The notes beneath the pieces are model-generated. The model searched no databases. It was not told the DNA's origin and saw only the letters and a list, made by a program, of their open reading frames with translations. The translations under genes and the position numbers were made by a program. This document shows positions 1 to 64,000 of a stretch of 64,000 nucleotides of DNA, one piece after another. Source of the stretch: Gemmatimonadales bacterium. Its GTDB lineage: Bacteria; Gemmatimonadota; Gemmatimonadetes; Gemmatimonadales; GWC2-71-9. The stretch is taken from positions 4,708-68,707 of the forward strand of contig JBOHSN010000006.1 of NCBI GenBank assembly GCA_050733215.1. Direction: 5' to 3'. The first letter of the stretch is position 1; every line of letters begins with the position of its first letter.

Positions 1-118
1 GGCCGTGCTTCATGGTCATCACGCGGCGTCCCCGGCGCACCAGCTCCGCGGAGAGCGCCACCGTGAGCGTGGTCTTGCCCGCGTTCTTGCGGCCGATCAC
101 CGAGATGATGCGTGCCAC
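1..118 (-). CDS. mobB: MobB (molybdopterin-guanine dinucleotide biosynthesis adapter), N-terminal fragment running off the left edge
   Basis: Reverse translation from GTG at 118 reads VARIISVIGRKNAGKTTLTVALSAELVRRGRRVMTMKHG. The P-loop GxxxxGKT sits at the extreme N-terminus as in MobB. It lies immediately downstream of mobA. It is truncated and therefore absent from the ORF track. Confidence 0.6.
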   Translation of the reverse strand, partial: MARIISVIGRKNAGKTTLTVALSAELVRRGRRVMTMKHG

Positions 119-711
119 AGCGCCTCGGCCCGCGCCAGCTCATCCGCGGTGTTGACGTTGAAGAAGAGTCGCGCGGGGTCGCCGAGCCGGCGCACCTCGT
201 CGAGCGGCAGCACGCCCACTCGGATGCGCGAGTGGAATCCGATGGCGCGCAGGTCGCCCGCCTCGGCGCTGGCGGCGATCGCCTCGCCGGCGGCGGGCCC
301 GTACGCGGCGCACAGCGGCTCGACGCCGCGGCGGCCGTCGCTCTCGGGAAGGAACGCGTCGTGCTCGGCGAGTCCGGCGGCGAGCGCGGCGAGCAGCTCG
401 GCGGTCACGAACGGCATGTCCCACGCGACGCACACGACCGGCGCGGGCGCCTCGAGGACGGCGGTATAGATCCCGCCGAGCGAGCCAAGCCCGGGACGGG
501 TGTCGGGCACGACGCGGAGATCCGGCCGCCACGCGTGTGCGTCAGGCGCATTGGCCACCAGAAGTGGTGTGGCGCCGAAGGCGCGGTCGCACTCGGCCAC
601 GAGCCGGTCGAGGATCCGCTCGCCGCCGACGAATTCCAGTCCCTTGGGCCGGCCGGCGAAGCGGGTCGCGCCGCCGCCGGCGAGGATCGCACTGCGGACG
701 AGCCTGCTCAT
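97..711 (-). CDS. mobA: Molybdenum cofactor guanylyltransferase MobA
   Basis: C-terminal 204 aa of ORF 97..1350 (MSRLVRSAILAGGGATRFAGRPKGL...), with the LAGGxxxRxG nucleotide-binding motif. The ATG at 711 overlaps the fdhD stop (ATGA). The upstream part of the ORF is a shadow of fdhD. Confidence 0.85.
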   Translation of the reverse strand: MSRLVRSAILAGGGATRFAGRPKGLEFVGGERILDRLVAECDRAFGATPLLVANAPDAHAWRPDLRVVPDTRPGLGSLGGIYTAVLEAPAPVVCVAWDMPFVTAELLAALAAGLAEHDAFLPESDGRRGVEPLCAAYGPAAGEAIAASAEAGDLRAIGFHSRIRVGVLPLDEVRRLGDPARLFFNVNTADELARAEALWHASSR

Positions 712-1475
712 CGGCTCATCCAATATTGGGGAGCTCCGCTGACAGCACGCCCCACGAGGGTGACCCCGCTCCGCCGCGCGATCTCGACCGCGAGCGTGCT
801 CGGCACCGACGGGGTGGCCACCCAGGCGATCCCCGCCCGCACCGCCTTGAACGCGAGCTCCGCCGAGATGCGGCCCGTGACCAGGAGGCCGAGGCCGGCC
901 ACCGGCCGCCGGGCGATCAGCGCCCCGCCGATCGACTTGTCCACCGCGTTGTGGCGACCGATGTCCTCGGCGTGCGCCAGCAGCTCCGCGCCATCGGTGA
1001 GCGCCGCCGCATGGATGCCACCGGTGTCCTTGTAGCGTGTGCCCCGGCCGAACAGCGCCTTGAACAGCGCGCGCAGTCGTTCCTGCTCCGGTGCCGGGCC
1101 CCGCGGCGGCGCGGTCTCCACCGTGGCGGGATCGGCCAGATAGGTCGCGACCGCGCCGCAGCCCGAGGCGAGTACGGGCCGGCGCCGCTCGGCGACCACC
1201 GCGTCCGCCCGCGCCGGCGGCACGTCGGCCCAGAAGCCGAGGTCCGTGGCGCAGGGCCGGAGCGTCACTTCGTCCACGTGGTCGATGTACCCCTCGCCGT
1301 GCAGCCAGCCGACGGCGAGCTCCTCCAGCAGATCGGGGGTGCACATCCACGTGACCGCGGGACGCCCGTTCACCTCGAGCCAGACCGGCGTTTCCTCGAC
1401 GGCCGCCCGGTCCGCCATGTTGCCGCCGCGCTTCGCCGCGCGGGAGAGCTCAGGCCGGTCCGGTGCAGTCGGCAT
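708..1475 (-). CDS. fdhD: Formate dehydrogenase accessory sulfurtransferase FdhD
   Basis: 255-aa ORF with the FdhD signature EDIGRHNAVDK and a C-terminal LVTGRISAE...VGRA pattern. The start could instead be the internal ATG at 1418. Confidence 0.85.
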   Translation of the reverse strand: MPTAPDRPELSRAAKRGGNMADRAAVEETPVWLEVNGRPAVTWMCTPDLLEELAVGWLHGEGYIDHVDEVTLRPCATDLGFWADVPPARADAVVAERRRPVLASGCGAVATYLADPATVETAPPRGPAPEQERLRALFKALFGRGTRYKDTGGIHAAALTDGAELLAHAEDIGRHNAVDKSIGGALIARRPVAGLGLLVTGRISAELAFKAVRAGIAWVATPSVPSTLAVEIARRSGVTLVGRAVSGAPQYWMSR

Positions 1476-1866
1476 GGAGGGTCGGATCCTCGCTCACGCG
1501 CACACGCTCGAGCCGCACGTCCGCCGGAAGGCGCTCGGCGATGCGAGCGAACAAGTGCGCTGCCATCGCTTCGCAGGTGGGAAGCGTCCGCGCGAAGGCG
1601 GCCACATCGCGATTGAGGTAGCGGCCCTGGAGGGGCGCGACCACCTCATCCTGGAGGACGGCGTCGAGCTGGGCCAGATCTACCAGCAGGTCGGGAGGCG
1701 CGTCGGGGCCGCCGCTCACGGTGACGGCGCAGCGGTAGTCGTGCCCATGCGGCGGCTCCTCGGACAGGGCGCCGAACGCGTCGCGGTTGTGCTCGGCGCT
1801 CCACTCCGGCCGGTAGAGCCGGTGCAGCGCGTAAAAGGTGACCGTTCGGGTGAGCGTGATGGGCAT
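1450..1866 (-). CDS. queD: 6-carboxy-5,6,7,8-tetrahydropterin synthase / 6-pyruvoyl-tetrahydropterin synthase family (QueD-like)
   Basis: MPITLTRTVTFYALHRLY...GHDYRCAVTVSG...PTCEAMAAHLF matches the PTPS/QueD fold pattern (HRL, GHxY, catalytic region). The ATG at 1866 is preferred over the GTG at 1887. Confidence 0.75.
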   Translation of the reverse strand: MPITLTRTVTFYALHRLYRPEWSAEHNRDAFGALSEEPPHGHDYRCAVTVSGGPDAPPDLLVDLAQLDAVLQDEVVAPLQGRYLNRDVAAFARTLPTCEAMAAHLFARIAERLPADVRLERVRVSEDPTLHADCTGPA

Positions 1867-1893
1867 CCGCGTTATCCGGACCAGCACATCAGA

Positions 1894-2989
1894 CTACTTC
1901 CAGGCAACCGCATTGTTGGCATCCGCGATACGATCCGTGGCCGTCAGCTTCGTCAGGCCGGTCCCGTCGGGATTCACAAGGAACAGTTGATCGCCCGAAG
2001 GGAAAAGTATCCGGCTGCCGTCTGGTGACCACGTCGGCATCAGATCGAGATCATCCGGGCGCGTCAGCAGTCGCGTCTGTGCGCTGGCGTCGGCATTCAT
2101 TACGAAGATCTCCCATTCCTGATACCGCCAGGACGCAACGACGATCCGCGCGCCGTCGGGCGCCCAGGAGGGATACCCGTCGGCTTCGACCGCGATCGTT
2201 CCGGCCGGACCCATAGATCAGGCCGTTACCATCCGGTGCCCACGACGGCCTGTCCCCGGAAATCGAGGGGGTCAGGGCAGCCGCGCCGGTGCCATCGGGG
2301 TTCACGAGGCTGATCGCACCACCAGAAGAGATATAGGCAATGCGGCGCCCGTCTGGAGACCATTGTGCACGATAGTCGTTTAGACCGGTGGTCAACGTGC
2401 TCGTCGTTCCGCTGCCCGGATCCAGGATGCGAATGCCGGTGAAGTTCGAGGAGTTGTGAACGAGATGCCCGCCATCGGGAGACCACGAGACATCCGAATC
2501 ACATCTGACGAAGGCGGGCAGCTCGAGGCGGGCTGTTCCGTCCGCGCGCATGACGATGATGCGACATCCGAACTGCTGCTGAGCCACAAAGGCGATGCGA
2601 TGACAGGCCGGTGACAGGTCCGCCGTCGTGGTCGCTTCCGCGGAGAGAGAGACGTTGAGCGCCGGCAGCACGAAGCAGCTCGCCCCGGTGCCGGCGACGG
2701 TCACTGTCACCGACCCCGCCGGCAATCCCTCTATTCGATAGTTACCCTGCGCGTCGGTGGTTGCGGTTCGCGTGGTGTCGCCGCGCGTCGCCGTCACCAC
2801 CGCGTTCGCGAGCGGGCCGAACCCCGGCGACGAAGAGCTCACCCGGCCCGTCAGGATCGCCGTCCCGCCGGGACCGCCGGTGTCGCCGCACCCGCCCAGG
2901 CGCAGGAGCCATAAGAGGCTGGATTGCCCGGCCACACGGACAATCCACGCGGGAAAAGCGAGGAGCGTACCGGAGCGTTCGGAGATCAT
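1894..2989 (-). pseudogene. Lipoprotein with a carboxypeptidase-regulatory-like domain plus TolB-type PD40 beta-propeller repeats, split by a 1-nt frameshift near 2205-2216
   Basis: ORF 2051..2989 carries a lipobox (LGGC), a CarboxypepD_reg-like stretch (TDAQGNYRIEGLPAGSVTVTV) and repeated WSPDG/WAPDG motifs, then degenerates after ...APDGNGLIYGS. ORF 1894..2214, in another frame, continues with GYPSWAPDGARIV...WSPDGSRILF...NPDGTG. Confidence 0.6.
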
Positions 2990-3058
2990 GAACGGAAGCT
3001 ACCCCGGAACGCTCACCGGATAGACGGGCCGGACTCACGGACGACCGATGACGCTTGA

Positions 3059-3721
3059 CTACAGCGTGTAGCCGATCCCGAACAGAACCCACGGCGACAA
3101 GTCCCATTCCGAGTCCTGCCCCGTGATGATGACTGGATCGGGCGGCTCGAGGAAGCTAGGCGGATAGGTGAGCTTCCAGAAGTTGGCGCGAAACTCGGCA
3201 CGGAGGTGCACCCGGTCGCCCAAGAACACGCGGGTGCCAGCCGTCGGGGCGAAGAAGAACTTCGTGCCGAAGTCGTACCCGCTGGTGTCGGCGGGCACCT
3301 TGCTCCCGAAGCCGAAGCCACCGGCCAGCCCGACGAACGGCGCGAACCCGTTCCAGGTCTTGCCGCCGGTCAGATTGAGTGTGACTAGGGCCTCCGCGAA
3401 CACGACCGACTGGTCCACCGGTCCCGTCACCTCATCGACGAACGGGTCCACGATGAGCCGTTCGAGCTGGCCATACGAGACGCCGAGTCCGAGCGCAAGC
3501 GCCCGGCCGGAACGGAAGTCGAAGCGGCCGCCGAAGGTCCAGCCGCCGTGGGGGCCCACGCCGACGTCGCCGCCGTTGCCGAGGAAACGGCCGCCGTGGA
3601 TCGTGATGCTGCTGCCCTGCTTGATGTCGCGGTAGGGGCTCTTCCGGGGGGCGTGCCCCACCTGCGCCGCGGCGATCGTGGGGGCGAGTGCGAGTGCGAG
3701 TGCGAGGCGGATCGGGCGCAT
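3059..3721 (-). CDS. Secreted outer-membrane beta-barrel-like hypothetical protein
   Basis: Starts at MRPIRLALALALAPTIAAAQ (signal peptide, AxA site), has an alternating beta-strand pattern and ends in an aromatic residue pattern (GIGYTL). The ATG at 3721 sits 3 nt after the gpmI stop. Confidence 0.6.
   Translation of the reverse strand: MRPIRLALALALAPTIAAAQVGHAPRKSPYRDIKQGSSITIHGGRFLGNGGDVGVGPHGGWTFGGRFDFRSGRALALGLGVSYGQLERLIVDPFVDEVTGPVDQSVVFAEALVTLNLTGGKTWNGFAPFVGLAGGFGFGSKVPADTSGYDFGTKFFFAPTAGTRVFLGDRVHLRAEFRANFWKLTYPPSFLEPPDPVIITGQDSEWDLSPWVLFGIGYTL
3684..3707. repeat. Hexamer tandem repeat GCGAGT x3.9, encoding (Leu-Ala)n of a signal peptide
   Basis: The plus strand reads gcgagtgcgagtgcgagtgcgagg and the minus strand encodes RLALALALAP. 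It is the reverse complement of the hexamer array at 19041..19064. Confidence 0.8.
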
Positions 3722-3723
3722 GG

Positions 3724-5277
3724 TCACGTGAGGCGGAGGTCGCGGCCAGTCATCTCGGCGGGCTGGTCCACGCCGAGGAGCCCCAGCACGGTGGGGGCGA
3801 TGTCGCAGAGCGCGCCGCCCTGCCGGAGACCGGCACAATCGGCCCGCACGGTCACGAGCGGGACGGGATTGGTGGTGTGGGCGGTGTGCACGCCGCCGGT
3901 CGTGGGATCGATCATCGTCTCGCAGTTGCCATGGTCGGCGGTGATGAGGACGCTCGCGCCGGCTTTCTCCGCACTCGCGAGCAGTCGCTGGAGAGAGTGG
4001 TCCACGGTCTCGACGGCCCGGATGACCGCGTCCATGACGCCGGTGTGGCCGACCATGTCCGCGTTGGCGTAGTTGCAGAGCACGAAGTCGTGCCGGCGCG
4101 CCTCCACGGTGCGGCAGAGCGTGTCGGTGACGCCCGCCGCGCTCATCTCCGGCGCCAGATCGTAGGTCGCCACCTTCTGCGACGGGATCAGGCAGCGCTC
4201 CTCGCCGCGGTATGGTGGCTCGTAGCCGCCGTTGAAGAAGTACGTCACGTGCGGGTACTTCTCGGTTTCCGCGGTACGGAACTGCGTCAGCCCGCGTTCG
4301 GCGAGCGTCTCGGCGAGGATCCGCGCGAGGGTGAATGGAGGAAACGCGGGTGGAATCGGAAACGTCTGGTCGTACTGCGTCATGGTCACCGCCCGCACGG
4401 CGGGCCGGTCCGCGATGTCGAACCCCTCGAACTCGTCCAGCGCCAGCGCGGCGACGATCTGGCGCATCCGGTCACTGCGGTAGTTGAAGAAGATGATGCC
4501 GTCGCCTTCGCGGAACTCTGCCACCGGCCGCCCGTCGCGGTAGTGGATGAGCGGCTTCACGAATTCATCGGTCTCGCCGCGCTGGTAGGCCGCCTGCACC
4601 GCGAGCACCGGATGCGTGATCGCCGCGCCGACCCCGTGCACGATGGCGTCGTAGGCCACCTTGGTCCGTTCCCACCGGCGGTCGCGATCCATCGCGAAAT
4701 AGCGCCCGCAGAGCGTGGCCACGTCCACCCGGCTGCCCCCGACGCGCCGCATGTCGAGCAGCAGCGTGCGCACGACCTCCGCGCCGAGCGTGGGTGATGC
4801 GTCCCGGCCGTCGAGGAAGCCGTGGATGGCGATGTGGGGGACCTTCTGCCGGACACCGAGCTCGATGCAGGCGAGCAGATGCCGGTCGAGGGCGTGCACG
4901 CCACCGGGGCCGAGGAGGCCGACCAGGTGCAGCGTACCGCCGGTCTGCCGCAGGTACGCGCCGAGCTCCACCAGCGGCTCGAGCCGGTAAAACGCGCCGG
5001 ACTGGATGCTCTGCGAGATGCGCACGAGATCCTGCGGCACCACCCGCCCGGCGCCGAGGTTCAGATGGCCGACCTCGCTGTTGCCCATCTGGCCTTCGGG
5101 GAGGCCCACGACGAGGCCGCTGGCCTGGAGCAGCGTGCGGGGCGCGGAGCCCCACAGCCCGTGCCACACCGGGGTGCGGGCGAGCTCGATCGCGTTGCCC
5201 TCTCGCTCCGGGCGGTACCCCCAACCGTCAAGCACGACCAGCACCACCTGACGGTCGCGAGTACTCCCTTTCGACAT
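3724..5277 (-). CDS. gpmI: 2,3-bisphosphoglycerate-independent phosphoglycerate mutase
   Basis: 517-aa ORF with VVLVVLDGWG..., SEVGHLNLGAGR and ITADHGN motifs, colinear with iPGM over its full length. Confidence 0.95.
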   Translation of the reverse strand: MSKGSTRDRQVVLVVLDGWGYRPEREGNAIELARTPVWHGLWGSAPRTLLQASGLVVGLPEGQMGNSEVGHLNLGAGRVVPQDLVRISQSIQSGAFYRLEPLVELGAYLRQTGGTLHLVGLLGPGGVHALDRHLLACIELGVRQKVPHIAIHGFLDGRDASPTLGAEVVRTLLLDMRRVGGSRVDVATLCGRYFAMDRDRRWERTKVAYDAIVHGVGAAITHPVLAVQAAYQRGETDEFVKPLIHYRDGRPVAEFREGDGIIFFNYRSDRMRQIVAALALDEFEGFDIADRPAVRAVTMTQYDQTFPIPPAFPPFTLARILAETLAERGLTQFRTAETEKYPHVTYFFNGGYEPPYRGEERCLIPSQKVATYDLAPEMSAAGVTDTLCRTVEARRHDFVLCNYANADMVGHTGVMDAVIRAVETVDHSLQRLLASAEKAGASVLITADHGNCETMIDPTTGGVHTAHTTNPVPLVTVRADCAGLRQGGALCDIAPTVLGLLGVDQPAEMTGRDLRLT

Positions 5278-5313
5278 GGCTCTCCGCGTGGCCCGCTATT
5301 AGAATCCGCGACG

Positions 5314-6444
5314 GTGACTCAAGCGCCCCAATCTAGTCCTGCCCTCCGCCGGCTACCAGCCTGTGCGCTCGTGTGTTCGCTCGCGCTCGCGACACCGTTC
5401 GCGCGCGTGCTCGAGGCGCAGGACGACGCCCGCGCGACCCGTGACGCGCCGTTCGCGCGCGCCGCCGCCGGCACCGTGCTCGGCACGATGCGGAGCGGCG
5501 CGGAGGTGTCGGCCGGCCGCACGCGCGCCGGCTGGACCGAGGTGACGCTCGAGGGCTGGATCTACGAGCCGTCCGTGGGACGCGACCGGCGCGAGGGGTT
5601 CCAGATCGGCGTAGCGGCGCGGGGAGGGGAGAACCTGCGCGCGGAGCCGAACGGCCGTGTGCTCGCGCGGCTCCGCTATGGCGCGCTGCTCGAGCGCACC
5701 GGCGCCCGCGGCAACTGGGTGCGGGTGCGCCGCAAGGGTTGGGTTCCACGATCGGCCGTGGAGCGGGCGGTGGAGACGGCGGTGGCGCCTGCGGCGCGGC
5801 GGGAGAGGGCGGCAGAGGGCGGGAGAGGACCGGAAAGTGCGGCTGCTGCGACGGCCAGGCGCGACTCCACTCCGCCGGACACGTCCCGCCCTCTCCCGCC
5901 GTCTCCCGCCCCCTCCCGCCCTCCGGAGGAGTCCCGCATTCAGGTCACCCGATCGACCGCGCTCCACGCCGCTCCCGATGCCGCCGGGCTCGGCACCCTC
6001 CAGCCGGGGGTCGATGGCCGCGTGCTGGCGCGCGCGGGCGAGTGGGTGCGCGTGCAGCTCGAGGGCTGGGTGCGCGCAGCGGACGTCGGCCCGCCCGCCG
6101 ACGGCGCGATGGTGGGTGTCTCGGCGGCGGAGCTCCGGGCCGAGCCCGCGCGGTACGTCGGCCAGCTGGTCGAGTGGCGGCTCCAGTTCATTGCCGTTCA
6201 GGAGGCGGACGAGCTCCGGAGCGAACTCCCCGCCGGACAGCCCTTTCTGCTCACGCGGGGGCCACTGCCGGAGCCGGGCTTCGTCTATGTGATCCTGCCC
6301 CGCAACCAGGCGGAGCAGTTCCGCGCTCTTTCGGGGCTCCAGGAGCTGGTGGTCCACGTCAGGATCAGGGCGCCGCGCACGAAGTACCTGACCACCCCAG
6401 TGGTCGAGCTGAGCTCGGTGGTGAGTGGCCTGCCGGGGAAGTAG
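5314..6444 (+). CDS. Secreted hypothetical protein with two SH3-like (SH3_3) modules separated by a repeat-encoded linker
   Basis: An in-frame GTG at 5314 gives a signal-like N-terminus (LPACALVCSLALATPFARVLEAQ). GWTEVTLEGWI and GEWVRVQLEGWV are SH3b-like. The part of ORF 4822..6444 upstream of 5314 is antisense to gpmI. Confidence 0.6.
   Translation: MTQAPQSSPALRRLPACALVCSLALATPFARVLEAQDDARATRDAPFARAAAGTVLGTMRSGAEVSAGRTRAGWTEVTLEGWIYEPSVGRDRREGFQIGVAARGGENLRAEPNGRVLARLRYGALLERTGARGNWVRVRRKGWVPRSAVERAVETAVAPAARRERAAEGGRGPESAAAATARRDSTPPDTSRPLPPSPAPSRPPEESRIQVTRSTALHAAPDAAGLGTLQPGVDGRVLARAGEWVRVQLEGWVRAADVGPPADGAMVGVSAAELRAEPARYVGQLVEWRLQFIAVQEADELRSELPAGQPFLLTRGPLPEPGFVYVILPRNQAEQFRALSGLQELVVHVRIRAPRTKYLTTPVVELSSVVSGLPGK
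5799..5926. repeat. Inverted pair of decamer arrays (GCGGGAGAGG x3 / CCTCTCCCGC-like x3, 52-nt spacer) lying in frame inside a CDS
   Basis: 5799-5828 reads gcgggagagg gcggcagagg gcgggagagg. 5890-5919 reads cctctcccgc cgtctcccgc cccctcccgc. The same family occurs at 45621 and 53668. Confidence 0.85.
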
Positions 6445-6604
6445 GCTATCCGCTATCCGCTAACCGCTATCCGCTAACCGCTAACCGCTATCCGCTATCC
6501 GCTATCCGCTAACCGCTATCCGCTGTACCTTCCAACGAGTTACTGCGCGCGATGCCATCAACGCCCTGCGGATAGCGGATAGCCGATAGCGGATAGCGGA
6601 TAGC
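6445..6604. repeat. Inverted heptamer arrays: GCTAWCC x11 (6445-6521) and GGATAGC x5 (6570-6604), 43-48 nt spacer
   Basis: Direct reading. The arrays start 1 nt after the TAG stop at 6442-6444 and end 6 nt before the ATG at 6611. Confidence 0.95.
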
Positions 6605-6610
6605 CCCCAA

Positions 6611-6955
6611 ATGAACGACCTCCTCAGGCAACGCATTCTTCGCGCCCTGGACCGGCTCGATGACGAGCGGGCCTATCAGGCGTTGGACTACGTCGAGTTT
6701 CTCTCGAGCAGGTACGCGGCTCGCGCGCGGCCCTCCGGTCTGCTCGCGCAGCTCACCGAGGCCGTCGAAGATACGATGCGCGCAGGCAAGCTTCCGATCC
6801 AGGCGATCAGCGGCACCATGGGCGTGGTGGACAGCGCCGCCAAGGTCATGCGCGGCCTCGCCGCGGCGGGCCAGGCGGTGGTGGAGGAAGCGGTGAAGGC
6901 TGCGGCGCCGCCGCCACCGCCGCCACGCGCGCCGAGGGCCGATACGGCGAGCTGA
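6611..6955 (+). CDS. Hypothetical small protein (helical, with a Pro-rich tail)
   Basis: 114-aa ORF MNDLLRQRILRALDRLDDERAYQALDYVEFL... with a plausible amphipathic composition. I recognise no family and there is no obvious SD sequence. Confidence 0.45.
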   Translation: MNDLLRQRILRALDRLDDERAYQALDYVEFLSSRYAARARPSGLLAQLTEAVEDTMRAGKLPIQAISGTMGVVDSAAKVMRGLAAAGQAVVEEAVKAAAPPPPPPRAPRADTAS

Positions 6956-6966
6956 TCTCGTAGGGT

Positions 6967-6987
6967 CACTCGACACTCGACACTCAT
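6967..6987. repeat. Heptamer tandem repeat CACTCGA x3 (single arm)
   Basis: cactcga cactcga cactcat, in the 47-nt gap before the permease gene. Confidence 0.8.
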
Positions 6988-7002
6988 CAAGCGAGACTGA
7001 CT

Positions 7003-8487
7003 ATGGCCGCGCCCGCCCGGTCGGTGCCTCCGACTGCCCCCACCGCCTCCGATGAGTCGCAGTTCGTCCGCGGCATCGGACCACTGGCCGCCATCTCGCT
7101 GGTGGTCGGCTCGATGATCGGCTCCGGCATCTTCATCGTCGCCGCCGACATCAGCCGCCAGGTGGATGCGCTCGGCCCGGCGGGGCTCCTGCTCGTGTGG
7201 GCCGCCACCGCGGTCATCACGCTCGTGGGCGCGCTCACCTACGCCGAGCTCGCGGCGATGATGCCCAACGTGGGCGGGCAGTACGTGTTCCTGCGCGAGG
7301 GCCTGTCGCCCTCCATGGGCTTCCTCTACGGCTGGACGCTCTTCACCGTCATCCAGAGCGGGACCATCGCCGCGGTGGCCGTGGCCTTCGGCCGTTTCCT
7401 CGGGGTGGTGGTTCCCTCGATCACACCCGACGTCTTCCTCGACCTCGGCTCGTTCGCGATGCCGGGCGGCCGAATCCAGCTCGGCCTGTCCCCCCAGCGC
7501 GTTGTTGCGGTGGTGATGGTGGCGGTGCTCACCGCGGTGAACATCCGCGGCGTCCGGCTCGGCGCCGCCATCCAGACCAGCTTCACCGTCGCCAAGGTGG
7601 GCGCGCTGGCGGCCCTCGTCCTGCTCGGCCTCACCGTGTTCCGCCGGCCCGAGATCGCCGCTGCCAACTTCGGCGCGTTCTGGGGCACGGGGGACTGGGG
7701 GCTGGCCGTGCTGCCGGTGATCGGCGCCGCGATGGTGGGGTCGCTCTTTTCGAGCGATGCCTGGAACAACGTCACCTTCGCGGCGGCCGAGGTGCGCGAT
7801 CCGAAGCGGAACCTTCCGCTCGCGTTGGCCGTCGGGACCGGGTTTGTCGGCCTGGTCTACGTGATCACGAACGTCGCCTACCTCCACGTGCTGCCGTTTC
7901 AGGGCGTAGAGGGCGGCGCGGACGTGATCGCGCGCGGCATCCAGCACGCCACGCAGGACCGGGTCGGCACCGCGGCGATGGAGTCCATGGTCGGCCCGGT
8001 GGGTGCGACGCTGATGGCGATCGCGATCCTCGTGTCCACCTTCGGCTGCAACAACGGCCTGATCCTCGCCGGCGCGCGGGTCTATTACGCCATGGCGCGC
8101 GACGCGCTGTTCTTCCGGCGGGCCGGCACGCTGCACCCGGAGTTCCGCACGCCCGTTTTCGCGCTGGTCACCCAGGCAGTCTGGACGATGGTGCTCTGTG
8201 TGAGCGGCACCTACGGCGAGCTGCTCAACTACGTGGTGTTCGCGGCCCTCCTTTTCTATGCGCTCACCGCGGTCGCGCTGTTCCGCCTCCGCCGCACCCG
8301 GCCCGACGCGCCCCGGCCGGTGAAGGCGTTCGGCTACCCCGTGCTCCCGGCGCTCTACATCGTCGCGACCGCGTCCATCCTCGTGGTGCTGCTGGTGGAC
8401 CCGCAGCAGCGGCTCTACTCCGGACTCGGGCTGCTGCTGGTGCTGCTTGGTGTGCCGGTTTACTGGCTCTGGCGCAAGACGGCCTGA
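7003..8487 (+). CDS. APC-superfamily amino acid permease (LAT/APA-like)
   Basis: 494 aa with about 12 hydrophobic segments. N-terminal motif ISLVVGSMIGSGIF and AELAAMMPNVGGQYVF, typical of APC transporters. Confidence 0.9.
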   Translation: MAAPARSVPPTAPTASDESQFVRGIGPLAAISLVVGSMIGSGIFIVAADISRQVDALGPAGLLLVWAATAVITLVGALTYAELAAMMPNVGGQYVFLREGLSPSMGFLYGWTLFTVIQSGTIAAVAVAFGRFLGVVVPSITPDVFLDLGSFAMPGGRIQLGLSPQRVVAVVMVAVLTAVNIRGVRLGAAIQTSFTVAKVGALAALVLLGLTVFRRPEIAAANFGAFWGTGDWGLAVLPVIGAAMVGSLFSSDAWNNVTFAAAEVRDPKRNLPLALAVGTGFVGLVYVITNVAYLHVLPFQGVEGGADVIARGIQHATQDRVGTAAMESMVGPVGATLMAIAILVSTFGCNNGLILAGARVYYAMARDALFFRRAGTLHPEFRTPVFALVTQAVWTMVLCVSGTYGELLNYVVFAALLFYALTAVALFRLRRTRPDAPRPVKAFGYPVLPALYIVATASILVVLLVDPQQRLYSGLGLLLVLLGVPVYWLWRKTA

Positions 8488-8503
8488 CAACTGCAGCCGC
8501 GAA

Positions 8504-8570
8504 GGAACGCCAATGCACGCGAATGAGAGTCCATTCGCGCTCATTCGCGCAAATTCGCGGCTTCGGTTCC
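8504..8570. repeat. Hairpin of decamer repeats (CGCGAATGAG-type left arm; NNCATTCGCG x3 right arm)
   Basis: ggaacgccaatgcacgcgaatgagag / tccattcgcg ctcattcgcg caaattcgcg gcttcggttcc. The outer GGAAC...GTTCC ends also pair. Confidence 0.75.
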
Positions 8571-8643
8571 TGACAAGAAACCTGCCGAGCGCCGGCCCGT
8601 AGTGAGCCCGGCCCGATAGCTCCCACTCGAACCCCGGATACGC

Positions 8644-10437
8644 ATGTCCGTCCCCCTCATCCGGCGCGCGCTTTACGTCCTCGCGCCGACCGTCGCCGCC
8701 CTGACCGCCGCCTGTAGTCGCCCCGACGCCCAAGCCCGTACAACTACGAAGGATCCCGCCGCCGCCGTCACCGCGTTGGCGGACGAGTACTTCGCCGGGC
8801 TGATCGAGCGAATGCCCGAGATCGCGACCTTCTGGGGCCTGACCGACGCCCGCCATGACGGCATCTCGGACGCTTCGCCGGAGGCGCTCGCGCGCTGGGA
8901 GACACGGCAGGACGCATGGCTCGCGCGGGCGGCCGCACTCGACCAGGCCGCGCTCGACGGCACGCCGCAGGCCGTAACCTACGCCATCCTTCGCGAGTCG
9001 CTCGAGTCGGCCAAGCGCACCCGTGTGTGCCGTCCGCAGCTATGGGGCGTGAGCCAGCTCTTCGGGTGGCAGGTCGGGTATCCCCGGCTGGGCAGCCTCC
9101 AGCCGCTTGGCGACTCCGCCGGTCGGGCCCAGGCGCTCGACCGCTGGCGCGGGATCCCGGGGTTCGTGGACCAAAGCGTGGCCAACCTGCGGGAAGGTGT
9201 GCGGCTGGGCTATACCGCGCCGCGCGGGAATGTCGAGGCGGTGCTCGAGCAGGTGGACGCGCTCCTCGCCGCCGAGCCCGAGGCATCGCCGTTCGCGCTC
9301 ATGATTCGCCGCGACTCCACGCCGGCGTTCCGGGAGGCGCTCACGGCCATCGTGCGCGACGAGATCAATCCGGCGCTTCGGCGCTACCGCGCATACCTGG
9401 CCGACGAGTATCGTACGAAGGCACGTACCGACCCCGCGGTCGCCGCGCTGCCGAACGGCGGGGAGTGCTATCGCGCCGCTATCCGGAACTTCACCACTCT
9501 CGATCTGGCCCCGAAGGCGGTGCACGAGCTCGGCCTCCGGGAGATGGTGCGCATCGAGTCCGAGATGCGTGCCATCGGCGAGCGGAGCTTCGGCACGTCG
9601 GACGTGAAGCCGCTGCTGGAGCGGCTCCGCACCGATCCGAAATACACCTTCCGCTCGCGGGAGGAGATCATCCGTGTGGCCGAGGAAGCCACTGCGCGCG
9701 CCAAGGCCGCCGCGCCGAAGGTCTTCAACCGGATGCCCAAGGCCGACATGATCGTGGATCCCTGCCAGCCGTTCGAGGAGAAGTCCGGCTGCCCCGCGTC
9801 ATACAGCCAGGCGTCGGAGGACGGCACGCGCCCGGGCCGCTATCGCATCAACGCGGGAAGCCCCCGCACCACGCCCCGCGCCTCGGCCGAGGCCACGGCG
9901 TTCCACGAGGGGATCCCGGGCCACCATTTCCAGGTCGCGCTCGCGGCCGAGCGGCCGGGCGCGCATCCGCTGACCCGGTACCTGTTCAACAGCGGCTTCG
10001 GCGAGGGATGGGCGCTGTACGCCGAGCAGGTCGCCAACGAGCTGGGCTTGTATTCGTCCGACCTCGACCAACTGGGCCGTCTCTCCAGCGACGCGCTGCG
10101 GGCCTCACGCCTCGTCGTGGACGCGGGCATTCACGCGCTCGGCTGGAGCCGGCAGCAGGCGATCGATTACATGGTCGCGCACACGGCGGAGTCGAAGGCG
10201 TTCATCGAGTCGGAGGTGGATCGCTACATCATCCTCCCCGGCCAGGCCACGGCCTACATGGTGGGTCGGCTCGAGATCGAGCGGCTCCGCAAGGAAGCGG
10301 AGAAGCGGATGGGTGATCGCTTCGACATCCGCGCCTTCCACGACCGCGTGCTGGAGGACGGGAGCGTGCCGCTGTCGCTGCTCCGGCGGAAAATCGAGCG
10401 CTGGGCTGCCGAGGGGACGACGGCGCCGACGTCTTGA
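8644..10437 (+). CDS. DUF885 family lipoprotein (putative metallopeptidase-like)
   Basis: Lipobox LTAACS. The conserved DUF885 motif AFHEGIPGHHFQ is present and the 597-aa length is typical. Confidence 0.85.
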   Translation: MSVPLIRRALYVLAPTVAALTAACSRPDAQARTTTKDPAAAVTALADEYFAGLIERMPEIATFWGLTDARHDGISDASPEALARWETRQDAWLARAAALDQAALDGTPQAVTYAILRESLESAKRTRVCRPQLWGVSQLFGWQVGYPRLGSLQPLGDSAGRAQALDRWRGIPGFVDQSVANLREGVRLGYTAPRGNVEAVLEQVDALLAAEPEASPFALMIRRDSTPAFREALTAIVRDEINPALRRYRAYLADEYRTKARTDPAVAALPNGGECYRAAIRNFTTLDLAPKAVHELGLREMVRIESEMRAIGERSFGTSDVKPLLERLRTDPKYTFRSREEIIRVAEEATARAKAAAPKVFNRMPKADMIVDPCQPFEEKSGCPASYSQASEDGTRPGRYRINAGSPRTTPRASAEATAFHEGIPGHHFQVALAAERPGAHPLTRYLFNSGFGEGWALYAEQVANELGLYSSDLDQLGRLSSDALRASRLVVDAGIHALGWSRQQAIDYMVAHTAESKAFIESEVDRYIILPGQATAYMVGRLEIERLRKEAEKRMGDRFDIRAFHDRVLEDGSVPLSLLRRKIERWAAEGTTAPTS

Positions 10438-10493
10438 CGGCACCTTGACCGGAGCGGGGCAGCTTCCTCTCGTCTCCAGCGGGCGAGGGAATC

Positions 10494-10988
10494 ATGAGGT
10501 ACGCCGCGATGGGCGTGTGGTTCGTGCTGTGGGCGCCGGTGCTCGCCGCCCAGTCGGATGCACCGGGGCCGCGGGGCGTGACCGTGCTCACGGGGGTCGG
10601 GAACTCGTTGGGATGGTTCGGCGCTCAGGGCGAGCGGTACTTCGCCGGCGACCGGATATCCCTGTTCGCCGGACTGGGCTACACGCCCAATGTGGATGAG
10701 AATCCGTCAGGCGTCACGGTGGCGTCGGGGCTGCGCGGGTTCACCCGGGGAGACAAGCACCGGGGCTTCCTCGAGCTGTCAATCTCGCAGATCGCGATCC
10801 AGTCGGGAATCGAGCGCCGGTTGTATGGACCGGGGCTTCAGGCCGGCTGGCAATTCGTATCGCGCGGGGGGTTCACCGTCATGACCTCGGCGGGCCTGGG
10901 GTACATTCCGGCCGCGGACGTGAGCGAGCCGGTGCAATTGTTGATCGGGCTGGGACTCGGCTACACCTGGCGGCGCCCGCCGCCTTGA
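10494..10988 (+). CDS. Small secreted beta-barrel-like hypothetical protein
   Basis: Signal peptide [21 protein letters not shown], Gly/aromatic-rich alternating strands, and a GAGGGA SD-like sequence upstream. Confidence 0.5.
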
Positions 10989-11098
10989 TTTCGCCCAGAC
11001 CGGCCCGTAACTTCCGAGATGGCACCCACGACACTCGGCCCGCCAGGCGCCCCGCCGGGGCACCTGCGGGCCGTCGCGCATCCGTCACACGTTCCAGC

Positions 11099-12559
11099 AT
11101 GAGCCGAATCCGCCAGGCCGTCGGGCTCACCTTCGACGACGTACTCCTCGTGCCGCGGCATTCGACCGTGCATCCGCGCGAGGTTTCCACCCTGAGCCGG
11201 CTCACCCGCTCCATCCCGCTCAACATCCCGCTCATCTCCGCCGCCATGGACACCGTCACCGAAGCCGAAATGGCCATCGCCATGGCGCGCGCCGGAGGCA
11301 TCGGGGTGATCCACAAGAACATGACGATCGACCGCCAGGCGGCCGAAGTCGATCGGGTGAAGCGCAGCGAGAGCGGGATGATCCTCAACCCGATCACGCT
11401 GGGGCCCGAGCGTCCGGTGCGCGAGGCCTACGCGCTGATGCGGCGGTTCAAGATCTCGGGTGTCCCCATCGTGGACGGCGAGGGCCGCCTCATCGGGATC
11501 ATCACCAACCGCGATCTCCAGTTCGAGCGGAATCTCGACCAGCCGATTCGCGACGCGATGACGAAGGAAAAGCTCGTGACCGCGCCGGTCGGCACCGATC
11601 TCGACGAGGCCGAGCGGATCCTCGCGCGCCACCGTATCGAGAAGCTGCCGGTGGTGGACGCCAGGGGCGTGCTCAAGGGCCTGATCACGGTCAAGGACAT
11701 CTTCAAGCGCCGCGAGCATCCTGACGCCAACAAGGACCAGCACGGCCGTCTCCGGGTCGCTGCCGCCGTGGGTGGCGCGCCCGATGCCGTCACCCGCGCG
11801 CGCGCCCTGGTCGGCGCCGGCGTGGATGTGCTCTGCGTGGACTCGGCACACGGGCACAGCGAAGCCGTGCTCCAGGCGCTCGACGCCATCAAGGAGAGCT
11901 TCCCCGACGTCGAAGTCATCGCGGGCAACGTCGCCACCGAGGCGGGAGCGCGCGAGCTGGTCCGGCGCGGGGCCGACGCCGTCAAGGTGGGCATCGGTCC
12001 GGGCAGCATCTGCACCACCCGCGTGGTCACCGGCGTGGGTGTTCCGCAGGTCACCGCCATCCAGGACGCCGGGCGCGGCGCGGGCGACGTGCCGATCATC
12101 GCCGACGGCGGCATCAAGTACTCCGGCGACGTCGTCAAGGCGATCGCCGCCGGGGCGTCCGCCGCGATGATGGGATCGATGCTCGCTGGCACCGAGGAGA
12201 GCCCCGGCGAGGCGGTGCTGGCCGAGGGCCGGCGCTTCAAGATGATCCGCGGCATGGGCAGCCTGTCGGCCATGCAGGACGGCAGCGCCGACCGGTACTT
12301 CCAGGAAGGCGAGATGACGCCCACCAAGATGGTGCCCGAGGGCATCGAGGGCCGCGTCCCCTACAAGGGCCCGGTGGCCGACGTGCTCTTCCAGATGGTG
12401 GGCGGGCTCCGGAGCGGGATGGGGTACTGCGGCGTCGCCAACCTCGCGGCGCTCCAGTGCGACGTCGAGATGATCCGCGTAACCGCGGCGGGCCTGCGCG
12501 AGTCACACCCGCACGACGTCACGATTACGCGCGAAGCACCGAACTACAGTAAGCAGTGA
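11099..12559 (+). CDS. guaB: IMP dehydrogenase
   Basis: [22 protein letters not shown]..., a CBS pair, the catalytic [11 protein letters not shown] loop and GGIKYSGD. The ATG at 11099 lies inside ORF 10985..12559. Confidence 0.95.
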
Positions 12560-12683
12560 GCAGTAAGCAGTAAGCTGGGGATTCCGGTGCCCGGGCAGAT
12601 CCCGTACGCCCCCGCTCACCGCTTACCGCTCACCGTTTACTGCTCACCGTTTACTGCTCACTGCTCACTGCTCACTGCTCACC
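12548..12683. repeat. Inverted heptamer arrays: AGTRAGC x4 (12548-12575) and GCTYACY/GTTTACT x10 (12614-12683), 38-nt spacer
   Basis: Direct reading. The left arm contains the guaB stop codon (TGA 12557-12559). The right arm ends 17 nt before the permease ATG. Confidence 0.95.
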
Positions 12684-12700
12684 CCAACCAGAGGATCCCC

Positions 12701-14137
12701 ATGGATCTCTTCCGGCGGAAGAGCGTCACCGATCTCCAGGCCGAAGCCACGAGCGAGGGTGGCCTCAAGCGCTCGCTGGGCGCGTTCAATCTGGTGATGC
12801 TGGGCATCGGCGCCATCATCGGCACCGGCATCTTCGTGCTGACCGGCACGGTGGCCGCGCAGAACGCCGGCCCGGCGGTGGTGCTGTCGTTCGTGCTGGC
12901 CGGACTGGCGTCGATCTTCGCCGCGCTTTGTTACGCCGAGTTCGCCTCCGTCGTGCCGATCGCCGGCAGCGCGTACACCTACGGCTACGCCACGCTCGGC
13001 GAGTTCTTCGCCTGGATCATCGGCTGGGATCTGATCCTCGAGTACGCGCTGGGCGCGGTGACCGTCGCCATCGGCTGGTCGGGATACGTCGTGTCGTTTC
13101 TCAGGGACTTCGGCATCGTCATCCCGCCCCAGCTGACCGCCGCGCGGGGGAGCGTGGTGACGCTCGCCGACGGGTCCACAGTCACGGCGCTGTTCAACCT
13201 GCCGGCCGTGCTCATCGTCGCGCTGGTGACGGCGCTGCTGGTCGTCGGCATCCGCGAATCGGCCAACGTCAATAACGTGATCGTGGTGATCAAGGTGACG
13301 GTGGTGCTGCTGTTCATCGGTCTGGCGGCGCCGCACATCGTCCCGGAGAACTGGGTGCCATTCATCCCGCCAAACACCGGCGTCCGGGAGCACTTCGGCT
13401 GGACCGGCGTCGTGGCGGGCGCCGGCGTCGTGTTCTTCGCTTATATCGGCTTCGACGCCGTGAGTACCGCGGCCCAGGAAGCGAAGAACCCCCAGCGCGA
13501 CATGCCGATCGGCATCATCGGGTCGCTGATCGTGTGCACGATCCTCTACATCGTCGTGTCGGGCATCGCGGCGGGCGTGGTGCCCTACCGGGAACTCGAC
13601 GTGCCCGATCCGATCGCGCTCGTCGCGGATCGCGCTGGGCTCGGCTGGTTCGCGACGCTGATCAAGGTCGGCGCGATCGCGGGCCTGAGCTCGGTGATCC
13701 TGGTGATGCTCCTCGGCCAGGCCCGCGTCTTCTACTCGATGTCGAACGACGGGCTGCTTCCGCCGTTCGTGAACAAGATCCACCCCCGCTTCCGCACGCC
13801 CTGGCTCACCCAGATCCTCACCGGGATTGCGGTGGTCATACCCGCCGCGCTGCTGACGGTCCGCGAGGCGGGCTCGCTGGTGTCCATCGGCACGCTGCTG
13901 GCATTCGTCATCGTTTCCATCGGCATCATCGCGCTGCGCATCCGTGAGCCCAACCTGCCGCGGCCGTTCAAGACGCCGGCCGTCTGGGTCGTCGCGCCGC
14001 TCGGAGCGCTGACCTCGTTCTACCTGATGTATTTCCTTCCGTGGCGAACCTGGGAGCGGCTGCTCATCTGGCTCGCGATCGGGCTGGTGATCTATTTCGC
14101 GTACGGCAGGACGCACTCGAAGCTGGCAAAGCGGTGA
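12701..14137 (+). CDS. APC-superfamily amino acid permease (cationic amino acid transporter-like)
   Basis: Starts at MDLFRRKSVTDLQAE, with a GAGGA SD at 12691. Contains the motif YAEFASVVPIAGSAYTY. The 38 codons of ORF 12587 upstream of this start are a translation of the repeat array. Confidence 0.9.
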   Translation: MDLFRRKSVTDLQAEATSEGGLKRSLGAFNLVMLGIGAIIGTGIFVLTGTVAAQNAGPAVVLSFVLAGLASIFAALCYAEFASVVPIAGSAYTYGYATLGEFFAWIIGWDLILEYALGAVTVAIGWSGYVVSFLRDFGIVIPPQLTAARGSVVTLADGSTVTALFNLPAVLIVALVTALLVVGIRESANVNNVIVVIKVTVVLLFIGLAAPHIVPENWVPFIPPNTGVREHFGWTGVVAGAGVVFFAYIGFDAVSTAAQEAKNPQRDMPIGIIGSLIVCTILYIVVSGIAAGVVPYRELDVPDPIALVADRAGLGWFATLIKVGAIAGLSSVILVMLLGQARVFYSMSNDGLLPPFVNKIHPRFRTPWLTQILTGIAVVIPAALLTVREAGSLVSIGTLLAFVIVSIGIIALRIREPNLPRPFKTPAVWVVAPLGALTSFYLMYFLPWRTWERLLIWLAIGLVIYFAYGRTHSKLAKR

Positions 14138-14164
14138 GACCCAGGGTGAGCTTACTATTCCCCC

Positions 14165-15184
14165 ATGCCGACGCTGACTGCCGAGGAGCTGGCCGCCGCC
14201 GAGGCGCTCGCCGCCGTCTTCCAATGCGGCCAGCGCGTCTGCCTCACCACCCACGTCAACCCGGATGGCGACGGCCTCGGCAGCGAAGCCGCGCTGGCGC
14301 ATCTCCTCCGCGCCCGCGGCCTCGAGGTGAGCGTCACCAACCCCACGCCGACTCCCGCCCGCTTCCGGTTCCTCTTCGAGGAGCTTCCCGGCGTGGACCG
14401 CACCGGCGAGGCAGTGAAGGAGATCCGCCGAGCCGATGTCATCGTCGTGCTCGACATCTCCGAGCTCGGCCGGCTCGGCATGCTCGCGGAGCCGGTGCGG
14501 GAACGCGGGGTGCCGGTCGCCTGTATCGACCATCACGTAAGCCCGGGGATCCTCCCGCCGGGTCCGCGGTACCTGGACCCCACCGCCTCGGCCACCGGCG
14601 AGCTGGTGTTCGAGGTGGCGAAGGCCAACGGCTGGCGGCTCGAACAGCCGGCGGCCCGCGGCCTGTACGTCGCCCTGCTCACCGACACCGGCGGCTTCCG
14701 CTTCAGCAACACGCATCCACGCACGCTGCGCATCGCCGCGGAGCTGCTCGAGACCGGGCTCGACCCCGAGGGCATCTATCTCGATGTCTACGCGCGGGCG
14801 CCCGAAGGCCGGCCCAGACTTCTCGCCGAAGCGCTCCAGACGCTGGTGGTCGAGCCCGAAGTCGGTCTCGCCTGGGTGACGGTGCCGCCCGGTGCGGTGG
14901 AACGGTTCGGCCTCACCTCGGATGATCTGGATGGAGTGGTCGAGTACCCCAGGTCGGTGGATGGCGTGCGCATGGCCCTGCTGTTCCGTGAGGTGTCGGC
15001 GGGGCGGGTAAAGGTGTCGCTGCGCTCGGTCGGGAGCGTGGATGTCGCCGCGTTTGCGCGGCAGTTCGGCGGGGGCGGGCACACCAAGGCCGCCGGCCTG
15101 GCCGTGGTCGGCTCGCTGGGGGAGGTCCAGGCGACGGTGCTCAGCGCTGCCCGGACGTACCTGGCGGGAAATGGACGCCCATGA
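14165..15184 (+). CDS. nrnA: DHH/DHHA1 phosphoesterase (NrnA-like oligoribonuclease / pAp phosphatase)
   Basis: Motifs HVNPDGDGLGS, IDHH and GGGGH (DHHA1). Confidence 0.8.
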   Translation: MPTLTAEELAAAEALAAVFQCGQRVCLTTHVNPDGDGLGSEAALAHLLRARGLEVSVTNPTPTPARFRFLFEELPGVDRTGEAVKEIRRADVIVVLDISELGRLGMLAEPVRERGVPVACIDHHVSPGILPPGPRYLDPTASATGELVFEVAKANGWRLEQPAARGLYVALLTDTGGFRFSNTHPRTLRIAAELLETGLDPEGIYLDVYARAPEGRPRLLAEALQTLVVEPEVGLAWVTVPPGAVERFGLTSDDLDGVVEYPRSVDGVRMALLFREVSAGRVKVSLRSVGSVDVAAFARQFGGGGHTKAAGLAVVGSLGEVQATVLSAARTYLAGNGRP

Positions 15185-15235
15185 CCTCCGGGGCGGCATA
15201 TTGCCGACAACGGCGCTAGGAATTAGCCTCAGATC

Positions 15236-15466
15236 ATGGAGATCATCGACCGCATCGAGCGCACCCTCGATCTGCTTCGTCCCTACATCGCCTCCCACCG
15301 CGGCAATGTGGAGGTGGTGGATTTCGACGAGGGGGAGGGCCGGCTGCTGCTCCGCCTGGGCGGCACCTGCCATGGGTGCAGCGCGTCGACTGTCACCCTG
15401 AAGCAGGGGATCGAGCTCCGGCTCCGCGAGCTGGTACCGGAAGTGAAGACCGTCGACGCCGTCTGA
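15236..15466 (+). CDS. NifU C-terminal-domain Fe-S assembly protein
   Basis: 76 aa with CHGC (GTCHGCSAS), typical of the Nfu/NifU C-terminal domain. Confidence 0.8.
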   Translation: MEIIDRIERTLDLLRPYIASHRGNVEVVDFDEGEGRLLLRLGGTCHGCSASTVTLKQGIELRLRELVPEVKTVDAV

Positions 15467-15473
15467 GCCTCCC

Positions 15474-16580
15474 GTGACCGAGTCCCTCCAGGCGCGGGTC
15501 ATCGCCGCGCTTTCCCGCATCCAGAACCCCCGTCTCGACGCCGACCTGCTCTCCGCCGGCATGGTGCGGGACCTTGTGGTCACGCCCGAGGGCGCGGTGT
15601 CATTCACGTTCCTGCTCTCGCGCGAGGACCCAGCGACACTGGTACGCGAGGCCCGGAACGCGGTGAGCGGGGTGGAAGGCGTTCGGCGCGAGGACGTGAA
15701 GATCTCGGTGGCCGATCCGGCCGGCCCCGCTCGCGCTACCCACGCGCCACCCGGCGCGGTGCCGGCCAATATTGCCCCGCCCCCGCCGCCGGAGCAGCCG
15801 AACCTCGGCCGGATCATCGCGGTCTCCTCGGGCAAGGGTGGTGTGGGCAAGTCCACCGTGGCCGCGAACCTCGCGGTGGCGCTGGCAGAGGCGGGGCACG
15901 CAGTCGGAATCATGGACGCCGACATCTACGGGCCCAACATCCCGCGCATGTTCGGCGTGTTCGACAAGCCGCCGGTGTTCGGCGGGCGGATTCAACCGCT
16001 CGCCGCCCACGGGGTCAAGCTGATGTCGCTGGGGTTCCTGGTTGAGCGTGACGCCCCCGCCATCTGGCGCGGTCCGATCATCATGAAGGTCGTGCAGCAG
16101 TTCCTGCGCGACGTGGACTGGGGCCGCCTGGATTATTTCCTGGTGGATCTTCCGCCGGGCACGGGCGACGCGCAGCTCTCACTGGTGCAGTCCACCCACG
16201 TCTCCGGCGCGCTGATCGTGACGACACCGCAGGAGGTGGCCGTGGGCGACGCCCTCAGAGGCGCCCGGATGTTCGAGCGCGTGGGGGTCCCGGTGCTGGG
16301 CGTGGTCGAGAACATGAGCGGCTATACCGATCCGGAGACCGGCCGCCGCGTCGAGTTCTTCGGGTCGGGCGGCGGGCGCCGGCTGGCGGAGGAGATCGGC
16401 GCGCCCCTCCTCGGCGAAGTGCCGCTCCAGCCTCGTCTGGCCCTGCATGCCGACGAGGGTCGGCCGGTCCTCGTGGCCGAGCCCGAGAGCCCCGCCGCCC
16501 TCACCCTCCGCGCGATCGCGGACGCGCTCGTCAAGGAGGCCGGCGGTCGGGTGGTCGAGCTGCCGATTCTCCGGGGCTAG
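15474..16580 (+). CDS. apbC: Mrp/NBP35 (ApbC) Fe-S cluster carrier ATPase
   Basis: N-terminal DUF59-like segment, a deviant Walker A SGKGGVGKST, and the overall Mrp pattern (DLPPGTGD, ENMS). Confidence 0.9.
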   Translation: MTESLQARVIAALSRIQNPRLDADLLSAGMVRDLVVTPEGAVSFTFLLSREDPATLVREARNAVSGVEGVRREDVKISVADPAGPARATHAPPGAVPANIAPPPPPEQPNLGRIIAVSSGKGGVGKSTVAANLAVALAEAGHAVGIMDADIYGPNIPRMFGVFDKPPVFGGRIQPLAAHGVKLMSLGFLVERDAPAIWRGPIIMKVVQQFLRDVDWGRLDYFLVDLPPGTGDAQLSLVQSTHVSGALIVTTPQEVAVGDALRGARMFERVGVPVLGVVENMSGYTDPETGRRVEFFGSGGGRRLAEEIGAPLLGEVPLQPRLALHADEGRPVLVAEPESPAALTLRAIADALVKEAGGRVVELPILRG

Positions 16581-16605
16581 TCGGCTCCTCACGATCCAGC
16601 CGGCG

Positions 16606-16743
16606 TTTTTCACCGCAGAGACGCAGAGGCGCAGAGATATCGCAGAGTATTCGTTGTGGTCTCATGTCAGGAGATCCGAATGCTTGGCGTGAGGCCACAA
16701 CAATTCAGCAGTTCTCTGCGTCTCCGCGCCTCTGCGTGAAAAA
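16606..16743. repeat. About 138-nt imperfect hairpin built from octamer repeats (CGCAGAGR x3-4 / YCTCYGCG x3) with an inner inverted repeat TTGTGGTCTCA...TGAGGCCACAA
   Basis: Left arm tttttcaccgcagagacgcagaggcgcagaga. Right arm ttctctgcgtctccgcgcctctgcgtgaaaaa. Inner arms at 16654-16664 and 16690-16700. Confidence 0.85.
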
Positions 16744-16760
16744 TCCGGCGAACAAGTCCG

Positions 16761-17525
16761 ATGCCAATCATCACGCTGCTGACCGACTTCGGCACCCGTG
16801 ACGCCTACGTCGGCGAGCTGCGCGGTGTGCTCCTTACGCGGGCGCCCGGCGCGGTCCTCGCCGACATCACCCACGACATCGCGCCGGGCGACGTGCGGGC
16901 CGCCGCGTACGTGCTTGGCCGCACGTGGCCGAAATTCCCGGCCGGGACCGTGCACCTGGCCGTTGTCGATCCCGGCGTTGGCGGCGCGCGCGCGGCGCTC
17001 GCGATCCGGTCTGCCGGACATCATTTTGTCGGGCCCGACAACGGACTGTTGACTTCGGCGCTCACCGGCGCGCACGACGTCGTCGAGCTGCCGATTCCTC
17101 CCTCGGCGTCGGCCACGTTTCACGGACGCGACGTATTCGCGCCCGCCGCCGCTGCGCTGGCCGGCGGCACGCCCATGACCACGCTGGGCTCACCCCCTCT
17201 CAGGGTTCCGGTGCGGCTTCCGCCCGCCCTGCCGCGCAGTGAGGGGGACAGCCTGGTTGGCGAGGTGGTCTACGTGGACCGCTACGGCACGCTGGTGACG
17301 AACCTCGCGCCTGATGCCGGCGGCTTCGTGGAAATCGGCGGCTCGCGTCTGCCGCTCCGGCGCACGTTCAGCGACATCGCGCCGGGTGAGCTGGTGGCGT
17401 TCGTGGGTTCCGGCGGAGTGATCGAGATCGCGGTGCGGGACGGGTCGGCCGCGGAGCGGCTCGGTGCAGCGGTTGGAGCTTCGGCGCGCCTGGTACGGCC
17501 CCCAGGGAACGTCAGCCGCGAATGA
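16761..17525 (+). CDS. SAM hydrolase / SAM-dependent halogenase family protein (DUF62)
   Basis: MPIITLLTDFGTRDAYVGELRGV... and VVDPGVG are hallmark N-terminal motifs of this family. Confidence 0.8.
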   Translation: MPIITLLTDFGTRDAYVGELRGVLLTRAPGAVLADITHDIAPGDVRAAAYVLGRTWPKFPAGTVHLAVVDPGVGGARAALAIRSAGHHFVGPDNGLLTSALTGAHDVVELPIPPSASATFHGRDVFAPAAAALAGGTPMTTLGSPPLRVPVRLPPALPRSEGDSLVGEVVYVDRYGTLVTNLAPDAGGFVEIGGSRLPLRRTFSDIAPGELVAFVGSGGVIEIAVRDGSAAERLGAAVGASARLVRPPGNVSRE

Positions 17526-17565
17526 ACCCGAATCGACGCGACAACTGCAGCGGAGCGCCGCGGCT

Positions 17566-18189
17566 CTAACCCGAGCTCGTTCCGGTACCGCCCGCCTCCG
17601 CCAGCGGTTCGCCGCGTATTCTCCCCACTACGCGCTTGAAGAATCCGACCAGCTTCCACATTAGAAGCACGCAGAGGATCACGAGCACCACGACGATGGC
17701 GCCGGTGAGCACCGGATGCTCTGCGGCGAGCCACGCCAGCCCGATGGCCAGCATGTCCTCGACCGCGCTCAGGATCCAGTTGCTGAACGGCTCCGGGCTC
17801 GTGTTGGCCGCCGCGCGGGTAGTCGCCTTCGCGCCGTGCGAGGTGAGCGCGACACCACCCGCGAGGAGCGCCGCGCTCAGCTTCCAGCCCTCGGGCACGT
17901 CGCCGAACGCGCCGTATGCGAGGAGGGCGGCCGCGGGCGGCCGGATGAACGTGTGGATGGTGTCCCACGCGCTGTCCACGACCGGGATCTTGTCGGCGAC
18001 GAACTCGACCACGAAGAGCCCCAGGGCGATTCCCCAGACGATCGGCTGCGCGAGAACCTGGAGGGCAGGGGGAAGCTGGAAGACGCCGAAATGCTGGAGC
18101 AGCCCCGCGGCGGCGACAGTGGCGTAGAGGTTCAGCCCTGAGGCGAAGGAGGTGCCGAGCGTCCACCCCAGCGTTTCGAGCGGCGACAT
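17566..18189 (-). CDS. DUF4126 membrane protein
   Basis: 207 aa and multi-pass. The N-terminus ...FASGLNLYATVAAAGLL... and FVADKIPVVDS resemble DUF4126. Confidence 0.65.
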   Translation of the reverse strand: MSPLETLGWTLGTSFASGLNLYATVAAAGLLQHFGVFQLPPALQVLAQPIVWGIALGLFVVEFVADKIPVVDSAWDTIHTFIRPPAAALLAYGAFGDVPEGWKLSAALLAGGVALTSHGAKATTRAAANTSPEPFSNWILSAVEDMLAIGLAWLAAEHPVLTGAIVVVLVILCVLLMWKLVGFFKRVVGRIRGEPLAEAGGTGTSSG

Positions 18190-18193
18190 GCCA

Positions 18194-19072
18194 TCAATTT
18201 ACCCACTCGACCCGGACCGCACCGACGCTGCACTTGAGCGCGATGTCGAGGTGCGGCTCGGCGGGGTCGAAGTCACGCGTGATCCACGAGCCGCCGCGCT
18301 GGACCAGCCCCTCCGAATCGAAGCTGGACAGGAACTTGTCCATCGTGATCCGCACGGGGGCCCGCTTCGGGAGCCGGAGGCGAAGTTCGCCCATCGACAG
18401 CGTGAGCTCGACCGTCTGGGTCGCGGTCCACACGCCGCCGAAATCAAGCGTGAGCTTCCCGACGCCGCCCTCGACCTTCACCTTCTCGCAGCGGCTGTTG
18501 CCCAATCGGTAGATCGCGAGGTCCGCCGCGCCTGCGGCGAAGATGGCGGAGTGGCAGCGGGTCCGGTTGGGGGCGGAGAAGCGGACGCTGGCCCGGCTCG
18601 CGCCGGTCTCGAGGCGCACGCTCGCGATGCGGAGCCCGCCGAGGTCCAGGTCGGCCTCGCCGGCGCCGAGGTTGAGGTCGAGCGCGAGATCGGCCCTGGG
18701 TGAGAGCTCCACGACGGCCTTCTGCCGGAGCTGATTCTTGGAAACCACGCGGAGCCCCGCGCGTCCGGCCGACTCCACGCCGAGCCGCACCGTGGCAGCG
18801 GGCGCCGCATAGTGGCTCAGCGGGACGAAGCGGTCGGCATCGTAGGAGAGGTGCATCCGGTAGAGCTCGCCGTCCCGGCCAGGCACCACCTTGAGCAGCC
18901 CCGCGGCGAACTCGAGCTGGGCATCGAGCTTGGTTTCACCGTGGAGCTGCCGGAACGTGGAATACGGGCGCCAGCTCTGCGCCGACGCCGCGCCCGTCCA
19001 GCCGAGCAGCGCGCCCGCCGCGGCAACGCCGGTCGCCCATACTCGCACTCGCACTCGCACTCGCACCGGCAC
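18194..19072 (-). CDS. Secreted beta-rich protein, DUF4097/toastrack-like (putative adhesin fold)
   Basis: Signal-like WATGVAAAGALLGWTGAASAQS, then repeated LxLxxGxGxxxLDLGG strands. The start is ambiguous: five in-frame GTGs (19072-19048) lie inside a hexamer repeat. Confidence 0.45.
   Translation of the reverse strand: MPVRVRVRVRVWATGVAAAGALLGWTGAASAQSWRPYSTFRQLHGETKLDAQLEFAAGLLKVVPGRDGELYRMHLSYDADRFVPLSHYAAPAATVRLGVESAGRAGLRVVSKNQLRQKAVVELSPRADLALDLNLGAGEADLDLGGLRIASVRLETGASRASVRFSAPNRTRCHSAIFAAGAADLAIYRLGNSRCEKVKVEGGVGKLTLDFGGVWTATQTVELTLSMGELRLRLPKRAPVRITMDKFLSSFDSEGLVQRGGSWITRDFDPAEPHLDIALKCSVGAVRVEWVN
19041..19064. repeat. Hexamer tandem repeat ACTCGC x4 (minus strand GTGCGA x4, encoding VRVRVRVR)
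   Basis: Direct reading. It is the reverse complement of the array at 3684..3707 and lies at the 5' end of the CDS 18194..19072. Confidence 0.8.
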
Positions 19073-19077
19073 CAGCT

Positions 19078-20331
19078 CTACTGCCGCGGCTCGGGCGAAC
19101 GACCGCCGGGCCGGCGCACAGCCGGAACGCCGACCTGCGGAGTGGCCCAGAGGTACTCGTCCGTGAGCGCCTCCGGCGGGATGAGCCGTCCGGCGAAGCC
19201 TTCGCGGAGTCCCGCCCGGCTGAGGAGCGCCGCGCCGAATCCGGCCGTGGCGAGCAGCCACGTGACGAGGACCGCCGCTCCGCGGACCAACTGTCCCGCC
19301 ACCGGCACCCACCCGAAGAGCGCCCAGGCGAACCACAGCGCGAACAGTCCGGCGAGCCCGACGCCGAGGTAGCGGTAGCTGTTGGGCGAGCCGAGCATCG
19401 CGCCCCTCGCGAGGCGCCGGCGGGTCCACGTTTCTCCAATGGCGTGCGCGACGGCGAGGTAGCCGCCCACCACGCCGAGCAGCACCAGCAGCGCGTAGAC
19501 CGTGACGGCGAACGGCAGGAGCAGGATGCCGGCGACGCTGAGGATCAGGCCCACCACCAGCATGCCGAACGTGGGCAGGACGAGAATCTGGCCGATGAGC
19601 CCCGTGACGAACGCCCGGCCGAACGAATGCGTGACCGTGTCGGAAACGATCTCGAGGTTGGGCCGTGCGAAGAGCACGAGCCCGAACCCGAGCGCGAGCG
19701 CGGTGACGAATACGCCGAACACCCCTGCCAGACCGAGCCCCACGCGTACCACGGGCGAAAGCGGGGTGTCCCAGGCTGCGCCAGCGGGTGGGGGCGGGGG
19801 GGCGGTGAGCTCGCTGGCCTCGCCGCCGATCTCGCCGCCGCGCGACGAGACCTCGCCGTTGAGCGCGAGGATGTCACCCTGCACCACGCCGCCCGGATGC
19901 ACGACGACGTCGCCATTCAGCGTGACCAGGTTGCCGAGCAGCCGTCCGTGCACGTTGGCGTCGCCCTGGAGCACCAGAAGGTGGCCGGTGATCGTCTGGT
20001 CGGAGCCGATGGTGAAGTCGCCGAGGCGGGCCTGGCCGTTCGGAACCGTGACCCGGGTATCGGGCCCGGGCCGGGGGGCCGCACGCCGGACCGCACGCTC
20101 GACGCGCTCTGGCTGGCTCAGGTCGGAGAGATCGACGGAGGGGCCGGCGGGATCCGCGGCCTGGATGGCCTGCGGACGTGGCTTCGGTTCCTGCCCGATC
20201 TGCTGGATGTAGCCGCGGACCGCTTCGACGATCTCGTCGGCCATTCCCCCGCCACCCGCGGCGTGAACCGGCGGGGCAATGACGGCGGCGAGTGCGAGCG
20301 CGATGGCGGCGGAGCGGTTACCAGTTCGCAT
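19078..20331 (-). CDS. Membrane protein with a periplasmic bactofilin-like (polymer-forming cytoskeletal) repeat domain and a polytopic C-terminal half
   Basis: Signal peptide AIALALAAVIAPPVHAA, beta-helix-like repeats (GHLLVLQGDANVHGRLLGNLVTLNGDVVVHPGGVVQGDILALNGEV), then about 6 TM segments. Confidence 0.55.
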   Translation of the reverse strand: MRTGNRSAAIALALAAVIAPPVHAAGGGGMADEIVEAVRGYIQQIGQEPKPRPQAIQAADPAGPSVDLSDLSQPERVERAVRRAAPRPGPDTRVTVPNGQARLGDFTIGSDQTITGHLLVLQGDANVHGRLLGNLVTLNGDVVVHPGGVVQGDILALNGEVSSRGGEIGGEASELTAPPPPPAGAAWDTPLSPVVRVGLGLAGVFGVFVTALALGFGLVLFARPNLEIVSDTVTHSFGRAFVTGLIGQILVLPTFGMLVVGLILSVAGILLLPFAVTVYALLVLLGVVGGYLAVAHAIGETWTRRRLARGAMLGSPNSYRYLGVGLAGLFALWFAWALFGWVPVAGQLVRGAAVLVTWLLATAGFGAALLSRAGLREGFAGRLIPPEALTDEYLWATPQVGVPAVRRPGGRSPEPRQ

Positions 20332-20848
20332 GGGCCACCCGCTGCGGCGGCGCCGGCACCGTGAGGAGCCGGCGGAGGGCCAGCACTCCCGTCACGTACA
20401 CCAGCGTGCCAAAGGCCGAGGCGAGGGCAAGGCGGCCAGGGGCGTCGAGCAGCCCGCGGAATCCGGCGAACCACGGCTGCTCCATCAGGGTGAGCGCCGT
20501 CCCGCGCAGCCCGACCCATGCCCATTGTACGGCCTCGGTGGCCAGCCAGCCGCCGAACGTGAGCATAGTGTCGCGGTTGGCGAGCGTCCACGCCACGCTG
20601 GCCGCCATGGAGCCGACCACGAGCAGGGCAAGCGACGCGGCGATGGCCACCGACTTGGGGGTGGCGAACAGACGGCGACGCGCGGAGCGGATCGAGCGGA
20701 TGGCGAAGGGGTCGGGCACCCGGACCGAGGCCATCACCCGGTCGCTGAAATCGGCGCGCGGCGCCAACAACGGCAGCGCCGCGAGCCGCTCGTCGAGCCA
20801 GCGATCGAGCTCGTCGGAAGGCAGAGGCGAGTCGGACGAACCGGTCAT
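20318..20848 (-). CDS. Putative membrane anti-sigma factor
   Basis: Immediately downstream of the ECF sigma gene. 176 aa with a cytoplasmic N-terminus and several TM segments. No zf-HC2 motif seen. Confidence 0.45.
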   Translation of the reverse strand: MTGSSDSPLPSDELDRWLDERLAALPLLAPRADFSDRVMASVRVPDPFAIRSIRSARRRLFATPKSVAIAASLALLVVGSMAASVAWTLANRDTMLTFGGWLATEAVQWAWVGLRGTALTLMEQPWFAGFRGLLDAPGRLALASAFGTLVYVTGVLALRRLLTVPAPPQRVAHANW

Positions 20849-20885
20849 AAGTGAGCCCCTTTACGATGGCGGTGATGGGAAGGTT

Positions 20886-21485
20886 TCATGGCCGGAGGTG
20901 CGCCAGCTCACGCCGCAACTCGTTGCGTGCGCGGTGGATGTAGGTCTTGACGGTGCCGAGCGGAAGGCCCAGGATCTCAGCGATCTCCTCGTACGCACGA
21001 CCCTCGACGTGGCGGAGCAGAATGCAGGAGCGATACTCCGAGCGCAGCCTCGCGATCGCCGCCTCGATCTCGCCGCCCAACTCGCGCGCTTCCACTTCGT
21101 CGAGCGGGGACGCCTGGCGGTCGCCGATCTGGAGCGCCGTCGCCTCGATCGCCTCGGGTGTCTCCGCGTGCGGAGATCCCTCGAGCGAGAGCGTATCCAG
21201 CTCCCGCCGGCGGAGATGATCGATCGCGGCGTTGTTCGCGATCTTGAAGATCCAGGACGAGAATTTGTACTCCGGCCGGTACGAGTCGATCGCGTTCAGC
21301 GCCTTGACGAAGGTCTCCTGGGCCAGATCCTCGGCGAGCTCGCGGTCGCGCACCATCCGATAGAGCAGCGAGAAGAGCGGGCGCTCGTAGCGGCGGACGA
21401 GCTCCCGATACGCCACTTCCTCGCCGCCTCGCGCAAGGGCGACGATCTCCTGATCGGTCCGCGCGGCCAGCTCGGGCCTACGCAC
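20886..21485 (-). CDS. ECF-type RNA polymerase sigma-70 factor
   Basis: Region 2 (LAEDLAQETFVKAL...FSSWIFKIANN) and region 4 (YRSCILLRHVEGRAYEEIAEILGLPLGTVKTYIHRAR). Confidence 0.9.
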   Translation of the reverse strand: MRRPELAARTDQEIVALARGGEEVAYRELVRRYERPLFSLLYRMVRDRELAEDLAQETFVKALNAIDSYRPEYKFSSWIFKIANNAAIDHLRRRELDTLSLEGSPHAETPEAIEATALQIGDRQASPLDEVEARELGGEIEAAIARLRSEYRSCILLRHVEGRAYEEIAEILGLPLGTVKTYIHRARNELRRELAHLRP

Positions 21486-21538
21486 TGCGGCTCCCCGCGC
21501 TTGCGGAGCGGTCCGAGCGGGCGGTACATTGAGCGCCT

Positions 21539-22270
21539 ATGTTAGCCTCGGATCAGAAGTTACCTGTTTCCGGAGGGGCGGCGAAGCGCGCCTACGTCCG
21601 GGCGATGTTCGCGGCGATCGCCCCGACGTACGATCGGTTGAATCGGATTCTCAGTCTCCGGCTCGACCTCCGCTGGCGCAGACAGGCGGTCGCGCAGCTT
21701 GGCTGGGAGCGCGCGCCGGAGGGAATCTACCTCGACCTCTGCGCGGGAACGCTGGACTTCGCGGCGGCGCTGGCCGGCCGGCCCGGCTTCCGTGGGCGTG
21801 TCGTCGGCGCCGACTTCGTGCGCCCCATGCTGGAGCTAGGCCGGGCCAAGACGCCACGGCTCGAGCCGGTGACGGCCGATGCGCTGGAACTTCCGTTCGA
21901 GAGCGCAGTCTTTGACGGGGCGATGATCGGCTGGGGGCTGCGTAACCTCGCGGATCTGGATGCCGGGCTCGTCGAGCTGGCCCGGGTGATGAAGCCGGGC
22001 GCCCGGCTCGTCGTCCTCGACATGGCCACGCCGCCGAGGCAGCCGCTGCGTGGGTTGTATCTCCTCTATTTCGAGCGCGTGCTGCCGCTGGTCGGCCGGC
22101 TGATCTCCAAACATGCGAGCGCCTACGAGTGGCTTCCAGAGTCCACCCGGGTGTTCCCGGCGCCGCCCGATCTCGCGCGCCGGATCGAGGCGGCAGGGTT
22201 CGAGGATGTGCGCTACATGCTCCTCATGGGCGGGGTCACGGCGATGCACGTCGGCGTTCGATCGCGTTGA
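21539..22270 (+). CDS. ubiE: Demethylmenaquinone/ubiquinone C-methyltransferase (UbiE/MenG)
   Basis: VRAMFAAIAPTYDRLNRILSL (UbiE N-terminal signature) and the SAM motif LDLCAGT. Confidence 0.85.
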   Translation: MLASDQKLPVSGGAAKRAYVRAMFAAIAPTYDRLNRILSLRLDLRWRRQAVAQLGWERAPEGIYLDLCAGTLDFAAALAGRPGFRGRVVGADFVRPMLELGRAKTPRLEPVTADALELPFESAVFDGAMIGWGLRNLADLDAGLVELARVMKPGARLVVLDMATPPRQPLRGLYLLYFERVLPLVGRLISKHASAYEWLPESTRVFPAPPDLARRIEAAGFEDVRYMLLMGGVTAMHVGVRSR

Positions 22271-22280
22271 ACGTTCGTTG

Positions 22281-22406
22281 AACCACAGAGGACACAGAAA
22301 ACACCGAGAACCGGATTATCCGGCGGTCTCGGGCCGAGATACACGACCCTGAACGCGAGACCACAAACAAGATCGGTTCTCTGTGTTCTCTGTGTCCTCT
22401 GTGGTT
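22281..22406. repeat. 126-nt hairpin element: 33-nt arms (31/33 complementary) built from CACAGAGG-type octamers, with an inner inverted repeat GGTCTCG...CGAGACC
   Basis: Left arm aaccacagaggacacagaaaacaccgagaaccg (22281-22313). Right arm cggttctctgtgttctctgtgtcctctgtggtt (22374-22406). Confidence 0.9.
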
Positions 22407-22438
22407 GATGCAGTTCCTACGCCGGTAGCGGAGCCCAA

Positions 22439-23935
22439 ATGGCGATTGACAGCCTGAGCGAGTTCATCCGCGAGATCGAGAAGATCGGCGAGCTGGTACG
22501 GGTGACGCACCCGGCGAAGGCTCGCCTGGAGATTGCGGAGATTGCCGACCGGTGCATGAAGAGCGCCGGCGGCGGGCCGGCGCTCTTCTTCGAGCACGTG
22601 CTCCTCGACGATGGGCGGCGGAGCGCGTACCCTGTCGCCATCAACCTCTACGGCTCGATGCGGCGCATGTGTCTGGCGCTGGGGGTGAACGCGCTGGATG
22701 AGATCGGCGGGCGCATCAGCGAGCTGCTCGAGCTCAAGGTGCCGGAAGGACTCTTCGGCAAGCTCTCGATGCTCCCGCGTCTGGCCGAAGTCGCCAGGTT
22801 TCCGCCGCGGACCCGGAGCGGCAAGCCGCCGTGCCAGCACACGGTCACGCGGGGGGACAACGTGGATCTCTCCGTTATTCCGTTTCTCACGACCTGGCCC
22901 AAGGACGGCGGACCCTATATCACGCTGCCGATGGTGATCACAACCGATCCTGTGCGCGGCATCCGGAACGTCGGGATGTACCGCGTCCAGGTGCTCGGCC
23001 GGAATACGCTCGCGATGCACTGGCAACGCCACAAGGTGGGCGCGGCGCACTGGCGCGAGATGGCGGCGCGCGGCGAGAAGATGCCGGTGCTCATCGCGCT
23101 CGGCGGTGACCCCGCGAGCATCTACTCCGCCTCGGCGCCGCTCCCACCGACCATCGACGAGTTCATCTTCGCGGGCTTTCTCCGGCGCTCGCCGGTGGAG
23201 CTGGCGAAGGCGGTCACCTGCGACCTGGACGTGCCGGCCGAGGCGGACATCGTCCTCGAGGGATACATCGAGCCGGCCGAGCCGCTCGCGCTCGAGGGGC
23301 CGTTCGGCGACCACACGGGGTTCTACTCGCTCGCGGACTACTACCCCACGGTGCACGTCACGGCCGTCACGATGCGGCGGGATCCGGTGTACCCGGCCAC
23401 GCTGGTGGGCCGCCCGCCGATGGAGGACTACTACCTCGGTCACGCCACCGAGCGGATCTTTCTGCCGCTGCTCCGGCTCACCCTGCCCGAGATCGTTGAT
23501 TACCATATGCCCGCGCCCGGCATCTTCCACAATCTGGTGTTCGTCAGCATCGACAAGCAGTATCCCGGGCAGGCGTGGAAGGTGATGAACGCGCTGTGGG
23601 GCCAGGGGCTGATGTCGCTGGCCAAGGTGATCGTCGTCGTGGACAAGCAGGTGAACGTGCGCGATGCCGACGAGGCGTGGTGGGTGGCGCTCAACAACAT
23701 CGACCCCGAGCGCGATGTCCGCTTTACCATGGGCCCGATGGACGTGCTCGACCACTCGAGCCGGGCCTTCACCTATGGCAGCAAGATGGGGATCGACGCG
23801 ACGCGAAAGTGGAAGGAGGAGGGGTTCGACCGGGAGTGGCCGGAGGTGATCGCGATGGACGAGGCGACCAAGCGGCGCGTAGACGAGATCTGGCCACAGC
23901 TTGGGATCCGGTTGGAGGTGAGAGGTGAGAGGTGA
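22439..23935 (+). CDS. ubiD: UbiD-family (prenyl-FMN-dependent) decarboxylase
   Basis: 498 aa, colinear with UbiD/MqnL-type decarboxylases (...GGPYITLPMVITTDP..., ...FGDHTGFYS...). A ubiX gene is nearby. Confidence 0.9.
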   Translation: MAIDSLSEFIREIEKIGELVRVTHPAKARLEIAEIADRCMKSAGGGPALFFEHVLLDDGRRSAYPVAINLYGSMRRMCLALGVNALDEIGGRISELLELKVPEGLFGKLSMLPRLAEVARFPPRTRSGKPPCQHTVTRGDNVDLSVIPFLTTWPKDGGPYITLPMVITTDPVRGIRNVGMYRVQVLGRNTLAMHWQRHKVGAAHWREMAARGEKMPVLIALGGDPASIYSASAPLPPTIDEFIFAGFLRRSPVELAKAVTCDLDVPAEADIVLEGYIEPAEPLALEGPFGDHTGFYSLADYYPTVHVTAVTMRRDPVYPATLVGRPPMEDYYLGHATERIFLPLLRLTLPEIVDYHMPAPGIFHNLVFVSIDKQYPGQAWKVMNALWGQGLMSLAKVIVVVDKQVNVRDADEAWWVALNNIDPERDVRFTMGPMDVLDHSSRAFTYGSKMGIDATRKWKEEGFDREWPEVIAMDEATKRRVDEIWPQLGIRLEVRGER

Positions 23936-24014
23936 GAGGGAGTACCGAGGCGAGCTCACGAGCCCGACGCCTGCGCCGGAGCCCCCGCTCACGTCTCACC
24001 GCTCACGTCTCACC
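23917..24014. repeat. Inverted heptamer arrays: GGTGAGA x3 (23917-23937) and GCTCACG/TCTCACC x4 (23987-24014)
   Basis: Direct reading. The ubiD stop (TGA 23933) and the only in-frame start of ubiA (GTG 23925) both lie in the left arm. Confidence 0.95.
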
Positions 24015-24902
24015 GCCCGCGAAGGCCAGACGTTTGCCGGCGAGTCCCTCCTCGTCCGCTACGCCAACTTCGTCAAGCTGCCCCATACCCTCTTCGCCCT
24101 GCCGTTCGCGCTGCTCGGCCTGGTGGCGGCCTCGATGGAGGTGCCCGTAACGTGGCGCACCGTGCTCCTGGTGGTTCTCGCGTTCTCGGCGGCGCGCTGG
24201 GTGGCCATGGGCTTCAACCGGATCGCCGACCGGGAGTACGACGCGCGGAACCCGCGCACCCGGAATCGCGAGCTCCCGCGCGGCGCGCTCTCCCTGCCGC
24301 AGGCGTGGGCATCGATCATCCTGGCGGCGGCGCTGTTCGTGCTCGCGGCCGCGCTGCTCAACCGGCTCTGTCTGGCGCTGAGCCCGCTGGCGCTCGCCTG
24401 GGTGATGACCTACAGCTTCGCGAAGCGATTCACCTGGTGGCCGCATCTCTGGTTGGGCCTGAGCCTGGCCATCGCGCCGGTGGGCGGGTGGCTGGCCGTG
24501 ACCGGCGCCTGGAGCGAGCCGTGGTGGCTGCTGGCACCGATCACGGTGGCGGTGGCCACGTGGGTGGCCGGCTTCGACATCTTCTACGCCCTGCCCGACG
24601 AGGCGTTCGACCGGAGCGAGGGACTCCGGAGCGCCGTGGTGCGGCTCGGCGAGAGGCGCGGCATCCTCCTGGCGAAGGTGCTGCACGGGATCACGATCCC
24701 GGCTCTGGGGCTGTTCGGCTGGGCCGCCGGGTTCGGCCGGCTGTACTTCGCCGGCCTCCTCGTCGCGGCGGGCATTCTGATCTACGAGCACCGCCTGGTC
24801 CGGCCTGGTAACCTGACGCGCCTCGATGCGGCGTTCTTCACCATGAACGGTGTGATGAGCGTGACGGTCTTTCTGTTCGCGCTGGGGGATCGGCTGCTGT
24901 GA
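23925..24902 (+). CDS. ubiA: UbiA-family aromatic prenyltransferase (4-hydroxybenzoate polyprenyltransferase-like)
   Basis: Multi-TM protein with NRIADREYDARNPRTRNR (the NxxxDxxxD region). The first about 33 codons are repeat-derived. There is no other ATG/GTG/TTG before the conserved N-terminus (VRYANFVKLPHT). Confidence 0.8.
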   Translation: MRGEREYRGELTSPTPAPEPPLTSHRSRLTAREGQTFAGESLLVRYANFVKLPHTLFALPFALLGLVAASMEVPVTWRTVLLVVLAFSAARWVAMGFNRIADREYDARNPRTRNRELPRGALSLPQAWASIILAAALFVLAAALLNRLCLALSPLALAWVMTYSFAKRFTWWPHLWLGLSLAIAPVGGWLAVTGAWSEPWWLLAPITVAVATWVAGFDIFYALPDEAFDRSEGLRSAVVRLGERRGILLAKVLHGITIPALGLFGWAAGFGRLYFAGLLVAAGILIYEHRLVRPGNLTRLDAAFFTMNGVMSVTVFLFALGDRLL

Positions 24903-25068
24903 GGGAAGAGCGGGCGGCACCGGCCGGAAGCCGACGCCGGGGAACGCGGCCCGCGCGGCCGGCGCGCGATGGTCGGCCGCTTCCGCCCGCTCCCACCCGG
25001 CCCCGACCGCTGCCGCCGGTCCCGACCAAGCATCCGCACCGCTCGCCCACACCGAATCGGAGAGGCCG

Positions 25069-25653
25069 ATGAGCCGGCTCCCGATCGTGCTGGCTATCAC
25101 CGGGGCATCGGGGGCACCGTATGGGGTTCGACTTCTTGACGTGCTTGCCCGGAACAGTGTGCCGGTGTGGCTGATCGTGACCAGCCACGGCGGGCGACTC
25201 CTCAAGGCCGAGTGCGACATCGGCTCCATCGACGACCTCCGCGCCGCGACCGGCGGCGACTGGGCCAGCGTGCGCCAGTTTCCTGACGGCGATCGCGGCG
25301 CGCTCCCGGCGTCAGGCTCGCAACGCACCGCCGGCATGGTCGTATGCCCGTGCTCCATGGGCACCGTCGCGGCCATTGCCGGCGGCACGAGCCGCTCGCT
25401 GGTGGAGCGCGCTGCGGACGTGACGCTCAAGGAGCGCCGCCGACTCGTCCTGGTCCCGCGGGAGACGCCCTTCTCGCTCGTGCATCTCCGGAACCTGGTA
25501 GCCGCCACGGAGGCAGGGGCGGTGGTGCTGCCCGCGGCGCCGGGCTTCTACCATCGCCCCACCGCGGTGGGACAACTGGTGGACTTCGTGGTGCAGCGCG
25601 TGTTCGACCTGTTGGAGCTCGACCTCACGATCGCTCCACGGTGGGAGGGATGA
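25069..25653 (+). CDS. ubiX: Flavin prenyltransferase UbiX
   Basis: IVLAITGASGAPYGVRLL..., CPCSMGTVAAIA and RETPFS motifs. Confidence 0.9.
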   Translation: MSRLPIVLAITGASGAPYGVRLLDVLARNSVPVWLIVTSHGGRLLKAECDIGSIDDLRAATGGDWASVRQFPDGDRGALPASGSQRTAGMVVCPCSMGTVAAIAGGTSRSLVERAADVTLKERRRLVLVPRETPFSLVHLRNLVAATEAGAVVLPAAPGFYHRPTAVGQLVDFVVQRVFDLLELDLTIAPRWEG

Positions 25654-26126
25654 GGCTCGGCATCATCGCGGACACGCACGGATTGCTGCGCCCCGCGGTG
25701 TTCGACGTCTTCGCCGGGGTCGATCACATCCTGCACGGCGGCGACCTCGGCCCGCTCGAGCTGCTCGCCGAGCTCGAGGCGATCGCGCCGGTGACGGTCG
25801 TGTACGGCAACGCCGACGGGCTCGACGTCCGGGCCCGCCTGCCGCAGGTCGCTCGGATTCAGCTCGACGGATTCCGCATCGTCGTGACGCACGGCGACCA
25901 ATTCGGCTCCCCCACGCCCGACAAGCTGAACGCCGCGTTCCCCGACGCGGAGATCCTCGTCTTCGGCCACACCCACCGGCCGCTCCTGACCATCGTGGAT
26001 CAGGTGGTGACCGTCATGAATCCCGGTGGTGCCGGGCACCGGCGCTTTGATCTGCCGCCCTCCGTGGGGATCATGGAGCTGGAGCCCGGCATCCCGCCGC
26101 GGGCCCGGCTGGTGCCGCTGGAGTGA
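25650..26126 (+). CDS. YfcE/MJ0936-type metallophosphoesterase
   Basis: MRLGIIADTHG, GDL, GNAD, THGD and GHTH motifs. The ATG overlaps the ubiX stop (ATGA). Confidence 0.8.
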   Translation: MRLGIIADTHGLLRPAVFDVFAGVDHILHGGDLGPLELLAELEAIAPVTVVYGNADGLDVRARLPQVARIQLDGFRIVVTHGDQFGSPTPDKLNAAFPDAEILVFGHTHRPLLTIVDQVVTVMNPGGAGHRRFDLPPSVGIMELEPGIPPRARLVPLE

Positions 26127-26190
26127 GCGAACTTGAGCCTCACTTGACGCGCCTCGGCGACCCTTCGCGATCATCGATTCGGAGGGCTGC

Positions 26191-26667
26191 ATGCCCGCTT
26201 CACGCACCCTTGCGACATTTCTTGTGCTTATGACGACGCTCGCCGCGGCCAATGCGGCCGCGCAACAGGTCGAGTCAGGGGCGCGGGTCCGCGGTCGCGC
26301 TGCCGCCGGGCCGTTCGATGGCCGGGTGGCATGGGCCAGCACCGACTCGCTGGCCGTCACCCAGCAGGGCGACACACGCGCGTATTCCAGGGCCGACATT
26401 CGACGGCTGGATGTCGCAACCGGCTCCAGGCGCAACCTGCTCAAAGGAACCGCGATTGGCGCCGGCGTGGGTGCGGCGGCCGGTATCGCCATCATCATCG
26501 CCGCGGATGACGATCAGGACTCCGAGCTGGAAGGTCTCGAAGTCGCTGTCGCCGGCGCCATGTTCCTCGGCAGCACCGCGCTTGGCGGGATCGTGGGCGC
26601 GCTCATCAAGAGCCCCCGCTGGACCAGAGTGCACCCCACCGGCCTCGGCGTGAGCATCAGCTTCTGA
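26191..26667 (+). CDS. Hypothetical secreted/membrane protein with glycine-zipper segments
   Basis: Signal peptide TLATFLVLMTTLAAANAAAQQ. The C-terminal part has GAGVGAAAGIAI-type segments. Confidence 0.45.
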   Translation: MPASRTLATFLVLMTTLAAANAAAQQVESGARVRGRAAAGPFDGRVAWASTDSLAVTQQGDTRAYSRADIRRLDVATGSRRNLLKGTAIGAGVGAAAGIAIIIAADDDQDSELEGLEVAVAGAMFLGSTALGGIVGALIKSPRWTRVHPTGLGVSISF

Positions 26668-26690
26668 CGGCCGCCATTGTCGCGCTCGCG

Positions 26691-27353
26691 TTGGCAGTGA
26701 TCGCCAGGGCGGACACCGTCGCCGTGCGCGCGGTCGGGCGTGCGCCCGCCGCCGACCGCCTCGCCGACAGCACCGGCTGGGGGCTGCCGCAGATCAGCCT
26801 GAAGACCGGGCAGGGCACGGCCTCGATATGGCTGCTCCGGGCTGGGGACAGCGTCTACCTGGTCGCTGCGATTCCCGACTCGACGTTCTACTGGGGCGAC
26901 GACCTGGTCGTGAGTCTCGACACCGAGGGCGACCGGGCCGAGACGCCGCAGCACGATGACTTCCAGTGGTATTTCCGCCGGGTGCTCGACAGCAGCGTGG
27001 TGTATCGTGGACGCGCCGGGCAGTGGGGCGAGCCGCAGGGTGATCCCGACTGGCGCCTGGGCCAGGGGCGATCCGGGGCCGGCTGGGACGTGCGGGCGTC
27101 CGAGCGGAGCGGGGGAAGGGGATGGACGGTCGTGCTCCGGCTCGATGCCGGCTGGTTCGGGCTCGGGCGAGGCACGACGCCGGGTCTGGCCATCCGGATC
27201 TACGACGACGCGCCCGGGGGATGGCATGCCTGGCCAGAGCCTCCCCCCGGTACCCCTCCCGCACGGGTGGAACGCCGGCCGGCCCTTTGGAGCTCGGTCA
27301 GACCCAGTGCGTCAGCGGCGTCGTCCGGCGCAGCGCCTCCGGGTGGGCCCTGA
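26691..27353 (+). CDS. Hypothetical protein (CBM9/DOMON-like beta-sandwich suspected); the true start is probably upstream (CTG 26664)
   Basis: This is the ORF-track start (TTG). The in-frame upstream codons read LTAAIVALALAVIARA, a signal peptide with no canonical start codon. The 3' end overlaps the convergent gene by 56 nt. Confidence 0.5.
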   Translation: MAVIARADTVAVRAVGRAPAADRLADSTGWGLPQISLKTGQGTASIWLLRAGDSVYLVAAIPDSTFYWGDDLVVSLDTEGDRAETPQHDDFQWYFRRVLDSSVVYRGRAGQWGEPQGDPDWRLGQGRSGAGWDVRASERSGGRGWTVVLRLDAGWFGLGRGTTPGLAIRIYDDAPGGWHAWPEPPPGTPPARVERRPALWSSVRPSASAASSGAAPPGGP

Positions 27354-28395
27354 ACCACGCCATGATCAGCAGGATTTCGTCAACCGAGTCGAGCGGAAGC
27401 GGCCCCGGCGCCGCGTCCGGCTGCGCCAGCTCGTCCCGCACCACCGCGCGGAACGCCTCGTGCTCGATCGGCGTGTCGGGCCAGGGGAACGACGCCTTCA
27501 CCACGCCCCGCCGGATCAGGTAGACCCGCTCGTCCCCGAACGCACCCGGATCCCGGTACACGAAGGTGAGCAGGTCCACCGCCGTACGGGCCCGGCTAAT
27601 CGCCCCGAAGAGCCATTCCAGGTTCTCGAACCGCTCCCGCCACTTCGCGGCTGCCTCGAACTCCGCCCGCCCCGCCGCGGCCTGCATGGACGCCACCACC
27701 CGGTCGATCGGCTGGATCGTGCGCCCCTCGAGGAACGCCATCGCCGTCTCCACCCGCAGCCGGTAGTCCCACTCCGCCACGAAGCCCGCGCAGGGGCCGC
27801 TGCAGAACCCGAACTCGTGCCGCATGCAGGCCGCGCGTCGCGTTGCATCGAACAGGTCACCCTGTCCCGCGAAAACGATCGGCATGCTGGCCGCGCAATC
27901 CCGGATGCCGAGCAGGTCGCTCAGGGTTCGCACGGCCTCGCCGGTGCGCCCGAGCGAGCGGAAGGGCCCGTAGCAGCGCGCGTCGTCCGCGGCGATGGTG
28001 GTGCCGCAGGTGATGCGGGGCGCCGGCCCGCGCGAGACCTTCACGAACACCGCCCGGCGGGTGCGATTCAGGGCGAGGTTGAAGTGGGGACGGTAGCGGC
28101 GGATCTGGCGGAGCTCGGTAAGGTAGGCGGCGAATTCGCTGGGGACGTAGTCCCACTGGATGTCGTGTGCCGCGTAAAGTATCCGGGCGGCCTTGTCGTC
28201 GGGGTAGCGCGCGCGGAAGTACGTGAGCAGCCGGGCTCGGAGCCGTTTCGCCTTGCCGACGTAGAGAATCTTCCCCGTCGGGTCCACCATCCGGTACACC
28301 GCAGGACGATGCTCCGCCATTCCGCCGACGCGGGTCCGGAGGGCCGCGAGGTCGGCGGCCGGCAACGCGAACTTCATCGCGCGGGAGCGTCTCAT
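27298..28395 (-). CDS. GIY-YIG nuclease with a UVR-like segment (homologue of the N-terminal half of UvrC)
   Basis: AVYRMVDPTGKILYVGKAKRLRARLLTYF (GIY-YIG) and EFEAAAKWRERFENLEWL (UVR-like). There is no C-terminal RNaseH/HhH part. The ATG at 28395 overlaps the mutM stop (ATGA). Confidence 0.7.
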   Translation of the reverse strand: MRRSRAMKFALPAADLAALRTRVGGMAEHRPAVYRMVDPTGKILYVGKAKRLRARLLTYFRARYPDDKAARILYAAHDIQWDYVPSEFAAYLTELRQIRRYRPHFNLALNRTRRAVFVKVSRGPAPRITCGTTIAADDARCYGPFRSLGRTGEAVRTLSDLLGIRDCAASMPIVFAGQGDLFDATRRAACMRHEFGFCSGPCAGFVAEWDYRLRVETAMAFLEGRTIQPIDRVVASMQAAAGRAEFEAAAKWRERFENLEWLFGAISRARTAVDLLTFVYRDPGAFGDERVYLIRRGVVKASFPWPDTPIEHEAFRAVVRDELAQPDAAPGPLPLDSVDEILLIMAWFRAHPEALRRTTPLTHWV

Positions 28396-29216
28396 CGCTG
28401 ACAGCGGTGGCAGAAGACGGTGATGCGCGCGTCGATGGCGTGGGTGCCGGCGAGCCGGGTGCCACAGCGGCGGCACGGCTCACCCTCCCGCCCGTACACG
28501 AGCAGCGCGAGCTGGAAGTTGCCGGGCTCGCCCGTGCCGGTCCGGTAGTCGCGGAACGTCGTTCCCTGCGACGCGATCGCGGCGTCCAGGATGCGCCGCA
28601 CCTCGGCATACACCCGCGTGGTCTCGACGCCATTGAGCGAGCGGGCAGCGCGCGACGGGTCCACTCCGGCCGCAAAGAGCGCCTCGTTCGCGTAGATGTT
28701 GCCCACGCCGGCGAGGTGCCGCTGGTCCATCAGCACCTTCTTCACGGCCTGGCGTGACCGGGCGAAGATCCGCCCGAGCTGCTCGGCGGTGAACGACGGA
28801 TCGAGCGGCTCCGGCCCGATCGCCCGGTCGTAGGCGCGCCAAGCCGCGTCGTCCAGGAGCAGCAGGGTGCCCAGGCGGCGGACATCGCTGTAAATGAGGC
28901 GCCGCGTGTCGTCGAGCTCGGCGGTGAGCACGGCATACCGCTTCTCGCCCGGAGTAAGGGGCCGGTCGTGCACCTGCAGCGATCCCGTCATTCCGGGCTG
29001 GACTACGAGGCGACGGCTTCCCAGATCGAAGACCGCGTGCTTGGCCCGGCGGGCGAGCCCGCGGACGGTCGCGCCGCGAAGCCCACCCAGCAGCCGTCGC
29101 CGGGTGGTCCCGCGGAGCACGTCGTCGTGACTGAGCGATACCGCGCCGAAGGTGCGCCCGACGACGCGCGGACGGAGATCCCTGACGATGGTCTCGACTT
29201 CGGGAAGCTCGGGCAT
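28392..29216 (-). CDS. mutM: Formamidopyrimidine-DNA glycosylase
   Basis: MPELPEVETI N-terminus, H2TH region and a C-terminal zinc finger CRRCGT...CHRCQ. Confidence 0.95.
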   Translation of the reverse strand: MPELPEVETIVRDLRPRVVGRTFGAVSLSHDDVLRGTTRRRLLGGLRGATVRGLARRAKHAVFDLGSRRLVVQPGMTGSLQVHDRPLTPGEKRYAVLTAELDDTRRLIYSDVRRLGTLLLLDDAAWRAYDRAIGPEPLDPSFTAEQLGRIFARSRQAVKKVLMDQRHLAGVGNIYANEALFAAGVDPSRAARSLNGVETTRVYAEVRRILDAAIASQGTTFRDYRTGTGEPGNFQLALLVYGREGEPCRRCGTRLAGTHAIDARITVFCHRCQR

Positions 29217-29268
29217 TGCGGCCCGAAAGCTATCCGAAGCCCGCGTCCGTGTCAGCCCGGATCAGCGC

Positions 29269-29718
29269 TCACGGGTTGACGGTGATCGTGCCAACCATGT
29301 TGGGATGGATGTCGCAGTGATACCCGTACGCACCCGGAGCGGACAGCGTGATCGAATACGTCGCGTTTCCGCCGAGGGAGCCGGACGGCGTGAAGTCGCC
29401 GGCATTGTCGGGCGCGATGTTGTGGGCAGTCGCCGTTCCGGCTACGTAGTCGCCGCCCGTGATGTCGCCGTTGACCCAGCGAATCGCGACCGTGGGGTTC
29501 CCGCCCAGGCTCACGACCTTGGGGTTGGGGCTGAAGGCCGTCGTCGTCTGGGTCGATGCGCCCTCGACGATGCCGATGTCGGTGGTGGTATTCCCCGGCG
29601 GCGGCTGAGGGTTGTTGGGGTTCGGACCGGCGCCGTCGTTGCCGCCGCAGGCTGCGGCGAGCAGCGCCGCGACCAGAACGGCCCGGCTGCCAGCGCGTGA
29701 CGATACGAGAATGGACAT
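29269..29718 (-). CDS. Cupredoxin (type-1 copper, plastocyanin/pseudoazurin-like) lipoprotein
   Basis: Lipobox LLAAACG. The C-terminal ligand set is YHCDIHPNM plus an upstream His (TAHNIAPD). The ATG at 29718 lies within ORF 29269..29883. Confidence 0.75.
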   Translation of the reverse strand: MSILVSSRAGSRAVLVAALLAAACGGNDGAGPNPNNPQPPPGNTTTDIGIVEGASTQTTTAFSPNPKVVSLGGNPTVAIRWVNGDITGGDYVAGTATAHNIAPDNAGDFTPSGSLGGNATYSITLSAPGAYGYHCDIHPNMVGTITVNP

Positions 29719-29889
29719 AGGGGACCCTCGGAACCTCGGGAGAGCGGGACGCAGCGGGACAACCGTCGCCGCGGGGCGAGCCCGTTCATCAGGGGGGCAC
29801 GCATCGCGCCGTGGCGCGGCCGGGCGAGATCCCCTCATTAGTACGACGTTTCGGGCTTCAACGTCCGCACAAGCAACCGGCAACCCGTC

Positions 29890-31263
29890 TCAGAACCGAT
29901 AGCTGATCCAGCTCAGGAAATATCGGACGTCGGCGCCCGGAGGCGTATCGCGGAGGTAGGGGCCCACCGCGCAATGGGTGAGCGTGAGCTGGTAGACGAC
30001 ATTCGGGCTCGGCGTCCAGTCCACCTCGAGCGCAAGCTGCCGCCCGACGGAGCGCGCCCGGCTCGGCCCCCCCGGCCGCTGGGGATTCACGGCGATGCCG
30101 TAGAGCCCGTCGCGCCGGCTGGTCCGCCAGAACAGCGTAAGGCCGCCAACGACCGACAGCCGGGAGCTGACGAAGGCACGAACCGACGGCTGGAGATCGA
30201 TCGAGTTGGCGGGGCCGACGAGGCCCGAGAGGCCGGAGTAGGCGGTGTTGGGGAACAGCGGATTGAAGGTGCCGAGGTCGGCGTCGTCCGGGTCGCGGTC
30301 GCCGCTCGTGACGTCTATCCGCAGGCCCAGCCGGGGGCGGAGCGGCACGCGACGGAGGCGCACGCCGTTGTCGGCCGCCGCATCCCAGGCCCGGATCCGG
30401 CCCGTGCCGAAGCGGCCGAACTGGCCATTGGCCTCGAGGTTGTAGTCCCACGCACCGCGCGCCCCGTTCGCCCGCACGCCCACAGTGTGGCGGAGCTCGT
30501 CCGCGGTGCCCTGGTCGAAGCGCGCGCCGCGCCGATCGAGGCCGATGTAATACGCCGTCAGCGTTCCACCCAGCCCGAGCATATCGCGCCGGATCCACGA
30601 TGCACCCCAGAGGAGACGGGTCGAATCGGCCGAATCGTCGAAGACGCCCCGTTCGACGAGCACCGGGCGCAGTACCCAGAGGGTGCCCCTCGACCGCGAG
30701 GGTCCGAGCAGAACCCGGAGCCCGTCGAAGGTCTGCCGTACGTTCACCATCTCGCGCGCGGACACCAGCCGGGACGAACCGACGTCCAGCTCCTGCCGCC
30801 CGATCCGCACGGCGATCAGGCGATCACTCCCCAGCGACAGTTCACCGAAGGCCTGGTGGAGGTCGAGTCCGTTCTCGTCGAAGGCGCGGGGGCCGCCCGT
30901 CCGGCCGGACGCGAGCGCAGCCTGAAGCTGGACGAACACGCGAAGCCGCTGGCCGACGTGCAGGTCGGCGTGGACCAGATAGCGATGGAGGAGATAGCCG
31001 CCGGCGTCGGGAGGATCGCCGCCAAAGAGCGGGTTGCGGAACTGCTCGTACCGAAGCCGGGTCTCACCGCCAAGGCTTGCCCAGATGCGCCCCGCGCCGT
31101 CGAGCGGCAGATACTTGAGGCGGTCGAGCCGGCCGGTATGGAGGCGCGGATCGCGGAGCGCGCTCCAGTCCTCTTCGTACCTCAGCGCCTGGAATACCGG
31201 CCTCGCGGCGGGCGTCGTATCCTGCCCGGCGGCCGGGGCCGCGGGGAGCATGGCGGCCAGCAC
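29890..31263 (-). CDS. Alginate-export (AlgE-like) family outer-membrane porin
   Basis: 457 aa, beta-barrel pattern, C-terminal ...FLSWISYRF. An RYEEDWS...LKY...RLRYE N-terminal region typical of the family. The N-terminus is uncertain (see findings). Confidence 0.7.
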   Translation of the reverse strand: MLAAMLPAAPAAGQDTTPAARPVFQALRYEEDWSALRDPRLHTGRLDRLKYLPLDGAGRIWASLGGETRLRYEQFRNPLFGGDPPDAGGYLLHRYLVHADLHVGQRLRVFVQLQAALASGRTGGPRAFDENGLDLHQAFGELSLGSDRLIAVRIGRQELDVGSSRLVSAREMVNVRQTFDGLRVLLGPSRSRGTLWVLRPVLVERGVFDDSADSTRLLWGASWIRRDMLGLGGTLTAYYIGLDRRGARFDQGTADELRHTVGVRANGARGAWDYNLEANGQFGRFGTGRIRAWDAAADNGVRLRRVPLRPRLGLRIDVTSGDRDPDDADLGTFNPLFPNTAYSGLSGLVGPANSIDLQPSVRAFVSSRLSVVGGLTLFWRTSRRDGLYGIAVNPQRPGGPSRARSVGRQLALEVDWTPSPNVVYQLTLTHCAVGPYLRDTPPGADVRYFLSWISYRF

Positions 31264-31424
31264 GCCCGCGGCGGTTATGGAGGCGCGGCGGCGCTCGTGC
31301 GTGACGAGTCGCTTGATGACGATTCGGAGTGTGAGGACGGCGGCGAGCGTGGCAATCTGCGGCCAGATATGCGGCCATGACCAGCGCGCCGGCGAGCTGG
31401 ACTGCGCTCGCGAGCTCCGCGGCG

Positions 31425-31790
31425 TCAGGCGGCCTCACGCCGCACCCGAGGCGTGAGATGCGGGCCGCCCGCCAGCTCGCGTCCGAGGAAGTAGTTCAGC
31501 ACGGTCCGGATGGCCATGATGGCCGCGAGCTTGCCCAGATCGTCCCAGGTCGGCGCGAGGGCGGTCCGGATGATGTCGGAGGCCAGCGCCAACTCGAGGG
31601 CGAGCGCGAGCCACTCGCCCAGGCGGCGCCGGACCGCGTCGCGGTCGGCGCCGCGGCCGAGCAGGTCAGCGATGGAATGCCGGGCAACGCGAGCCAGCGC
31701 TTCGGCCACCGCGAAGGCGACCACGAGTCCGGTCGCCAAGTCGACGGCCATGGCGAGCCACCCAAGTACCGTTCCGACGATCGCGAGCAT
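31425..31790 (-). CDS. DUF1622 membrane protein
   Basis: 121 aa with two to three TM segments and a pattern (...ELALASDIIRT...AAIMAIRTVLNYFL) resembling DUF1622. Confidence 0.6.
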   Translation of the reverse strand: MLAIVGTVLGWLAMAVDLATGLVVAFAVAEALARVARHSIADLLGRGADRDAVRRRLGEWLALALELALASDIIRTALAPTWDDLGKLAAIMAIRTVLNYFLGRELAGGPHLTPRVRREAA

Positions 31791-31814
31791 CGGCTGCGTC
31801 TCTCCGGCACGCGC

Positions 31815-32456
31815 TCAGCCGCTGGTGGCGAAGCCGGGGTAAAGCGTCATGCCGCCATCTACGTAAAGGCTGACCCCGTTGACGTAGTCGGACTCGTCGG
31901 ACGCCATCCATACGACCGCCCGGCAGGGGATGACCTCGTGCACCGAGCTCACGCACACGATCTTGCCGGCCGCGCAGGACACCTCCGGCCGCACGCCGCG
32001 CCGCTTGAATTCCCGTACCGCCTCACGGGCGCAAAGAAACTGGCCGGTCAGGTTGACGCCGATGACGAGGCTCCACTGCTCGAGAGTCATCTGGTCCACC
32101 GGCGCATCCTGCTGCAGGCCGGCGTTGTTGACCATGACGTCGATCGTGCCGAGCTCGTCGAGCATGCGGCGGAACATGGCCTGCACCTGGTCCTCGCGTG
32201 ACACGTCGGCCTGGTGGGCGTAGGCCTGGACGCCACCCGCCCGTATGTGATCGACAACCTCTGCGGCCGCCTCCTCGCCGCGGACGTAGTTCACGACAAC
32301 GTCCGCCCCGGCCTCGCCCAGGGCGAGCGCGACCGCCTTGCCGATTCCGGAGTTTGCTCCGGTGACCAGGGCCTTCTGTCCCTTCAATATTTGGCGGACC
32401 TTGCAGGTGGGCATGACGACATCGGGCAGGGCGTCGTCGCGTACGATGGTTGCCAT
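31815..32456 (-). CDS. SDR-family oxidoreductase (glucose 1-dehydrogenase-like) carrying an internal in-frame deletion of the YxxxK region; possibly non-functional
   Basis: TGANSGIGKA, NNAG and SSVHEVIP are present, but the sequence then jumps to ...CRAVVWMASDESDYVNG...DGGMTLYPGF. It is 213 aa versus about 260 for the family. Confidence 0.7.
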   Translation of the reverse strand: MATIVRDDALPDVVMPTCKVRQILKGQKALVTGANSGIGKAVALALGEAGADVVVNYVRGEEAAAEVVDHIRAGGVQAYAHQADVSREDQVQAMFRRMLDELGTIDVMVNNAGLQQDAPVDQMTLEQWSLVIGVNLTGQFLCAREAVREFKRRGVRPEVSCAAGKIVCVSSVHEVIPCRAVVWMASDESDYVNGVSLYVDGGMTLYPGFATSG

Positions 32457-32581
32457 CGGGGTCTCACGGTCGGTGGATAGGGGCGTAATGCCGCTGCCTC
32501 CCGGCCGGTTCCGCCGTCCGAACGTCGCGGCCGGGGACGCGGGTCCCGGCACGGAGCCATGTTGTTGGTGGCGAGGCCGAA

Positions 32582-33166
32582 TCAGATGGCGGCGCGGAGT
32601 CCGAGGTCGCGGGCGGTGGCGGCGAGGCGCTTCCAGAGGAGCCTGCGCCCGCGGTGCAGCCGCGACCGCACCGTGCCCACCGGACACCCGATCGTCTCCG
32701 CGATCTGTTCGTAGGAGAGATCGTCCACGAAGTAGAGCACTGCGACCGTGCGGTACTCGAGGGGAAGCGACGCAAGCGCCGCCTGCACCGCCTGGAGGTC
32801 CATCGTGCCGAGGACGGCAGTGGCCGCGTCCGACCCGTCGGCGGCCCAGCGGGCGTCGGCCGCGGTGCGGTCCCCGCTCTCGCCGTCCTCCGCGACCAGC
32901 GGCACCGTGATTCCGCGCCGCCGCTCGGCGCGACAGCGGGTGAGAAACACGTTGACCACGATGCGCTGGAACCAGGCCCGGAAGTTGGTGCCCGGCTCGA
33001 AACTCTCGAAGCTGCGCCAGGCGAGCAGCGACGCCTCCTGCACGATGTCTTCCGCGTCCGCCGTGTTGCGCGCGAGGTGGTACGCCGCGCGGTATGCCGG
33101 CTCGAGCACCGGCTGGAGCAGCCGCTCGAAGGTGCTGGTTCGGGTTTCCTCAGCGGGGGGCGTCAT
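32582..33166 (-). CDS. ECF-type sigma-70 factor
   Basis: Last 194 aa of ORF 32582..33922. Region 2 DAEDIVQEASLLAWRSF...FRAWFQRIVVN and region 4 LPLEYRTVAVLYFVDDLSYEQIAETIGCPVGTVRSRLHRGR. The ATG at 33166 overlaps the STAS stop (ATGA). Confidence 0.85.
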   Translation of the reverse strand: MTPPAEETRTSTFERLLQPVLEPAYRAAYHLARNTADAEDIVQEASLLAWRSFESFEPGTNFRAWFQRIVVNVFLTRCRAERRRGITVPLVAEDGESGDRTAADARWAADGSDAATAVLGTMDLQAVQAALASLPLEYRTVAVLYFVDDLSYEQIAETIGCPVGTVRSRLHRGRRLLWKRLAATARDLGLRAAI

Positions 33167-33429
33167 GCGAGCTCCTTGCTCAGCAACTCCCGGATGAGCG
33201 GGGTGCAGTCCACGATCTCGATACGGTCCTGCGGCAGATGGCGAAGCAGCTCCAGCCCGGCGGCGTCCAGGTATACCACGTCGCGGAAGTCCAGTTGGAT
33301 CCGGGCGCCCTCGTCGAGCACCCGGCGCAGCTCCTGGCCCAGCACGGGCAGCGTGGTCTGGGTGATGACCCCCTCGACTTTGAGGCGGATCAGCTCGGGC
33401 TCGGTCGTGACGTTCGTGAGTCTCAGCAT
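33163..33429 (-). CDS. STAS-domain protein (anti-sigma-factor-antagonist fold) lacking the phosphorylatable serine
   Basis: 88 aa. LDFRDVVYLDAAGLELL aligns with the SpoIIAA/RsbV motif D(S/T)(S/T)GL, but with Ala-Ala. Confidence 0.7.
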   Translation of the reverse strand: MLRLTNVTTEPELIRLKVEGVITQTTLPVLGQELRRVLDEGARIQLDFRDVVYLDAAGLELLRHLPQDRIEIVDCTPLIRELLSKELA

Positions 33430-33459
33430 GTTTGGTCCGTGGGTTCGCCCACGAGTAAA

Positions 33460-33475
33460 AGCACCCCGCGTGCCA
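33460..33475 (-). promoter_or_regulatory. Candidate sigma54 (-24/-12) promoter for the STAS-ECF sigma operon
   Basis: The minus strand reads TTGGCACGCGGGGTGCT, against the consensus YTGGCACGrNNNTTGCW. GG and GC have canonical spacing. The GC is 32 nt upstream of the ATG at 33429 and the site is about 150 nt downstream of the stop of a sigma54-activator gene. Confidence 0.55.
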
Positions 33476-33627
33476 AGCGGACGACCCGCCGGGTACAGCG
33501 TGACAACATGTTGAAGGGATTTGGCTTAGGTGACGTATCCGAGCGACGGCCGCTCGCCAAACGCACTCGGGGTCCCAAAAAGTTGGGAATCTCCCACGTC
33601 GATCTCCGGGGGAATTTGGGAGGCGAC

Positions 33628-36600
33628 CTAGCCCGGCCGACGGACGCCCAGCTTCTTCATTCGCGCTTCGAGGGTCGTGGGCTTGAGACCCAGAAGCACC
33701 GCTGCACCTCTGGGTCCGCTCACCCGCCACCCGGTCTGTTCCAGTACCTCCGCGATGTGTCTCCGCTCCATCTCCTCCAGGGTCGGCTGCCCGGCTCCCC
33801 GGCTGCTCGGAGCCGCTCCACTGTCGGAAGGCAGCAGCCCGTCCAGCTCCAGCGCGGAACCACGGCTCAGAATGACCGATCGCTCGATGACGTTGGCCAG
33901 CTCGCGGATGTTGCCGGGCCACGGGTAAGCGGTCAGCCCCTCAAGCACGCCCCGGGGCACCGCCTCGATGCGCTTTCCGAGCTTCGCGGCGTACTTGAGG
34001 ACGAAGTACCGGACCAGCTCCGCGATGTCTTCGGCCCGCTCCCGTAGCGCCGGGTTCCGGATGGGGAACACGTTGAGCCGGTAGAAGAGGTCGGCCCGGA
34101 AGCGGCCGTCGCGGACCCGTGCCTCGAGGTCGCGATGCGTTGCCGCGATCACCCGCACATCCACGTTGATCGGGCGAAGGCCGCCCACCCGCTCGATCTC
34201 ACCTTCCTGGAGGACCCGGAGCAGCTTCACCTGTGAGTCGAGCGGCAGATCCCCGATCTCGTCGAGAAAGAGCGTGCCCCCGTCGGCGACTTCGAACCGT
34301 CCGATTCGCCGGCTCACGGCTCCAGTGAAGGCGCCCTTCTCGTGGCCGAACAGCTCGCTCTCGACCAGCCCCGGGGAGATCGCGCCGCAATTGACCGTGA
34401 TGAGCGCGCGGTCGCGCCGGGGGCTCAGCTTGTGAATCGCCCGGGCGAGCAACTCCTTCCCGGTGCCGGTTTCCCCGGTGATCAGGACGGTGGTGTCGCC
34501 CGGCGCCACCTGCTCGACCTCCGTGAGCACCCGGCGAAGCGCCGGGCTTCGCCCGACGATCTCCTCGAATCCGTGCTCGGTCTCGATCTGCTCCTGGAGG
34601 TAGACGTTCTCGGTCTCCAGCCGGTCCTTGAGCCGCCGCACCTCGGCGAGCGCGGCCCGAAGCGACTCTTCCGCCCGCTTGCTGTCGTCGATGTCGGTTG
34701 CCACGCCGAACCAGCGGGTGGTCGCTTCCTCCGGGCTGCGCATCGGGATCGCGCGGGCGCGGAACCAGCGGTGCTGGCCGTCCGCCCTCCGAAGCCGATA
34801 CTCGGTCTCGAACGCCTCGCCGGTCCGCACCGATTGCTCCCAGGCCGCGGTCGTGCGCTCGCGGTCGCCGGTATGGACGGCGGCAAGCCAGCCCTGGCCG
34901 AGGCAGCGCGCGAGCGGGAGCCCCGTGTATTCCGAGAACCGGCGGCTCACGTAGTCGCATCCACCGTCGGTGCCGGCGGTGAACAGGACTTCGGGCACCG
35001 TCTCCGCCATGGTGCTGTAGCGAAGCTGGCTCTCGCGCAGCGCGTCGCCAGTGCGCTTGCGCTCCAACTCCGCGCCGGCGCGGGCGGCGAAGATACGCAG
35101 GATCGCGAGGTCGTCCGGGGTCGGTGTGATCGGGGCGGTGTGGAGCACCGCGAGATGGCCGAGCAGGTCGCCGGTGGCTCCGCGAAGGGGGATGCCCAGA
35201 TAACTCTCCGCACCGAGGGTCTGGAGCTCGGTATCGGCCGGGAAGAGCGCCTGGATGTCGCGGGTATGCAGGCACATGTCGCCCCCGAGCACCTGCTGGC
35301 AGGGTGTTCCACTGACCGCATACTCCACGTTCTCCGCGAAGTCCGACCCGCTCCAGAACGCGAGCGTGCGGACGCGGGTGCGCTCGGCGTCGGTGCATTC
35401 CGCCGCGAACGCGTAGCGGGCCTGGAGCGCGTCGGCCAGATGCTGGACCAGGGGGCGGAAGAAGTCACCCGCCGTCACGGCGGCCGTGCCCTCCGCCAAG
35501 GCCCGGAGCTTCGCCTCGGCGCGCGTACGCTCGGTCACTTCCTGGCGCGTCCGCTCGTACAGGCGCGCGTTTTCGATGGCGATGGCGGCCTGAGCGGAGA
35601 TCAGCTGCATCACCCGGACGCGCTCGGGAGTGAAGGCGTGTGGGGTGAGCCGGTTCTCGACGTAGAGCGTGCCGACGAGGGTGCCCTGATTGAGGACCGC
35701 GGTGCAGAGTACGGAGCGGGGCCGCTCGCGCACGATGTACGGATCCTCCGCGCAGCGCTCGTCCACCGGCGCGTCGGCCACCACGACGTTCTCGCGGGTC
35801 CGGCGCACGTAGTGGATCAGACTGACCGGCAGATCGACACTCTCGGCCAGCGGCACGGTCGGTCCGCCGAGCACCTCGATCCGATCGTGCGAGCCGGTGA
35901 CGCGCACGACGGGCCCGGCTTCCCCCTCGAGCACGAGGGAGCCCCGCTCGGCACCGGCGTTCTCGAGCGCGACGCGCATGAGTCGGTCCAGTAGCCGCTC
36001 GAGATCGATCTCCTGGCCGATCGCCTGGGCGGCCTTGATCGCGGCCGCTGCATCGATCGAAATGTCGAGCGTCTCGCTGGACACGAGCACCGACGAGCCG
36101 CTCGGCCGCGCAGATCCATCCGGGGCCAACCCCTGCCGCAGCAGTTCGGGATACCGGCGGTCCAGGTCCGCCACCTTGGCGGTTGCGCCCCACTGCGCGT
36201 ACCCGAAGCGGGCCTCGGCCAGGAACACCGCCGCGACCTTGGGCTGTCCGCGCTGGAGCCAGAACCGGCCGTACAGCTCGTTGATGAGCGCCCGGTGTCG
36301 AGGCGATTCCTGAGCGGCGACCGCCTCGAGGGCGGCGTCATATAGCGTGACCGCGTCCCCCGGTCGCTGCCGCACCCGCGCGATCTCCGCCGAAGCGAGG
36401 AGGTGGAGATGCCCGAAGTTCTCGGGAGCGCTCTCCGCCCAGCGGGCGAGCCGCGCCTCGAGCCGATCAAGCTTGGTCTCCGCGGGCGGCCGCTCGCCGG
36501 CCGGGGCGTCCGGCAGCCAAGCGCAGATGGCGAGCACGTGGCGGAAGGTGAACATCGCGGGCCAGATCGAGCCGACGAACACGTCGGCGGCCGCCTCTTC

Positions 36601-39600
36601 GGTCGCTGCGTAGCGCCGAGCCGCCTCGACCTGCCCGAAGGTGTGGAGGAGCTCGAGCTTCACCGTGGCATGCAGGGCGCGGAAGATACCGCTGCCCCCG
36701 AGCAGCTTGAGGTAACGCTCCTCGTCGAAATCCGAGCCCGACAGACTGATCGGCGTCTCTGTGCGGCCACGCAGCGCCTCGCTCCACTGCAGCATGACGC
36801 GCTGCATCTCGACGTAGGTGTGGAGCTGTAGCCGGGCGAGCAGGTCCGCCGTGGGTCCGTGACGATCGGCGAACGTCTCGAGGTCGCGCTCGATCTGCAT
36901 CCCGTACCACGCCTGCTGGAACTGTGCGTAGCCCGCCACCGCGAGGTTCCCGGACTCGAAAGCCGCGCGGACCGCCTCCCGGGCGTGGACGATGCAGTTC
37001 GCGAACGGCTGCCGCCACGCATTGACCAACGCCGCAAACCGGTGATGCACGATCGCGCGAAGTCGCAGATCCGCGAAGCGCTCATTGACCGCCAGCGCGA
37101 GCTCGCCGAACTCCGCGCCACGCTCGTACTCGCCGAACACGGAGCCCACGGTCATCGCGTGGTGCAGGAAGCCGAAGGCCGACGGCTCGCTGACGCCGTG
37201 CTCGAGCGACAGACGCACGAGGCGGGCTGCGACGAGGTCGCCGAGGCGGGTCTGTCCGCTGATGTACGCCGGCGCCCAAGCCGCCTGGAGCAGCCGCATC
37301 GCCTGACGCATGCCGGGATCCTGCACCGGCGGGAGCTCCACCAGGCTCGCGATGGGCCGCGTCCCGATCGCCCGCCGAATCGCATCGAGCTCGGCGGCGA
37401 GGTCCGGTTCCCAGGCAGCCGGATCGGCGCTCACGGCGACGTCGAGCCGGCGGAGCCCGTCGAGGCCGGCCGCAATCGCGTCCGCGTAGCGCGACATTGT
37501 CTCGTACTCGACCATCAGCAGGGCGTAGACGTCGGCGACATCGAGCGGTGACCGGCACCGTTCGAGCAGCGCGAGGAAGCTCCTTTCCGCCTCGTCCAGG
37601 CGGGCGCAGAGATACTCGGCTTCCGCCCGCTCGAGGTGCAGCGCGAAGGCGAGCTCGTAATGCTCGGACCAGGCGGTGTCGGGAAGCAGCTCCGTTCCGA
37701 CCGTGAAATGGCTCAGGGCGCTCGGGTACGCGGCCGATGCTTTGGCCTTGCGCCCGGCGTCAAGGTTCAGCTGGGCCAGACGCCGGCGCTCGCCGGCATC
37801 GGCGATGAGCGAACGACCGTAGTTCAGGTGGTTGGCCACCTCGAACAGGCTGTCCGCGCGGGCGTCGCCGCCGCGCTCGAGCAGCAACCGCCCGACGGTG
37901 AGATGCGCCTGCCGCCGGCCCTCCTCGGGAATCAGCGCGTACGCGGCCTGCTGCACCCGGTCGTGGAGGAAGCGGTAGCCGATCTCGGCGGGTTCGATGC
38001 CGGTGGAGAGGTCCGGCGCGAATCCGTACGACTTGTCCAGCGAAAGCACGAGTCCTTGCTCGACCGCCTCCCACAGATCCGCGGCGGCCTCGGCCGGCTC
38101 CGCCTGGCTGATGATGGCAAGCGTCCGGAGATCGAACCGGTCACCCACGCACGCCGCGAGGCGAAGCGCCCGCTGGGTGCGGGAACCGAGGCGGGAGATC
38201 TTGGCCGCCATCAACGCGAGGACGTTGTCGGCGAGCTCCACCCGAGCCGTCCGGTCCAGATCGACCCGCCATCCGCCCGTGGCCTCGTCGAACGTGATGA
38301 GCCCGTCGGCGTGGAGCGACTGTAGCAGCTGCTTGACGAAGAAAGGATTGCCGCCCGTCTTGGTGAGAACGAGGTCCGCGGCAGCGGATGCGTGTCCCGC
38401 GTCGGTCCGAAGCGCGTCCGCGACCAGCTCCCGCAGCTGGCCGGCGTCGAGCGGCGGGAGCGCGATCTCCTCGATCCGCACCCGCGCGGCGAGTTCGCCG
38501 ACGGTCAGCCGCAGGGGATGGGTGGGGGACACCTCGTTGTCACGATACGCGCCGATAACGAGGAGCCCACGGATGTCCGGGTCGGTCAGCAGGAAGGGCA
38601 GCAGGGCGAGCGTCGCCGCGTCCGCCCACTGGAGGTCGTCCAGGAACAGAACCAGGGGGTGGTCGGCACGAGCGAACGCGGCCACGAACTTCTGGAAGAC
38701 CAGATTGAACCGGTTCTGCGCCTCGGTCGGCCCGAGCACCGGGGCCGGGGGCTGGGGGCCGAGGATGCGCTCGAGCTCGGGGATGACGTCGATCACGACC
38801 TGGGCATTGGCGCCGAGCGCGGCGCCCAGCCGCGCCGCCCAGGTGCGGACCTCCTCGTCGCTTGCCGCGAGCGTCTGGCGCACCAGCGCCTGGAATGCCT
38901 GGGCGAGCGCCCGATAGGGAACGTCCCGCGCCAGCTGGTCGAACTTCCCCGCGATCAGGTGGGCCTGTCCCCGGGTCATCGACTTGTAGACCTCCTGGAT
39001 GAGCGAGGTCTTCCCGATGCCGGAGTAACCGGTCACCAGCACGAGCTCGGTCGCGCCGGCCGCGACCCGCTCAAATGCCGCCCGCACGGCGGCGCCTTCC
39101 GCGGCCCGCCCGTACAGCCGCTGAGGAACCACGAACCGGGTCGAGCTGTCCTCGGTGCCCAGCGGGTGCTCGCCCACCGTTCCCGATGCCTCCAGCTCGG
39201 CAGCGAACCGCGCCAGATCCGCGCGCAGCCCCTGCGCGCTCTGGTAACGCGCCTCGGGCATCTTCTCGAGCAGGCGCGTGACCGCCCGGCAGACGACCTC
39301 GGGCAGCTCGGGCCGCCGGAGCGCCGGCGAGTCCGGCAGCCGTGCGATATGGCCGTGGATCAGCTCCAGCGGATCCGACGAATCGAAGGGCAGCCGCCCG
39401 GTCAGCATCTCGTACAGGGTCACGCCCAGCGAGTACAGATCCGTGTGGTAATCCACATCCCGGTTCATCCGCCCGGTCTGTTCGGGCGACATGTAGGCGA
39501 TCGTGCCCTCGAGCAGATGCGGGTGGCTCGGCGGCTGCGGCTCGCTCGTCAGGCGGGAGGCGATGCCGAAGTCGGTCAGCGTGACGCGCGAGGTGGCGGC

Positions 39601-40008
39601 GTCAACCAGGATGTTGTTGGGATTGACGTCTTTGTGGATGATGCCGCGACGGTGGAGCTCGCCGAGGACGGTCGCGAGCTGCACGCCGATGCTCAGCACC
39701 TGGCGGAGGGGAAGCGGGCTGCTCGCGATCAGCGTCTTGAGCGGCACTCCGCCGGCGTCCTCGAGCACGAGGGCGACGCGGTCGCGATGCGTCACCAGCT
39801 CCAGCGGCCGGGCCACGCCGGCAATCGAGAGGGACGACAGGATCTGGTACTCACGCCGCAACGCGGTCAACTGCGCGGGCGCGGGAAACTCATCCGCCGG
39901 GGTCTTGATCACGGCCGGGAGGCCGTCGCGCCGGCGGGTTGCCCGGAAGACGACGCGGCGGCGACCCCGGTAGATCTCCTGCTGGATGTCGTAGCCGGGA
40001 ATGCTCAT
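33628..40008 (-). CDS. 2126-aa multidomain regulator: Ser/Thr protein kinase - AAA_16/STAND NTPase - helical repeats - GAF - GAF - PAS - sigma54-interaction AAA+ - Fis-type HTH
   Basis: Kinase aa 6-268 (39205-39993): PAVIK, IIHKDVNPNNIL, DFG, SPE. AAA_16 aa 296-500: GYSGIGKTS, LVLFLDDLQWAD. GAF about 1315-1485 and 1505-1650. PAS about 1660-1780. Sigma54 AAA+ aa 1814-2055 (33844-34569): GETGTGKE, GAFTGA, TLFLDEIG. HTH aa 2078-2120. Confidence 0.9.
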   Translation of the reverse strand: MSIPGYDIQQEIYRGRRRVVFRATRRRDGLPAVIKTPADEFPAPAQLTALRREYQILSSLSIAGVARPLELVTHRDRVALVLEDAGGVPLKTLIASSPLPLRQVLSIGVQLATVLGELHRRGIIHKDVNPNNILVDAATSRVTLTDFGIASRLTSEPQPPSHPHLLEGTIAYMSPEQTGRMNRDVDYHTDLYSLGVTLYEMLTGRLPFDSSDPLELIHGHIARLPDSPALRRPELPEVVCRAVTRLLEKMPEARYQSAQGLRADLARFAAELEASGTVGEHPLGTEDSSTRFVVPQRLYGRAAEGAAVRAAFERVAAGATELVLVTGYSGIGKTSLIQEVYKSMTRGQAHLIAGKFDQLARDVPYRALAQAFQALVRQTLAASDEEVRTWAARLGAALGANAQVVIDVIPELERILGPQPPAPVLGPTEAQNRFNLVFQKFVAAFARADHPLVLFLDDLQWADAATLALLPFLLTDPDIRGLLVIGAYRDNEVSPTHPLRLTVGELAARVRIEEIALPPLDAGQLRELVADALRTDAGHASAAADLVLTKTGGNPFFVKQLLQSLHADGLITFDEATGGWRVDLDRTARVELADNVLALMAAKISRLGSRTQRALRLAACVGDRFDLRTLAIISQAEPAEAAADLWEAVEQGLVLSLDKSYGFAPDLSTGIEPAEIGYRFLHDRVQQAAYALIPEEGRRQAHLTVGRLLLERGGDARADSLFEVANHLNYGRSLIADAGERRRLAQLNLDAGRKAKASAAYPSALSHFTVGTELLPDTAWSEHYELAFALHLERAEAEYLCARLDEAERSFLALLERCRSPLDVADVYALLMVEYETMSRYADAIAAGLDGLRRLDVAVSADPAAWEPDLAAELDAIRRAIGTRPIASLVELPPVQDPGMRQAMRLLQAAWAPAYISGQTRLGDLVAARLVRLSLEHGVSEPSAFGFLHHAMTVGSVFGEYERGAEFGELALAVNERFADLRLRAIVHHRFAALVNAWRQPFANCIVHAREAVRAAFESGNLAVAGYAQFQQAWYGMQIERDLETFADRHGPTADLLARLQLHTYVEMQRVMLQWSEALRGRTETPISLSGSDFDEERYLKLLGGSGIFRALHATVKLELLHTFGQVEAARRYAATEEAAADVFVGSIWPAMFTFRHVLAICAWLPDAPAGERPPAETKLDRLEARLARWAESAPENFGHLHLLASAEIARVRQRPGDAVTLYDAALEAVAAQESPRHRALINELYGRFWLQRGQPKVAAVFLAEARFGYAQWGATAKVADLDRRYPELLRQGLAPDGSARPSGSSVLVSSETLDISIDAAAAIKAAQAIGQEIDLERLLDRLMRVALENAGAERGSLVLEGEAGPVVRVTGSHDRIEVLGGPTVPLAESVDLPVSLIHYVRRTRENVVVADAPVDERCAEDPYIVRERPRSVLCTAVLNQGTLVGTLYVENRLTPHAFTPERVRVMQLISAQAAIAIENARLYERTRQEVTERTRAEAKLRALAEGTAAVTAGDFFRPLVQHLADALQARYAFAAECTDAERTRVRTLAFWSGSDFAENVEYAVSGTPCQQVLGGDMCLHTRDIQALFPADTELQTLGAESYLGIPLRGATGDLLGHLAVLHTAPITPTPDDLAILRIFAARAGAELERKRTGDALRESQLRYSTMAETVPEVLFTAGTDGGCDYVSRRFSEYTGLPLARCLGQGWLAAVHTGDRERTTAAWEQSVRTGEAFETEYRLRRADGQHRWFRARAIPMRSPEEATTRWFGVATDIDDSKRAEESLRAALAEVRRLKDRLETENVYLQEQIETEHGFEEIVGRSPALRRVLTEVEQVAPGDTTVLITGETGTGKELLARAIHKLSPRRDRALITVNCGAISPGLVESELFGHEKGAFTGAVSRRIGRFEVADGGTLFLDEIGDLPLDSQVKLLRVLQEGEIERVGGLRPINVDVRVIAATHRDLEARVRDGRFRADLFYRLNVFPIRNPALRERAEDIAELVRYFVLKYAAKLGKRIEAVPRGVLEGLTAYPWPGNIRELANVIERSVILSRGSALELDGLLPSDSGAAPSSRGAGQPTLEEMERRHIAEVLEQTGWRVSGPRGAAVLLGLKPTTLEARMKKLGVRRPG

Positions 40009-40030
40009 GGCCCTTCGATATACCGGCCGG

Positions 40031-41326
40031 TCAGCCGGCGCGCCAGCCGGCTTCCTGACGGCGGCTCCGCTCCCTCCAGCCGATGTCCTGGCGGAACTGC
40101 TTGCCGGCGAAGTCGATGCGGGTGGCGGCCTCGGAGCTCAGCCGCTGCGCGTCGGCGAACGTCCCGGCCGTGCCCGTTACCGTCAGCACCCGTCCGCCGG
40201 CTACCCGGAGCACGCCATCCGGGTCCACGGCCGTGCCGGCGTGAAAGACGATCACCCCATCGGCAAGGTCCTGCGGAATCCGGATAGCAGCGCCCTGCTC
40301 GGGCTGATCGGGGTAGCCGCGTGCCGCGAGCACGGTGGTGACGGCCGCACCTCCACCAATGCGAAGGCCGGAAGGAGCGTCGCCCCGAGCGACCCGCCAG
40401 AATGCGTCGGTGAGCCCCGCCTCGACCAGCGGCAGCACCACCTGCGCTTCGGGGTCCCCCAGGCGGCAGTTGAACTCCACGACCGCGAGATCGCCGGCGG
40501 GGCCCACCATCAGGCCGGCGTAGAGCACGCCGGAGAACGGAGTGCCACGCCGGCGAAGCTCCTCGAGCACCGGCAGGCACACCTCGCGCTCCGCCCGGTC
40601 CAGCAGCCCTGATGTCGCCAGCGCGACCGGGCTGTACGCGCCCATGCCGCCGGTGTTCGGTCCGCGGTCGCCCTCGAGCAGCCGCTTGTGGTCCTGCGCG
40701 GCCGGGAAGAGCTCGACCTGCGCGCCGTTCGTGAGCGCGAGCACCGAGAGCTCCTCGCCCTCGAGGAACGCCTCGATCACCACGACCCGGCCGGCGGCGC
40801 CGAACTTCCCCTCGCCAAGCATGGCGCGCACTGCGCCGGCGGCGTCGGCGCGGGTGGCGCAGACGATCGCGCCCTTGCCAGCCGCGAGGCCAGAGGCTTT
40901 CACCACCAGCGGCTCGGCGTGAGCGTCGACATACGCCAGCGCGGCGCGCAGGTCGGTGAACGTGGCGCTCGCCGCCGTCGGGACCCCGGCCGCCTCCATG
41001 ATCTCCTTGGCGAACGCCTTCGACGCTTCGAGCTGCGCCGCAGCCGCGCTCGGCCCGACCACCGCGCGTCCCTCCGCCCTCAGCCGATCGGCCAGGCCGG
41101 CGGCCAGCGGCGCCTCGGGCCCGATCACGACCATGTCGATGCCGAGCATGTCGGCCGCATCGGCGACCCGGTCGATGTCGTCGGGGGAGATGAGAAGGTT
41201 TTCGGCGAGCGTGGCTGTGCCCGGATTGCCCGGCGCGCAGTGGAGCGCGGCGCCGGGATTCTCGCGGCGAAGGGCGTGGCAGAGCGCGTGCTCCCGCCCC
41301 CCGCTGCCGACGACCAGAATCCTCAC
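40031..41326 (-). CDS. purD: Phosphoribosylamine--glycine ligase
   Basis: MRILVVGSGGREHAL... is colinear with PurD. The GTG start overlaps the upstream stop (GTGA). Confidence 0.95.
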   Translation of the reverse strand: MRILVVGSGGREHALCHALRRENPGAALHCAPGNPGTATLAENLLISPDDIDRVADAADMLGIDMVVIGPEAPLAAGLADRLRAEGRAVVGPSAAAAQLEASKAFAKEIMEAAGVPTAASATFTDLRAALAYVDAHAEPLVVKASGLAAGKGAIVCATRADAAGAVRAMLGEGKFGAAGRVVVIEAFLEGEELSVLALTNGAQVELFPAAQDHKRLLEGDRGPNTGGMGAYSPVALATSGLLDRAEREVCLPVLEELRRRGTPFSGVLYAGLMVGPAGDLAVVEFNCRLGDPEAQVVLPLVEAGLTDAFWRVARGDAPSGLRIGGGAAVTTVLAARGYPDQPEQGAAIRIPQDLADGVIVFHAGTAVDPDGVLRVAGGRVLTVTGTAGTFADAQRLSSEAATRIDFAGKQFRQDIGWRERSRRQEAGWRAG

Positions 41327-42333
41327 CGACGCTGGGCGGAGCGGAACGCCTCGGCGGCGCGCTCGGCCGCCCGCTTCGCGGCGTCGGCCACGGCGGAGAC
41401 GAATTCCCGTGCTTCGCTCGCGTAGTACGATCCCGCGGCGGCCATGTCGTCACCCAGCGGACGGGCCTGCTCCTCCGCGCCCCTGCGGGTGTACTCGCCG
41501 CGGAGAATCCGGTCGTAGTCGCCGCCCGCCACCCACTGCTGAAGCTCGGCCGCTCGGATCGTGTTCATCGGGTGGGTGAGCGCGAGCGTGTTGAGAATCT
41601 TGTAGATCGCGTCGAATCCTTCGCGCGAGCCGAGGTACTCGTTGGCCTGCGACATGAACGCGTCGAGGCTCATCTCCCCCCGGTTGATCTGCCCCCGGGT
41701 GCCGCCGGCCATCTTCATGAACACCCGCTGTGCTGCGAGCACGTCCTGCGAGCCGATGAGCCCGGCGCGGTCGGAGGAGAGCTCGGCTTTGCGCGCCCAC
41801 TCGAGGATCGCGAGGCGGATGGGGAAGAGCGCGATCCCCGCGAGGATCGGCAATGCCGAAAGGCCCACGCTGAGCAGAATCTCCGCGATGGTGCGGTACA
41901 GCGAGTGGCCGCTCACGACGTGCCCCATCTCGTGGGCAAGCAGCACGCGGAGCTCGTCGTCGTCGAGCATCTCGAGCGCGGCGGAGTGCACCACGATGAA
42001 CGGATCGTCCACGCCGTAGGCGCCGGCGTTGAACACCGGCGTCTGCGAGACGTAGAGCTCCGGCACCTTCGGCCAGTCGAACGTGTGGGCGACTTCCGTC
42101 TGGAGGGTCCACAGCTTGGGGAACTGGGCGGCGCCGGCCCGGACGGCATTGCCCTGAAAGAGAAGGCGGATCCCGCGCTCGCCGCCGAGGAAGGCGATCA
42201 CCTTGCGCACGACCTCATCGAAGCCCGGCAGGACCCGGAGCGACTGGAGTGCGGCGCGGTCAGCCGGGTGCTCCCACGAGACCGCGGCGATCTCCGGGAA
42301 GCGCTGACGGGGCCGGGTGGCGGGGACGGTCAT
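41323..42333 (-). CDS. M48-family zinc metallopeptidase
   Basis: HEMGHVVSGH (HExxH) with a downstream E...D region; 336 aa. Confidence 0.85.
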   Translation of the reverse strand: MTVPATRPRQRFPEIAAVSWEHPADRAALQSLRVLPGFDEVVRKVIAFLGGERGIRLLFQGNAVRAGAAQFPKLWTLQTEVAHTFDWPKVPELYVSQTPVFNAGAYGVDDPFIVVHSAALEMLDDDELRVLLAHEMGHVVSGHSLYRTIAEILLSVGLSALPILAGIALFPIRLAILEWARKAELSSDRAGLIGSQDVLAAQRVFMKMAGGTRGQINRGEMSLDAFMSQANEYLGSREGFDAIYKILNTLALTHPMNTIRAAELQQWVAGGDYDRILRGEYTRRGAEEQARPLGDDMAAAGSYYASEAREFVSAVADAAKRAAERAAEAFRSAQRR

Positions 42334-42400
42334 GGGCGGCTCACGGTTCGGGTATGCCCGGCTCTACGGGCCGGCATTGAGGCATGTTTCAGATTGAACG

Positions 42401-42422
42401 GTCGTCGGTCGTCGGTCGTCGG
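42401..42422. repeat. Heptamer tandem repeat GTCGTCG x3 (single arm, no stop codon in the unit)
   Basis: gtcgtcg gtcgtcg gtcgtcg g, in the 99-nt intergenic gap. Confidence 0.8.
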
Positions 42423-42432
42423 CCCCAAGTAG

Positions 42433-43614
42433 TTACGCAATCCGACTGGTGTCGAACGCCTGATCGAGATCCGCAATCAGGTCCTCCGGATCCTCGCACC
42501 CGCAGGAGAGCCGGACCAGGCTGTCGGTGAGCCCGGTGGCGTCGCGGAGCGCCTGCGGGACCGAGCCGTGCGTCATCGACACCGGATGGCCGATCAGGCT
42601 CTCGACGCCGCCCAGGGACTCGGCGAGCGCGAAGATCGTCGTTGCCTCGACGAAGCGCTTGGCCCGTGCGGAGTCACCGAGGTCGATCGAGATCATCCCG
42701 CCGAAGCCGCTCATCTGGCGGCAGGCGAGGTCGTGCTGCGGATGGCTCGGAAGCCCAGGATAATACAGCTTCCGCACCTCCGACCGGTGGCTCAGCCACT
42801 GTGCCACCCGGCGCCCGTTGAGATCGTGTTGTCGCATCCGGAGCGGCAGCGTCTTGATGCCGCGGAGCGCGAGCCAGCAGTCCATCGGGCCAGGCACGCC
42901 ACCGGCGGCGTTCTGGAGAAAGCCGAACCGCTCGGCGAGGTCGTCGCGGCTGGTCACGAGCAGGCCACCGACCATGTCGCTGTGGCCGTTCAGGTACTTG
43001 GTAGTGGAGTGAAGCACGACGTCGCAGCCGAGCGCGAGGGGCCGCTGGAAGAACGGCGTGGCGAAAGTGTTGTCTACGACGGTGACGAGGCCCCGCGCCT
43101 GCGCCAGGTCGGCCACGGCTGCCAGGTCGGTGAGGAACATCATCGGGTTCGTCGGCGTCTCGCAGTAGATCACCCTGGTGGCCGGCGTGATGGCGCGCTC
43201 CACCGCGTTCACGTCGCGCATGTCGGCGAACGTGAACCCGAGCCCCAGATCGGCGTACACGCGGCTCATCAGCCGCTGGGATCCGCCGTAGAGATTGTCG
43301 CCCGCCACCACGTGGTCGCCGGCCTTGAGCAGCTTCAGGATCGTGTCGAGCGCGGCCAGCCCCGACCCGAAGGCGAACCCGAACGTGCCGCCCTCGAGCA
43401 CCGCGACGTTGCGCTCCAGCGCCTCGCGGGTCGGATTCTGGGTCCGGGCGTACTCGTAGCCGTTGTGCGGCCGGCCGAGCCCGTCCTGCACATAGGTGGA
43501 CGTCTGGTAGATCGGCTGCATGACCGCCCCGGCGGCCGGGTCGGGTGCCTGGCCGGCGTGGATCGCCTGGGTCGCGAAGCGATGGGATGGGTGCTCGGGA
43601 CGAACGCGCGTCAT
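42433..43614 (-). CDS. PLP-dependent trans-sulfuration enzyme (cystathionine gamma-synthase/gamma-lyase family)
   Basis: 393 aa with the Cys/Met-metabolism PLP motif STTKYLNGHSD. Substrate specificity cannot be resolved from the sequence. Confidence 0.9.
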   Translation of the reverse strand: MTRVRPEHPSHRFATQAIHAGQAPDPAAGAVMQPIYQTSTYVQDGLGRPHNGYEYARTQNPTREALERNVAVLEGGTFGFAFGSGLAALDTILKLLKAGDHVVAGDNLYGGSQRLMSRVYADLGLGFTFADMRDVNAVERAITPATRVIYCETPTNPMMFLTDLAAVADLAQARGLVTVVDNTFATPFFQRPLALGCDVVLHSTTKYLNGHSDMVGGLLVTSRDDLAERFGFLQNAAGGVPGPMDCWLALRGIKTLPLRMRQHDLNGRRVAQWLSHRSEVRKLYYPGLPSHPQHDLACRQMSGFGGMISIDLGDSARAKRFVEATTIFALAESLGGVESLIGHPVSMTHGSVPQALRDATGLTDSLVRLSCGCEDPEDLIADLDQAFDTSRIA

Positions 43615-43730
43615 GGGCCCTGCCGAGGGCGGGTCTCCGGGGGCGGGAAAGTCGCGGAAGCGTAACGGCGTTCGACACTTCCGGGCAAGCCTCGGTTGAA
43701 GATTGCCGTGGCCCCGGGTAGCTTCGCGGA

Positions 43731-44780
43731 GTGATTGCCCCTTCCATCCGCGCGGCGGCCGGCACGCGGTGCCTGGTCGTGGACGACGACGCGCAGGTGC
43801 GCGGCGCGCTGGCCCGCGTCGTCGAGGCGCAGGGACTCGCCTGCGTGGAGGCCGCGTCCGGCGCCGAGGCGCTCGCGCTCCTGCGCGCCGGGGGCGAGAT
43901 CCCGGTCTGCATCTCGGACATCCACATGCCCGAGATGGATGGGGTAACGTTCCTCCGCGAAGCGCTGCGGCTCTATCCCGACATGGCCATCATCATGCTC
44001 ACCGGTGTGGCCGAAGTGAGCACGGCGGTGGAGTGCCTCCAGCTCGGCGCGCTCGATTACATCTCGAAGCCGATGCTGATCGACGAGGTGCGCGCCCGGT
44101 TGCAGAAGGCGATCGAGAAGCGGGATCTGATCCTGCAGAACCGATTCTACCAGCAGCATCTCGAGAGCCGCGTCCGCGAGCTCGACCGCCGCAACAAGCA
44201 GTCGCTCATCAACGGCGTGCAGATGCTGGTGCACGCGCTCGAAGCCAAGGACGCGTACACCAGCGGGCACTCCGCCCGGGTCAGCCGGTACGCGGTACGG
44301 ACCGCGGTGCAGCTTGGCTTCACCGGCGAGCGGCTGGAGGAGATCCGGCTCGGCGGCGAGCTGCACGACATCGGGAAGATCGGCACCCGCGAAGCGATCC
44401 TGAACAAGCCGGGTCCGCTCTCGGGCGAGGAGTTCGAGCACATCAAGGTGCACACCACGCTGGGTGAGCGGATCCTGGCGCCGTTCCTGGGCGAGTCCCC
44501 CCCGGTGCTCCGCATCGTACGCTCGCATCACGAGCGGATCGACGGCACCGGCTTTCCCGACCGGCTCAGGGGCAGCGAGATCCCGATCGAGGCGCGCATC
44601 GTCGCCGTAGTGGACGCGTTCGACGCGATGACCACGAATCGGGCGTACCGGCCGTCCCGCACGCCGGTCGAGGCGGTGGTCGAGCTGCGTCGCTGCGCCC
44701 GGACCCACTTCGACGAATCGGTGGTGACGGCATTTCTCAGCGCGTATCCGGAACCCTCGCTGTTGCCGCTCCAGGTCTGA
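43731..44780 (+). CDS. Response regulator with an HD-GYP phosphodiesterase output domain
   Basis: REC: LVVDDD...ISDIHMPEMDG...SKP. HD-GYP: GHSARV...ELHDIGKIG...HHERIDGTGFP. GTG start. Confidence 0.85.
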   Translation: MIAPSIRAAAGTRCLVVDDDAQVRGALARVVEAQGLACVEAASGAEALALLRAGGEIPVCISDIHMPEMDGVTFLREALRLYPDMAIIMLTGVAEVSTAVECLQLGALDYISKPMLIDEVRARLQKAIEKRDLILQNRFYQQHLESRVRELDRRNKQSLINGVQMLVHALEAKDAYTSGHSARVSRYAVRTAVQLGFTGERLEEIRLGGELHDIGKIGTREAILNKPGPLSGEEFEHIKVHTTLGERILAPFLGESPPVLRIVRSHHERIDGTGFPDRLRGSEIPIEARIVAVVDAFDAMTTNRAYRPSRTPVEAVVELRRCARTHFDESVVTAFLSAYPEPSLLPLQV

Positions 44781-44785
44781 CCTCG

Positions 44786-46180
44786 ATGTCCGGTACCCTG
44801 ATGATCAGCGTGTCGGGCATGCGTGGTCACGTCGGCACGGACCTCACGCCCGAGGTCGTCGCGCGCCACGCCGCGGCGCTCGGGGCGTGGGCGCGCATGC
44901 AGGGCCGTCCCCTGGTGGTGCTCGGCCGGGACGCCCGCACCAGCGGCCCGATGTTCGCGCACGCGGCGGCCGCCGGTCTCATGTCCGTCGGTGCCGACGT
45001 GATCGACCTGGGCATCGTCCCCACGCCGACCACGCAGCTCGCCGTAGAGCACCATCACGCCGGCGCCGGCCTCATCCTCACGGCCAGCCACAATCCGATC
45101 GAGTGGAACGCCCTCAAGCTCGTGGGCCCGGACGGCATCTTCCTCGACGCGGCGGCGGGCGCCGCGGTCCGGGCACTGGCCGATGCGGGCCCGGTACGAG
45201 CCGGCTGGGACGGCATCGGCCGGGTGCATGAAGATCCGGACGCGGTGGCCCGACATCTCGCCGCCATTCTCGCGCTGCCTGTGATCGACGTCGCAGCGAT
45301 CCGCGCGCGAGGCTTTCATGTGGCGCTCGACTGCGTGCGGGGGGCCGGAGGTGTCGCACTTCCGCCACTCCTCGAGCGACTCGGTGTCCGCGTGAGCGGC
45401 ATCCATCTGGAGGCCGACGGTCGCTTTCCCCATCCCCCCGAACCGGTCCCCGAGAATCTCGGCGACCTGGAACGGCTGGTGCGGGAGAGCGGGGCCGACC
45501 TGGGGCTCGCCGTGGACCCGGATGTGGACCGGCTCGCGCTGGTGGACGAAACCGGTACGGCCGTGGGCGAGGACTATACCCTGGCGCTCGCGGTGCGAGC
45601 GGTGCTTGGGCAGGGAAGCCGAGGGCGGGAGCGGGCGGGAGAGAGCGGGACAGGTGACGCTGCTCCCGCTGTCGTGGTCAATCTTTCTACCAGCCTGGTC
45701 GTGGAGGACGCGGCGCGGGACCACAACGCGCGCTTCGTGCGTGCGCCCGTCGGGGAGGCGAACGTCGCGCGGGCGATCCGGGACGAGGCCGCGCTTATCG
45801 GCGGGGAAGGCAACGGGGGGGTGATTCTCCCGGCGCTGCACATCGGCCGCGATGCACCCCTCGGCGTGGCCTTGATTTTGCACTATTTGGCCAAGGTTGG
45901 GGCATCGCTTTCGAGCGTCGTCGCTGCGTCGCCGCGCTACGTGATTCTGAAGGCGAAAGGGCCGCGCGGGCCCGAGCTGGGACCGCTGTACGATCGGCTC
46001 CGGCGGCGCTTCCCCGAAGCGGACGCGGACGCGCGGGACGGGTTGCGGCTGGCCTGGCGGGACCGATGGCTGCACGTGCGGCCCTCCGGCACCGAGCCGA
46101 TCGTCCGGCTGATCGCGGAAGCCCCGACGGCCGCCGAGGCGGAGGCCCTGGTCTCCGCCGCGCGCGAACCGCTGACCTGA
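44786..46180 (+). CDS. Phosphohexomutase (phosphoglucosamine/phosphomannomutase family)
   Basis: VSGMRG and the active-site TASHNP. Four-domain length. It lies immediately upstream of glmS, which suggests a GlmM-like role. Contains an apparent repeat-derived insertion at 45621-45673. Confidence 0.85.
   Translation: MSGTLMISVSGMRGHVGTDLTPEVVARHAAALGAWARMQGRPLVVLGRDARTSGPMFAHAAAAGLMSVGADVIDLGIVPTPTTQLAVEHHHAGAGLILTASHNPIEWNALKLVGPDGIFLDAAAGAAVRALADAGPVRAGWDGIGRVHEDPDAVARHLAAILALPVIDVAAIRARGFHVALDCVRGAGGVALPPLLERLGVRVSGIHLEADGRFPHPPEPVPENLGDLERLVRESGADLGLAVDPDVDRLALVDETGTAVGEDYTLALAVRAVLGQGSRGRERAGESGTGDAAPAVVVNLSTSLVVEDAARDHNARFVRAPVGEANVARAIRDEAALIGGEGNGGVILPALHIGRDAPLGVALILHYLAKVGASLSSVVAASPRYVILKAKGPRGPELGPLYDRLRRRFPEADADARDGLRLAWRDRWLHVRPSGTEPIVRLIAEAPTAAEAEALVSAAREPLT
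45621..45673. repeat. Short member of the GCGGGAG decamer family inside the phosphohexomutase CDS
   Basis: GCGGGAG at 45625, 45635 and 45645 (10-nt period), then the inverted unit CTCCCGC at 45663. It encodes ...SRGRERAGESGTGDAAP... Confidence 0.7.
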
Positions 46181-46194
46181 GAGGACCACGCCGA

Positions 46195-48024
46195 ATGTGT
46201 GGCATTGTCGGATACATCGGTCCGCGCCCCGCGGCCCACCTGCTCATCGACGGGCTCCGACGTCTCGAGTATCGCGGGTATGACTCCGCCGGAATCGCCG
46301 TGGTGAACGGCACCGGCCTCAAGATCCACAAGGCCGCCGGCAAGCTGTCCACGCTCGAGCAGCAGCTCGACGGCAATCTCCCTCTCGGCACGCTTGGCAT
46401 AGGGCATACGCGCTGGGCCACTCACGGTGCCCCCACCACGCCGAATGCGCATCCGCACACCGACCAGTCGGGCCGGATCGCCGTGATCCACAACGGGATC
46501 ATCGAGAATGCGTCCGCGATCCGGAAGGCGCTGGTCCAGCGGGGCCACACCTTCCGCTCGGAAACGGATACCGAGGTCCTCGCCCACCTGGTGGGCGAGT
46601 TCTACCGCGGCAACCTCGAGGAGGCGGTGGCGAACGCGCTCCGCGACGTCGAAGGGGCGTACGGCTTGGCGTTCATCTCGGCTGACGAGCCGAACGTGCT
46701 CGTGGCGGCGCGGAAGGGATCGCCGCTGCTCCTGGGGGTGGGGGAGAACGAGTGGTTCGTCGCGTCCGATGCCTCACCGCTGCTCCAGTACACCCGCTCG
46801 GTGATCTACCTCGACGACGGCGAGCTGGCGGTGCTGACCCGTGAGGGATACCGCGTGCGCACGCTGGACACCGCCCGGATCAGCAAGCCGATCGCCCAGA
46901 TCGACTGGGATCTGGCGACGATCGAGCGGGGCGGGTACCCGCACTTCATGCTGAAGGAGATCTTCGAGCAGCCGGAAAGCCTCCGCAACACGCTACGCGG
47001 CCACCTGCTGGAAGACGAGGGCACCGCGCGGGTCTCCGGCCTCAATCTGTCCGACGAGCAGCTCGCGAAAGTACAACGCATCGTCATCACGGCGTGCGGC
47101 ACCTCGTGGCACTCCGGGCTCATCGGCGAGTACATGCTCGAGGAGATGGCCCGGATCCCGGTGGAGGTCGAGTACGCGTCGGAGTTCCGCTACCGGAACC
47201 CGGTCGTGGACGAGCACACGCTGGTGATCGGCGTCTCGCAGTCGGGCGAGACCGCCGACACGCTGGCCGCCATCCGCGAGGCCAAGCAGCGTGGCGCGCG
47301 CACCATCGGCGTGGTGAACGTCGTCGGCTCGACCATCGCGCGCGAGGTGGATGGGGGCATCTACCTGCACGCCGGTCCGGAGGTGGGCGTCGCCAGCACC
47401 AAGGCGTTCACCAGCCAGGTCGCGGCGCTGTCGCTGGTCGCGTTGCGGATCGCGCGGCTCCGCAGCCTGAGCGTTCTTCACGGCCGGCAGATCATTCAGG
47501 CGCTCGACCGCCTGCCCGATCAGATGGCGGCGATTCTCCAGCGGTCGGAGGAGATCGAGCGGCTCGCCGAGCGCTTCCTGGCCACCACGCACAACGCGCT
47601 CTACCTGGGCCGGGGGGTCAATTTCCCGGTGGCGCTCGAGGGCGCGCTGAAGCTGAAGGAGATCTCCTACATCCACGCGGAGGGCTACCCCGCGGCGGAG
47701 ATGAAGCACGGTCCCATCGCCCTGATCGACGAGAACATGCCCGTGGTGTTCATCGCGCCCCGGGACGCGGTACACCCCAAGATCGTGTCGAACATCGAGG
47801 AGGTGAAGGCGCGCGGTGGCAAGGTTATTGCTCTCGTCAATGCCGGCGATGCGGAGATCGAGCGCTTGGCGGACGCGACCTTCGAAATTCCGGAGACGCT
47901 GGACCTCCTGACCCCGATTCTCACCAGTATCCCGCTGCAACTGCTGGCGTATTTTGTGGCGGTGCGGCGCGGATGCAACGTGGACCAGCCGCGAAATCTG
48001 GCCAAGTCGGTGACGGTGGAGTAG
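46195..48024 (+). CDS. glmS: Glutamine--fructose-6-phosphate aminotransferase
   Basis: MCGIVGY N-terminal nucleophile, two SIS domains and the C-terminal ...NLAKSVTVE. Confidence 0.95.
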   Translation: MCGIVGYIGPRPAAHLLIDGLRRLEYRGYDSAGIAVVNGTGLKIHKAAGKLSTLEQQLDGNLPLGTLGIGHTRWATHGAPTTPNAHPHTDQSGRIAVIHNGIIENASAIRKALVQRGHTFRSETDTEVLAHLVGEFYRGNLEEAVANALRDVEGAYGLAFISADEPNVLVAARKGSPLLLGVGENEWFVASDASPLLQYTRSVIYLDDGELAVLTREGYRVRTLDTARISKPIAQIDWDLATIERGGYPHFMLKEIFEQPESLRNTLRGHLLEDEGTARVSGLNLSDEQLAKVQRIVITACGTSWHSGLIGEYMLEEMARIPVEVEYASEFRYRNPVVDEHTLVIGVSQSGETADTLAAIREAKQRGARTIGVVNVVGSTIAREVDGGIYLHAGPEVGVASTKAFTSQVAALSLVALRIARLRSLSVLHGRQIIQALDRLPDQMAAILQRSEEIERLAERFLATTHNALYLGRGVNFPVALEGALKLKEISYIHAEGYPAAEMKHGPIALIDENMPVVFIAPRDAVHPKIVSNIEEVKARGGKVIALVNAGDAEIERLADATFEIPETLDLLTPILTSIPLQLLAYFVAVRRGCNVDQPRNLAKSVTVE

Positions 48025-48073
48025 CGGACGACTCGATAACGTCCCCCCGCCGATCATCGCTTGGTCAAACAAG

Positions 48074-48103
48074 ACGCCCCCGGGTCTTCCCGGGGGCGTT
48101 TTT
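48074..48103 (+). terminator. Rho-independent terminator of glmS
   Basis: Perfect 11-bp stem ACGCCCCCGGG / CCCGGGGGCGT, a 4-nt loop TCTT, and a following T run (TTTTT). Confidence 0.75.
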
Positions 48104-48121
48104 GCATCCCACCCGCGCCTC

Positions 48122-48508
48122 TCAGGGCAGGAGTCGAAAGCCTGGGGTGTGCCGGGGGCGGAGCATGCCGAAGTGGCGGCGGTCCGTGGTCACGATGCTA
48201 TCGGTCTCGAGCCGTTCGGCCGTTGCCGCGACGCTTCCATCCACGAATCCGAGCGGCGCGTCTGCGTAGGCCTGCATGAGCTCGGCAGCACGCCGGGCAT
48301 CCTCGTCCAGCAGCGGCTCGACGGCAAACTCGGCCGCCACGACGGCATCCACGAACGCCAGCTCGGCGCGCGGCCCGATGCGACGAGCCAACAGGTAGCA
48401 GACTTCCGGGACGACGCAAACCGGCAGCAGCACATCGGCTCCGCTCCGCTCCCACCAGTCGCGCACCCGGAGGTGCCAGGCGTCGTCGCGGTCGATCAGG
48501 GCGTACAC
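48122..48508 (-). CDS. vapC: PIN-domain ribonuclease toxin (VapC-like); the real start is probably upstream (CTG 48535)
   Basis: PIN acidic residues are present at PEVCY, FVDGS and TTDRRHF. The first conserved Asp (VVADTGAVYAL) lies upstream of the ORF-track GTG start. Confidence 0.7.
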   Translation of the reverse strand: MYALIDRDDAWHLRVRDWWERSGADVLLPVCVVPEVCYLLARRIGPRAELAFVDAVVAAEFAVEPLLDEDARRAAELMQAYADAPLGFVDGSVAATAERLETDSIVTTDRRHFGMLRPRHTPGFRLLP

Positions 48509-48531
48509 CGCGCCGGTGTCGGCGACGACCG

Positions 48532-48765
48532 TCAGGGGTGGGGCTCCGACCAGAGCAGCTCGTCCACCCGCTCCGACGTGTCCGCCCGGCCGCTCGCGAA
48601 GCGGCCGGTGAGCGCCGGCAGCGCGGTCCTGGAGGGACGCGGGGCGGCGATGTAGGCAGCGAGCGCCTCACGGACCACGGCGGCGAAGCTCAAGCCGTGC
48701 CGGCGTGCGAAGCCGCGGGCCCGGCGCAGGAGGGGGTCGTCAAGGAACACAGTGGTCCGGCGCAT
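48532..48765 (-). CDS. vapB: Ribbon-helix-helix antitoxin (VapB-like)
   Basis: MRRTTVFLDDPLLRRARGFARRHGLSFAAVVREALAAY is an RHH pattern. It lies directly upstream of the PIN gene. The ATG at 48765 is preferred over the TTG at 48801. Confidence 0.65.
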   Translation of the reverse strand: MRRTTVFLDDPLLRRARGFARRHGLSFAAVVREALAAYIAAPRPSRTALPALTGRFASGRADTSERVDELLWSEPHP

Positions 48766-48791
48766 GACATACATATTACATATGGTATATG
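48766..48791 (-). promoter_or_regulatory. AT-rich promoter/operator candidate of vapBC
   Basis: The minus strand reads GCATATACCATATGTAATATGTATGTC-ATG, an AT island in a 70% GC context with reiterated CATATR motifs. TAATAT sits 7 nt before the ATG. Confidence 0.35.
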
Positions 48792-48825
48792 CCAGGCGCA
48801 ACGGTCCCTCGCGTCGGCGAGCGCG

Positions 48826-49971
48826 TCACGCCGCCGCGACGCGACCAGCGCGGATCGCACGCTCGTACTCCGCGACCAGCGCGTCATGCACCGCGCTCCA
48901 GCTCCGTGCTTCCGCCGTGGCCCGGGCCGCGCGGGCGAGGCGTCGGCGTTGGGACCCGTCCGCGAGCAGCGTCCGGAGCGCGTCGGCGAGCGCGGGCGGA
49001 TCGTGCGGGCGCACCAGCCAGCCGTTCCAGCCGTGATCCACGAAGTCCATCGGGCCACCCGCCGCCGCCGCGATGCAGGGAAGTCCGGACGCCATCGCTT
49101 CGAGCAGGACGTTGCCGAACGTCTCGGTGGCGGACGGCAGGACGAACAGGTCAGCCGATGCGTAGGCGGCGCTCAGCTCGCCGTCCCGACGGAACCCGGC
49201 CACGCTGACGCCCGGCAGGCCGCGGCGCGCGATCTCGGCCTCCATCAGTCCGCTCCCAACGAAGACCAGCCGGGTACGATCGTGCAGGTCGCCCAGGAGC
49301 CCCCACCCATCCAGCAGCACGTCGATGCCCTTCTCCGGTGCGACCCGGCCCACGTAGGTCACCAGCAGGTCGTCTGGTCCGAGTCCCAGGCTCCGCCGCC
49401 ACGCCTCCGAGCGGTGCCGGGGATGAAACCGTTCGGCATCCACCCCGCGGCTCCAGATGGCGGTGTGGCGAATCCCCCGCGCGTGCAGGTGCGCCTGATG
49501 GGCGACCGATGGGCAGAGCACCCGCGAGGCGTGGCCGTAGAACCACCGCAGGTAGCGCCATCCGGGCTTGACCGCCCAGTTCAGGCCGTAGAGGGCGGCG
49601 TAGCGCTCGTAATCCGTGTGACTGGAGGCGACGATCGGAAGCCCGAGCTCGCGCGCGGAGCGGAGTCCGGCGAGGCCGATGGGGAACTCGGTTGCAAGGT
49701 GGACCAGATCGGGCTGGAAACGCGTCAGGTCGGCGCGGATCCCGTCACGCCGAGGGAACGCCCACTGCACCTCGGGCGAGATGAACAGCGCTCGGCTGCG
49801 TGATCGGTGCACTTCGGGCCGGTCGGCCTCGCCGGGGGGCAGCTCGTAGCTGGCGCTGTAGACCCGGACGGCATGCCCTCTCTCACGGAGCCCCTCGACC
49901 GCCCGCTGCATGGTGAGCGAGACCCCACTCACCATCGGCCAGTACACCTCCGAAAACAACGCCACCCGCAT
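48826..49971 (-). CDS. GT4-family glycosyltransferase
   Basis: MRVALFSEVYWPMVSGVS N-terminus and the C-terminal E-x7-E region (SATETFGNVLLEAMASGLP). Confidence 0.85.
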   Translation of the reverse strand: MRVALFSEVYWPMVSGVSLTMQRAVEGLRERGHAVRVYSASYELPPGEADRPEVHRSRSRALFISPEVQWAFPRRDGIRADLTRFQPDLVHLATEFPIGLAGLRSARELGLPIVASSHTDYERYAALYGLNWAVKPGWRYLRWFYGHASRVLCPSVAHQAHLHARGIRHTAIWSRGVDAERFHPRHRSEAWRRSLGLGPDDLLVTYVGRVAPEKGIDVLLDGWGLLGDLHDRTRLVFVGSGLMEAEIARRGLPGVSVAGFRRDGELSAAYASADLFVLPSATETFGNVLLEAMASGLPCIAAAAGGPMDFVDHGWNGWLVRPHDPPALADALRTLLADGSQRRRLARAARATAEARSWSAVHDALVAEYERAIRAGRVAAA

Positions 49972-50052
49972 GAACGGCCTCCGCCAGTGATCCTTGCCGG
50001 GAAGCTCTCCGGGACGCGTCAAGACGGAGTCAGGCCGATTGTCACATCGGGG

Positions 50053-50949
50053 TCACGCCGGGAGGGTGAACGTCTGGCCGACCTCCGTGAGGGCAACGCG
50101 GTGCGCATCGGAGCCCGCCGCGGCGAGGAGCCGCTCGATGGGCTCGCTCATCGGCTCCCGGCTGAGACGGAAGGTGGAGTGATGGATCGGGAGCACGTGC
50201 CCGGCGCCAAGGTCCTGCGCCATGCGCCAGGCCTGCTCCGGAGAGGCGTGGTTGGCGATCCACGGGTCGTAGGCGCCGATGGGAAGCAGCGCCAGATCGA
50301 CCCGGCCACGCTGGCCGATCGGCGTCAGGGTGTGGGTGTAGGCGGTGTCCCCGGCGAACAGGATGGTCCGGCCCTGGCGGCGGAGCACATACCCGCCGTA
50401 GCCGCGGTGCCGGTCGGTAACCATGCGCGCGCCCCAGTGGCGGACCTCGACCGACTCGATCTCGATGCCCGCGATCTCGGCGCGCTCTCCCCACGCCAGC
50501 TCGCTCACCCGCCGGAATCGCCGGACGAGATCGCGGTTGCCGGGCTGGACGACCACGTGCACGTCCCGGGGCAGGGAGGCCAACGTGCCGAGATCGGTGT
50601 GGTCCATATGCGCGTGGGAAAGCAGCAGCAGGTCGAGGCGCGGCAGCTCGCGGGCCTCGAGCGCCGGCGCGATGAGCCGCCGGGGGCCGAACTTGGCGAG
50701 CCCCCGGCCAATCCCGATACGGGTTTCCAGGGCTGGGTCGGTGAGGAACCAGGCGCCGAAGAAGTTCGTGAGCACCGTGGCGTGGCCCAGCCAGGCCACC
50801 GAGGTCCGGTCGTCGGACCAGCGCGACGGGTCGGGCCGGTGGGGCGCGGGCAGCACCGGTGCGCAGGCCTCTCGGCGCCGCTCATCGGCGGCGTCACGCA
50901 CGTAGCAGCGGGCGAAGTTGAGGCGGGTCCGGAATGGGCTTTGAGCCAT
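50053..50949 (-). CDS. MBL-fold metallo-hydrolase
   Basis: WLGHATVL..., the HxHxDH motif (SHAHMDH) and a downstream His/Asp pattern. Confidence 0.8.
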
Positions 50950-50961
50950 GCTGGACGATAA

Positions 50962-51056
50962 AACCACAAAGGCAGGAAGGACACAAAGGCCTCATATTCA
51001 TCCCCGCGACGCCGAGGTCTCCGGGCAGCCTTCGGGCCCTTCGTGCCTTTGTGGTT
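50962..51056. repeat. 95-nt hairpin element with perfect 13-bp outer arms AACCACAAAGGCA / TGCCTTTGTGGTT (same family as 22281)
   Basis: Direct reading. It lies in the divergent promoter region between the MBL hydrolase and dtd. Internal GGACACAAAGG resembles the octamers of 22281. Confidence 0.8.
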
Positions 51057-51080
51057 CAACCCCCTTGTCCGAGGATCTGG

Positions 51081-51524
51081 ATGCGCGTCGTGCTCCAGCG
51101 GGTCTCGCGGGCTTCCGTCACCATCGATGGCCACATCGCCGGCGCCATCGAACGCGGTTTCTGCCTGCTGGTCGGCTTCACCCACACCGACACGACGGCG
51201 GAGGGCGACTGGATGGCGGAGAAGATCGCGGGACTTCGCCTCTTCCCCGACGCCGCGGGCAAAATGAACGTCGGGTTGGCCGACGCCGGCGGAGCGCTGC
51301 TCGTGGTCTCGCAGTTCACGCTGTATGGCGACGCGGCCAAGGGACGGCGCCCTTCATTCATCGACGCCGCGCGTCCCGAAGTGGCGATTCCGCTCTACGA
51401 GCGCTTCATCGGCGCGCTTCGCGCGCGAGGCCTGAAGGTCGAAACCGGCGAGTTCGGAGCGATGATGGACGTGGCGCTCGTCAACGAAGGGCCGGTGACG
51501 CTCATTCTCGAGCGGAACGCGTGA
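51081..51524 (+). CDS. dtd: D-aminoacyl-tRNA deacylase
   Basis: MRVVLQRV..., SQFTLYGD and the GPVT C-terminal motif. GAGGA SD at 51071. Confidence 0.9.
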
Positions 51525-52165
51525 GCGCCACCCGGCTGGTGCTGGCGTCGTCGTCCCCCCGGCGGCGGCAGCTGCTCGAGATGCTGGGGATTCCCGTCGA
51601 CGTGCGGCCCCCGCACATCAACGAAGTGCGCGCAGCGGAGGAGACGCCGCGGGAGTACGTGGAGCGGCTCGCGGTCGAGAAAGCGGGTGCCGTGCCGGGC
51701 GAGCTCGTTCTGGCGGCGGACACTACCGTGGTCGTGGACGCGGAGGTGCTCGAGAAACCGGTGGATGAGGCCGACGCGTTGCGAATGCTCGAGCGCCTGG
51801 CGGGGCGCACGCACGAGGTCATCACCGCCATTGCGCTCCGCGCGCCCGGCGGGACCCGTCAGGCCACCGACGTCACGCGGGTGACGTTCCGTGCGGCCGA
51901 CCGGAGGCTGCTTCGCGCCTACGTCGCCACCGGCGAGCCGATGGACAAGGCGGGCGCGTATGGTATCCAGGGCTATGGCGCGGCGCTGGTCGAGCGGATC
52001 GAGGGCGACTTCTTCGGCGTGATGGGGCTGCCGGTGCGGCTGGTGCTCGAGCTCCTGGAGCAGGCGGGGCATCCGTACCGCTTCGGGATGAGCGGATGGC
52101 CCGATGGTCCATCGATCGTCACCACCGAACCCGGAACACCTCCACCGTCTGCGTCTTTCCCCTGA
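51521..52165 (+). CDS. maf: Maf-family nucleoside triphosphate pyrophosphatase
   Basis: [14 protein letters not shown]..., [10 protein letters not shown]. The GTG overlaps the dtd stop (GTGA). The C-terminal tail overlaps the convergent cyclase gene by 47 nt. Confidence 0.85.
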
Positions 52166-53654
52166 GGCCCGTGCCCGGCAGGTGCTCGGCGTCGACCGGC
52201 GTCGTCATGGCCCGACGGAAATCCTCACTCACCAGGATATCGCCGGGCCCGGCTTCGCCGCAGAGCCGTTGCGCCACGTTCACGGCGTCGCCGATGACGG
52301 TGTACTCGAGGCGGCGATGGCTCCCGATGTTGCCCACGAAGACCTCGCCGTGGTTGATGCCGATGCCGACCGCGATGGTGGGGCGGCCGGCGGCGCGCCA
52401 CCGCTGGTTCAGGCCCTCGACGGTCTGCTGCATCGCCACTGCCGCCTGATAGGCGCGATGGGGATCGTCGGGGTGCGCCACCGGCGCGCCCCAGAGCGCC
52501 ATCAGCGCATCGCCGATGAACTTGTCCAGCGTGCCGCCGTGCTCGAAGATCACGTCGACCATCTCGGTGAAGTAGTCGGTGAGCAGTGCGGCGATGGCGT
52601 CCGGCTCCATCCGCTCCGCCATGGCGGTGAAGTTCCGGATGTCCGCGAAGAGCACCGTCATCGGCCGCCGCTCGCCGCCCAGGAGAATGGCCTGCTGATG
52701 ACGCGCGATCTCCGCGGCGACGTTGGGCGCGAAGTACCGCTCGAAGTTGGCGCGGACGTTTTCTTCGCGGCGCAGCCGCTCGGCGTACCTGCTGGTCCGG
52801 ATCGCCACCGCCGCAAGCCCGCTGAACGCCACCAGGAACTGGAGGTCCTCGTCGCCGAAGGAGTTCGCGATGGCGAGGTTGTCCACGTACAGCACGCCGA
52901 GCACTTCGTCGCCTTCGGCCATCAGCGGAGAGCACATCGCGCTCCGGACGCTCTGCTGGAGGATGGACTTGCCCTTGAAGCGGGTATCGGTGGCGGCGTT
53001 CTGGGTCAGTACCGCGAGCCGCTCGTCCATCACCTTCTGCACGATCGAGCGCGGCACGTGCTGGAACTCCGCGTCACCCACCCGCGTCCGCGAGATGCGG
53101 GGCACCAGCTCGCCGGTGCTTTCGTTCAGGAGCAGGATGGAGATGCGGTCCACCTGCATCACCTCGAAGGTGACCGAGACCACCGTGTCGAGCAGCCGGT
53201 CGATGTCGAGCTCGCCCGAGAGCTTCTGGGCCACGCCGAGCAGCAGGTTGAGCTTGTGCGCGGCGGCGTCGGACGGCGTTTCGGCGTTCCGCACGCGCAC
53301 CTGGCGCACGATGGTTCCGCCCGCCGGCGCGCCGGTGGGCGGCGGCACCGCCGCATCGCCGGGCCCGCGCACCGCCTGGAGCTGGTAGACCAGCTTGCCG
53401 AAGGAGACCGAGTCGTTGGGTCCCAGGCGGCCGGCGGCGACCCGGCGGCCGTTGATGCAGGTGCCGTTGGATGAGCCGAGGTCCTTGACGTGGACGCCGT
53501 CGGCCGCGACGGTGAGCTCGGCGTGGCGTCGCGAGACGGTGGGGTCGTAGATCGCGATGTCGCTCGCGACGCCGCGGCCCAGGATCACCGGCCGGCCGGC
53601 CGGGAGCTCGAAGGTCTGGGTGCCTGAGGTACTGACCAGGCGGTAGAGGGGCAT
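52119..53654 (-). CDS. FHA - GAF - class III adenylate/guanylate cyclase
   Basis: FHA: ILGRG...DPTVSRRHAEL...DLGSSNGT. A central GAF-like region. Cyclase: TVLFADIRNFT...FIGDALMALWG...GINHGEVFVGNIG. Confidence 0.85.
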   Translation of the reverse strand: MPLYRLVSTSGTQTFELPAGRPVILGRGVASDIAIYDPTVSRRHAELTVAADGVHVKDLGSSNGTCINGRRVAAGRLGPNDSVSFGKLVYQLQAVRGPGDAAVPPPTGAPAGGTIVRQVRVRNAETPSDAAAHKLNLLLGVAQKLSGELDIDRLLDTVVSVTFEVMQVDRISILLLNESTGELVPRISRTRVGDAEFQHVPRSIVQKVMDERLAVLTQNAATDTRFKGKSILQQSVRSAMCSPLMAEGDEVLGVLYVDNLAIANSFGDEDLQFLVAFSGLAAVAIRTSRYAERLRREENVRANFERYFAPNVAAEIARHQQAILLGGERRPMTVLFADIRNFTAMAERMEPDAIAALLTDYFTEMVDVIFEHGGTLDKFIGDALMALWGAPVAHPDDPHRAYQAAVAMQQTVEGLNQRWRAAGRPTIAVGIGINHGEVFVGNIGSHRRLEYTVIGDAVNVAQRLCGEAGPGDILVSEDFRRAMTTPVDAEHLPGTGLRGKTQTVEVFRVRW

Positions 53655-53667
53655 AGGGGAAAAGTAG

Positions 53668-53792
53668 GCGGGAGAGGGCGGGAGGGGGCGGGAGGGGGAG
53701 GGAGAGGGAGCCGGATCGGGCGGCTCCGCTGTTCACGCCGGGGGCGTTCCTGCCTCTCCCGCCCTCTCCCGCCCTCTTTCGCCCTCTCCCGC
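53668..53792. repeat. Inverted decamer arrays GCGGGAGRGG x4 (53668-53707) and CCTCTYYCGC x4 (53753-53792), 42-45 nt spacer
   Basis: Direct reading. The right arm encodes the last about 19 codons of trpE. The left arm ends 14 nt upstream of the cyclase start codon. Confidence 0.95.
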
Positions 53793-55268
53793 CGCAAGCG
53801 CCAGTGCAAGCAACACCGCCCGCGCCTTCGCCTCGGTCTCGCGGAGCTCGGCCGCCGGGTCGGAGTCGGCCACGATGCCGGCGCCGGCCTGCACCCAGGC
53901 CCGTCCGTTCCGCATGACGCAGGTGCGCAGCGCGATCGCGGTATCGAGTACCTGCGCCCCCCAGCCGACGTATCCCACGGCGCCCGCGTACGGTCCACGG
54001 CGCACCGGCTCGAGCTCGTCGATGATCTCCATCGCGCGGACCTTGGGCGCGCCGCTCACCGTGCCGGCGGGGAAGCAGGCCGCGAGCGCGGCCACGGCGT
54101 CGAGCTCCGGCCGCAGCCGGCCGCGCACCTCGCTGACGAGGTGCATGACGTGCGAGTACCGTTCGATCGTCATGAACTCCGTGAGGTGCACCGAGCCGAA
54201 CTCGGCGACCCGGCCCACGTCGTTCCGCCCCAGGTCCACCAGCATCAGATGCTCGGCCCGCTCCTTCGGGTCGGCTTCCAGCTCCGCGGCGAGCGCAGCG
54301 TCGCGCTCGGGCGTGTCGCCCCGCAGCCGGGTGCCGGCGATCGGCCGGAGCGTGACCTCCCGGTCCTCCACCCGCACGAGAATCTCGGGCGAGCTGCCGA
54401 CGATATGGACGTCGTCGAAGTGCAGGCAGTAGAGATACGGCGCCGGGTTGAGCGCGCGGAGGTAACGGTATGTCAGAAACGGATCGGGGGCGGGGAGATC
54501 CAGCCGGCGGGAGAGCACCGTCTGAAAGGTGTCGCCCGCGGCAATGTACTCCTTGATCCGGCGTACGTCGCGCTCGAAACGGGTGTCGGTGTAGGGCGAC
54601 GTTACGGACGGGACAGCGGCCGGCTCCATCGGCAGCGGCCGCAGTATGGCGGGACCGGCGAGACGCGCCAGCCAATCGTCGATGCGGGCTTCGGCAGTTT
54701 CGTGCAGCCGGGCCAGCGTCGCCTCGTCCGCGCCGTCCGGCACATCGACGTTCGCGATCACGGTCGCGCGATTGTACAGATTGTCGAGCACGAGGAGCGT
54801 GTCGGCCACCATGAGGAGCGCGTCCGGCAGATCGCGGTCGTCCGGCGGGGGTGACGGCAACGACTCGAGGGTGCGCACGATGTCGTACCCGAGGTAGCCC
54901 ACGGCGCCGCCGGTGAAGCGCGGCAGCCCGGGCACCTCCACCGGGGCGTAGCGCCGCATCGCGCGGCCGAGGTGCTCGAGCGGGGCGATGTCCTCGGCCT
55001 CGAGCTGCCAGCCCGCCGCCGCGGTCCACCGCTCGCAGCGTCGCCCGCGGTAGCGGAACACCTCGCGCGGATCGGTGGCCAGAAACGTGTAGCGGGCCCA
55101 TCGCTCGCCCCCCTCGAGCGACTCGAGCAGGAAGCCGAAGGGGCCCCGGTGCAGTTTCGCGAATGCCGCGACCGGCGTATCACCGTCGAGCAGCACCTGA
55201 CGGGTGACCGGCACGATGGCGCCGCCCGCCCGGGCGCCGGCCCTGATCGCCTCCAGGCCGACGCTCAC
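53733..55268 (-). CDS. trpE: Anthranilate synthase component I
   Basis: 511 aa and colinear with TrpE (...LESLEGGERWARY..., ...GAPKVRAMEII..., GAGIVADS). The C-terminal tail AAGEGERGRERAGEAGTPPA is repeat-derived. Confidence 0.9.
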   Translation of the reverse strand: MSVGLEAIRAGARAGGAIVPVTRQVLLDGDTPVAAFAKLHRGPFGFLLESLEGGERWARYTFLATDPREVFRYRGRRCERWTAAAGWQLEAEDIAPLEHLGRAMRRYAPVEVPGLPRFTGGAVGYLGYDIVRTLESLPSPPPDDRDLPDALLMVADTLLVLDNLYNRATVIANVDVPDGADEATLARLHETAEARIDDWLARLAGPAILRPLPMEPAAVPSVTSPYTDTRFERDVRRIKEYIAAGDTFQTVLSRRLDLPAPDPFLTYRYLRALNPAPYLYCLHFDDVHIVGSSPEILVRVEDREVTLRPIAGTRLRGDTPERDAALAAELEADPKERAEHLMLVDLGRNDVGRVAEFGSVHLTEFMTIERYSHVMHLVSEVRGRLRPELDAVAALAACFPAGTVSGAPKVRAMEIIDELEPVRRGPYAGAVGYVGWGAQVLDTAIALRTCVMRNGRAWVQAGAGIVADSDPAAELRETEAKARAVLLALALAAGEGERGRERAGEAGTPPA

Positions 55269-55846
55269 CGCGGCGCCCCGACCACGAAACTGCCGGGCCC
55301 GGGCAGCGCCGCGCGAAGGTTGTCCGACGCCGGCCGGGTGGAGACGAGAAACCGGATGCCGCCGTCGGGCAGCAGCTGCCCGACGGCCAACACCGCCTCG
55401 AACGCGGCATCGCTGCCGTACTTCCGCGTGGCCTCGATGGGAGCCGAGAAGTGGACCGGGTACTTGAAGGTCACGGTGGCGCCCGCGATGGGCGTGGCGC
55501 TGCTCTCCACATCCACGCCGTAGACGCCGGGCCGGGGGCGGATGGCCAGGCGCACCGAGTCGGATGTGGGCGCCGCGCTGTCGAACGCTTCCGCCGGCAG
55601 CGTCACTTCGGCAAAGATGAGGTTGTCGGGCGGACCATGGCGGAGCACAACGACCCGCCGGGCGCCCCGCGACACGCGCAGCGTGGTATCGTCCGGGGGC
55701 ACGCCAGCGACCTCGAGCAGGTAGACCTGGTCGAGGGTGTACCTGAGCGCCGGGTTGCCGGTGGTGTTGGAGGGCCTCGGGCCCGGCGCGGCGGGGTTGG
55801 GGGAAGCGCAGGCGGCGATTGCGAGCAGGGCGAGGACCGGGGACAT
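55265..55846 (-). CDS. Hypothetical lipoprotein
   Basis: MSPVLALLAIAACAS lipobox. The 21 upstream codons of the ORF (..SPLTAHHLPLTAH..) are a repeat translation. Its stop overlaps the trpE GTG (GTGA). Confidence 0.5.
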   Translation of the reverse strand: MSPVLALLAIAACASPNPAAPGPRPSNTTGNPALRYTLDQVYLLEVAGVPPDDTTLRVSRGARRVVVLRHGPPDNLIFAEVTLPAEAFDSAAPTSDSVRLAIRPRPGVYGVDVESSATPIAGATVTFKYPVHFSAPIEATRKYGSDAAFEAVLAVGQLLPDGGIRFLVSTRPASDNLRAALPGPGSFVVGAPR

Positions 55847-55861
55847 TCCAAACCAGTGCGC

Positions 55862-56008
55862 GGTGAGAGGCAAATGGTGAGCGGTGAGCGGTGAGCGGAT
55901 CGGAGGCATGATGACTCAGTGCGTTGTCCGGGGGTTGGCAGTCTGGACCGTCCCGCTTCTCGTGTACTGCTTACCGCTCACCGCTCACCGCTCACCGCTT
56001 ACCGCCCA
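55862..56008. repeat. Inverted heptamer arrays: GGTGAGM x4 (55862-55868, 55876-55896) and CCGCTYA-type x5-6 (55967-56008), flanking the start codon of the plus-strand gene
   Basis: Direct reading. The SD (GGAGG 55902) and ATGATG (55908-55913) lie in the loop. The right arm is translated as LPLTAHRSPLTAQ. Confidence 0.95.
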
Positions 56009-57983
56009 GTCCTGGAGCTCCCCGCCGGCTCTGGCCCTTGCCGGACGGGCGGTCGAGCGGCGGCAGGAGGCCCAAGCCGATTCCGCGCTCCGGAGCTGGC
56101 GGACGCGCGCGCACGGCTTCGTCTTCTTCCTGGCGCAGATCGGGGAGGGGCTCACCGGACCGCCGCGCCTCGTGAAGGCGGACGAACTGGACGTGGAAGT
56201 GTATTGGCAGGTGCCGGGGCGGAGCAAGCAAATCATCCTCGGCTGGCGCGACGGCCGCTTCCTTCCCACCGACATCGACTACCACCGGGACCATCTCGGC
56301 ATCGTCACCAACGACTTCGGTGACGTGATCCGCATCGGTGAGGGCGACGAGGTGCGCGACGTGCCGCACCCGCTTTCGCCCGCCGGCCTCGAGGCCTACC
56401 AGTTCGCGCTGGGTGACTCGCTCTCGATCCGGAGCGCCACCGGCGAGATCCGCGTGCGCGAGCTCCGGGTGCGCCCGCGGGACTTCGGCGCTCCGCTGGT
56501 GGTCGGCTCGCTGTATCTGGATGCCGCCTCCGCTCGGGTGGTGCGGTTCCGGTTCAGCTTCACGCCGGCTGCGTACCTCGATCGCCAGCTCGAGGACATC
56601 AGCGTCGTGCTGGAGAATTCACTGGTCGAAGGCCGCTTCTGGCTCCCGTACCGCCAGGAGATCGAGATCCGGCGCCGGACCAGCTGGCTCGACTTTCCGG
56701 CCCGCGGCATCATCCGTGGGCGCTGGGAGATCGGTGACTACGACCTCGGGCTTGCGATCCCGCCGGCGGTGTTCGCGGGCGGCGACATCGGCGGGCTCGT
56801 CAGGCCGGACCCGAACGACCCACGCTGGACCGTTCCACTCCGCGAGGCCATCGCCGGCGCCGCTCCCCCGCTCGACCGGCGCGACATCCAGGCTCTCCGC
56901 GTCCAGGCGGAGCGCATTGCCGGTAGGCGCGCGCTGAGCGGACTCCCCGGCAGCCGGCTCGCCATCGGCTCCATCAGCGACCTGGTCCGGGTGAATCGGG
57001 TGCAGGGACTCACGTTGGGGCTCGGGAGCTCGTTGCGCCTCGGCGAGAGCCGGCTGCGGCTCCGACCGAGGCTCGGTTTCGGCACGGCGGACGAGCGGCT
57101 GACCGGCGGGCTCGCGGTGGACGTCGGCATCGGGGCGGCGGAGCTCACCGGCTATGTTGGGCGGCGGGTGACCGACGTCAGCGACCAGCGCGTGATCTCC
57201 GGCCTGCTCAACTCGTTTCTCGCGCAGGAGAGCGGGGACGACTACGGTGATTACGTATCGCTCGACGCCGTCGGCGCAGGCCTCCGGCAGCCGCTCGGCG
57301 GCCTGACCGCGCTCACGCTCGAGCTCGCGTTGGAGCGAAGCCGCTCGCTCGAGGTGCGCGCCACACCGGCTCACGGGAGCTATCGTCCCAACCCGGCGCT
57401 GGGCGCCGGGACGTACCGGCATGCGCGTCTCCGGCTGGAGCGGGCCGGCGCCGCCCCGCCGAGCAGCGGACTCGCGGGCCACCTCGCGGTGGAGGTGGGC
57501 GAAGGCCCGACCGACTACCTGCGGGTGGCAGGCGGGGGCGCGTGGCTACTGCCGGTCGGCGGCAGCCAGCTCCTGCTCAAGGCCGATGCAGGAACGGGGA
57601 CCGTGGGTCTTCCGGCATATCGGAGCTTCGTGCTCGGCGGGCGGGGCACGCTGGTCGGCGAGCCGTTCCGCGCCTGGGGCGGACGCGATTTCGTGCTCGC
57701 ACGGGTCGAGTGGCGGCTCGATGCGCCGGTCCCGGCGATTTCGCTTGGGTCGTTTGCCTCCACCGGCCGCACGATGATCGTGGCCCCGTTCGCGGCGGCC
57801 GGCTGGACCGGCCGGCCGATCGCCGGGCTGCCGTGGGCCGGCACCGACGGGGTCCGGCCGGTGGCCGGTATCGCCGTCGAGTGGCTGATGCGGCTGATCC
57901 GGGTGGAGGCTGGGGTGGGACTCCGGGACGGCGACTTCGGGGTCACGGTGGACATTCACCCGGAATGGTGGGGGATTCTGTAG
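55908..57983 (+). CDS. Large hypothetical outer-membrane protein (Omp85/surface-antigen-like C-terminal barrel suspected)
   Basis: 692-aa reading from ATG 55908 with a GGAGG SD. Signal-like N-terminus and a Gly/aromatic beta-strand-rich C-terminal half. No firm family call. Confidence 0.5.
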   Translation: MMTQCVVRGLAVWTVPLLVYCLPLTAHRSPLTAQSWSSPPALALAGRAVERRQEAQADSALRSWRTRAHGFVFFLAQIGEGLTGPPRLVKADELDVEVYWQVPGRSKQIILGWRDGRFLPTDIDYHRDHLGIVTNDFGDVIRIGEGDEVRDVPHPLSPAGLEAYQFALGDSLSIRSATGEIRVRELRVRPRDFGAPLVVGSLYLDAASARVVRFRFSFTPAAYLDRQLEDISVVLENSLVEGRFWLPYRQEIEIRRRTSWLDFPARGIIRGRWEIGDYDLGLAIPPAVFAGGDIGGLVRPDPNDPRWTVPLREAIAGAAPPLDRRDIQALRVQAERIAGRRALSGLPGSRLAIGSISDLVRVNRVQGLTLGLGSSLRLGESRLRLRPRLGFGTADERLTGGLAVDVGIGAAELTGYVGRRVTDVSDQRVISGLLNSFLAQESGDDYGDYVSLDAVGAGLRQPLGGLTALTLELALERSRSLEVRATPAHGSYRPNPALGAGTYRHARLRLERAGAAPPSSGLAGHLAVEVGEGPTDYLRVAGGGAWLLPVGGSQLLLKADAGTGTVGLPAYRSFVLGGRGTLVGEPFRAWGGRDFVLARVEWRLDAPVPAISLGSFASTGRTMIVAPFAAAGWTGRPIAGLPWAGTDGVRPVAGIAVEWLMRLIRVEAGVGLRDGDFGVTVDIHPEWWGIL

Positions 57984-57994
57984 CCGGTCCGCCG

Positions 57995-58018
57995 CTGCCC
58001 GCCTGCGCGCCTGCCCGT
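57995..58018. repeat. Octamer tandem repeat CTGCSCGY x3 (single arm)
   Basis: ctgcccgc ctgcgcgc ctgcccgt, 12 nt after the TAG stop at 57981-57983. Confidence 0.6.
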
Positions 58019-58064
58019 TACTTTTCAGCGTTCCCTCTGACTTCCCAATTCCCTCGAGCGGCGA

Positions 58065-60323
58065 ATGCAGTTCACCGATGAATGGCTCGTGCCCACCGTT
58101 GAGACGCTCGTTCCCGGCGACGTGCTCGCGGGCCTCCGTCTCGCCGACGGGCCACCCTCCTCGCTCTGGGAAACGCTGGTTCAGCGCAAGCTCGCCACGG
58201 ATGCGCAGATCCTGAATGCGGTGGCGACGCGCTTCCGCTTCGGGGTGGCGGAGCTGGCCGGGGTCGATCCCGACGTGAAGGATGCGGTGCCCGAGCAGCT
58301 GGTCCGCAAGTACAACGTCGTGCCTATCCGGGTGACCGAGTCGCTGCTGGAGATCGGAACCGCCAATCCGTTCGATCTTGACGCCGAGAAGGCGCTCGCG
58401 TTCGCGACCGGCCGCGAGGTCCGCCTGCTGCTCGCCGCGCCCGCGCGAATCCGCGAGAAGCTGGACGAGCTCTACCGCGGCGAGGATGCGATCAACCGCT
58501 TCCTCGACAGCATGGGCGGCGACTTCGAGGTCAAGGAGGTCAAGGAGGAGGACGACGCGGCCGTCACCGCGGAGGAGGCGAGCCAGCGGCCCATCATCCG
58601 CCTCGTCGACACGATGCTCGCCGACGGGGTGACGAGCCGGGCGAGCGACATCCACGTGGAGCCGGCCGAGGGCGCCGTGGTGGTGCGCTACCGTATCGAC
58701 GGCGTGCTCCGCCAGGTCATGAAGATCCCGCGCTCCGCGGGACTGCCGCTCATCTCGCGCATCAAGATCATGTCCGGCCTCGACATCGCCGATCGCCTGC
58801 GCCCGCAGGATGGCCGCGCCCGCGTGTCGGTGAACGGCGATCCGATCGACCTGCGCATCTCCACGCTCCCGGCCTCGCTGGGCGAGAAGGTCGTCATCCG
58901 GATCCTGAGCCAGAAAGCGACGGTGCTGTCGCTGGACGGTCTGGGGCTCAATCCGCAGGAGGCCGAGTCCATCGCGCGCCTGCTGCGGCACAAGGAGGGC
59001 ATCATCCTGGTGACGGGCCCCACCGGCTCGGGCAAGACGACGACGCTCTACTCCGCGCTCCGGCTGATTCAGAGCGAGGGCGTCAACATCGTCACGGTCG
59101 AAGACCCCGTCGAGTACCGGCTGGGCCAGAACATCGTGCAGGTGCAGGTGCACGAGAAGGCCGGCCTCACCTTCGCGTCCGCGCTCCGCTCGATCCTCCG
59201 GCAGGATCCCGACGTGGTGCTCATCGGCGAGGTGCGCGACCAGGAGACCGCGCAGATCGCGCTGCAGGCCTCGCTCACCGGCCACCTGGTCCTGTCCACG
59301 CTGCACACCAACGACGCACCGAACTCGGTCACCCGTCTGCTCGACATGGGCATGGAGGCGTACAAGATCGCCTCGGCGCTGCGCGGCATCGTGGCACAGC
59401 GGCTGATGCGGCGGCTCTGCGTCCATTGCAAGGAGCCCGGCGGCGACGGGACGCCGGAGCGTGTCGCCCGCCTGCTGCCCGCGGGGACCAAGCTCTTCCG
59501 GGCGGTCGGCTGTCCGGAATGCGCGCAGACCGGCTATCGCGGCCGTTTCAGCATCGTGGAGGTGCTCACGATGACGCCCGCGATCGAGCGGGCGATCGGG
59601 GCCGGTGCCACGGCCGACGTGCTCGCCGAGATGGCCCGGGACCAGGGCATGCGCTCGCTCTGGGAGAGCGGCCTCCAGCACCTGGTGGCCGGCGACACGA
59701 CCGTGGAAGAATTGCTCCGCGTCACCGACGTTCCCGCCGAGGTCGTGCCGGAGCGGGCGAGCGCGCCACGGCGTCCGGCGCCGGAGCCGAAGCGCGGTGG
59801 GAGGGCCGCCGCCGCGCCGCCTGCGACCCCGGCTCCGGCCAGCACACCGCCTCAGCCCGCGTCGGCGCCGTCGGTCGATTTCTCCATGGAGATGGACCTG
59901 CTCGACGACGCGCCGCCCGGCTCGGCCGCCGGCGCTGAGCGGAGGCGCGGCATCGTCGTGTTGCTGGTGGACGACGAGGACGATCTCCGGCGGGTCATGC
60001 GCGACCTGCTGGAGCGCGAAGGCTACTCGGTCCAGGAGGCGCGCGACGGCGTGCAGGCGCTCGACCAGGTGGACCGGCACGCGCCGGACGTCATTGTGCT
60101 CGACCTCAACCTGCCGGGGCTCGACGGCTACGGCGTCCTGTCCCAGCTCCGCTCCCGGAATGCCACCCGCAACATTCCGGTCATCGTACTCACCGCGAAG
60201 GGCGACGAGGAAAACGAGGTGCGTGTCTTCGAGCTGGGCGCGGACGACTTCCTGAGCAAGCCGTTCCGCGCCCGCGCGCTGCCCGCGCGCCTCGAAGCGG
60301 TGCTCGGCCGCCGCGCCCGATGA
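58065..60323 (+). CDS. GspE/PilB-family secretion ATPase with an N-terminal T2SSE_N domain and a C-terminal CheY-like receiver domain
   Basis: T2SSE_N-like aa 1-150. Walker A GPTGSGKTTT, Asp/His boxes, and the tetracysteine motif CVHC...CPEC. REC aa 629-752 (59949-60320): LLVDDEDD, VIVLDLNLPGLDG, VLTAKG, SKPF. Confidence 0.85.
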   Translation: MQFTDEWLVPTVETLVPGDVLAGLRLADGPPSSLWETLVQRKLATDAQILNAVATRFRFGVAELAGVDPDVKDAVPEQLVRKYNVVPIRVTESLLEIGTANPFDLDAEKALAFATGREVRLLLAAPARIREKLDELYRGEDAINRFLDSMGGDFEVKEVKEEDDAAVTAEEASQRPIIRLVDTMLADGVTSRASDIHVEPAEGAVVVRYRIDGVLRQVMKIPRSAGLPLISRIKIMSGLDIADRLRPQDGRARVSVNGDPIDLRISTLPASLGEKVVIRILSQKATVLSLDGLGLNPQEAESIARLLRHKEGIILVTGPTGSGKTTTLYSALRLIQSEGVNIVTVEDPVEYRLGQNIVQVQVHEKAGLTFASALRSILRQDPDVVLIGEVRDQETAQIALQASLTGHLVLSTLHTNDAPNSVTRLLDMGMEAYKIASALRGIVAQRLMRRLCVHCKEPGGDGTPERVARLLPAGTKLFRAVGCPECAQTGYRGRFSIVEVLTMTPAIERAIGAGATADVLAEMARDQGMRSLWESGLQHLVAGDTTVEELLRVTDVPAEVVPERASAPRRPAPEPKRGGRAAAAPPATPAPASTPPQPASAPSVDFSMEMDLLDDAPPGSAAGAERRRGIVVLLVDDEDDLRRVMRDLLEREGYSVQEARDGVQALDQVDRHAPDVIVLDLNLPGLDGYGVLSQLRSRNATRNIPVIVLTAKGDEENEVRVFELGADDFLSKPFRARALPARLEAVLGRRAR

Positions 60324-61423
60324 CCGAATCGCTCGCGGACGCGAGCCCGGCCATCGAGCTGGTGAAGCCCGCGGTCCGGGGACAGCCGGCGTACACGCTC
60401 GTTCCGCGCCCGTCCCGCCGCAAACTGAATCAGAACGAGAGTCCGTGGGACGTGCCGGAGGCGCTCAAGCGCGAGATCATCGAGCGCGCGATGGCGCTGC
60501 CGTGGAACCGCTACCCGGAGTTCGTTCCGTCCGAGCTGCTCCAGCGGCTCGCGGCGGCGCACGCGTGGCACCCCGACGGGATCCTGGTCGGCAACGGCTC
60601 CAACGAGCTGATCCAGGCGGTGCTCGCCACCACGCTCTCGCCCGGCGAAGCCGTCGTGGCGCCGTCGCCGACGTTCTCGCTCTACCGCCTGCTGACCAAC
60701 GTGTTCGACGGCCGCTACGTGCCGGTGGCGCTGGGCGGGGATTTCCGGTACGACGTTGATTCGCTGATCAAGGCGGCCGTGCGGGAGCGCGCCCGGGTCG
60801 TGGTGCTCAACTCGCCGAACAACCCCACCGGTAGCACGCTGCCGCCCGACGGCGTGGAGCGTGTGCTCGAGGCGACCGACGCGCTGGTGCTGTGCGACGA
60901 GGCGTATCAGGACTTCGGTGGCCCCACCGCCGTGCCGCTGCTGCCGTCGTCCCCGCGAGTCGTGGTCCTCCGCACGTTCTCCAAGGCGTTCGGTCTCGCG
61001 GGGCTCCGCTTCGGCTACGCGCTGGCGCATCCTTCGCTGGCGCGGGAGATCGCCAAGGGCAAGCTGCCGTACAACGTGAACGCCATCACGCTCGCGGCCG
61101 CGGCGATGCTGATGGAGCACGCGGAGCTCCGCACCGAACGGATCCGCTCCCTCGTCGCGACGCGGGATCGCACGGTGGATCGCCTCCGCGCGCTCCGGGG
61201 CATCAGGGTGTACCCGACCGCCGCCAACTTTGTGCTCCTCCGCTGCCAGGGCGTGCCGGCGCGCGATGTCTTCCGGCGGCTGCTGGACGAGCACGGCATT
61301 CTCGTGCGCGATGTGTCCAGCGGGAGCGAGCTCCAGGAGTGCCTGCGGATCTCCATCGGCACGGAGGAGGACATGGACGCGGTCGCCGCGGCGCTGGAGC
61401 AGATCGTCGGCGGTGAGCGGTGA
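60320..61423 (+). CDS. hisC: Histidinol-phosphate aminotransferase
   Basis: LNQNESP, NPNNPTG and the PLP lysine region FSKAFGLAGLRFGY. The ATG overlaps the upstream stop (ATGA). The stop lies inside a heptamer array. Confidence 0.9.
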   Translation: MTESLADASPAIELVKPAVRGQPAYTLVPRPSRRKLNQNESPWDVPEALKREIIERAMALPWNRYPEFVPSELLQRLAAAHAWHPDGILVGNGSNELIQAVLATTLSPGEAVVAPSPTFSLYRLLTNVFDGRYVPVALGGDFRYDVDSLIKAAVRERARVVVLNSPNNPTGSTLPPDGVERVLEATDALVLCDEAYQDFGGPTAVPLLPSSPRVVVLRTFSKAFGLAGLRFGYALAHPSLAREIAKGKLPYNVNAITLAAAAMLMEHAELRTERIRSLVATRDRTVDRLRALRGIRVYPTAANFVLLRCQGVPARDVFRRLLDEHGILVRDVSSGSELQECLRISIGTEEDMDAVAAALEQIVGGER

Positions 61424-61434
61424 GCGGTGAGCGG
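61412..61434. repeat. Heptamer tandem repeat GGTGAGC x3 (single arm) containing the hisC stop
   Basis: ggtgagc ggtgagc ggtgagc gg. TGA occurs at 61414, 61421 and 61428, so in all three frames. Confidence 0.95.
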
Positions 61435-61442
61435 GAGGTCCC

Positions 61443-62033
61443 GTGGCAAGGGTAGGCGACGTCACCCGTACCACCAAGGAAACCGAGCTGCGCGTCCGGG
61501 TCGATTTGGACGGCCGGGGCGAGGCGAGCATCCGCACCGGCATCGGCTTCTTCGACCACATGCTCGAGGCGCTGGCGCGCCACGCGCTACTCGATCTCGA
61601 GATCCAGGCGGCAGGCGACCTCCACGTGGACGGCCATCACACGGTCGAGGACACCGGAATCGCGCTCGGCCAGGCCATCGCGGAGGCGCTGGGCGACCGC
61701 GCGGGCATCCGCCGCTACGCCGATGCGGCGGTGCCGCTCGACGAAGCGCTGGTGCGCGTCGTACTCGATGTGTCCGGCCGCCCGTTCCTGGCGTACCAGG
61801 TGGACATCCCGAAGTGGCAGATGCTCGGCGACTACGACGTGTTCCTCACGCCGGAGTTCTTTCGCGCGCTGGTGACTCACGCGGGCGTCACCGCCCACAT
61901 CGACCTGATGCGGGGCGATAACCCGCACCACATCGTCGAGGCGGCGTTCAAGGCGTTCGCCAAGGCACTCGACGCCGCGACCGCGCTCGACCCCCGGGTG
62001 CACGGCGTGCCCTCGACCAAGGGCGTGCTGTGA
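61443..62033 (+). CDS. hisB: Imidazoleglycerol-phosphate dehydratase
   Basis: RTTKETELRV...GIGFFDHML...DGHHTVED motifs. GTG start preceded by GGGAGG. Confidence 0.95.
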   Translation: MARVGDVTRTTKETELRVRVDLDGRGEASIRTGIGFFDHMLEALARHALLDLEIQAAGDLHVDGHHTVEDTGIALGQAIAEALGDRAGIRRYADAAVPLDEALVRVVLDVSGRPFLAYQVDIPKWQMLGDYDVFLTPEFFRALVTHAGVTAHIDLMRGDNPHHIVEAAFKAFAKALDAATALDPRVHGVPSTKGVL

Positions 62034-62644
62034 TCGCAGTGGTGGATTACGGGGTGAACAACGTAAAGAGCGTCGTCCGCGCGCTCCTCGCGGGCGGCCA
62101 CGCTGCCGAGCTCACCGCCGAGCCCGGTGTGGTCCGCCGGGCCGACCGCGTGCTCCTGCCCGGCGTCGGCAACTTCGGGCAGGGCACGACGAATCTCGCG
62201 CGAACCGGCCTGGGCGATGCCGTGCGCGACGCGGCCGCCGCCGGCCGGCCCGTCATGGGCATCTGCCTCGGGCTCCAGCTCTGCCTCGAGCGGAGCGACG
62301 AAGCGCCGGACGCGCGAGGGCTCGGCCTGCTGCCGGGACGGGTGCGCCGCCTCGACGTGACCTTGCCGGTGCCCCACGTCGGCTGGGCCGAGGTGCGCCC
62401 GACCCCGGCGGGCCGTGCGCACCCCATGCTCCGCGCGCTGAACGGCGGCGAGTTCTTCTACCACGTGCACAGCTACCATCCGGCGGCCCTGCCCGACGAC
62501 GCGGTGCTCGCCACGGCGGATTACGGCTACGCCTTTGCCACGATCGTGGGGCAGGGGAACGTCGTCGGCGCCCAGTTCCACCCCGAGAAGTCGCAGCGCG
62601 CGGGGATCGAGCTGCTCTCGGCGTTCGCGAGGTGGGCGCCCTGA
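62030..62644 (+). CDS. hisH: Imidazole glycerol phosphate synthase, glutaminase subunit
   Basis: IAVVDYGVNNVKSV, the catalytic GICLG, and a C-terminal FHPEKS. Confidence 0.9.
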   Translation: MIAVVDYGVNNVKSVVRALLAGGHAAELTAEPGVVRRADRVLLPGVGNFGQGTTNLARTGLGDAVRDAAAAGRPVMGICLGLQLCLERSDEAPDARGLGLLPGRVRRLDVTLPVPHVGWAEVRPTPAGRAHPMLRALNGGEFFYHVHSYHPAALPDDAVLATADYGYAFATIVGQGNVVGAQFHPEKSQRAGIELLSAFARWAP

Positions 62645-63108
62645 CCACCGTCACCGTCTCACTGGTGGATGTGTACGTGCTGCGCGGCGCGGGGCCGAGA
62701 CTCGAATGCCTGGCGCTCCGGCGCGCGCCGGGTGGCCGCTGCCCCGGCTCGTGGGAGACCGTGCACGGGCACATCGAGCCGGGTGAGACACCGGCCGCGG
62801 CGGCACAGCGGGAGCTCCGGGAGGAAACCGGGCTGGCGCCGCTTCGCCTCTACAACCTCAGCCGGGTCGAGCTCTTCTATCAGCACCGCCCTGACGAAGT
62901 GGCGATGGTGCCGGTCTTCGCCGCGTTCGTGGACCCTGCAGCCGCCATGCGGATGAGTGGAGAGCACGACCGGTTCGAGTGGCTCAGTCCGGACGCGGCC
63001 CGCGGCCGCTTCGCCTGGCCGAGGGAACGGCGCGCGGTGGACGACCTCATCACGCTGGTGGGGAGTGGAGACGCCGGCGCCGTGGACGACGTGCTGCGCG
63101 TATGCTAG
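62632..63108 (+). CDS. NUDIX hydrolase
   Basis: Nudix box [23 protein letters not shown]. Confidence 0.75.
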
Positions 63109-63860
63109 CGCGGCGCATCATCCCCTGCCTCGACGTCGCCGGCGGGAGGGTGGTCAAGGGGGTCCACTTCGAGTCGCTCCGCGACGCGGGCGATCCGGTC
63201 GAGCAGGCCGCACGGTACGACGCGGAGGGCGCGGACGAGCTCGTCTTCCTGGACATCTCAGCCACGACCGACGACCGCCGTACCACGCTCGACATGGTGA
63301 GCCGCGTGGCCGACACGGTGTTCATCCCGTTCACGGTGGGCGGCGGCATCCGGACGGTGGACGATGCGGGACTGGCGCTCCGTGCGGGCGCGGACAAGGT
63401 ATCGGTCAACACCGCGGCGGTCCGCGATCCGTCGCTGGTGGAGCGGCTCGCCGGGAGCTTCGGGTCGCAGTGCGTGGTGGCGGCGGTGGACGTGAAGCGC
63501 ATCGGCGGCCGGTGGGCCGTGATGGTGTCGGCCGGGCGGGAGGGGACGCCGCTCGAGGCAATCGAGTGGGTGCGGCGGCTCGAGCAGCTCGGCGCGGGGG
63601 AGATCCTGCTGACCAGCATGGACCGCGACGGCACGCAGTCAGGCTATGACCTCGAGCTGCTCCGGTCGGCGTCGGCCGCGGTGCGGATTCCGGTGATCGC
63701 GTCGGGCGGGGCGGGGAAGCTGGAGCACCTCGCGGAAGCGCTCGAAGCGGGCGCGCACGGGGTGCTCGCGGCGTCGATCTTTCACTTTCGGGGATCTACC
63801 ATTCCGGAGGCGCGGGAGTTCCTGCGGGCCAAAGGCTTCACAGTTCGGGTTACCCGATGA
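63102..63860 (+). CDS. hisF: Imidazole glycerol phosphate synthase, cyclase subunit
   Basis: [12 protein letters not shown]..., DELVFLDI and SGGAG motifs. The ATG at 63102 lies within ORF 62979..63860. Confidence 0.95.
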
Positions 63861-64000
63861 GGGGGAGTGGCGCCGCCCACCCGGTTGTCGCCCCCGCGTC
63901 GGCGCCGCTGCGCGCTTGTCAGTCCGGGCCTGGCAGCGTTCGGTGGCCCGCCACCGCTTGAGCGACGAGGCCGGCCACCAGGACGTACGCCTGCGGTTCC

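Follow-up and report, generated by a model that had tools for sequence, protein, structure and literature searches.

Hairpins built from a short tandem array and its inverted counterpart form a real and fast-evolving pattern in many intergenic gaps of a Gemmatimonadales bacterium. We studied them in a 64-kb window (the whole stretch of DNA analysed) from a Gemmatimonadales genome, a high-GC soil bacterium, and compared this window with 81 related loci. The array modules are a lineage-specific class of hypervariable intergenic simple-sequence repeats that occurs in only part of the order Gemmatimonadales. On balance, we lean towards hairpin-forming microsatellites that arise in place and probably act as REP-like intercistronic stem-loops with stops in three frames.

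Using Tandem Repeats Finder (TRF) on the whole window, we detected tandem arrays at every position given in a preliminary description of this sequence, paired as well as single, including all four arrays claimed as single (Table 1). With 2.7-11.4 copies of units of 7-10 nt and 73-100% matches, they are head-to-tail short-unit repeats, as simple-sequence repeats and VNTRs are. At least six unrelated unit sequences (7, 8, 9, 10 nt) occur within this one window. Their grouping into unit families had been described correctly; the claim that unit length is never a multiple of three fails at 22281, where the unit has 9 nt (TTCTCTGTG / ACACAGAGG). Measured against 100 dinucleotide shuffles of the window, the excess over chance was large: 20 arrays of period 7, 8, 10 or 14 were observed (shuffle mean 2.5, maximum 8), along with 75 exact 12-nt inverted repeats within 200 nt (mean 6.4, maximum 15). 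Array modules make up 24 of the 25 longest inverted repeats in the window with arms within 150 nt.

The modules had been depicted as array, spacer and reverse-complement array forming a long stem, and folding bore this out for ten paired loci. As RNA they reached -42 to -101 kcal/mol (z -4.1 to -10.4), and for each of them none of 200 shuffles was as stable. At least 11 paired loci had been counted, but the hairpin at 45621 is marginal (z -2.15; 6 of 200 shuffles equally good) and lies in frame inside a mutase gene. The locus at 50962 is a good hairpin, but its arms are only weakly repetitive. Folding revealed no intrinsic structure in the four single arrays (z +0.4 to +1.8). A motif scan of the modules found G-quadruplex (G4) motifs confined to the decamer family. 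A match to a known RNA family had been named as a possible objection; an Rfam search gave none at gathering thresholds, and at E<=1 every match overlapping a module was sub-threshold and involved a eukaryotic miRNA precursor, as any generic hairpin might. The hairpins at 22281 and 50962 have the ends AACCACARAGG...CCTYTGTGGTT in common.

Table 1. Array modules and single arrays in the 64-kb window (fold: kcal/mol, z).
Position	Strand	Feature	Identified by	Fold	Setting
5798..5923	.	Inverted decamer arrays, GGCGGGAGAG x3 ... CTCTCCCGCC x4 (array starts 5798/5884); G-quadruplex motif in purine arm	TRF, inverted repeat I10	-89.1, z -4.1	Inside coding linker joining two SH3-like halves of one protein (translation)
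6445..6604	.	Heptamer module, GCTATCC/GCTAACC x11, 43-nt spacer, GCGGATA x5 (TRF arrays 6445/6568: GCTATCC x11.4, GCGGATA x5.3); sole pyrimidine-first module in window	TRF, inverted-repeat search, fold	-80.9, z -8.3	Entire gap from stop codon 6442-6444 to next ATG 6611
6967..6985	+	Single pyrimidine-rich heptamer array, CACTCGA x2.7, unstructured	TRF, fold		Adjoins permease start codon, upstream side
8489..8568	.	Hairpin, loosely decameric arms CGCGAATGAR / YTCATTCGCG, 6-nt loop (TRF 10-mers at 8498/8532, only 2.8-2.9 copies, 73-88% matches)	Inverted repeat I19	-41.7, z -5.3	Downstream of permease stop codon
12547..12683	.	Heptamer module, CAGTAAG/CAGTGAG x4, 36-nt spacer, GCTCACC/GCTTACC/GCTCACT x10 (TRF arrays 12547/12612: CAGTAAG x4.1, CCGCTCA x10.3)	TRF, inverted-repeat search	-61, z -6.7	First array includes IMPDH stop codon; module end to permease ATG 17 nt
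16598..16746	.	Near-perfect 149-nt hairpin, octamer arms CGCAGAGR x3-4 / YCTCTGCG; second, inner stem	TRF (8-mer x3 at 16614)	-83.9, z -10.4	Flanked by ParA-like and SAM-hydroxide adenosyltransferase genes
22281..22406	.	Hairpin, 9-nt repeat arms, ACACAGAGG-type / TTCTCTGTG x3.1	TRF (9-mer, 22376), inverted repeat I13	-71.3, z -9.6	Flanked by UbiE-like and UbiD genes
23915..24016	.	Heptamer module, GAGGTGA x3.6, spacer, CCGCTCACGTCTCA x2.3	TRF (23915/23985)	-58.3, z -4.2	First array holds UbiD stop codon; UbiA downstream
42399..42422	.	Single heptamer array, CGGTCGT x3.4 (sense GACGACC), unstructured	TRF, fold		Flanked by two minus-strand genes
45621..45654	+	In-frame decamer array, GAGGGCGGGA x3.4, weak partner only	TRF, translation		Within phosphosugar mutase ORF 44786-46180; product a ~14-residue loop insertion
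50962..51056	.	Hairpin, AACCACAAAGG... / ...CCTTTGTGGTT	Inverted repeat I23	-46.1, z -5.8	Flanked by divergent metallo-beta-lactamase-fold gene and D-Tyr-tRNA deacylase gene
53667..53793	.	Inverted decamer arrays, GGCGGGAGAG x4.2 / CCTCTCCCGC x4.1; G4 motif	TRF (53667/53753), inverted repeat I1	-100.9, z -7.8	Flanked by TrpE and cyclase gene, both minus strand; TrpE-proximal arm encodes TrpE C-terminal tail (translation)
55857..56008	.	Heptamer module, GGTGAGC x3.3, ~70-nt spacer, GCTCACC/GCTTACC x5.3	TRF (55876/55969), inverted repeat I9	-86.1, z -6.0	Flanking genes divergent
57995..58017	+	Single octamer array, CTGCCCGC x2.9, unstructured	TRF, fold		3' of stop codon
61410..61434	+	Single heptamer array, GCGGTGA x3.6, unstructured	TRF, fold		Covers HisC stop codon; array extends to HisB ribosome-binding site

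Our census covered 1.2 Mb in 82 Gemmatimonadales sequences, of which 90.6% is coding. Arrays of period 7 or 14 showed a strong intergenic bias (70 intergenic and 7 gene-boundary, hence 77 versus 16 genic), and for periods that are multiples of 3 we counted 19 intergenic versus 123 genic arrays. In the 81 related loci, period 7 or 8 arrays were mostly intergenic. The modules of the window are likewise intergenic, with repeats of the non-coding type, but the one at 5799 (first row of Table 1) lies in a coding linker, to which the linker of the relative L001 is similar, and 45621 inside an ORF. A reverse-complement partner within 250 nt was found for 74 of the 115 intergenic arrays (64%), versus none of the 115 in a control reversed without complementing. 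At ten window loci, same-unit arrays stand on opposite strands at a short, variable distance, as they do in the Xanthomonas and Geobacter systems. Assembly artefacts can be dismissed: the architecture recurs across dozens of independent MAG assemblies, and some array-bearing MAG contigs are 0.2-3.5 Mb long, with a long-read origin judged by contig names.

Comparing orthologous sites, we found the presence/absence and copy-number differences that the preliminary description had proposed to look for. The gap between the SH3 gene and the gene for a 114-aa protein measures about 2-20 nt in most relatives with the same gene order; the three closest relatives (the window, L001 and L005) have a GCTATCC/GGATAGC module in it, as L041 does separately, and L002 and L076 have single ATAGCC seeds. 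Filled and empty versions of this gap showed no target-site duplication, and the empty ones hold a single unit-like seed. Between a pair of assemblies with 99.97% identity across 21 kb, the only differences were 2 SNPs, one indel of 6 nt within a hexamer array and another of 49 nt. The latter equals 7 units of the heptamer arm at 6445 (11 in the window versus 4 in L082/L084) between flanks that are 99.97-100% identical, i.e. copy number varies with constant flanks as in a VNTR, although in this case the 49 nt could reflect assembly collapse between 28-nt direct repeats. The CACTCGA unit is likewise polymorphic in copy number (four copies in L083 versus two in the window), and at the equivalent site just downstream of the 114-aa gene relatives carry single pyrimidine-rich arrays, mostly CTCAC-type. 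L041 has a CGCAGAGA/CCTCTGCG module (19999-20057) at a matching distance from the 114-aa gene, the putative orthologue of 16598..16746.

Modules occupy the IMPDH-to-permease site in 17 lineages, with units that differ from lineage to lineage yet match between arms (AGTGAGC/GCTCACT, GGTGAAC/GTTCACC, AGTGAAA/TTTTCAC, GTGAAGC/GCTTCAC). The arm-pairing score was 15.4 within lineages versus 9.7 between them; that is, the two arms co-vary. The neighbouring permease is ~65-70% identical over its N-terminal 90 residues among these lineages. In other lineages the site holds a plain GC hairpin. Modules at both the IMPDH-to-permease and the SH3-to-114-aa site are thus conserved in position and variable in length and sequence.

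A stop codon is part of the unit in 34 of 37 heptamer modules and is retained in 88-89% of units read in register. In counts where units and orthologous sites are not independent, 31 of the 52 single-base variants of the consensus stop were still stops versus about 14 expected (p 1.6e-6; TGA>TAA 18 times, TGA>TGG once), and TAA was enriched in the sense-strand 5' arm (43:62 versus 24:88, p 0.002). With a stop in each of these heptamer units and a period that 3 does not divide, three of them would close every frame. Stopless decamer arrays are translated, as a TrpE tail, a mutase loop and an SH3 linker. The median distance is 2.5 nt from the stop codon to the stem and 23 nt from the stem to the following start codon, a tight spacing that is trivially expected if the ancestral gaps were between a few and a few tens of nt long. 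Modules that open with the purine-rich arm outnumber those that open with the pyrimidine-rich arm by 41 to 5; 9 of the 10 in the window are purine-first.

From these patterns we infer the following course of events. A module would be seeded in place by a short sequence at a gene boundary, often perhaps the stop-codon region or the bases just 5' of a start codon. Replication slippage would lengthen or shorten each arm, and complementarity would be maintained through selection for pairing or, alternatively, through template switching from one arm to the other. Once transcribed, the module would fold away as a long stem with the upstream stop codon at its foot; ~23 nt past the stem would come the next ribosome-binding site with its start codon. 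As a REP/BIME-like intercistronic stem-loop it could protect the upstream cistron against 3'-exonucleases and perhaps attenuate some of the read-through; in heptamer modules, three units would place stops in every reading frame at the gene end. In E. coli, REP325 stabilises upstream mRNA and partly terminates transcription within its operon (bioRxiv 10.64898/2026.03.23.713779). A role as insulator or mRNA stabiliser would be the most plausible of the functions proposed earlier.

A possible but less probable reading takes the modules as neutral or mildly selfish by-products of slippage and quasi-palindrome template switching, without a function of their own. They would accumulate where they are harmless, in intergenic DNA and disordered linkers, and stop-containing units would simply be those tolerated at gene ends. 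Copy-number differences between near-identical assemblies and the uptake of stopless arrays into ORFs fit such a process, as do arm lengths, which are often very unequal (11 versus 5 units at 6445, 4 versus 10 at 12547). Variant units of one arm, moreover, have no mirror image in the other. Presence is patchy even among close relatives, with L003 and L004 lacking the 6445 module, and arrays are absent from 48 of the 82 sequences; since more than half of the related loci do without them, any function must be dispensable. Module rates differed without significance between co-directional (11.8%), divergent (15.6%) and convergent gaps (4.8%), and similar rates are expected of a process filling any non-coding DNA. 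The sense strand had the more stable fold in 25 modules and the antisense strand in 19 (p 0.74), an absence of asymmetry that gives no positive sign of selection on a sense RNA stem; at the IMPDH site, sense RNA is the weaker-folding strand because TAA in the 5' arm opposes TCAC in the 3' arm. But the IMPDH-to-permease modules persist with co-varying arms across lineages as distant as their permeases indicate, and array-free lineages have a plain hairpin there. The strong purine-first bias argues against neutrality as well, and so do stop-keeping unit variants and the TAA-rich sense 5' arm, some of which could reflect filtering rather than function.

It is rather doubtful, in our view, that the heptamer modules represent a cis-element of two parts that is under selection and typical of high-GC Gemmatimonadales. 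Its first part, a three-frame stop cassette, would halt ribosomes that read through or have shifted frame, whichever side they come from, ahead of the stem; its second, a self-complementary arm, would fold the extra RNA and hold the stop codon near the next start site, with slippage tuning stem length. If so, the cassette would matter where off-frame stops are rare in the genome, and the element would provide heritable, rapidly adjustable expression differences between operon neighbours, i.e. contingency-locus logic in housekeeping operons and a regulatory class so far undescribed.

Modules also occur in divergent gaps, where promoters lie, both strands give the same structure, and the architecture is that of Geobacter sites to which PMC2700814 gives the annotation "putative global regulator binding sites". 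Even so, a role at the DNA level, either in binding an abundant architectural or regulatory protein or in forming cruciforms, seems improbable. Units at the same site differ by lineage, which argues against one sequence-specific protein, and at least six unrelated units of 7, 8, 9 and 10 nt in one genome point the same way; IHF/HU binding in Geobacter is itself a putative proposal.

A mobile-element role, also suggested earlier, is already largely refuted, and we consider it highly improbable that the modules are MITE- or REPIN-like non-autonomous elements with terminal inverted repeats that consist of tandem units by coincidence. Their arms do look like inverted termini, orthologous sites vary in presence/absence, and the 22281 and 50962 loci share their ends. 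But spacers are unrelated from module to module: when modules with masked arrays were compared all-against-all by BLAST, four pairs matched, three from a REP-like palindrome nested in three octamer modules and the fourth being orthologous modules. Lineage-specific units are retained at orthologous positions, empty sites hold seeds, and the conserved internal sequence and target-site duplications of a MITE were not seen. No transposase domain was found among the 19 flanking proteins with a Pfam match. With unrelated spacers and, in most cases, no T-run, the modules are neither MITEs nor canonical terminators. Unconventional factor-independent terminators or attenuators without a U-tract would account for very stable GC-rich stems directly after stop codons, but they are a very remote prospect, as is the classical terminator role once proposed: a T-rich stretch follows 8 of the 44 modules and is missing from 36, the next start codon comes within about 23 nt in apparent operons, convergent gaps are not enriched for modules, a canonical terminator (hairpin-plus-T5) does lie between convergent genes at 48074-48099, and a terminator scan of 44000-63999 flagged none of the six previously described loci in that range.

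Among known systems, REP, BIME and REPIN elements of Enterobacteria and Pseudomonas are, by analogy, the likely functional counterpart of the array modules. Both are abundant intergenic hairpins in or at the ends of operons and not classical terminators, and roles as upstream-mRNA stabilisers and partial terminators are documented for REP-type elements. A REP family, however, consists of a single conserved palindrome of 20-40 nt that a RAYT transposase has copied to many sites, whereas our modules have no such palindrome, their arms are tandem repeats, units and spacers vary by module, and they seemingly arise in place. A true REP-like family (TGTCAYCCYGAGCG...) occurs in some related Gemmatimonadales loci and is absent from the window. 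With intrinsic terminators the modules share a GC-rich stem-loop close 3' of the stop codon; they differ in stem length (25-45 bp versus 5-12 bp), in the scarcity of T-runs (8 of 44) and in the proximity of the next start.

The STRR heptamers of heterocystous cyanobacteria are CCCCAGT, TTGGTCA and CCCCAAT. Units such as GGTGAGC, AGTAAGC and GGATAGC in a Gemmatimonadales host do not belong to them. Cyanobacterial STRR heptamers and TAACTGA direct repeats are intergenic, often a few nt before start codons, and TAACTGA comprises two stop codons; a translational or post-transcriptional role has been proposed for such repeats, of which the Beggiatoa genome has one indirect case in 170 sets (MacGregor 2015, PMC4679880; Nostoc heptamers, bioRxiv 10.1101/2022.06.06.494920). 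Our single pyrimidine-rich arrays (6967 and its orthologues) resemble these repeats, which differ in being almost always direct and unpaired, in their AT-rich units, and in taxa and unit sequences.

The architecture as such has precedents, in the inverted GGGAATC arrays of Xanthomonas and the paired 7-9-nt repeat sites of Geobacter. Xanthomonas is a high-GC genus. The earlier impression that no description from a high-GC genome existed therefore does not hold (PMC4692102; PMC2700814). In Xanthomonas, GGGAATC heptamer arrays have 2-26 units, and each genome contains 70-75 inverted pairs of them (Rehm et al. 2015, PMC4692102). About 90% of these arrays are intergenic, near the end of the upstream ORF and mostly in co-directional gaps, and their intergenic positions are kept in related species while length and sequence are highly variable (PMC4692102). 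The likeness to our modules is close: tandem heptamers, intergenic, position-conserved and variable in length and sequence. Since the Xanthomonas pairs are convergent, the G-rich arm would come first on either strand. They form a single unit family without stop codons, studied for G-quadruplex potential, whereas six or more unit families of 7, 8, 9 and 10 nt share the window, with G4 motifs only in decamers and stops in most heptamers.

In Geobacter metallireducens, 53 pairs are annotated in classes 1-3 (24, 21 and 8; Aklujkar et al. 2009, PMC2700814). Their sites lie on opposite strands at variable distance, each with 3-5 tandem repeats of 7-9 nt (unit lengths 8, about 8-9 and 7 nt: GTTGCTYN, TCTCCGTS[Y], MTYCTGA), and are intergenic, e.g. 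in the proB / proA gap (PMC2700814). Paired inverted arrays, several unit lengths per genome and one heptamer with TGA are thus common to both systems. The Geobacter sites differ as putative IHF/HU-type global-regulator sites with a fixed genome-wide consensus for each class, and the comparative and copy-number data given here have no counterpart in PMC2700814. Instead of a single genome-wide consensus like the Xanthomonas GGGAATC or those of the Geobacter classes, the window has at least six unrelated units; this is a difference of degree, not of architecture.

Tandem Repeats Finder recovered arrays at every position in the preliminary description, which had listed 11 paired loci and four single arrays (6967, 42401, 57995 and 61412; loci are named by window position). 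A paired locus, or module, consists of an array of short units, a spacer and the reverse-complement array, which together can form a long hairpin. Compared with 100 whole-window shuffles, the arrays lie far above chance: 20 arrays of period 7, 8, 10 or 14 were observed (shuffle mean 2.5, maximum 8), and 75 exact 12-nt inverted repeats within 200 nt (mean 6.4, maximum 15). Of the longest 25 inverted repeats in the window with arms at most 150 nt apart, 24 belong to array modules. As RNA, ten of the 11 paired loci fold strongly (-42 to -101 kcal/mol, z -4.1 to -10.4; no fold as stable among 200 dinucleotide shuffles), while 45621 is marginal (z -2.15). The arms at 50962 and 8504 are just loosely repetitive, the four single arrays are unstructured, and G-quadruplex motifs are present in decamer arms. 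The unit at 22281 measures 9 nt, an exception to the proposal that unit lengths are never multiples of 3.

The window has a G+C content of 66-73% throughout and carries housekeeping genes, among others those for IMP dehydrogenase (IMPDH), UbiE/UbiD/UbiA, a phosphosugar mutase, GlmS, TrpE, HisC/HisB, Dtd, Maf and amino-acid permeases. An exact-protein look-up with a ParA-like ORF found no match on record, probably owing to the choice of another start codon. One conserved 114-residue protein has 1467 homologues, and those with names belong to "Gemmatimonadales bacterium". Scanning a genome collection for this protein yielded 80 loci, nearly all from Gemmatimonadales MAGs and several on contigs of 0.2-3.5 Mb. 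GCA_973835775.1, the second assembly below, represents essentially the same organism as the window. Gene calling covered the window plus 81 related loci (1.215 Mb in total, 90.6% coding) and used a codon-usage score trained on Pfam-confirmed genes.

Coordinates of features in the window and of REP-like palindromes in related loci
Feature	Position (nt)	Strand	Description
114-residue conserved protein	6611-6955		
GC-rich hairpin	11037-11072		plain hairpin GGCCCGCCAGGCGCCCCGCCGGGGCACCTGCGGGCC upstream of IMPDH; similar one at same place in L001, a close relative; with flanks, not significant against shuffles (z -1.4)
Hexamer array	19041-19066		ACTCGC x4.3 at gene boundary; one unit (6 nt) different in GCA_973835775.1
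Candidate degenerate module	24900-25000		folds no better than shuffles
Candidate degenerate module	29735-29830		folds no better than shuffles
Very long ORF	33628-40008	minus	2126 aa, strong coding signal
Phosphosugar mutase ORF	44786-46180		
Decamer array in mutase	45621-45654		in frame inside the ORF
Terminator	48074-48099		11-13-bp GC stem, 4-nt loop, T5, A-rich other side; fold z -5.6; between convergent genes (GlmS / PIN-domain gene)
80-aa gene, then PIN-domain gene	48122-48774	minus	PIN-domain gene 128 aa; Pfam match taken from the identical locus L085
TrpE tail array	53733-53800	minus	one decamer-hairpin arm
Region with heptamer-module spacer	55900-56010		ATG preceded by GGAGG (GGAGGCATGATG...)
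REP-like palindrome	1470-1560		in related locus L013
REP-like palindrome	7335-7420		in related locus L055
REP-like palindrome	14250-14375		in related locus L019

Across the window and the 81 related loci, 7 is the most frequent array period (80 arrays with at least 2.8 copies). Arrays of period 7 or 14 are mostly intergenic (70, with 7 at gene boundaries and 16 genic), as are those of period 8 or 16 (31 intergenic, 16 genic); arrays with a period that is a multiple of 3 are distributed as 19 intergenic and 123 genic. Among 115 intergenic arrays of period 7, 8, 10, 14, 16 or 20, a reverse-complement partner was found no more than 250 nt away for 74, versus none of the 115 when the sequence was reversed but not complemented as a control. 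For genic arrays the figure is 5 of 38. The trait is restricted to some clades: of the 82 sequences, 34 have one or more such arrays, which are most abundant in the window and its closest relatives.

In co-directional gaps, the median distance is 2.5 nt from the stop codon upstream to the beginning of the stem (interquartile range -4 to +7) and 23 nt from the end of the stem to the following start codon (11.5 to 33.5). Of 51 modules, 41 place the purine-rich arm first and 5 the pyrimidine-rich arm; among independent sites of the window alone, purine-first order holds for 9 of 10. This arrangement reads identically on either strand, and we infer that it is the orientation which work on Xanthomonas calls "convergent" for its G-rich arrays.

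The gap between the SH3-domain protein gene and the 114-aa gene measures about 2-20 nt in most relatives that keep the gene order. A GCTATCC/GGATAGC module fills it in three sequences that longer proteins place closest to one another, namely the window, L005 and L001. The module is absent from L003, L004 and L002. The more distant L041 has a module of the same unit in this gap, but with an unrelated spacer. L002 and L076 carry one ATAGCC-type unit adjoining the ATG, which looks like a seed. In the IMPDH-to-permease gap, 17 lineages have heptamer hairpins whose units differ between lineages while the two arms match each other (AGTGAGC/GCTCACT, GGTGAAC/GTTCACC, AGTGAAA/TTTTCAC, GTGAAGC/GCTTCAC, GGTAAGC/GCTCACC). 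The arm-pairing score is 15.4 within and 9.7 between lineages; other lineages show a plain GC hairpin, decayed remnants or nothing. These comparisons show that arms co-evolve and that modules are born from local seeds.

Copy number changes faster than the surrounding DNA gains substitutions. Over 21.4 kb, the window and the second assembly are separated by 2 SNPs and two indels, one of 6 nt in a hexamer array and one of 49 nt in the 6445 heptamer arm (11 units in the window, 4 in the second assembly), although the latter is flanked by 28-nt direct repeats and may be an assembly collapse; a further 12.5 kb are identical. In a relative with 95% identity, copy number also differs at two arrays. 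The arrays are not assembly artefacts. Modules do appear to break short-read assemblies, since the contig of L085 (the second assembly) ends at window position 53631, 36 nt before the decamer hairpin at 53667, and that of L083, a short related contig, starts inside the GCTATCC array. Such contig ends at or beside an array in two related assemblies are a practical matter for annotating these soil bacteria.

Heptamer units appear to retain stop codons. In 34 of 37 heptamer modules one strand of the unit contains TGA, TAA or TAG, most often in the 5' arm, and in-register reading shows the stop retained at its position in 88-89% of units. Among 52 units one base off the consensus stop of their own array, 31 are still stops; the expected number is only about 14, even if transitions are given a four-fold bias (binomial p 1.6e-6). 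Variants include TGA>TAA (18), TGA>TGG (1) and TGA>CGA (3). Retention is somewhat stronger on the sense strand (19:10 versus 12:11), and TAA is enriched in the sense-strand 5' arm relative to the mirror arm (43:62 versus 24:88, p 0.002). Because these counts are not phylogenetically independent, we treat them as suggestive. Shine-Dalgarno or anti-Shine-Dalgarno mimicry (GGTGA against the 16S tail) was also considered as the common heptamer theme; the stop codon fits more units (GGATAGC, GAGCTGA/GAGCTAA, TGATGAC).

Decamer arrays without stop codons are read as protein in the SH3 linker, the loop of the mutase and the C-terminal tail of TrpE (...GEGERGRERAGEAG...). One arm of the hairpin encodes roughly the final 20 residues of TrpE (...AAGEGERGRERAGEAGTPPA*), which lie past the end of the chorismate-binding domain. 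In the mutase, alignment to solved structures places an insertion of about 14 residues (QGSRGRERAGESGTGDAAP) exactly at the array, at the start of domain III; the two closest structures are without it. Locus 5799 lies in the linker of the SH3-domain protein, where a discrete insertion was rejected since the linker has 70-74 residues in all six delimitable lineages. Absorption of stopless arrays by ORFs matters for the annotation of these abundant soil bacteria. From the spacer ATG in the region 55900-56010, a possible start of the 699-aa gene, the 3' arm would read as part of a signal-peptide-like N-terminus (MMTQCVVRGLAVWTVPLLVYCLPLTAHRSPLTAQ...).

Taken together, the results identify the modules as hairpin-forming microsatellites, which originate and turn over at their own sites and whose two arms evolve together. 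Arms would grow by slippage, and selection or template switching might keep them matched. The main rival to any function is that the modules are tolerated by-products. Several results count against a dedicated RNA function: sense and antisense folding energies, compared as a test of selection on the sense RNA, did not differ (25 versus 19, p 0.74); modules per gene pair were similar for co-directional, divergent and convergent gaps, with no significant enrichment; arms are often unequal; and many lineages have no arrays. The position of stems near stop and start codons follows from the size of the ancestral gaps, since anything inserted into a few to a few tens of nt sits there. On the side of function, a stop codon in the heptamer unit would close all three frames at a gene end. 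The modules probably have a REP-like role as intercistronic stem-loops. The analogy is with E. coli, where a REP array within an operon has been shown to stabilise the mRNA upstream of it and to terminate transcription in part (bioRxiv 10.64898/2026.03.23.713779). The resulting testable hypotheses are a three-frame stop cassette, a REP-like stem-loop and slippage-tuned operon stoichiometry.

The other identities fare worse. The suggestion that modules are terminators was rejected in its classical form, as a T-rich run follows the stem in just 8 of 44 modules and a terminator scan of 44000-63999 flagged none of the listed loci there. The textbook hairpin-plus-T5 terminator downstream of GlmS, apparently bidirectional, indicates that the organism is not short of ordinary terminators; the 80-aa and PIN-domain genes beside it look like a toxin-antitoxin pair. 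Nor are the modules mobile elements, as had also been suggested: spacers of different modules share no similarity, and array-masked modules matched only orthologues, apart from a REP-like palindrome nested in three related loci. They belong to no known RNA family, as Rfam gave no match at gathering thresholds, all matches on the modules at E<=1 were chance matches to miRNA precursors, and no tRNA or tmRNA was found.

The palindrome belongs to a REP-like family, TGTCAYCCYGAGCGNAGCGARGG...CCYTCGCTNCGCTCRGGRTGACA, with about 52 half-sites in intergenic gaps of many related Gemmatimonadales loci and none in the window. Three octamer-array modules have it nested in their loop. Several lineages carry it directly downstream of the 114-aa gene, a place taken in the window by the single CACTCGA array. 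Mutual exclusion of arrays and this family was considered, and no correlation was found across lineages.

We know of no explanation for the excess of heptamers in bacterial intergenic DNA. This excess was described in 2007 (cited as ref. 33 in PMC4692102), and cyanobacteria and Beggiatoaceae have intergenic heptamers near start codons (PMC4679880). The architecture had been thought undescribed in a high-GC genome; inverted array pairs have precedents, however, in Xanthomonas and Geobacter, published in both cases without a function. About 185 intergenic GGGAATC arrays are present in Xanthomonas, and in 70-75 cases two are near neighbours in convergent orientation; the arrays lie near the upstream ORF, conserved in position and variable in length and sequence (PMC4692102). 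In the Geobacter metallireducens genome, sites with 3-5 tandem repeats of 7-9 nt are annotated in pairs on opposite strands (24, 21 and 8 pairs) and named putative global-regulator binding sites (PMC2700814). Paired inverted short tandem arrays are thus common to both and to Gemmatimonadales, and these precedents place our modules in a known but unexplained kind. In the literature on Gemmatimonadota repeats we found no description of them. New here are the lineage, the diversity of units in a single genome, the high frequency of stop codons in heptamers and their retention (on suggestive counts), and, from the comparison of relatives, evidence that arms co-evolve and that modules originate in place. 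To the Xanthomonas and Geobacter reports, the Gemmatimonadales add many related genomes in which the same sites are filled, empty or decayed.

What the first reader, a model, noticed from the sequence alone, without database searches (positions are those of the whole stretch)
5799..5926. About 128-nt GCGGGAGAGG inverted-array element sits in frame inside a coding sequence, forming the linker between two SH3-like modules
The left arm is gcgggagagg gcggcagagg gcgggagagg, followed by a 52-nt spacer and the right arm cctctcccgc cgtctcccgc cccctcccgc. The units contain no stop triplet on either strand, so the element is translated as ...RERAAEGGRGPESAAAATARRDSTPPDTSRPLPPSPAPSRPPEE.... Its spacer begins CCGGAAAGTGCGGCTGCTG, which resembles the spacer of the intergenic copy at 53711 (CCGGATCGGGCGGCTCCGCTG). 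Shared arms, spacer and size argue for dispersal of one element, not independent slippage.
Basis: partly seen in the sequence, partly recalled or inferred. Interest (0 to 1): 0.7.

Follow-up and report, generated by a model that had tools for sequence, protein, structure and literature searches.

The report
Translated palindromic decamer microsatellite in linker
A long hairpin-forming stretch of inverted G-rich 10-base repeats sits in frame inside a Gemmatimonadales SH3-domain gene and is translated as a floppy linker; it looks like a palindromic microsatellite evolving in place, not an inserted mobile element.

Summary
Three GCGGGAGAGG units (5799-5828) face three to four CCTCTCCCGC-type units (5884-5923). 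They lie in frame in a conserved SH3-domain gene (5314-6444) and code for a segment predicted to be disordered. The element has no stop codon in any of six frames and folds as one hairpin (RNA -91.5 kcal/mol, z -3.8).

The "dispersed mobile element" reading is not supported:
- Spacer similarity to the 53.7 kb copy is at chance level (732 of 5000 shuffles).
- There are no target-site duplications.
- 90%-identical relatives carry only a short G/C hairpin at the trpE site.
- The third copy, in a phosphosugar-mutase loop, grew from a resident 1.5-unit seed.
- All orthologues have a linker here, so this is not a clean 42-codon insertion.

The hairpin persists in 7 of 9 orthologues (the eighth, L008, is weak, z -1.5; L002 has none). 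Arms change together: one gene that is 93% identical has an 8-mer unit yet still forms a hairpin.

Best reading: an inverted microsatellite evolving in place by slippage plus arm-to-arm templated correction. It is tolerated because it is stop-free and sits in a disordered linker. The closest known kinds are the convergent G4 heptamer arrays of Xanthomonas and, for the in-frame aspect, Rickettsia palindromic elements. This is a new variant of a known kind.

The parts
5314..6444 (+). Host gene: a putative secreted protein with SH3-like modules. The GTG start at 5314 is inferred from the conserved N-terminus (V/M)TQAPQSSPALRRLP.
   Evidence: ORF. Start read and aligned. Pfam SH3_4 at 4.3e-08. 1533 homologues, named Gemmatimonadales by their sources. 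Conserved synteny: gpmI(-) | this gene | small ORF | amino-acid permease.
5770..5928 (+). Segment coding for the predicted disordered linker (residues 154-206 of the translation that starts at 5311).
   Evidence: In the AlphaFold2 model, pLDDT is below 50 only for residues 1-37 and 154-206. Flanking beta modules at 39-152 and 208-251 score about 74-94 in 10-residue blocks, against 30-42 in the linker.
5799..5828 (+). Left (G-rich) arm: three decamer units GCGGGAGAGG / GCGGCAGAGG / GCGGGAGAGG. It carries a G-quadruplex motif on the + strand at 5801-5823.
5829..5842 (+).
   Evidence: It aligns column by column with GGCGGGAGAGGGCG in L006, L007 and L010.
5843..5883 (+). Spacer at the apex of the hairpin. 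It is translated as ...AAAATARRDSTPPDT.
   Evidence: The RDSxxxD(T/S) peptide is conserved in close orthologues.
5884..5923 (+). Right (C-rich) arm: about four units of TCCCGCCCTC type, translated as SRPLPPSPAPSRP. It carries a G-quadruplex motif on the - strand at 5905-5921.
5790..5927 (+). Full predicted hairpin formed by both arms and the spacer.
   Evidence: As RNA: MFE -91.5 kcal/mol, z -3.79, 0 of 200 dinucleotide shuffles as stable. As DNA: -48.4 kcal/mol, z -2.91. Against a null that shuffles codons within each arm: z -3.9, 0 of 150.
45621..45668 (+). Second locus of the same decamer family: 3.4 G-rich units plus a single TCCCGC. It lies in frame in a surface loop of a phosphosugar/phosphoglucosamine mutase gene (44786-46180) and is translated as GSRGRERAGESGTGDAAP.
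   Evidence: It is a ~14-residue insertion relative to PDB 1wqa and 9du5. Loop length is graded among orthologues. The short allele in L106 carries the seed GGGAGCGGGCGGGAAC.
53667..53793 (.). Third locus: a full inverted decamer element lying between the trpE coding region proper (homology to solved TrpE ends near residue 494) and the start of the downstream FHA-GAF-cyclase gene (52119-53654, -). Its right arm is read on the minus strand as the TrpE tail ...AGEGERGRERAGEAGTPPA*.
   Evidence: It is absent from 90%-identical relatives L103 and L104, which have a 25-nt gap between the genes.

Best explanation
The feature is a palindromic (inverted) microsatellite. A tandem array of a G-rich decamer faces an array of its reverse complement, and the two form one long hairpin or cruciform-capable unit.

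It belongs to a lineage-wide habit of these Gemmatimonadales genomes. They carry many such inverted arrays at gene boundaries, with various 7-10-nt units.

This copy lies inside a coding sequence for two reasons. First, the decamer and its complement lack stop codons in all six frames. Second, it sits in a disordered inter-domain linker, where almost any Gly/Arg/Glu-rich followed by Pro/Ser/Leu-rich peptide is tolerated.

It was not delivered recently by transposition. It has been at this place since before the sampled relatives diverged.

Inferred mechanism: it evolves in place by replication slippage, which adds, removes or replaces units. Hairpin-templated (quasipalindrome-type) template switching then copies changes from one arm to the other. 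Only length changes that are multiples of three survive. The protein simply reads through it as a spacer.
For: Shown:
- The element is in frame, in a segment predicted to be disordered, and stop-free.
- Every heptamer family in the window has stops in all frames of one arm and is intergenic. All three decamer loci overlap coding sequence.
- In 7 of 9 orthologues with DNA the same place folds as a long hairpin, with z from -3.1 to -6.0. This also holds against a null that shuffles codons within each arm, so it preserves amino-acid composition and the G-left/C-right split (z -2.7 to -5.5).
- The arms change together. L001 has GGCGGGAGCS units in both arms. L107, whose coding sequence is 92.7% identical to L010 with near-identical flanks, has GGCGGGCA/(GCCC)n arms in place of GGCGGGAGAG. 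It is 39 nt shorter and still forms a hairpin at -86 kcal/mol.
- The arms of L107 and L001 match only their own partners. Self versus cross 10-mer sharing is 0.64 versus 0.44, reached by 560 of 40320 permutations. For duplex energy, 21 of 5040 permutations do as well.
- Growth in place is visible at the other two loci. The mutase loop grew from a seed to an array. The trpE stop region went from a short G/C hairpin to a 127-nt element.
- There is no TSD and no conserved core.

Established knowledge:
- Quasipalindromes are made more perfect by template switching (PMC7202029).
- Convergent G-rich array pairs are common in Xanthomonas and are conserved in gene context, with variable copy number (PMC4692102).
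Against: - Three loci in 64 kb share the same decamer, although single units are no more frequent than base composition predicts. Pure local slippage from random seeds does not explain this. Some exchange between loci, or a preference for this sequence, is needed.
- In several pairs the linker DNA is more alike than fourfold-degenerate sites: window-L006 0.88 versus 0.61, window-L009 0.69 versus 0.47. This hints at constraint, not neutral turnover. However, low complexity inflates identity.
- Strict column-wise covariation is modest. Nine of 48 RNAalifold pairs have double changes and the covariation term is +1.9.
- The template-switch step is inferred, not observed.
- L008 has a weak hairpin (z -1.5) and L002 has lost it. 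Whatever maintains the hairpin is therefore not absolute.
Confidence: 0.55

Rival explanations
1. It is a non-autonomous mobile element (MITE-, REPIN- or RPE-like) that inserted once into the linker of an ancestor. The three decamer loci are dispersed copies of one element.
For: - One decamer is shared at three loci, far above chance.
- The two full copies are of similar size (~127 nt).
- Relatives differ in presence or absence at the trpE site and at the neighbouring heptamer element after the SH3 gene.
- RPEs are a precedent for palindromic elements inserted in frame (PMC10969869).
Against: - No target-site duplication at either site where empty and filled states can be compared. The 'empty' trpE site holds 35 different nucleotides with its own small G/C hairpin.
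- The spacers are unrelated.
- The mutase copy is one-armed and graded in length among orthologues.
- All orthologues already have a linker.
- An exact 20-mer scan of 241 million metagenome records gave only 92 stretches, with heterogeneous contexts.
- The 49-residue linker peptide has no hit in other proteins (low sensitivity).
Confidence: 0.2
2. The hairpin (or its G-quadruplex alternative) is a selected nucleic-acid element inside the gene. It might be an mRNA structure at a domain boundary that slows ribosomes or serves as a processing or stability site, or a DNA structure or protein-binding array. The translated peptide would be a by-product.
For: - The hairpin is kept after complete replacement of the unit.
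- It is kept in lineages whose synonymous sites are near saturation.
- It is specific beyond amino-acid and codon composition.
- Even the 41%-identical orthologue with a short linker has a small hairpin there (z -2.4, 1 of 200).
- G4 motifs lie on the 5' arm of each strand.
Against: - L002 has lost the hairpin and in L008 it is weak, while both genes stay intact.
- No T-run follows the stem, so it is not an intrinsic terminator.
- There is no Rfam family.
- Arm-to-arm templated repair would keep a hairpin without selection.
- Similar arrays occur at many unrelated gene boundaries, which suggests a general mutational habit.
Confidence: 0.2
3. It is only a low-complexity protein linker (a polyampholyte followed by a proline-rich part). 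Its G-rich and C-rich codons happen to be complementary in a 70% G+C genome.
For: - GGN/CGG/GAG codons are reverse complements of NCC/CCG/CTC codons.
- Distant orthologues also have Pro/Ala-rich linkers.
Against: - Shuffling codons within each arm destroys about 20 kcal/mol of stability. None of 150 shuffles reaches the observed value in 6 of 8 genomes.
- The arrays have strict 10-nt periodicity, which is not a multiple of three.
- The same unit occurs at a largely non-coding locus.
Confidence: 0.04

Closest known systems
Convergent ('tandemly inverted') G-rich heptamer arrays of Xanthomonas (GGGAATC) and Nostoc (Rehm et al. 2015, PMC4692102)
   Same: - Head-to-tail arrays of a short G-rich unit with G-quadruplex potential.
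- Pairs on opposite strands, close together, that can form stem-loops.
- A few units per array, commonly about four.
- Mostly at ORF ends.
- Kept in the same gene context between related species, with copy-number change.
- A minority overlap ORFs.
   Different: - The unit is 10 nt, not 7, and the lineage is Gemmatimonadales.
- A complete inverted pair lies in the middle of a coding sequence, is read through in frame and is kept across many species.
- Concerted remodelling of both arms is documented here.
Rickettsia palindromic elements (RPEs) (Ogata et al. 2000, from my own knowledge; reviewed in PMC10969869)
   Same: - A palindromic DNA element of about 100-150 bp lying in frame inside protein-coding genes.
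- It is translated as an extra peptide at positions the protein tolerates.
   Different: - RPE copies share a full-length consensus and a conserved peptide, and are regarded as mobile.
- Here the copies share only the repeat unit, the spacers are unrelated, there are no insertion signatures, and there is evidence of growth in place.
REPINs (REP doublets forming hairpins; PMC3116915, PMC3337134)
   Same: - A ~100-130-nt hairpin made of two inverted repeats around a spacer.
- Vertically inherited, and persistent at orthologous sites for long periods.
   Different: - REP arms are unique imperfect palindromes, not tandem arrays.
- REPINs are extragenic and depend on a RAYT transposase.
- No RAYT could be assessed here.
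Quasipalindrome correction by replication template switching (Ripley 1982; Dutra and Lovett 2006; PMC7202029)
   Same: It is a known mechanism that makes imperfect inverted repeats more perfect. It would therefore copy a change in one arm into the other.
   Different: It is known as a point or small-indel mutational hotspot in E. coli, yeast and T4. It has not been described as a long-term driver of growth and concerted evolution of inverted microsatellites. Its action here is inferred.

Membership tests
Convergent G-rich SSR pair (Xanthomonas/Nostoc type) | Head-to-tail array of a short G-rich unit, several copies long | tested here: met
   TRF finds 3.1 and 4.0 copies of a 10-nt unit at 5798-5828 and 5884-5923.
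Convergent G-rich SSR pair (Xanthomonas/Nostoc type) | Two arrays on opposite strands, close together, G-rich arm first on each strand | tested here: met
   Inverted arms are 37 nt long and 86% complementary, with 49 nt between them. Among the 92 metagenome hits, the partner arm lies downstream in 7 and upstream in 0.
Convergent G-rich SSR pair (Xanthomonas/Nostoc type) | Four or more G3 tracts (G-quadruplex motif) | tested here: met
   The regex motif is found at 5801-5823 (+) and 5905-5921 (-). Actual folding was not measured.
Convergent G-rich SSR pair (Xanthomonas/Nostoc type) | Located in intergenic DNA within about 50 bp of an ORF end | tested here: not met
   This copy is 485 nt from the start and about 520 nt from the stop of its gene. 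The 53.7 kb copy does meet this feature.
Convergent G-rich SSR pair (Xanthomonas/Nostoc type) | [quoted passage not shown] | tested here: met
   Present in eight of the nine other orthologous loci with DNA: L001, L006-L010, L107, and the L003/L004 pair, whose contigs break inside the element. The arrays that could be measured have 3-4.5 units per arm. Absent or degenerate in L002.
MITE | Target-site duplication flanking the element | tested here: not met
   Filled and empty sites were compared at trpE (window versus L103/L104) and after the SH3 gene (window versus L001/L002). No duplicated flank was found. The empty sites hold different short sequences.
MITE | Copies share a conserved internal sequence and defined terminal inverted repeats | tested here: not met
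   Spacer similarity is at chance level. The arm ends are ragged array ends that differ between orthologues.
MITE | Related autonomous IS or transposase in the genome | not testable with these tools
   Only a 64-kb window and about 150 kb of relatives were available.
REPIN | Arms are REP sequences, each a short imperfect palindrome, in inverted orientation | tested here: not met
   The arms are tandem decamers with no internal palindrome.
REPIN | A single-copy RAYT gene in the genome | not testable with these tools
   A whole genome is needed.
Rickettsia palindromic element-like in-frame element | Palindromic element of ~100-150 bp inserted in frame in ORFs | tested here: met
   The 128-nt hairpin lies in frame.
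Rickettsia palindromic element-like in-frame element | Copies in unrelated genes share a full-length consensus and a conserved peptide | tested here: not met
   The three loci share only the unit. phmmer with the linker peptide found nothing in 1.84 billion representatives.
Intrinsic (Rho-independent) terminator | G+C-rich stem followed directly by a run of T | tested here: not met
   The sequence after the stem is CCTCCGGAGGAGTCCCGCATTCAGG, with no T-run.

The most novel reading that the evidence does not exclude
The hairpin is not a passenger. One reading is that these Gemmatimonadales select for a very stable intragenic RNA or DNA structure at this domain boundary, so that the disordered protein linker is literally a translated structural nucleic-acid element. 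The other reading is that the lineage has a dedicated, sequence-preferring process that seeds and regenerates inverted arrays at gene boundaries and linkers. That would explain why the same decamer recurs at three loci, and why a 93%-identical gene has a completely different unit but the same architecture.
Probability: 0.2. Interest if true: 0.8.

Novelty: new variant of a known kind. Interest (0 to 1): 0.55.

Why it matters
- It is a clear natural case in which a nucleic-acid-level repeat structure, not protein-level selection, dictates the sequence of a disordered protein linker. It shows one route by which such linkers can grow and turn over.
- It gives comparative evidence for concerted evolution of the two arms of an inverted microsatellite, including whole-unit replacement. 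This makes the long-term role of template switching at palindromes testable in a natural system.
- It explains which repeat families can invade coding sequence: only those that are stop-free in all six frames.
- Practically, these elements break metagenome assemblies inside genes and create odd C-terminal tails and loop insertions in annotated enzymes.

Tried and rejected
- Spacer homology between the two full copies was rejected.
- The exact 20-mer scan of metagenome contigs gave 92 heterogeneous hits, of which only 7 had a partner arm. It did not yield a family with a common core.
- My first regex for paired arms found none because it was too strict. It was replaced by a complementarity scan.
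- phmmer of the 49-residue linker peptide against 1.84 billion representatives gave 0 hits. This is uninformative for a short, low-complexity query.
- Foldseek of the whole multi-domain model against the PDB gave only weak or irrelevant matches. The best was a YrvJ model, and OB-fold hits covered the C-terminal part.
- RNAalifold column covariation was weak, because the repeats allow register shifts and most core columns are invariant. I used self-versus-cross arm tests instead.
- DNA for P0013 and P0017 could not be fetched.
- Rfam has no match anywhere in the window.
- An intrinsic-terminator reading was rejected because no T-run follows the stem.
- The protein-only low-complexity reading was rejected by the codon-shuffle null.
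Full report
**What is there**

Reading the window confirms the observation. Three decamers, GCGGGAGAGG / GCGGCAGAGG / GCGGGAGAGG, occupy 5799-5828. Their complements, CCTCTCCCGC / CGTCTCCCGC / CCCCTCCCGC, occupy 5890-5919. A partial unit sits on each side of the right arm (5884-5889 and 5920-5924).

Tandem Repeats Finder reports 3.1 and 4.0 copies of a 10-nt unit. The repeat finder reports 37-nt arms that are 86% complementary. A double unit with up to three mismatches occurs 13 times in the window against 0.07 expected.

These hits fall at three loci:
- this one;
- 45621-45668;
- 53667-53793.

Its first 14 nt are a decayed fourth unit, because they align to GGCGGGAGAGGGCG in orthologues. The region folds as one hairpin. 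As RNA the energy is -91.5 kcal/mol, z -3.79, with 0 of 200 dinucleotide shuffles as stable. As DNA it is -48.4 kcal/mol, z -2.91.

**The host gene**

The ORF is real. It has 1533 database homologues, which their sources name as Gemmatimonadales. It matches Pfam SH3_4. Its neighbourhood is conserved: gpmI on the other strand, then this gene, a small ORF and an amino-acid permease. The start is the GTG at 5314, judged from the conserved N-terminus.

An AlphaFold2 model built on 27 sequences is confident for beta-rich modules at residues 39-152 and 208-251 and for a C-terminal domain. It is below pLDDT 50 only for the N-terminal signal-like part and for residues 154-206, which are window 5770-5928. 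A fold search of the whole model added nothing useful.

**Is it a 42-codon insertion?**

No. In the protein alignment every orthologue, down to 50% identity, has a variable Pro/Ala-rich linker at this place. Lengths run from about 40 to 90 residues. An orthologue that is 41% identical has about 20.

Only the closer relatives carry the tell-tale peptide pair ARRERAGEGGRG ... SRPLPPSPAPSR. These share about 73-90% identity over the whole protein, or 81-93% outside the linker.

**The element in orthologues**

I obtained DNA for nine orthologous loci. In one MAG the assembly breaks exactly inside the element (L003/L004).

Counting the window and the eight complete orthologous linkers, seven of nine fold as a long hairpin well beyond dinucleotide shuffles, with z from -3.1 to -6.0. 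L008 is weak (z -1.5). L002 has lost the right arm (z 0.0).

The complementarity is not a by-product of a Gly/Arg/Glu-rich then Pro/Ser-rich peptide. I shuffled codons within each arm, which keeps amino-acid composition, codon usage and the G-left/C-right split. This lost about 20 kcal/mol, and 0 of 150 shuffles reached the observed value in six of eight genomes.

**The arms evolve together**

- L001 has GGCGGGAGCS units in both arms. L009 has GGGAGRGGGN-type units in both.
- The strongest case is L107. Its coding sequence is 92.7% identical to that of L010, and the flanks of the linker are almost identical. Yet L010 has four GGCGGGAGAG units per arm, while L107 has (GGCGGGCA)3-4 facing (GCCC)n. 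L107 is 39 nt shorter, still in frame, and still forms one hairpin at -86 kcal/mol, z -5.0.
- In a self-versus-cross test, left arms share 10-mers with the reverse complement of their own right arm more than with those of other genomes. The values are 0.64 versus 0.44, reached by 560 of 40320 permutations. The arms of L107 and L001 match only their own partners.
- Duplex energies agree, with 21 of 5040 permutations as good.
- Column-wise covariation is modest: 9 of 48 pairs have double changes. This is expected where repeats allow register shifts.
- The unit is not free to drift everywhere. Between the window and L006, L009 or L001, fourfold-degenerate sites are 0.61, 0.47 and 0.49 identical, while the linker DNA is 0.88, 0.69 and 0.69 identical. 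Low complexity inflates the linker figures.

**Dispersal or local origin?**

- The claimed spacer similarity to the 53.7 kb copy is at chance level. The score of 16 is reached by 732 of 5000 shuffles and by 17% of random genomic 42-mers.
- At the trpE locus, two relatives with 90%-identical TrpE have only 25 nt between trpE and the downstream FHA-GAF-cyclase gene. In place of the 127-nt element they carry 35 different nucleotides that contain a short G-run/C-run hairpin across the stop codon. There is no duplicated flank. The window's TrpE tail, EGERGRERAGEAGTPPA, is unique among the 60 homologue tails read (of 120 listed) and lies beyond the end of homology to solved structures.
- At the mutase locus the array is a ~14-residue loop insertion relative to PDB homologues. 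Loop length is graded among orthologues. A short allele carries GGGAGCGGGCGGGAAC, a 1.5-unit seed of the same decamer.
- The neighbouring heptamer element after the SH3 gene is present in most relatives but absent in L001 and L002, again without a duplicated flank.
- An exact 20-mer scan of metagenome contigs gave only 92 stretches, in heterogeneous contexts. Seven had a complementary arm, always downstream.
- The linker peptide has no detectable relatives in other proteins. That search is weak for such a query.

None of this fits a MITE, REPIN or RPE in the strict sense.

One fact remains unexplained. Three loci within 64 kb use one decamer, while single units elsewhere occur only at the frequency expected from base composition: GGCGGGAG is seen 14 times against 12.4 expected, and the full unit once against 0.65.

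**Why this family, and why here**

The window holds at least six other inverted-array elements, with 7-, 9- or 10-nt units (GCTATCC, GGTGAGC, CAGTAAG, GAGGTGA, CGCGAATGAA, CACAGAAAA). All lie at gene boundaries.

Each heptamer unit has a stop codon in every frame of one orientation, so an inverted pair cannot lie within a gene. The decamer GGCGGGAGAG and its complement have none in six frames, and the whole 128-nt element has none. All three decamer loci overlap coding sequence. I read this as a filter: only this family can survive inside genes, and only where the protein tolerates an arbitrary flexible peptide.

**Mechanism**

What is shown:
- a translated, stop-free, hairpin-forming inverted microsatellite;
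- long residence at one site;
- coupled change of both arms;
- growth from seeds at sister loci.

What is inferred: slippage changes unit number and type. Hairpin-templated template switching then transfers changes between arms. This is the known process that makes quasipalindromes more perfect (PMC7202029). Selection removes out-of-frame states.

I cannot separate this from selection for the hairpin itself, for example as a translational pause or processing site, or as a G4/cruciform element. G4 motifs lie on the 5' arm of each strand. No T-run follows the stem, so it is not an intrinsic terminator. Rfam has nothing in the window.

**Comparison with known systems**

The nearest described kind is the pairs of convergent G-rich heptamer arrays in Xanthomonas. 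There are 70-75 per genome. They are G4-forming in vitro, lie mostly near ORF ends, 83% are kept in the same gene context between two species, and 7-11% overlap ORFs (PMC4692102).

For the in-frame aspect the nearest kind is the Rickettsia palindromic elements (PMC10969869). REPINs resemble it in size, hairpin form and vertical persistence, but not in arm structure (PMC3116915).

I found no description of such elements in Gemmatimonadota in the searchable library. That is not proof of absence.

**Verdict**

It is a new variant of a known kind.

Interest is moderate (0.55). The concerted arm remodelling inside a coding sequence, and the link it shows between a selfish or structural DNA repeat and a disordered protein linker, are the parts a specialist would want to follow.

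Noticed in passing
window 6445-6604; also 8498-8559, 12547-12683, 22284-22403, 23915-24016, 55876-56005; single arrays at 61410-61434, 42399-42422, 3684-3706, 19041-19066: The window is dotted with inverted pairs of tandem arrays using other units (GCTATCC x11 / GGATAGC x5; CGCGAATGAA; CAGTAAG / GCTCACY; CACAGAAAA; GAGGTGA; GGTGAGC). All lie at gene boundaries, some starting right at a stop codon or ending just before a start codon. The decamer element is one member of a genome-wide habit.
   Followed up: partly
window 6445-6604 and L003 533-640, L006 11056-11146, L007 11072-11206, L008 10108-10214, L010 2503-2603: The GCTATCC element after the SH3 gene is at the same place in most relatives, with very different copy numbers (3-11 per arm). 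Its spacer core is conserved (GCTGTACCTTTCAACC.GTTGCTGTTCGCGATGCCGTCGC). It is absent in L001 and L002, where the two genes are about 10 nt apart. In L009 a second array, (CCGACGA)x12, is nested inside it.
   Followed up: partly
L009 7525-7651 versus L007 7541-7667, L004 7599-7712, L008 6569-6679, L006 7589-7648: At one orthologous intergenic site, downstream of the PTPS gene, four genomes have GCTATCC/GGATAGC arms. L009 has ATGAGCT/AGCTCAT arms with the same hairpin architecture. This is unit replacement at a fixed site, as in the SH3 linker of L107.
   Followed up: no
L004 end (10468) and L003 start (1): In MAG JBOHSY (89% identical protein) two contigs end inside the SH3 gene exactly at the edges of the decamer element. 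Such elements fragment short-read assemblies within genes.
   Followed up: no
window 5881-5919 (peptide SRPLPPSPAPSRP): The C-rich arm is translated as RPLPPSP. From my own knowledge this matches the class I eukaryotic SH3 ligand consensus RxxPxxP (compare RPLPPLP), and it sits in a protein made of bacterial SH3-like modules. It is probably a coincidence of translating CCTCTCCCGC arrays, and bacterial SH3b domains are not known to bind such motifs.
   Followed up: no
P0298 (TrpE homologue) C-terminus; P0268, P0293: Other TrpE orthologues have different repetitive tails after the conserved LALALA end (for example ...KTGRRGKTGKTGKTGKKPYGG). The trpE stop region seems to be a recurrent site for arrays that run over the stop codon.
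   Followed up: no
L001 10535-10580 and L009 10470-10500 (spacer of the SH3 element): The spacer itself carries a ~15-nt tandem duplication in L001 and L009 (GACTCGGCGCGGGCC GACTCGGCGTCGGTC GATTCAGTC; peptide DSARADSASVDSVS). This shows slippage at a second period that is in frame.
   Followed up: no
L005 10400-10520: The 41%-identical orthologue, with only a ~20-residue linker and no arrays, still has a 12-bp-class hairpin in the linker-coding DNA (z -2.39, 1 of 200 shuffles). This is either a possible seed or a hint that a hairpin at this domain boundary is older than the arrays.
   Followed up: partly

What the first reader, a model, noticed from the sequence alone, without database searches (positions are those of the whole stretch)
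6445..6604. Largest module: 11 x GCTAWCC facing 5 x GGATAGC, filling the whole gap between two genes
The array starts 1 nt after the TAG stop at 6442-6444 and ends 6 nt before the ATG at 6611, which leaves no room for a Shine-Dalgarno sequence. The arms are unequal (77 versus 35 nt), which implies slippage-type expansion of one arm. Two unit variants (GCTATCC and GCTAACC) are interleaved. TAA in the variant units (6461, 6475, 6482, 6510) covers all three plus-strand frames. TAG in the right arm (6573, 6580, 6587, 6594, 6601) does the same.
Basis: seen in the sequence. Interest (0 to 1): 0.6.

Follow-up and report, generated by a model that had tools for sequence, protein, structure and literature searches.

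The report
Gene-less heptamer hairpin between coupled genes
The stretch is a real 160-base hairpin made of mirrored 7-base repeats wedged between two formerly overlapping genes; it is one of about 54 such elements in this soil bacterium, and each repeat family in the genome matches the repeats around its own small four-helix-bundle (IVP/Avd-like) gene, which suggests a protein partner for these unexplained bacterial repeats.

Summary
Window 6445-6524 holds 11 GCTAWCC units and 6570-6604 holds 5 reverse-complement units (4 GGATAGC, 1 CGATAGC). Together they fill the gap between the TAG stop at 6442-6444 and the ATG at 6611.

It is not a one-off. The genome holds at least 245 such "array - core - inverted array" modules, and 54 of them use this unit. 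Their orientation (polarity) is the same in every case. They have no target-site duplications, and they sit tight against stop codons.

The sister species G005 has the same module at the same junction with 5 and 4 units and a homologous core, so arm length does change between species. The downstream 114-aa gene is conserved from residue 1 in 41 of 41 relatives. It stayed under purifying selection with the module in place (dN/dS 0.08), so it is evidently still expressed.

New here: all 7 IVP-family (PF05635) genes of this genome lie inside such hairpins, each with a different repeat unit. Across congeners, dispersed GCTA-type arrays occur only where an IVP gene carries GCTA-type arms, and the unit variant ("dialect") matches.

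I read the finding as a gene-less member of an IVP-associated repeat family. This resembles the REPIN/RAYT relationship, but I found no transposase linked to it.

The RNA-level role is inferred, not shown. I propose that a ribosome terminating on the upstream gene opens the base of the stem and exposes the downstream start. RNase III appears absent from this order.

The parts
5371..6444 (+). Upstream gene, an SH3_4-domain protein. The start is approximate; the stop TAG is at 6442-6444.
   Evidence: Pfam SH3_4, E = 4e-8. My codon-usage gene call gives 5371-6444. The C-terminus is alignable in all congeners.
6445..6524 (.). Left arm: 11 heptamers GCTAWCC (7 GCTATCC, 4 GCTAACC) plus a partial GCT.
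   Evidence: It ranks fourth-equal in length among 139 arms of this unit in the genome.
6525..6567 (.). Core (loop region) of 43 nt, not itself a strong palindrome.
   Evidence: It is 60-73% identical to the core of the orthologous G005 module, depending on where the boundaries are set. It shares the motif CGCGATGCCAnCAACGCC with the module at C1:51638.
6568..6604 (.). Right arm: GC followed by 5 heptamers (4 GGATAGC, 1 CGATAGC), the reverse complement of the left-arm unit.
   Evidence: CGATAGC is the complement of GCTATCG, the variant that alternates in the left arm of G005.
6605..6610 (+). Six-base remnant spacer CCCCAA before the start codon.
   Evidence: It is comparable to CCCGA before the ATG in G005 and G001, and to CCCCC in G012.
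6611..6955 (+). Downstream gene: a conserved 114-aa protein with no Pfam family, starting at ATG 6611.
   Evidence: It is found in 41 of 41 Gemmatimonadales genomes and aligns from residue 1. No Pfam hit. dN/dS between G000 and G005 is 0.083, with dS 0.69.

Best explanation
What it is (mostly shown): a gene-less member of the GCTATCC family of 'inverted tandem-array hairpin' elements. These have (unit)n, a variable core, then (reverse-complement unit)m, always in that order. The genome has about 54 copies of this family and at least 245 copies across roughly a dozen unit families. The elements sit between genes, tight against stop codons, and have no target-site duplication.

This copy lies in a junction where the SH3 gene and the 114-aa gene originally overlapped (ATGA) or were 2-12 nt apart. 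It was already present in the common ancestor of this species and its sister G005. Since then the arms have changed length by gain and loss of units (11/5 here, 5/4 in G005), while the unit sequence stayed at the family consensus and the core drifted.

How the family is organised (shown as a correlation): every IVP/Avd-like four-helix-bundle gene (PF05635) in the genome sits in the loop of such a hairpin, each with its own unit. The units around these genes are the units of the main gene-less families. Across congeners, dispersed GCTA-type arrays occur only where an IVP gene has GCTA-type arms, in the same unit variant (GCTATCC, GCTATCA or GCTRTGA).

I therefore read the gene-less modules as satellites of IVP cassettes, in the way REPINs relate to their RAYT gene. 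Their arms are kept uniform either through the cognate IVP protein (a possible sequence-specific binder; inferred) or through recombination between arms. Some recombination is indicated: between the sister species the core is flipped at 3 of 9 junctions and replaced at 2.

How this copy works in RNA (inferred): the two genes are co-transcribed and the module folds into a stem of about 35 bp. The base of that stem brings together the bases just after the stop and the bases at -3 to -18 of the ATG. A ribosome terminating at 6442-6444 must melt the outer one to two units, which transiently frees the initiation region of the 6611 gene. Translational coupling would then survive the 166-nt insertion. 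The stem would also shield the upstream cistron from 3' exonucleases. No RNase III was found in this order, so the stem would not be cut as it is in rRNA intervening sequences.
For: Anatomy and non-randomness.

Family:
- 245 inverted array pairs genome-wide and 54 GCTATCC modules.
- Polarity is identical in 236 of 236 assigned modules.
- No excess of flanking direct repeats over shuffled controls.
- 42 of 54 stop-facing edges lie within 5 nt of the stop for this family, and 134 of 237 for all families.
- Modules are depleted between divergent genes: 15 of 208, against 12% of junctions.

Orthology and dynamics:
- The locus tree places G000 and G005 as sisters with 99/99 support.
- Arm counts and core identities for 9 junctions are.
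- G014 and G010 align straight across about 9 of 10 junctions, with decayed remnants at one of them.
- G006, G016 and G012 are occupied at many of the same junctions but with lineage-specific units.

Downstream gene still functional.

IVP link:
- 7 of 7 PF05635 genes are flanked by inverted arrays with 7 different units.
- At least 21 of 29 IVP loci in relatives have the same layout.
- IVP proteins with GCTA-type arms fall in one weakly supported group (SH-aLRT 83) that also holds IVPs with other or no arms; those with G-rich 9-10-mer arms group together (SH-aLRT 97).
- A GCTA-type IVP cassette is present in 6 of 6 congeners that have dispersed GCTA-type arrays, and in 0 of 5 that lack them.
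- The sister species G013 and G016 have the orthologous IVP cassette with GCTATCA and GCTATCC arms respectively, matching each genome's dispersed arrays.
- At junction L9, G005 and G012 hold an IVP cassette where G000 holds a gene-less module.

Published parallel: the Coxiella 23S IVS carries an S23p ORF, a 28-bp terminal stem and heptamer repeats whose number varies between strains (PMC4990558).

RNase III: 0 of 31 genomes for PF14622 and for PF00636, with positive controls detected, and no PS00517 motif in G000.
Against: - The IVP link is correlative. The genomes are related, so there are perhaps 3-4 independent lineages rather than 11.
- The G000 IVP cassette nearest to this family has mixed GCTATCG/GGTCATC arms, not pure GCTATCC. 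No ortholog of the G005:C474 IVP (GCTATCC arms) is in this 90%-complete assembly.
- The cores of gene-less modules show no blastn similarity to the interiors of the IVP cassettes, so the modules are not simple internal-deletion derivatives.
- Some unit families (CACAGAGAA, CGGAGGACG, GATGGACC) have no IVP gene in this assembly.
- A 120-aa four-helix bundle has no known catalytic activity that could copy or move DNA.
- Nothing about transcription, RNA ends or translation was measured. The coupling model rests on geometry alone.
- My gene calls come from an ad hoc codon-usage caller, so start-codon distances are approximate.
- The array length was not verified in reads.
Confidence: 0.6

Rival explanations
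1. Palindromic microsatellite evolving purely in place. An old intergenic hairpin acquired tandem duplications by replication slippage. Template switching copies changes from one arm to the other, and ectopic recombination between look-alike arrays keeps units uniform across loci. No trans-acting protein is involved. IVP genes sit in such hairpins only because hairpin loops tolerate cargo.
For: Unit number changes between sister species, and the local variant is amplified within this array. Cores are flipped or exchanged between orthologous modules, which needs only recombination between arms. There are no target-site duplications. Cores are unrelated to IVP cassette interiors. The same core type occurs with different arm units. 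Earlier notes on this genome reached this reading.
Against: It does not explain why all 7 IVP genes lie in such hairpins, each with a different unit. It does not explain why the presence and unit variant of dispersed GCTA-type arrays track the arms of an IVP gene in 6 of 6 congeners with the arrays and 0 of 5 without. It does not explain why polarity is invariant in 236 of 236 modules. New sites have no homology to seed conversion.
Confidence: 0.25
2. REPIN-like element mobilised by the single-copy Y1 (IS200/RAYT-like) transposase of the genome.
For: One PF01797 gene is present in G000 and in 17 of 18 congeners, and it appears vertically inherited. The elements are palindromic, dispersed, intergenic and lack target-site duplications, as with Y1-type transposition. 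REPIN/RAYT systems are vertically inherited and long-lived (abstracts listed).
Against: The Y1 gene is not flanked by any module within 700 nt. One gene would have to serve about a dozen unrelated unit families. The gene is present in congeners that have no GCTA-type arrays at all. I saw no GTAG or CGTC tag at the module ends shown; PMC3733652 gives this tag as the feature that defines REP super-families (abstract; the paper was not read further).
Confidence: 0.06
3. Selected transcription terminator or attenuator that separates the two genes. The repeat structure would be incidental.
For: The position directly after a stop codon, enrichment between convergent genes (44 of 208, against 12% of junctions) and depletion between divergent genes. 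The stem is very stable.
Against: There is no U-tract after the stem, and the consensus scan finds no terminator here. The two genes overlap or nearly touch in most relatives, so they were one transcription unit. No promoter-like site lies in the core, yet the downstream gene is still under purifying selection. Related modules are translated inside genes.
Confidence: 0.07
4. Assembly artefact: the copy number or the whole array was created or distorted by short-read metagenome assembly.
For: Several contigs of this MAG and of G005 end inside such arrays. Reads could not be examined.
Against: The array lies in the middle of a 71-kb contig, is only 80 nt long and has an aperiodic variant pattern. 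An independent assembly (G005) has the same module at the same junction, and a third (G006) has one as well.
Confidence: 0.02

Closest known systems
Convergent ('tandemly inverted') GGGAATC heptamer arrays of Xanthomonas campestris/citri (Rehm et al. 2015, PMC4692102)
   Same: Intergenic tandem heptamers, 70-75 pairs per genome in convergent orientation able to form stem-loops. Four units is the commonest length. There is a strong bias to lie next to or overlapping a stop codon. Lengths differ between species while the pair type is kept. Here too the mode is 4 units, and 42 of 54 stop-facing edges lie within 5 nt of a stop.
   Different: The Xanthomonas unit is G-rich and was interpreted through G-quadruplexes. 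GCTATCC cannot form one, yet it shows the same 4-unit mode. That paper describes one unit per genome and no associated protein. Here there are about a dozen unit families, conserved core subfamilies, and an IVP gene for each of 7 families.
ORF-bearing intervening sequences (IVS) of 23S rRNA with the S23p/IVP gene (Coxiella, Leptospira, Xanthomonas, Brucella; Warrier et al. 2016, PMC4990558)
   Same: A long terminal stem formed by inverted repeats (28 bp in Coxiella) encloses a loop. The gene family is PF05635. Tandem heptamers next to the ORF vary in number between strains. In this genome the same gene family sits in the loops of the same kind of hairpin.
   Different: The finding has no ORF in its loop. 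It lies in an mRNA operon, not in rRNA. IVS stems are cut by RNase III, which I could not find in 31 genomes of this order. The IVS literature I read does not describe dispersed gene-less copies.
REPIN/REP elements and their RAYT transposases (Bertels and Rainey 2011, PMC3116915; RAREFAN preprint)
   Same: Tens to hundreds of short palindromic intergenic elements, mostly after gene ends. One single-copy, vertically inherited protein gene is embedded in its own repeat type. Repeat sequence is specific to a lineage (abstracts).
   Different: The arms here are tandem arrays of variable length rather than a fixed REP sequence. The embedded gene is a four-helix-bundle protein, not a Y1 transposase. 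The Y1 gene that does exist is not flanked by modules.
Cyanobacterial and Beggiatoaceae heptamer repeats (STRR; TAACTGA repeats, MacGregor 2015, PMC4679880)
   Same: Abundant intergenic heptamer arrays placed within a few nucleotides of coding-sequence boundaries, with a patchy phylogenetic distribution. A trans-acting binder was proposed there too.
   Different: Those are almost all direct arrays (169 direct sets and 1 indirect), mostly just upstream of start codons, and do not form hairpins.

Membership tests
Inverted heptamer SSR pairs (Xanthomonas type) | Two tandem arrays of one heptamer in convergent orientation on opposite strands, close together, in an intergenic region | tested here: met
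   11 units face 5 reverse-complement units 43 nt apart, between two genes.
Inverted heptamer SSR pairs (Xanthomonas type) | Many such pairs per genome, close to stop codons, with lengths that vary between related species | tested here: met
   54 pairs of this unit. 42 of 54 stop-facing edges lie within 5 nt of a stop. Arm counts differ at 7 of 9 orthologous pairs compared with G005.
IVS-type IVP cassette (PF05635 gene enclosed by inverted arms) | An IVP/S23p ORF in the loop | tested here: not met
   The core is 43 nt with no ORF. PF05635 hits lie elsewhere in the genome.
IVS-type IVP cassette (PF05635 gene enclosed by inverted arms) | Arms of the same unit type and polarity as those around an IVP gene in the same genome | tested here: inconclusive
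   The C3:17054-17603 cassette has GGCTATC (that is, GCTATCG) units mixed with GGTCATC units, in the same polarity. Pure GCTATCC arms flank IVP genes in G005, G006 and G016, but no such gene is in this 90%-complete assembly.
REPIN/RAYT | A cognate Y1 transposase gene flanked by the repeat | tested here: not met
   The single PF01797 gene (C157:3444-3785) has no array within 700 nt.
REPIN/RAYT | GTAG or CGTC tag at one end of the palindrome (PMC3733652) | tested here: not met
   Arm ends are GCTATCC/GGATAGC. By eye I saw no conserved GTAG or CGTC tag at the module boundaries shown; this was not a formal scan.
MITE (DDE-transposon derivative) | Target-site duplication flanking terminal inverted repeats | tested here: not met
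   Flanking direct-repeat lengths at 222 modules match shuffled left/right pairings (147 against an expected 152.6 with none).
Rho-independent terminator | GC-rich stem-loop followed by a U-tract | tested here: not met
   The stem is followed by CCCCAAATGAACG, and the consensus scan finds no terminator at the module.
Any Rfam family | Match at or above the gathering score | tested here: not met
   The only hit is a plant microRNA model at 40 bits against a gathering score of 110. This reflects a generic long hairpin.

The most novel reading that the evidence does not exclude
Each short-repeat family in this genome is the set of cis sites of its own IVP/Avd-like four-helix-bundle protein. On this reading, a non-enzymatic, probably pentameric nucleic-acid binder sits inside a hairpin made of its own recognition units. 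It maintains (or helps spread) tens of gene-less hairpins at operon junctions, and repeat 'dialects' co-evolve with the protein. This would be a REPIN/RAYT-like partnership built on a different protein, flourishing in a lineage that lacks RNase III. It would give a function both to the S23p/IVP family (unknown since the early 1990s) and to the heptamer repeats of Xanthomonas, cyanobacteria and others.
Probability: 0.3. Interest if true: 0.85.

Novelty: new variant of a known kind. Interest (0 to 1): 0.62.

Why it matters
Heptamer repeats are the most over-represented long simple repeats in many bacteria, and their cause is unknown. The IVP/S23p protein family has had a structure but no function for decades. 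In this one genome the two line up: 7 IVP genes, 7 repeat units, and tens of gene-less hairpins per unit. Across related species the repeat variant follows the arms of the IVP gene.

That turns two open questions into a direct binding experiment: cognate against non-cognate units. It also allows a comparative test on public genomes.

The locus itself shows that a stem of about 35 bp can sit 0 nt after a stop codon and 6 nt before a start codon between formerly overlapping genes without the downstream gene decaying. This makes it a natural test case for translational coupling across a hairpin. The apparent lack of RNase III in the order may be what lets such stems persist in mRNAs.

Tried and rejected
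- Rfam: only a sub-threshold microRNA-model hit, rejected as a generic hairpin.
- Sigma-70 promoter or intrinsic terminator in or near the module: none found.
- Target-site duplications: none above the shuffled expectation, so a classical MITE is rejected.
- RAYT/REPIN: the only Y1 transposase gene has no modules nearby, and it is also present in congeners that lack this family. Rejected as the main explanation.
- 'Single burst of insertions in the G000+G005 ancestor': I held this, when the pattern appeared in only 4 of 18 congeners. I dropped it when the more distant G006, G016 and G012 proved to have modules at the same junctions, some with altered units.
- RNase III processing by analogy with rRNA IVS: dropped as the working mechanism. 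PF14622 and PF00636 gave 0 of 31 genomes with positive controls working, and the PROSITE signature gave no hit in G000.
- Gene-less modules as internal-deletion derivatives of the IVP cassettes: no blastn-short similarity between 191 cores and the 7 cassette interiors.
- The 100% identical IVP protein in G005 (contig C212): discounted. The whole 2.7-kb locus is 98.8% identical to G000, against 80-93% elsewhere, which points to a mis-binned contig.
- Stop codons in all frames as a purpose-built translational insulator: rejected. They are a by-product of a 7-nt period, and several families lack them.
Full report
**1. The observation**

Window 6445-6521 holds eleven in-register heptamers, 7 GCTATCC and 4 GCTAACC in the order T T A T A A T T T A T, followed by a partial GCT. 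After a 43-nt core, five heptamers of the reverse complement lie at 6570-6604: GGATAGC, GGATAGC, CGATAGC, GGATAGC, GGATAGC.

Tandem Repeats Finder scores the arms 132 and 67. The upstream ORF stops at TAG 6442-6444, and the array begins at the next base. Six bases (CCCCAA) separate the right arm from the ATG at 6611.

The RNA folds at -83.9 kcal/mol against -52.9 +/- 3.6 for dinucleotide shuffles (z = -8.7). The short arm can pair with the long arm in seven registers at 89-95% complementarity. Rfam gives only a far sub-threshold hairpin match. The consensus scan finds neither a promoter nor a U-tract terminator.

**2. The surroundings**

- The upstream gene encodes an SH3_4-domain protein.
- The downstream gene encodes a 114-aa protein with no Pfam family. 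It is present in 41 of 41 Gemmatimonadales genomes searched and aligns from its first residue, so ATG 6611 is the real start.
- In most relatives the two genes overlap (ATGA) or are 2-12 nt apart. They were therefore one tightly coupled unit, and the 166-nt spacer here is derived.
- dN/dS for the 114-aa gene between this genome (G000) and the other species with the same module (G005) is 0.083 at dS 0.69. This is within the range of module-free comparisons, 0.02-0.07. The gene has stayed functional with the hairpin 6 nt upstream of its start.
- SD-like motifs precede only about 33% of my predicted starts, against 12% background. The missing SD is therefore not exceptional in this organism.

**3. 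A genome-wide family**

The window is C6:4708-68707 of a 3.97-Mb, 198-contig, 69.6% GC assembly. A TRF scan finds 245 cases of a tandem array followed within 250 nt by an array of its reverse complement, with periods of 6 to 10. Fifty-four use GCTATCC.

The order is invariant within each family. GCTATCC always precedes GGATAGC, GGTGAGC always precedes GCTCACC, and so on, for 236 of 236 assigned modules.

I made a simple codon-usage gene caller (3,668 genes, 88.6% coding). With it:

- None of the 54 GCTATCC modules lies inside a gene.
- 42 lie between same-strand genes, 6 between convergent genes and 1 between divergent genes.
- 42 of 54 edges that face a gene's 3' end lie within 5 nt of the stop codon. 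Edges that face a start codon have a median distance of 16 nt.
- For all families the figures are 134 of 237 within 5 nt of a stop, and a median of 28 nt to starts.
- About a dozen modules of this family fill a stop-to-start gap as completely as the one in question.

Flanking direct repeats are no longer than in shuffled left/right pairings, so there are no target-site duplications. The commonest arm length is 4 units. The 11-unit arm is among the five longest of 139 arms. GCTAACC is rare genome-wide, 11 of 677 units, and 4 of those are here.

**4. Cores**

The segments between the arms fall into multi-copy subfamilies:

- a 57-58-nt palindromic type;
- a 57-nt asymmetric type;
- a 68-71-nt palindromic type.

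149 core pairs are at least 75% identical although their flanks are unrelated. The same core type occurs with different arm units, for example CGAGCCTCCG...CGGAGGCTCG with both GCTATCC arms and TCGGTCG arms. Several 9-mer families share one core type. The core of the present module is a minor type that shares CGCGATGCCAnCAACGCC with C1:51638.

**5. The same junction in relatives**

- G005 reads TGA, then five left units (GCTATCC alternating with GCTATCG), a core that aligns with ours (GTAACTTCCAGCCGTTAC...CGCGATG), four right units, CCGA, then ATG.
- A tree of the 2.6 kb around the locus places G000 and G005 as sisters (99/99 support). G014 and G010 come next, then G012.
- G014 and G010 have 9-nt spacers like those of the outgroups G002 and G001.
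- G012 has TAG-GACATAGCCCCC-ATG. This looks like a single right-arm unit in G012's own unit variant followed by the same C-run as here. I regard it as a possible remnant.
- G006, in another clade, has 3 left and 3-4 right GCTATCC-type units at this junction, with a core that resembles ours only in its right half.

The module is therefore at least as old as the G000/G005 split. Its arm lengths have changed (11/5 against 5/4). The variant units (GCTAACC here, GCTATCG in G005, whose complement CGATAGC is in our right arm) have been multiplied within the arrays.

**6. Twelve other junctions**

I joined the flanks of 12 other GCTATCC modules into one query and searched six congeners. I then fetched the junction sequences.

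G005 is occupied at 10 or more of the 12 junctions. Among the 9 that could be compared:

- Arm counts differ at 7, for example 4/6 against 7/7 and 3/4 against 5/6. One is 4/4 in both.
- Three cores are collinear: 0.73, 0.86 and 0.97 identity.
- Three are clearly flipped: 0.81-0.91 identity to the reverse complement, against 0.66-0.71 in the same orientation. A fourth (L2) leans the same way (0.74 flipped against 0.65).
- Two are of a different core type altogether.

Recombination between the inverted arms, and exchange between modules, therefore happens on this time scale.

G014 and G010 align straight across about 9 of 10 junctions. At one junction they keep short decayed arrays (AGCTGATAGCTCATAGCTGAT).

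The more distant G006, G016 and G012 are occupied at many of the same junctions. G012 uses GCTATCA/GCTATGA/GCTGTGA units, and G016 partly uses GCTATCA.

Pattern counts confirm species-specific unit variants ("dialects"). Hits for three tandem units with up to 1 mismatch:

| Genome | GCTATCC x3 | GCTRTSA x3 |
|---|---|---|
| G000 | 325 | 4 |
| G005 | 389 | 9 |
| G006 | 75 | 0 |
| G016 | 42 | 24 |
| G012 | 0 | 115 |
| G013 | 0 | 119 |

Neither pattern occurs in the other 12 congeners.

Unit identity is thus kept uniform across dozens of dispersed loci within a genome while differing between genomes. Slippage within single arrays cannot do that.

**7. The link to IVP genes**

At one of the twelve junctions (L9), G005 carries about 500 nt containing an IVP-like gene split between two reading frames. 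It lies between GGGCTAT and CCCATAG arrays, whereas G000 has a gene-less module there. G012 has the same kind of cassette at that junction, with arrays in its own unit variant.

I then searched G000 for PF05635 (23S_rRNA_IVP, the Avd-like four-helix-bundle family). It has 7 such genes. All 7 lie between inverted tandem arrays, each with a different unit:

| Contig | Unit of flanking arrays |
|---|---|
| C3 | GGCTATC (= GCTATCG) mixed with GGTCATC |
| C67 | AGTGTG |
| C130 | GGCGGGAGAG |
| C82 | GGCGGTAAG |
| C12 | GAGCAGAG |
| C110 | GAACAGACGG |
| C109 | GGTRAGC |

Six of these are the units of the large gene-less families, and the polarity is the same.

In relatives across the order, at least 21 of 29 IVP loci show the same layout with yet other units. 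In a tree of the proteins, those with GCTA-type arms fall in one weakly supported group (SH-aLRT 83) that also holds IVPs with other or no arms, and those with G-rich 9-10-mer arms group together (SH-aLRT 97).

IVP genes with GCTA-type arms exist in all six congeners that have dispersed GCTA-type arrays, and the unit variant agrees:

- G000: C3
- G005: C474, with more than 17 GGATAGC units
- G006: C98, GCTATCC
- G012: C142, GCTRTGA
- G013: C99, GCTATCA
- G016: C301, GCTATCC

The G013 and G016 cassettes sit at the same junction, so they are orthologous but carry different unit variants. No such cassette is in G014, G010, G009, G002 or G001, which lack the arrays.

After finding this I looked up the scan's earlier notes. 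They describe IVP genes bracketed by heptamer arrays in many other genomes. The earlier notes on this genome had read the gene-less hairpins as microsatellites evolving in place.

In print, the Coxiella 23S rRNA IVS has an S23p ORF, a 28-bp terminal stem and tandem heptamers whose number varies between strains. The Xanthomonas S23p is a pentameric ring (PMC4990558).

**8. What argues for caution**

- The association is a correlation among related genomes.
- The G000 cassette closest to this family has mixed arms, and no ortholog of the G005:C474 gene is in this 90.6%-complete assembly.
- The cores of gene-less modules have no detectable similarity to cassette interiors.
- Three or four unit families have no IVP gene in this assembly.
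- A single Y1 transposase gene exists in 17 of 18 congeners. It is not flanked by modules, and it is present where the family is absent.

**9. How this copy most likely works**

Shown: it is a stable, old, gene-less family member in a former overlap junction. Its arms change by whole units. The downstream gene remains under constraint.

Inferred: the two genes are still co-transcribed. In the fold, the outermost pairs join 6436-6460 to 6588-6608. A ribosome with the stop codon in its A site occupies roughly the next 10-13 nt of mRNA; this figure is general knowledge of the ribosome's mRNA channel, not measured here. It must therefore open the outer one to two units, which frees about -18 to -3 of the ATG. 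Upstream translation would then unmask the downstream start, a known class of translational coupling. This would explain why so many modules sit 0-5 nt after a stop and can reach to within a few nt of a start.

The stem should also block 3' exonucleases, as REP stems do (knowledge of E. coli REPs, not tested here).

I first expected RNase III cleavage, as in rRNA IVS. However, neither RNase III Pfam domain was found in any of 31 genomes of the order, with positive controls working, and G000 has no PS00517 motif. If that absence is real, it may be what allows hundreds of long stems in mRNAs.

**10. Comparison and verdict**

The closest published description is the convergent GGGAATC arrays of Xanthomonas. 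These also have a mode of 4 units, lie next to stop codons and vary in length between species (PMC4692102). The defining features of that kind are met. The shared 4-unit mode for a unit that cannot form a G-quadruplex argues against the quadruplex explanation offered there.

The finding is not an IVS-type cassette (no ORF), not a REPIN (no flanked RAYT and no GTAG or CGTC tag seen by eye), not a MITE (no target-site duplication) and not a canonical terminator (no U-tract).

The element is real, and its arm lengths change on an evolutionary time scale. The newer result is the one-gene-per-repeat-family relationship with IVP proteins, which I could not find in the papers searched.

Noticed in passing
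whole genome G000 and 30 relatives (no window coordinates): Neither RNase III Pfam domain (PF14622, PF00636) was found in any of 31 Gemmatimonadales genomes, several of them 100% complete. The same searches detected it in 8 control bacteria. G000 also has no PROSITE PS00517 motif in six frames. RNase III is near-universal in bacteria, so the order may lack it.
   Followed up: partly
G005:C212 (locus L063) against G000:C3:15679-19035 (locus L062): This 2.7-kb stretch is 98.8% identical between the two assemblies, including a 100% identical IVP protein. Other orthologous DNA between them is 80-93% identical. The likely cause is a contig from a G000-like strain binned into G005 (8% contamination), or a very recent transfer.
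   Followed up: partly
G000 C1:8401, C104:3866, C13:33481 and their G005 orthologs (loci L052, L054, L056): The cores of orthologous modules are inverted between the sister species (0.81-0.91 identity to the reverse complement). At C1:51638 and C120:6673 the core is of a different subfamily. The segment between the arms therefore flips and is exchanged.
   Followed up: yes
G000 C134:3668-3788; G005:C334:5540-6056; G012:C144:15194-15692; G014:C50:32488-32851: One junction holds a gene-less GCTATCC module in G000 and an IVP cassette in G005 (gene split between two frames) and in G012. G014 and G010 have an unrelated ~100-aa ORF there (not identified), with no arrays.
   Followed up: partly
G000 C157:3444-3785 (minus strand): A single-copy IS200/RAYT-like Y1 transposase gene with an HVH motif. 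It is present in 17 of 18 congeners, absent from the two other families of the order sampled except for a few hits, and not flanked by repeats.
   Followed up: partly
window 6611-6955: The 114-aa protein is conserved across the whole order (41 of 41 genomes) with no Pfam family. It has a very conserved centre (TEAVEDTMRAGKLP.QAISGTMG..DSAAKVMRGLAAAGQAVVEEAV) and a variable proline-rich tail. It is always downstream of the SH3 gene.
   Followed up: no
window 5798-5923, 8498-8559, 12547-12683, 23915-24016, 53667-53793, 55876-56005: Six further inverted-array modules of other unit families lie in the same window: GGCGGGAGAG twice, CGCGAATGAA, RGTRAGC, GAGGTGA/CCGCTCA and GGTGAGC. The first of them lies inside the upstream SH3 gene.
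   Followed up: no
G000 contig ends C11:2, C62:24021, C130:8329, C137:7302; G005 C447 and C55 ends: Contigs of both MAGs often end inside GCTATCC arrays. The pairs C62/C130 and G005 C447/C55 carry the same core on both ends. These modules therefore break short-read assemblies, and the counts given here are lower bounds.
   Followed up: no
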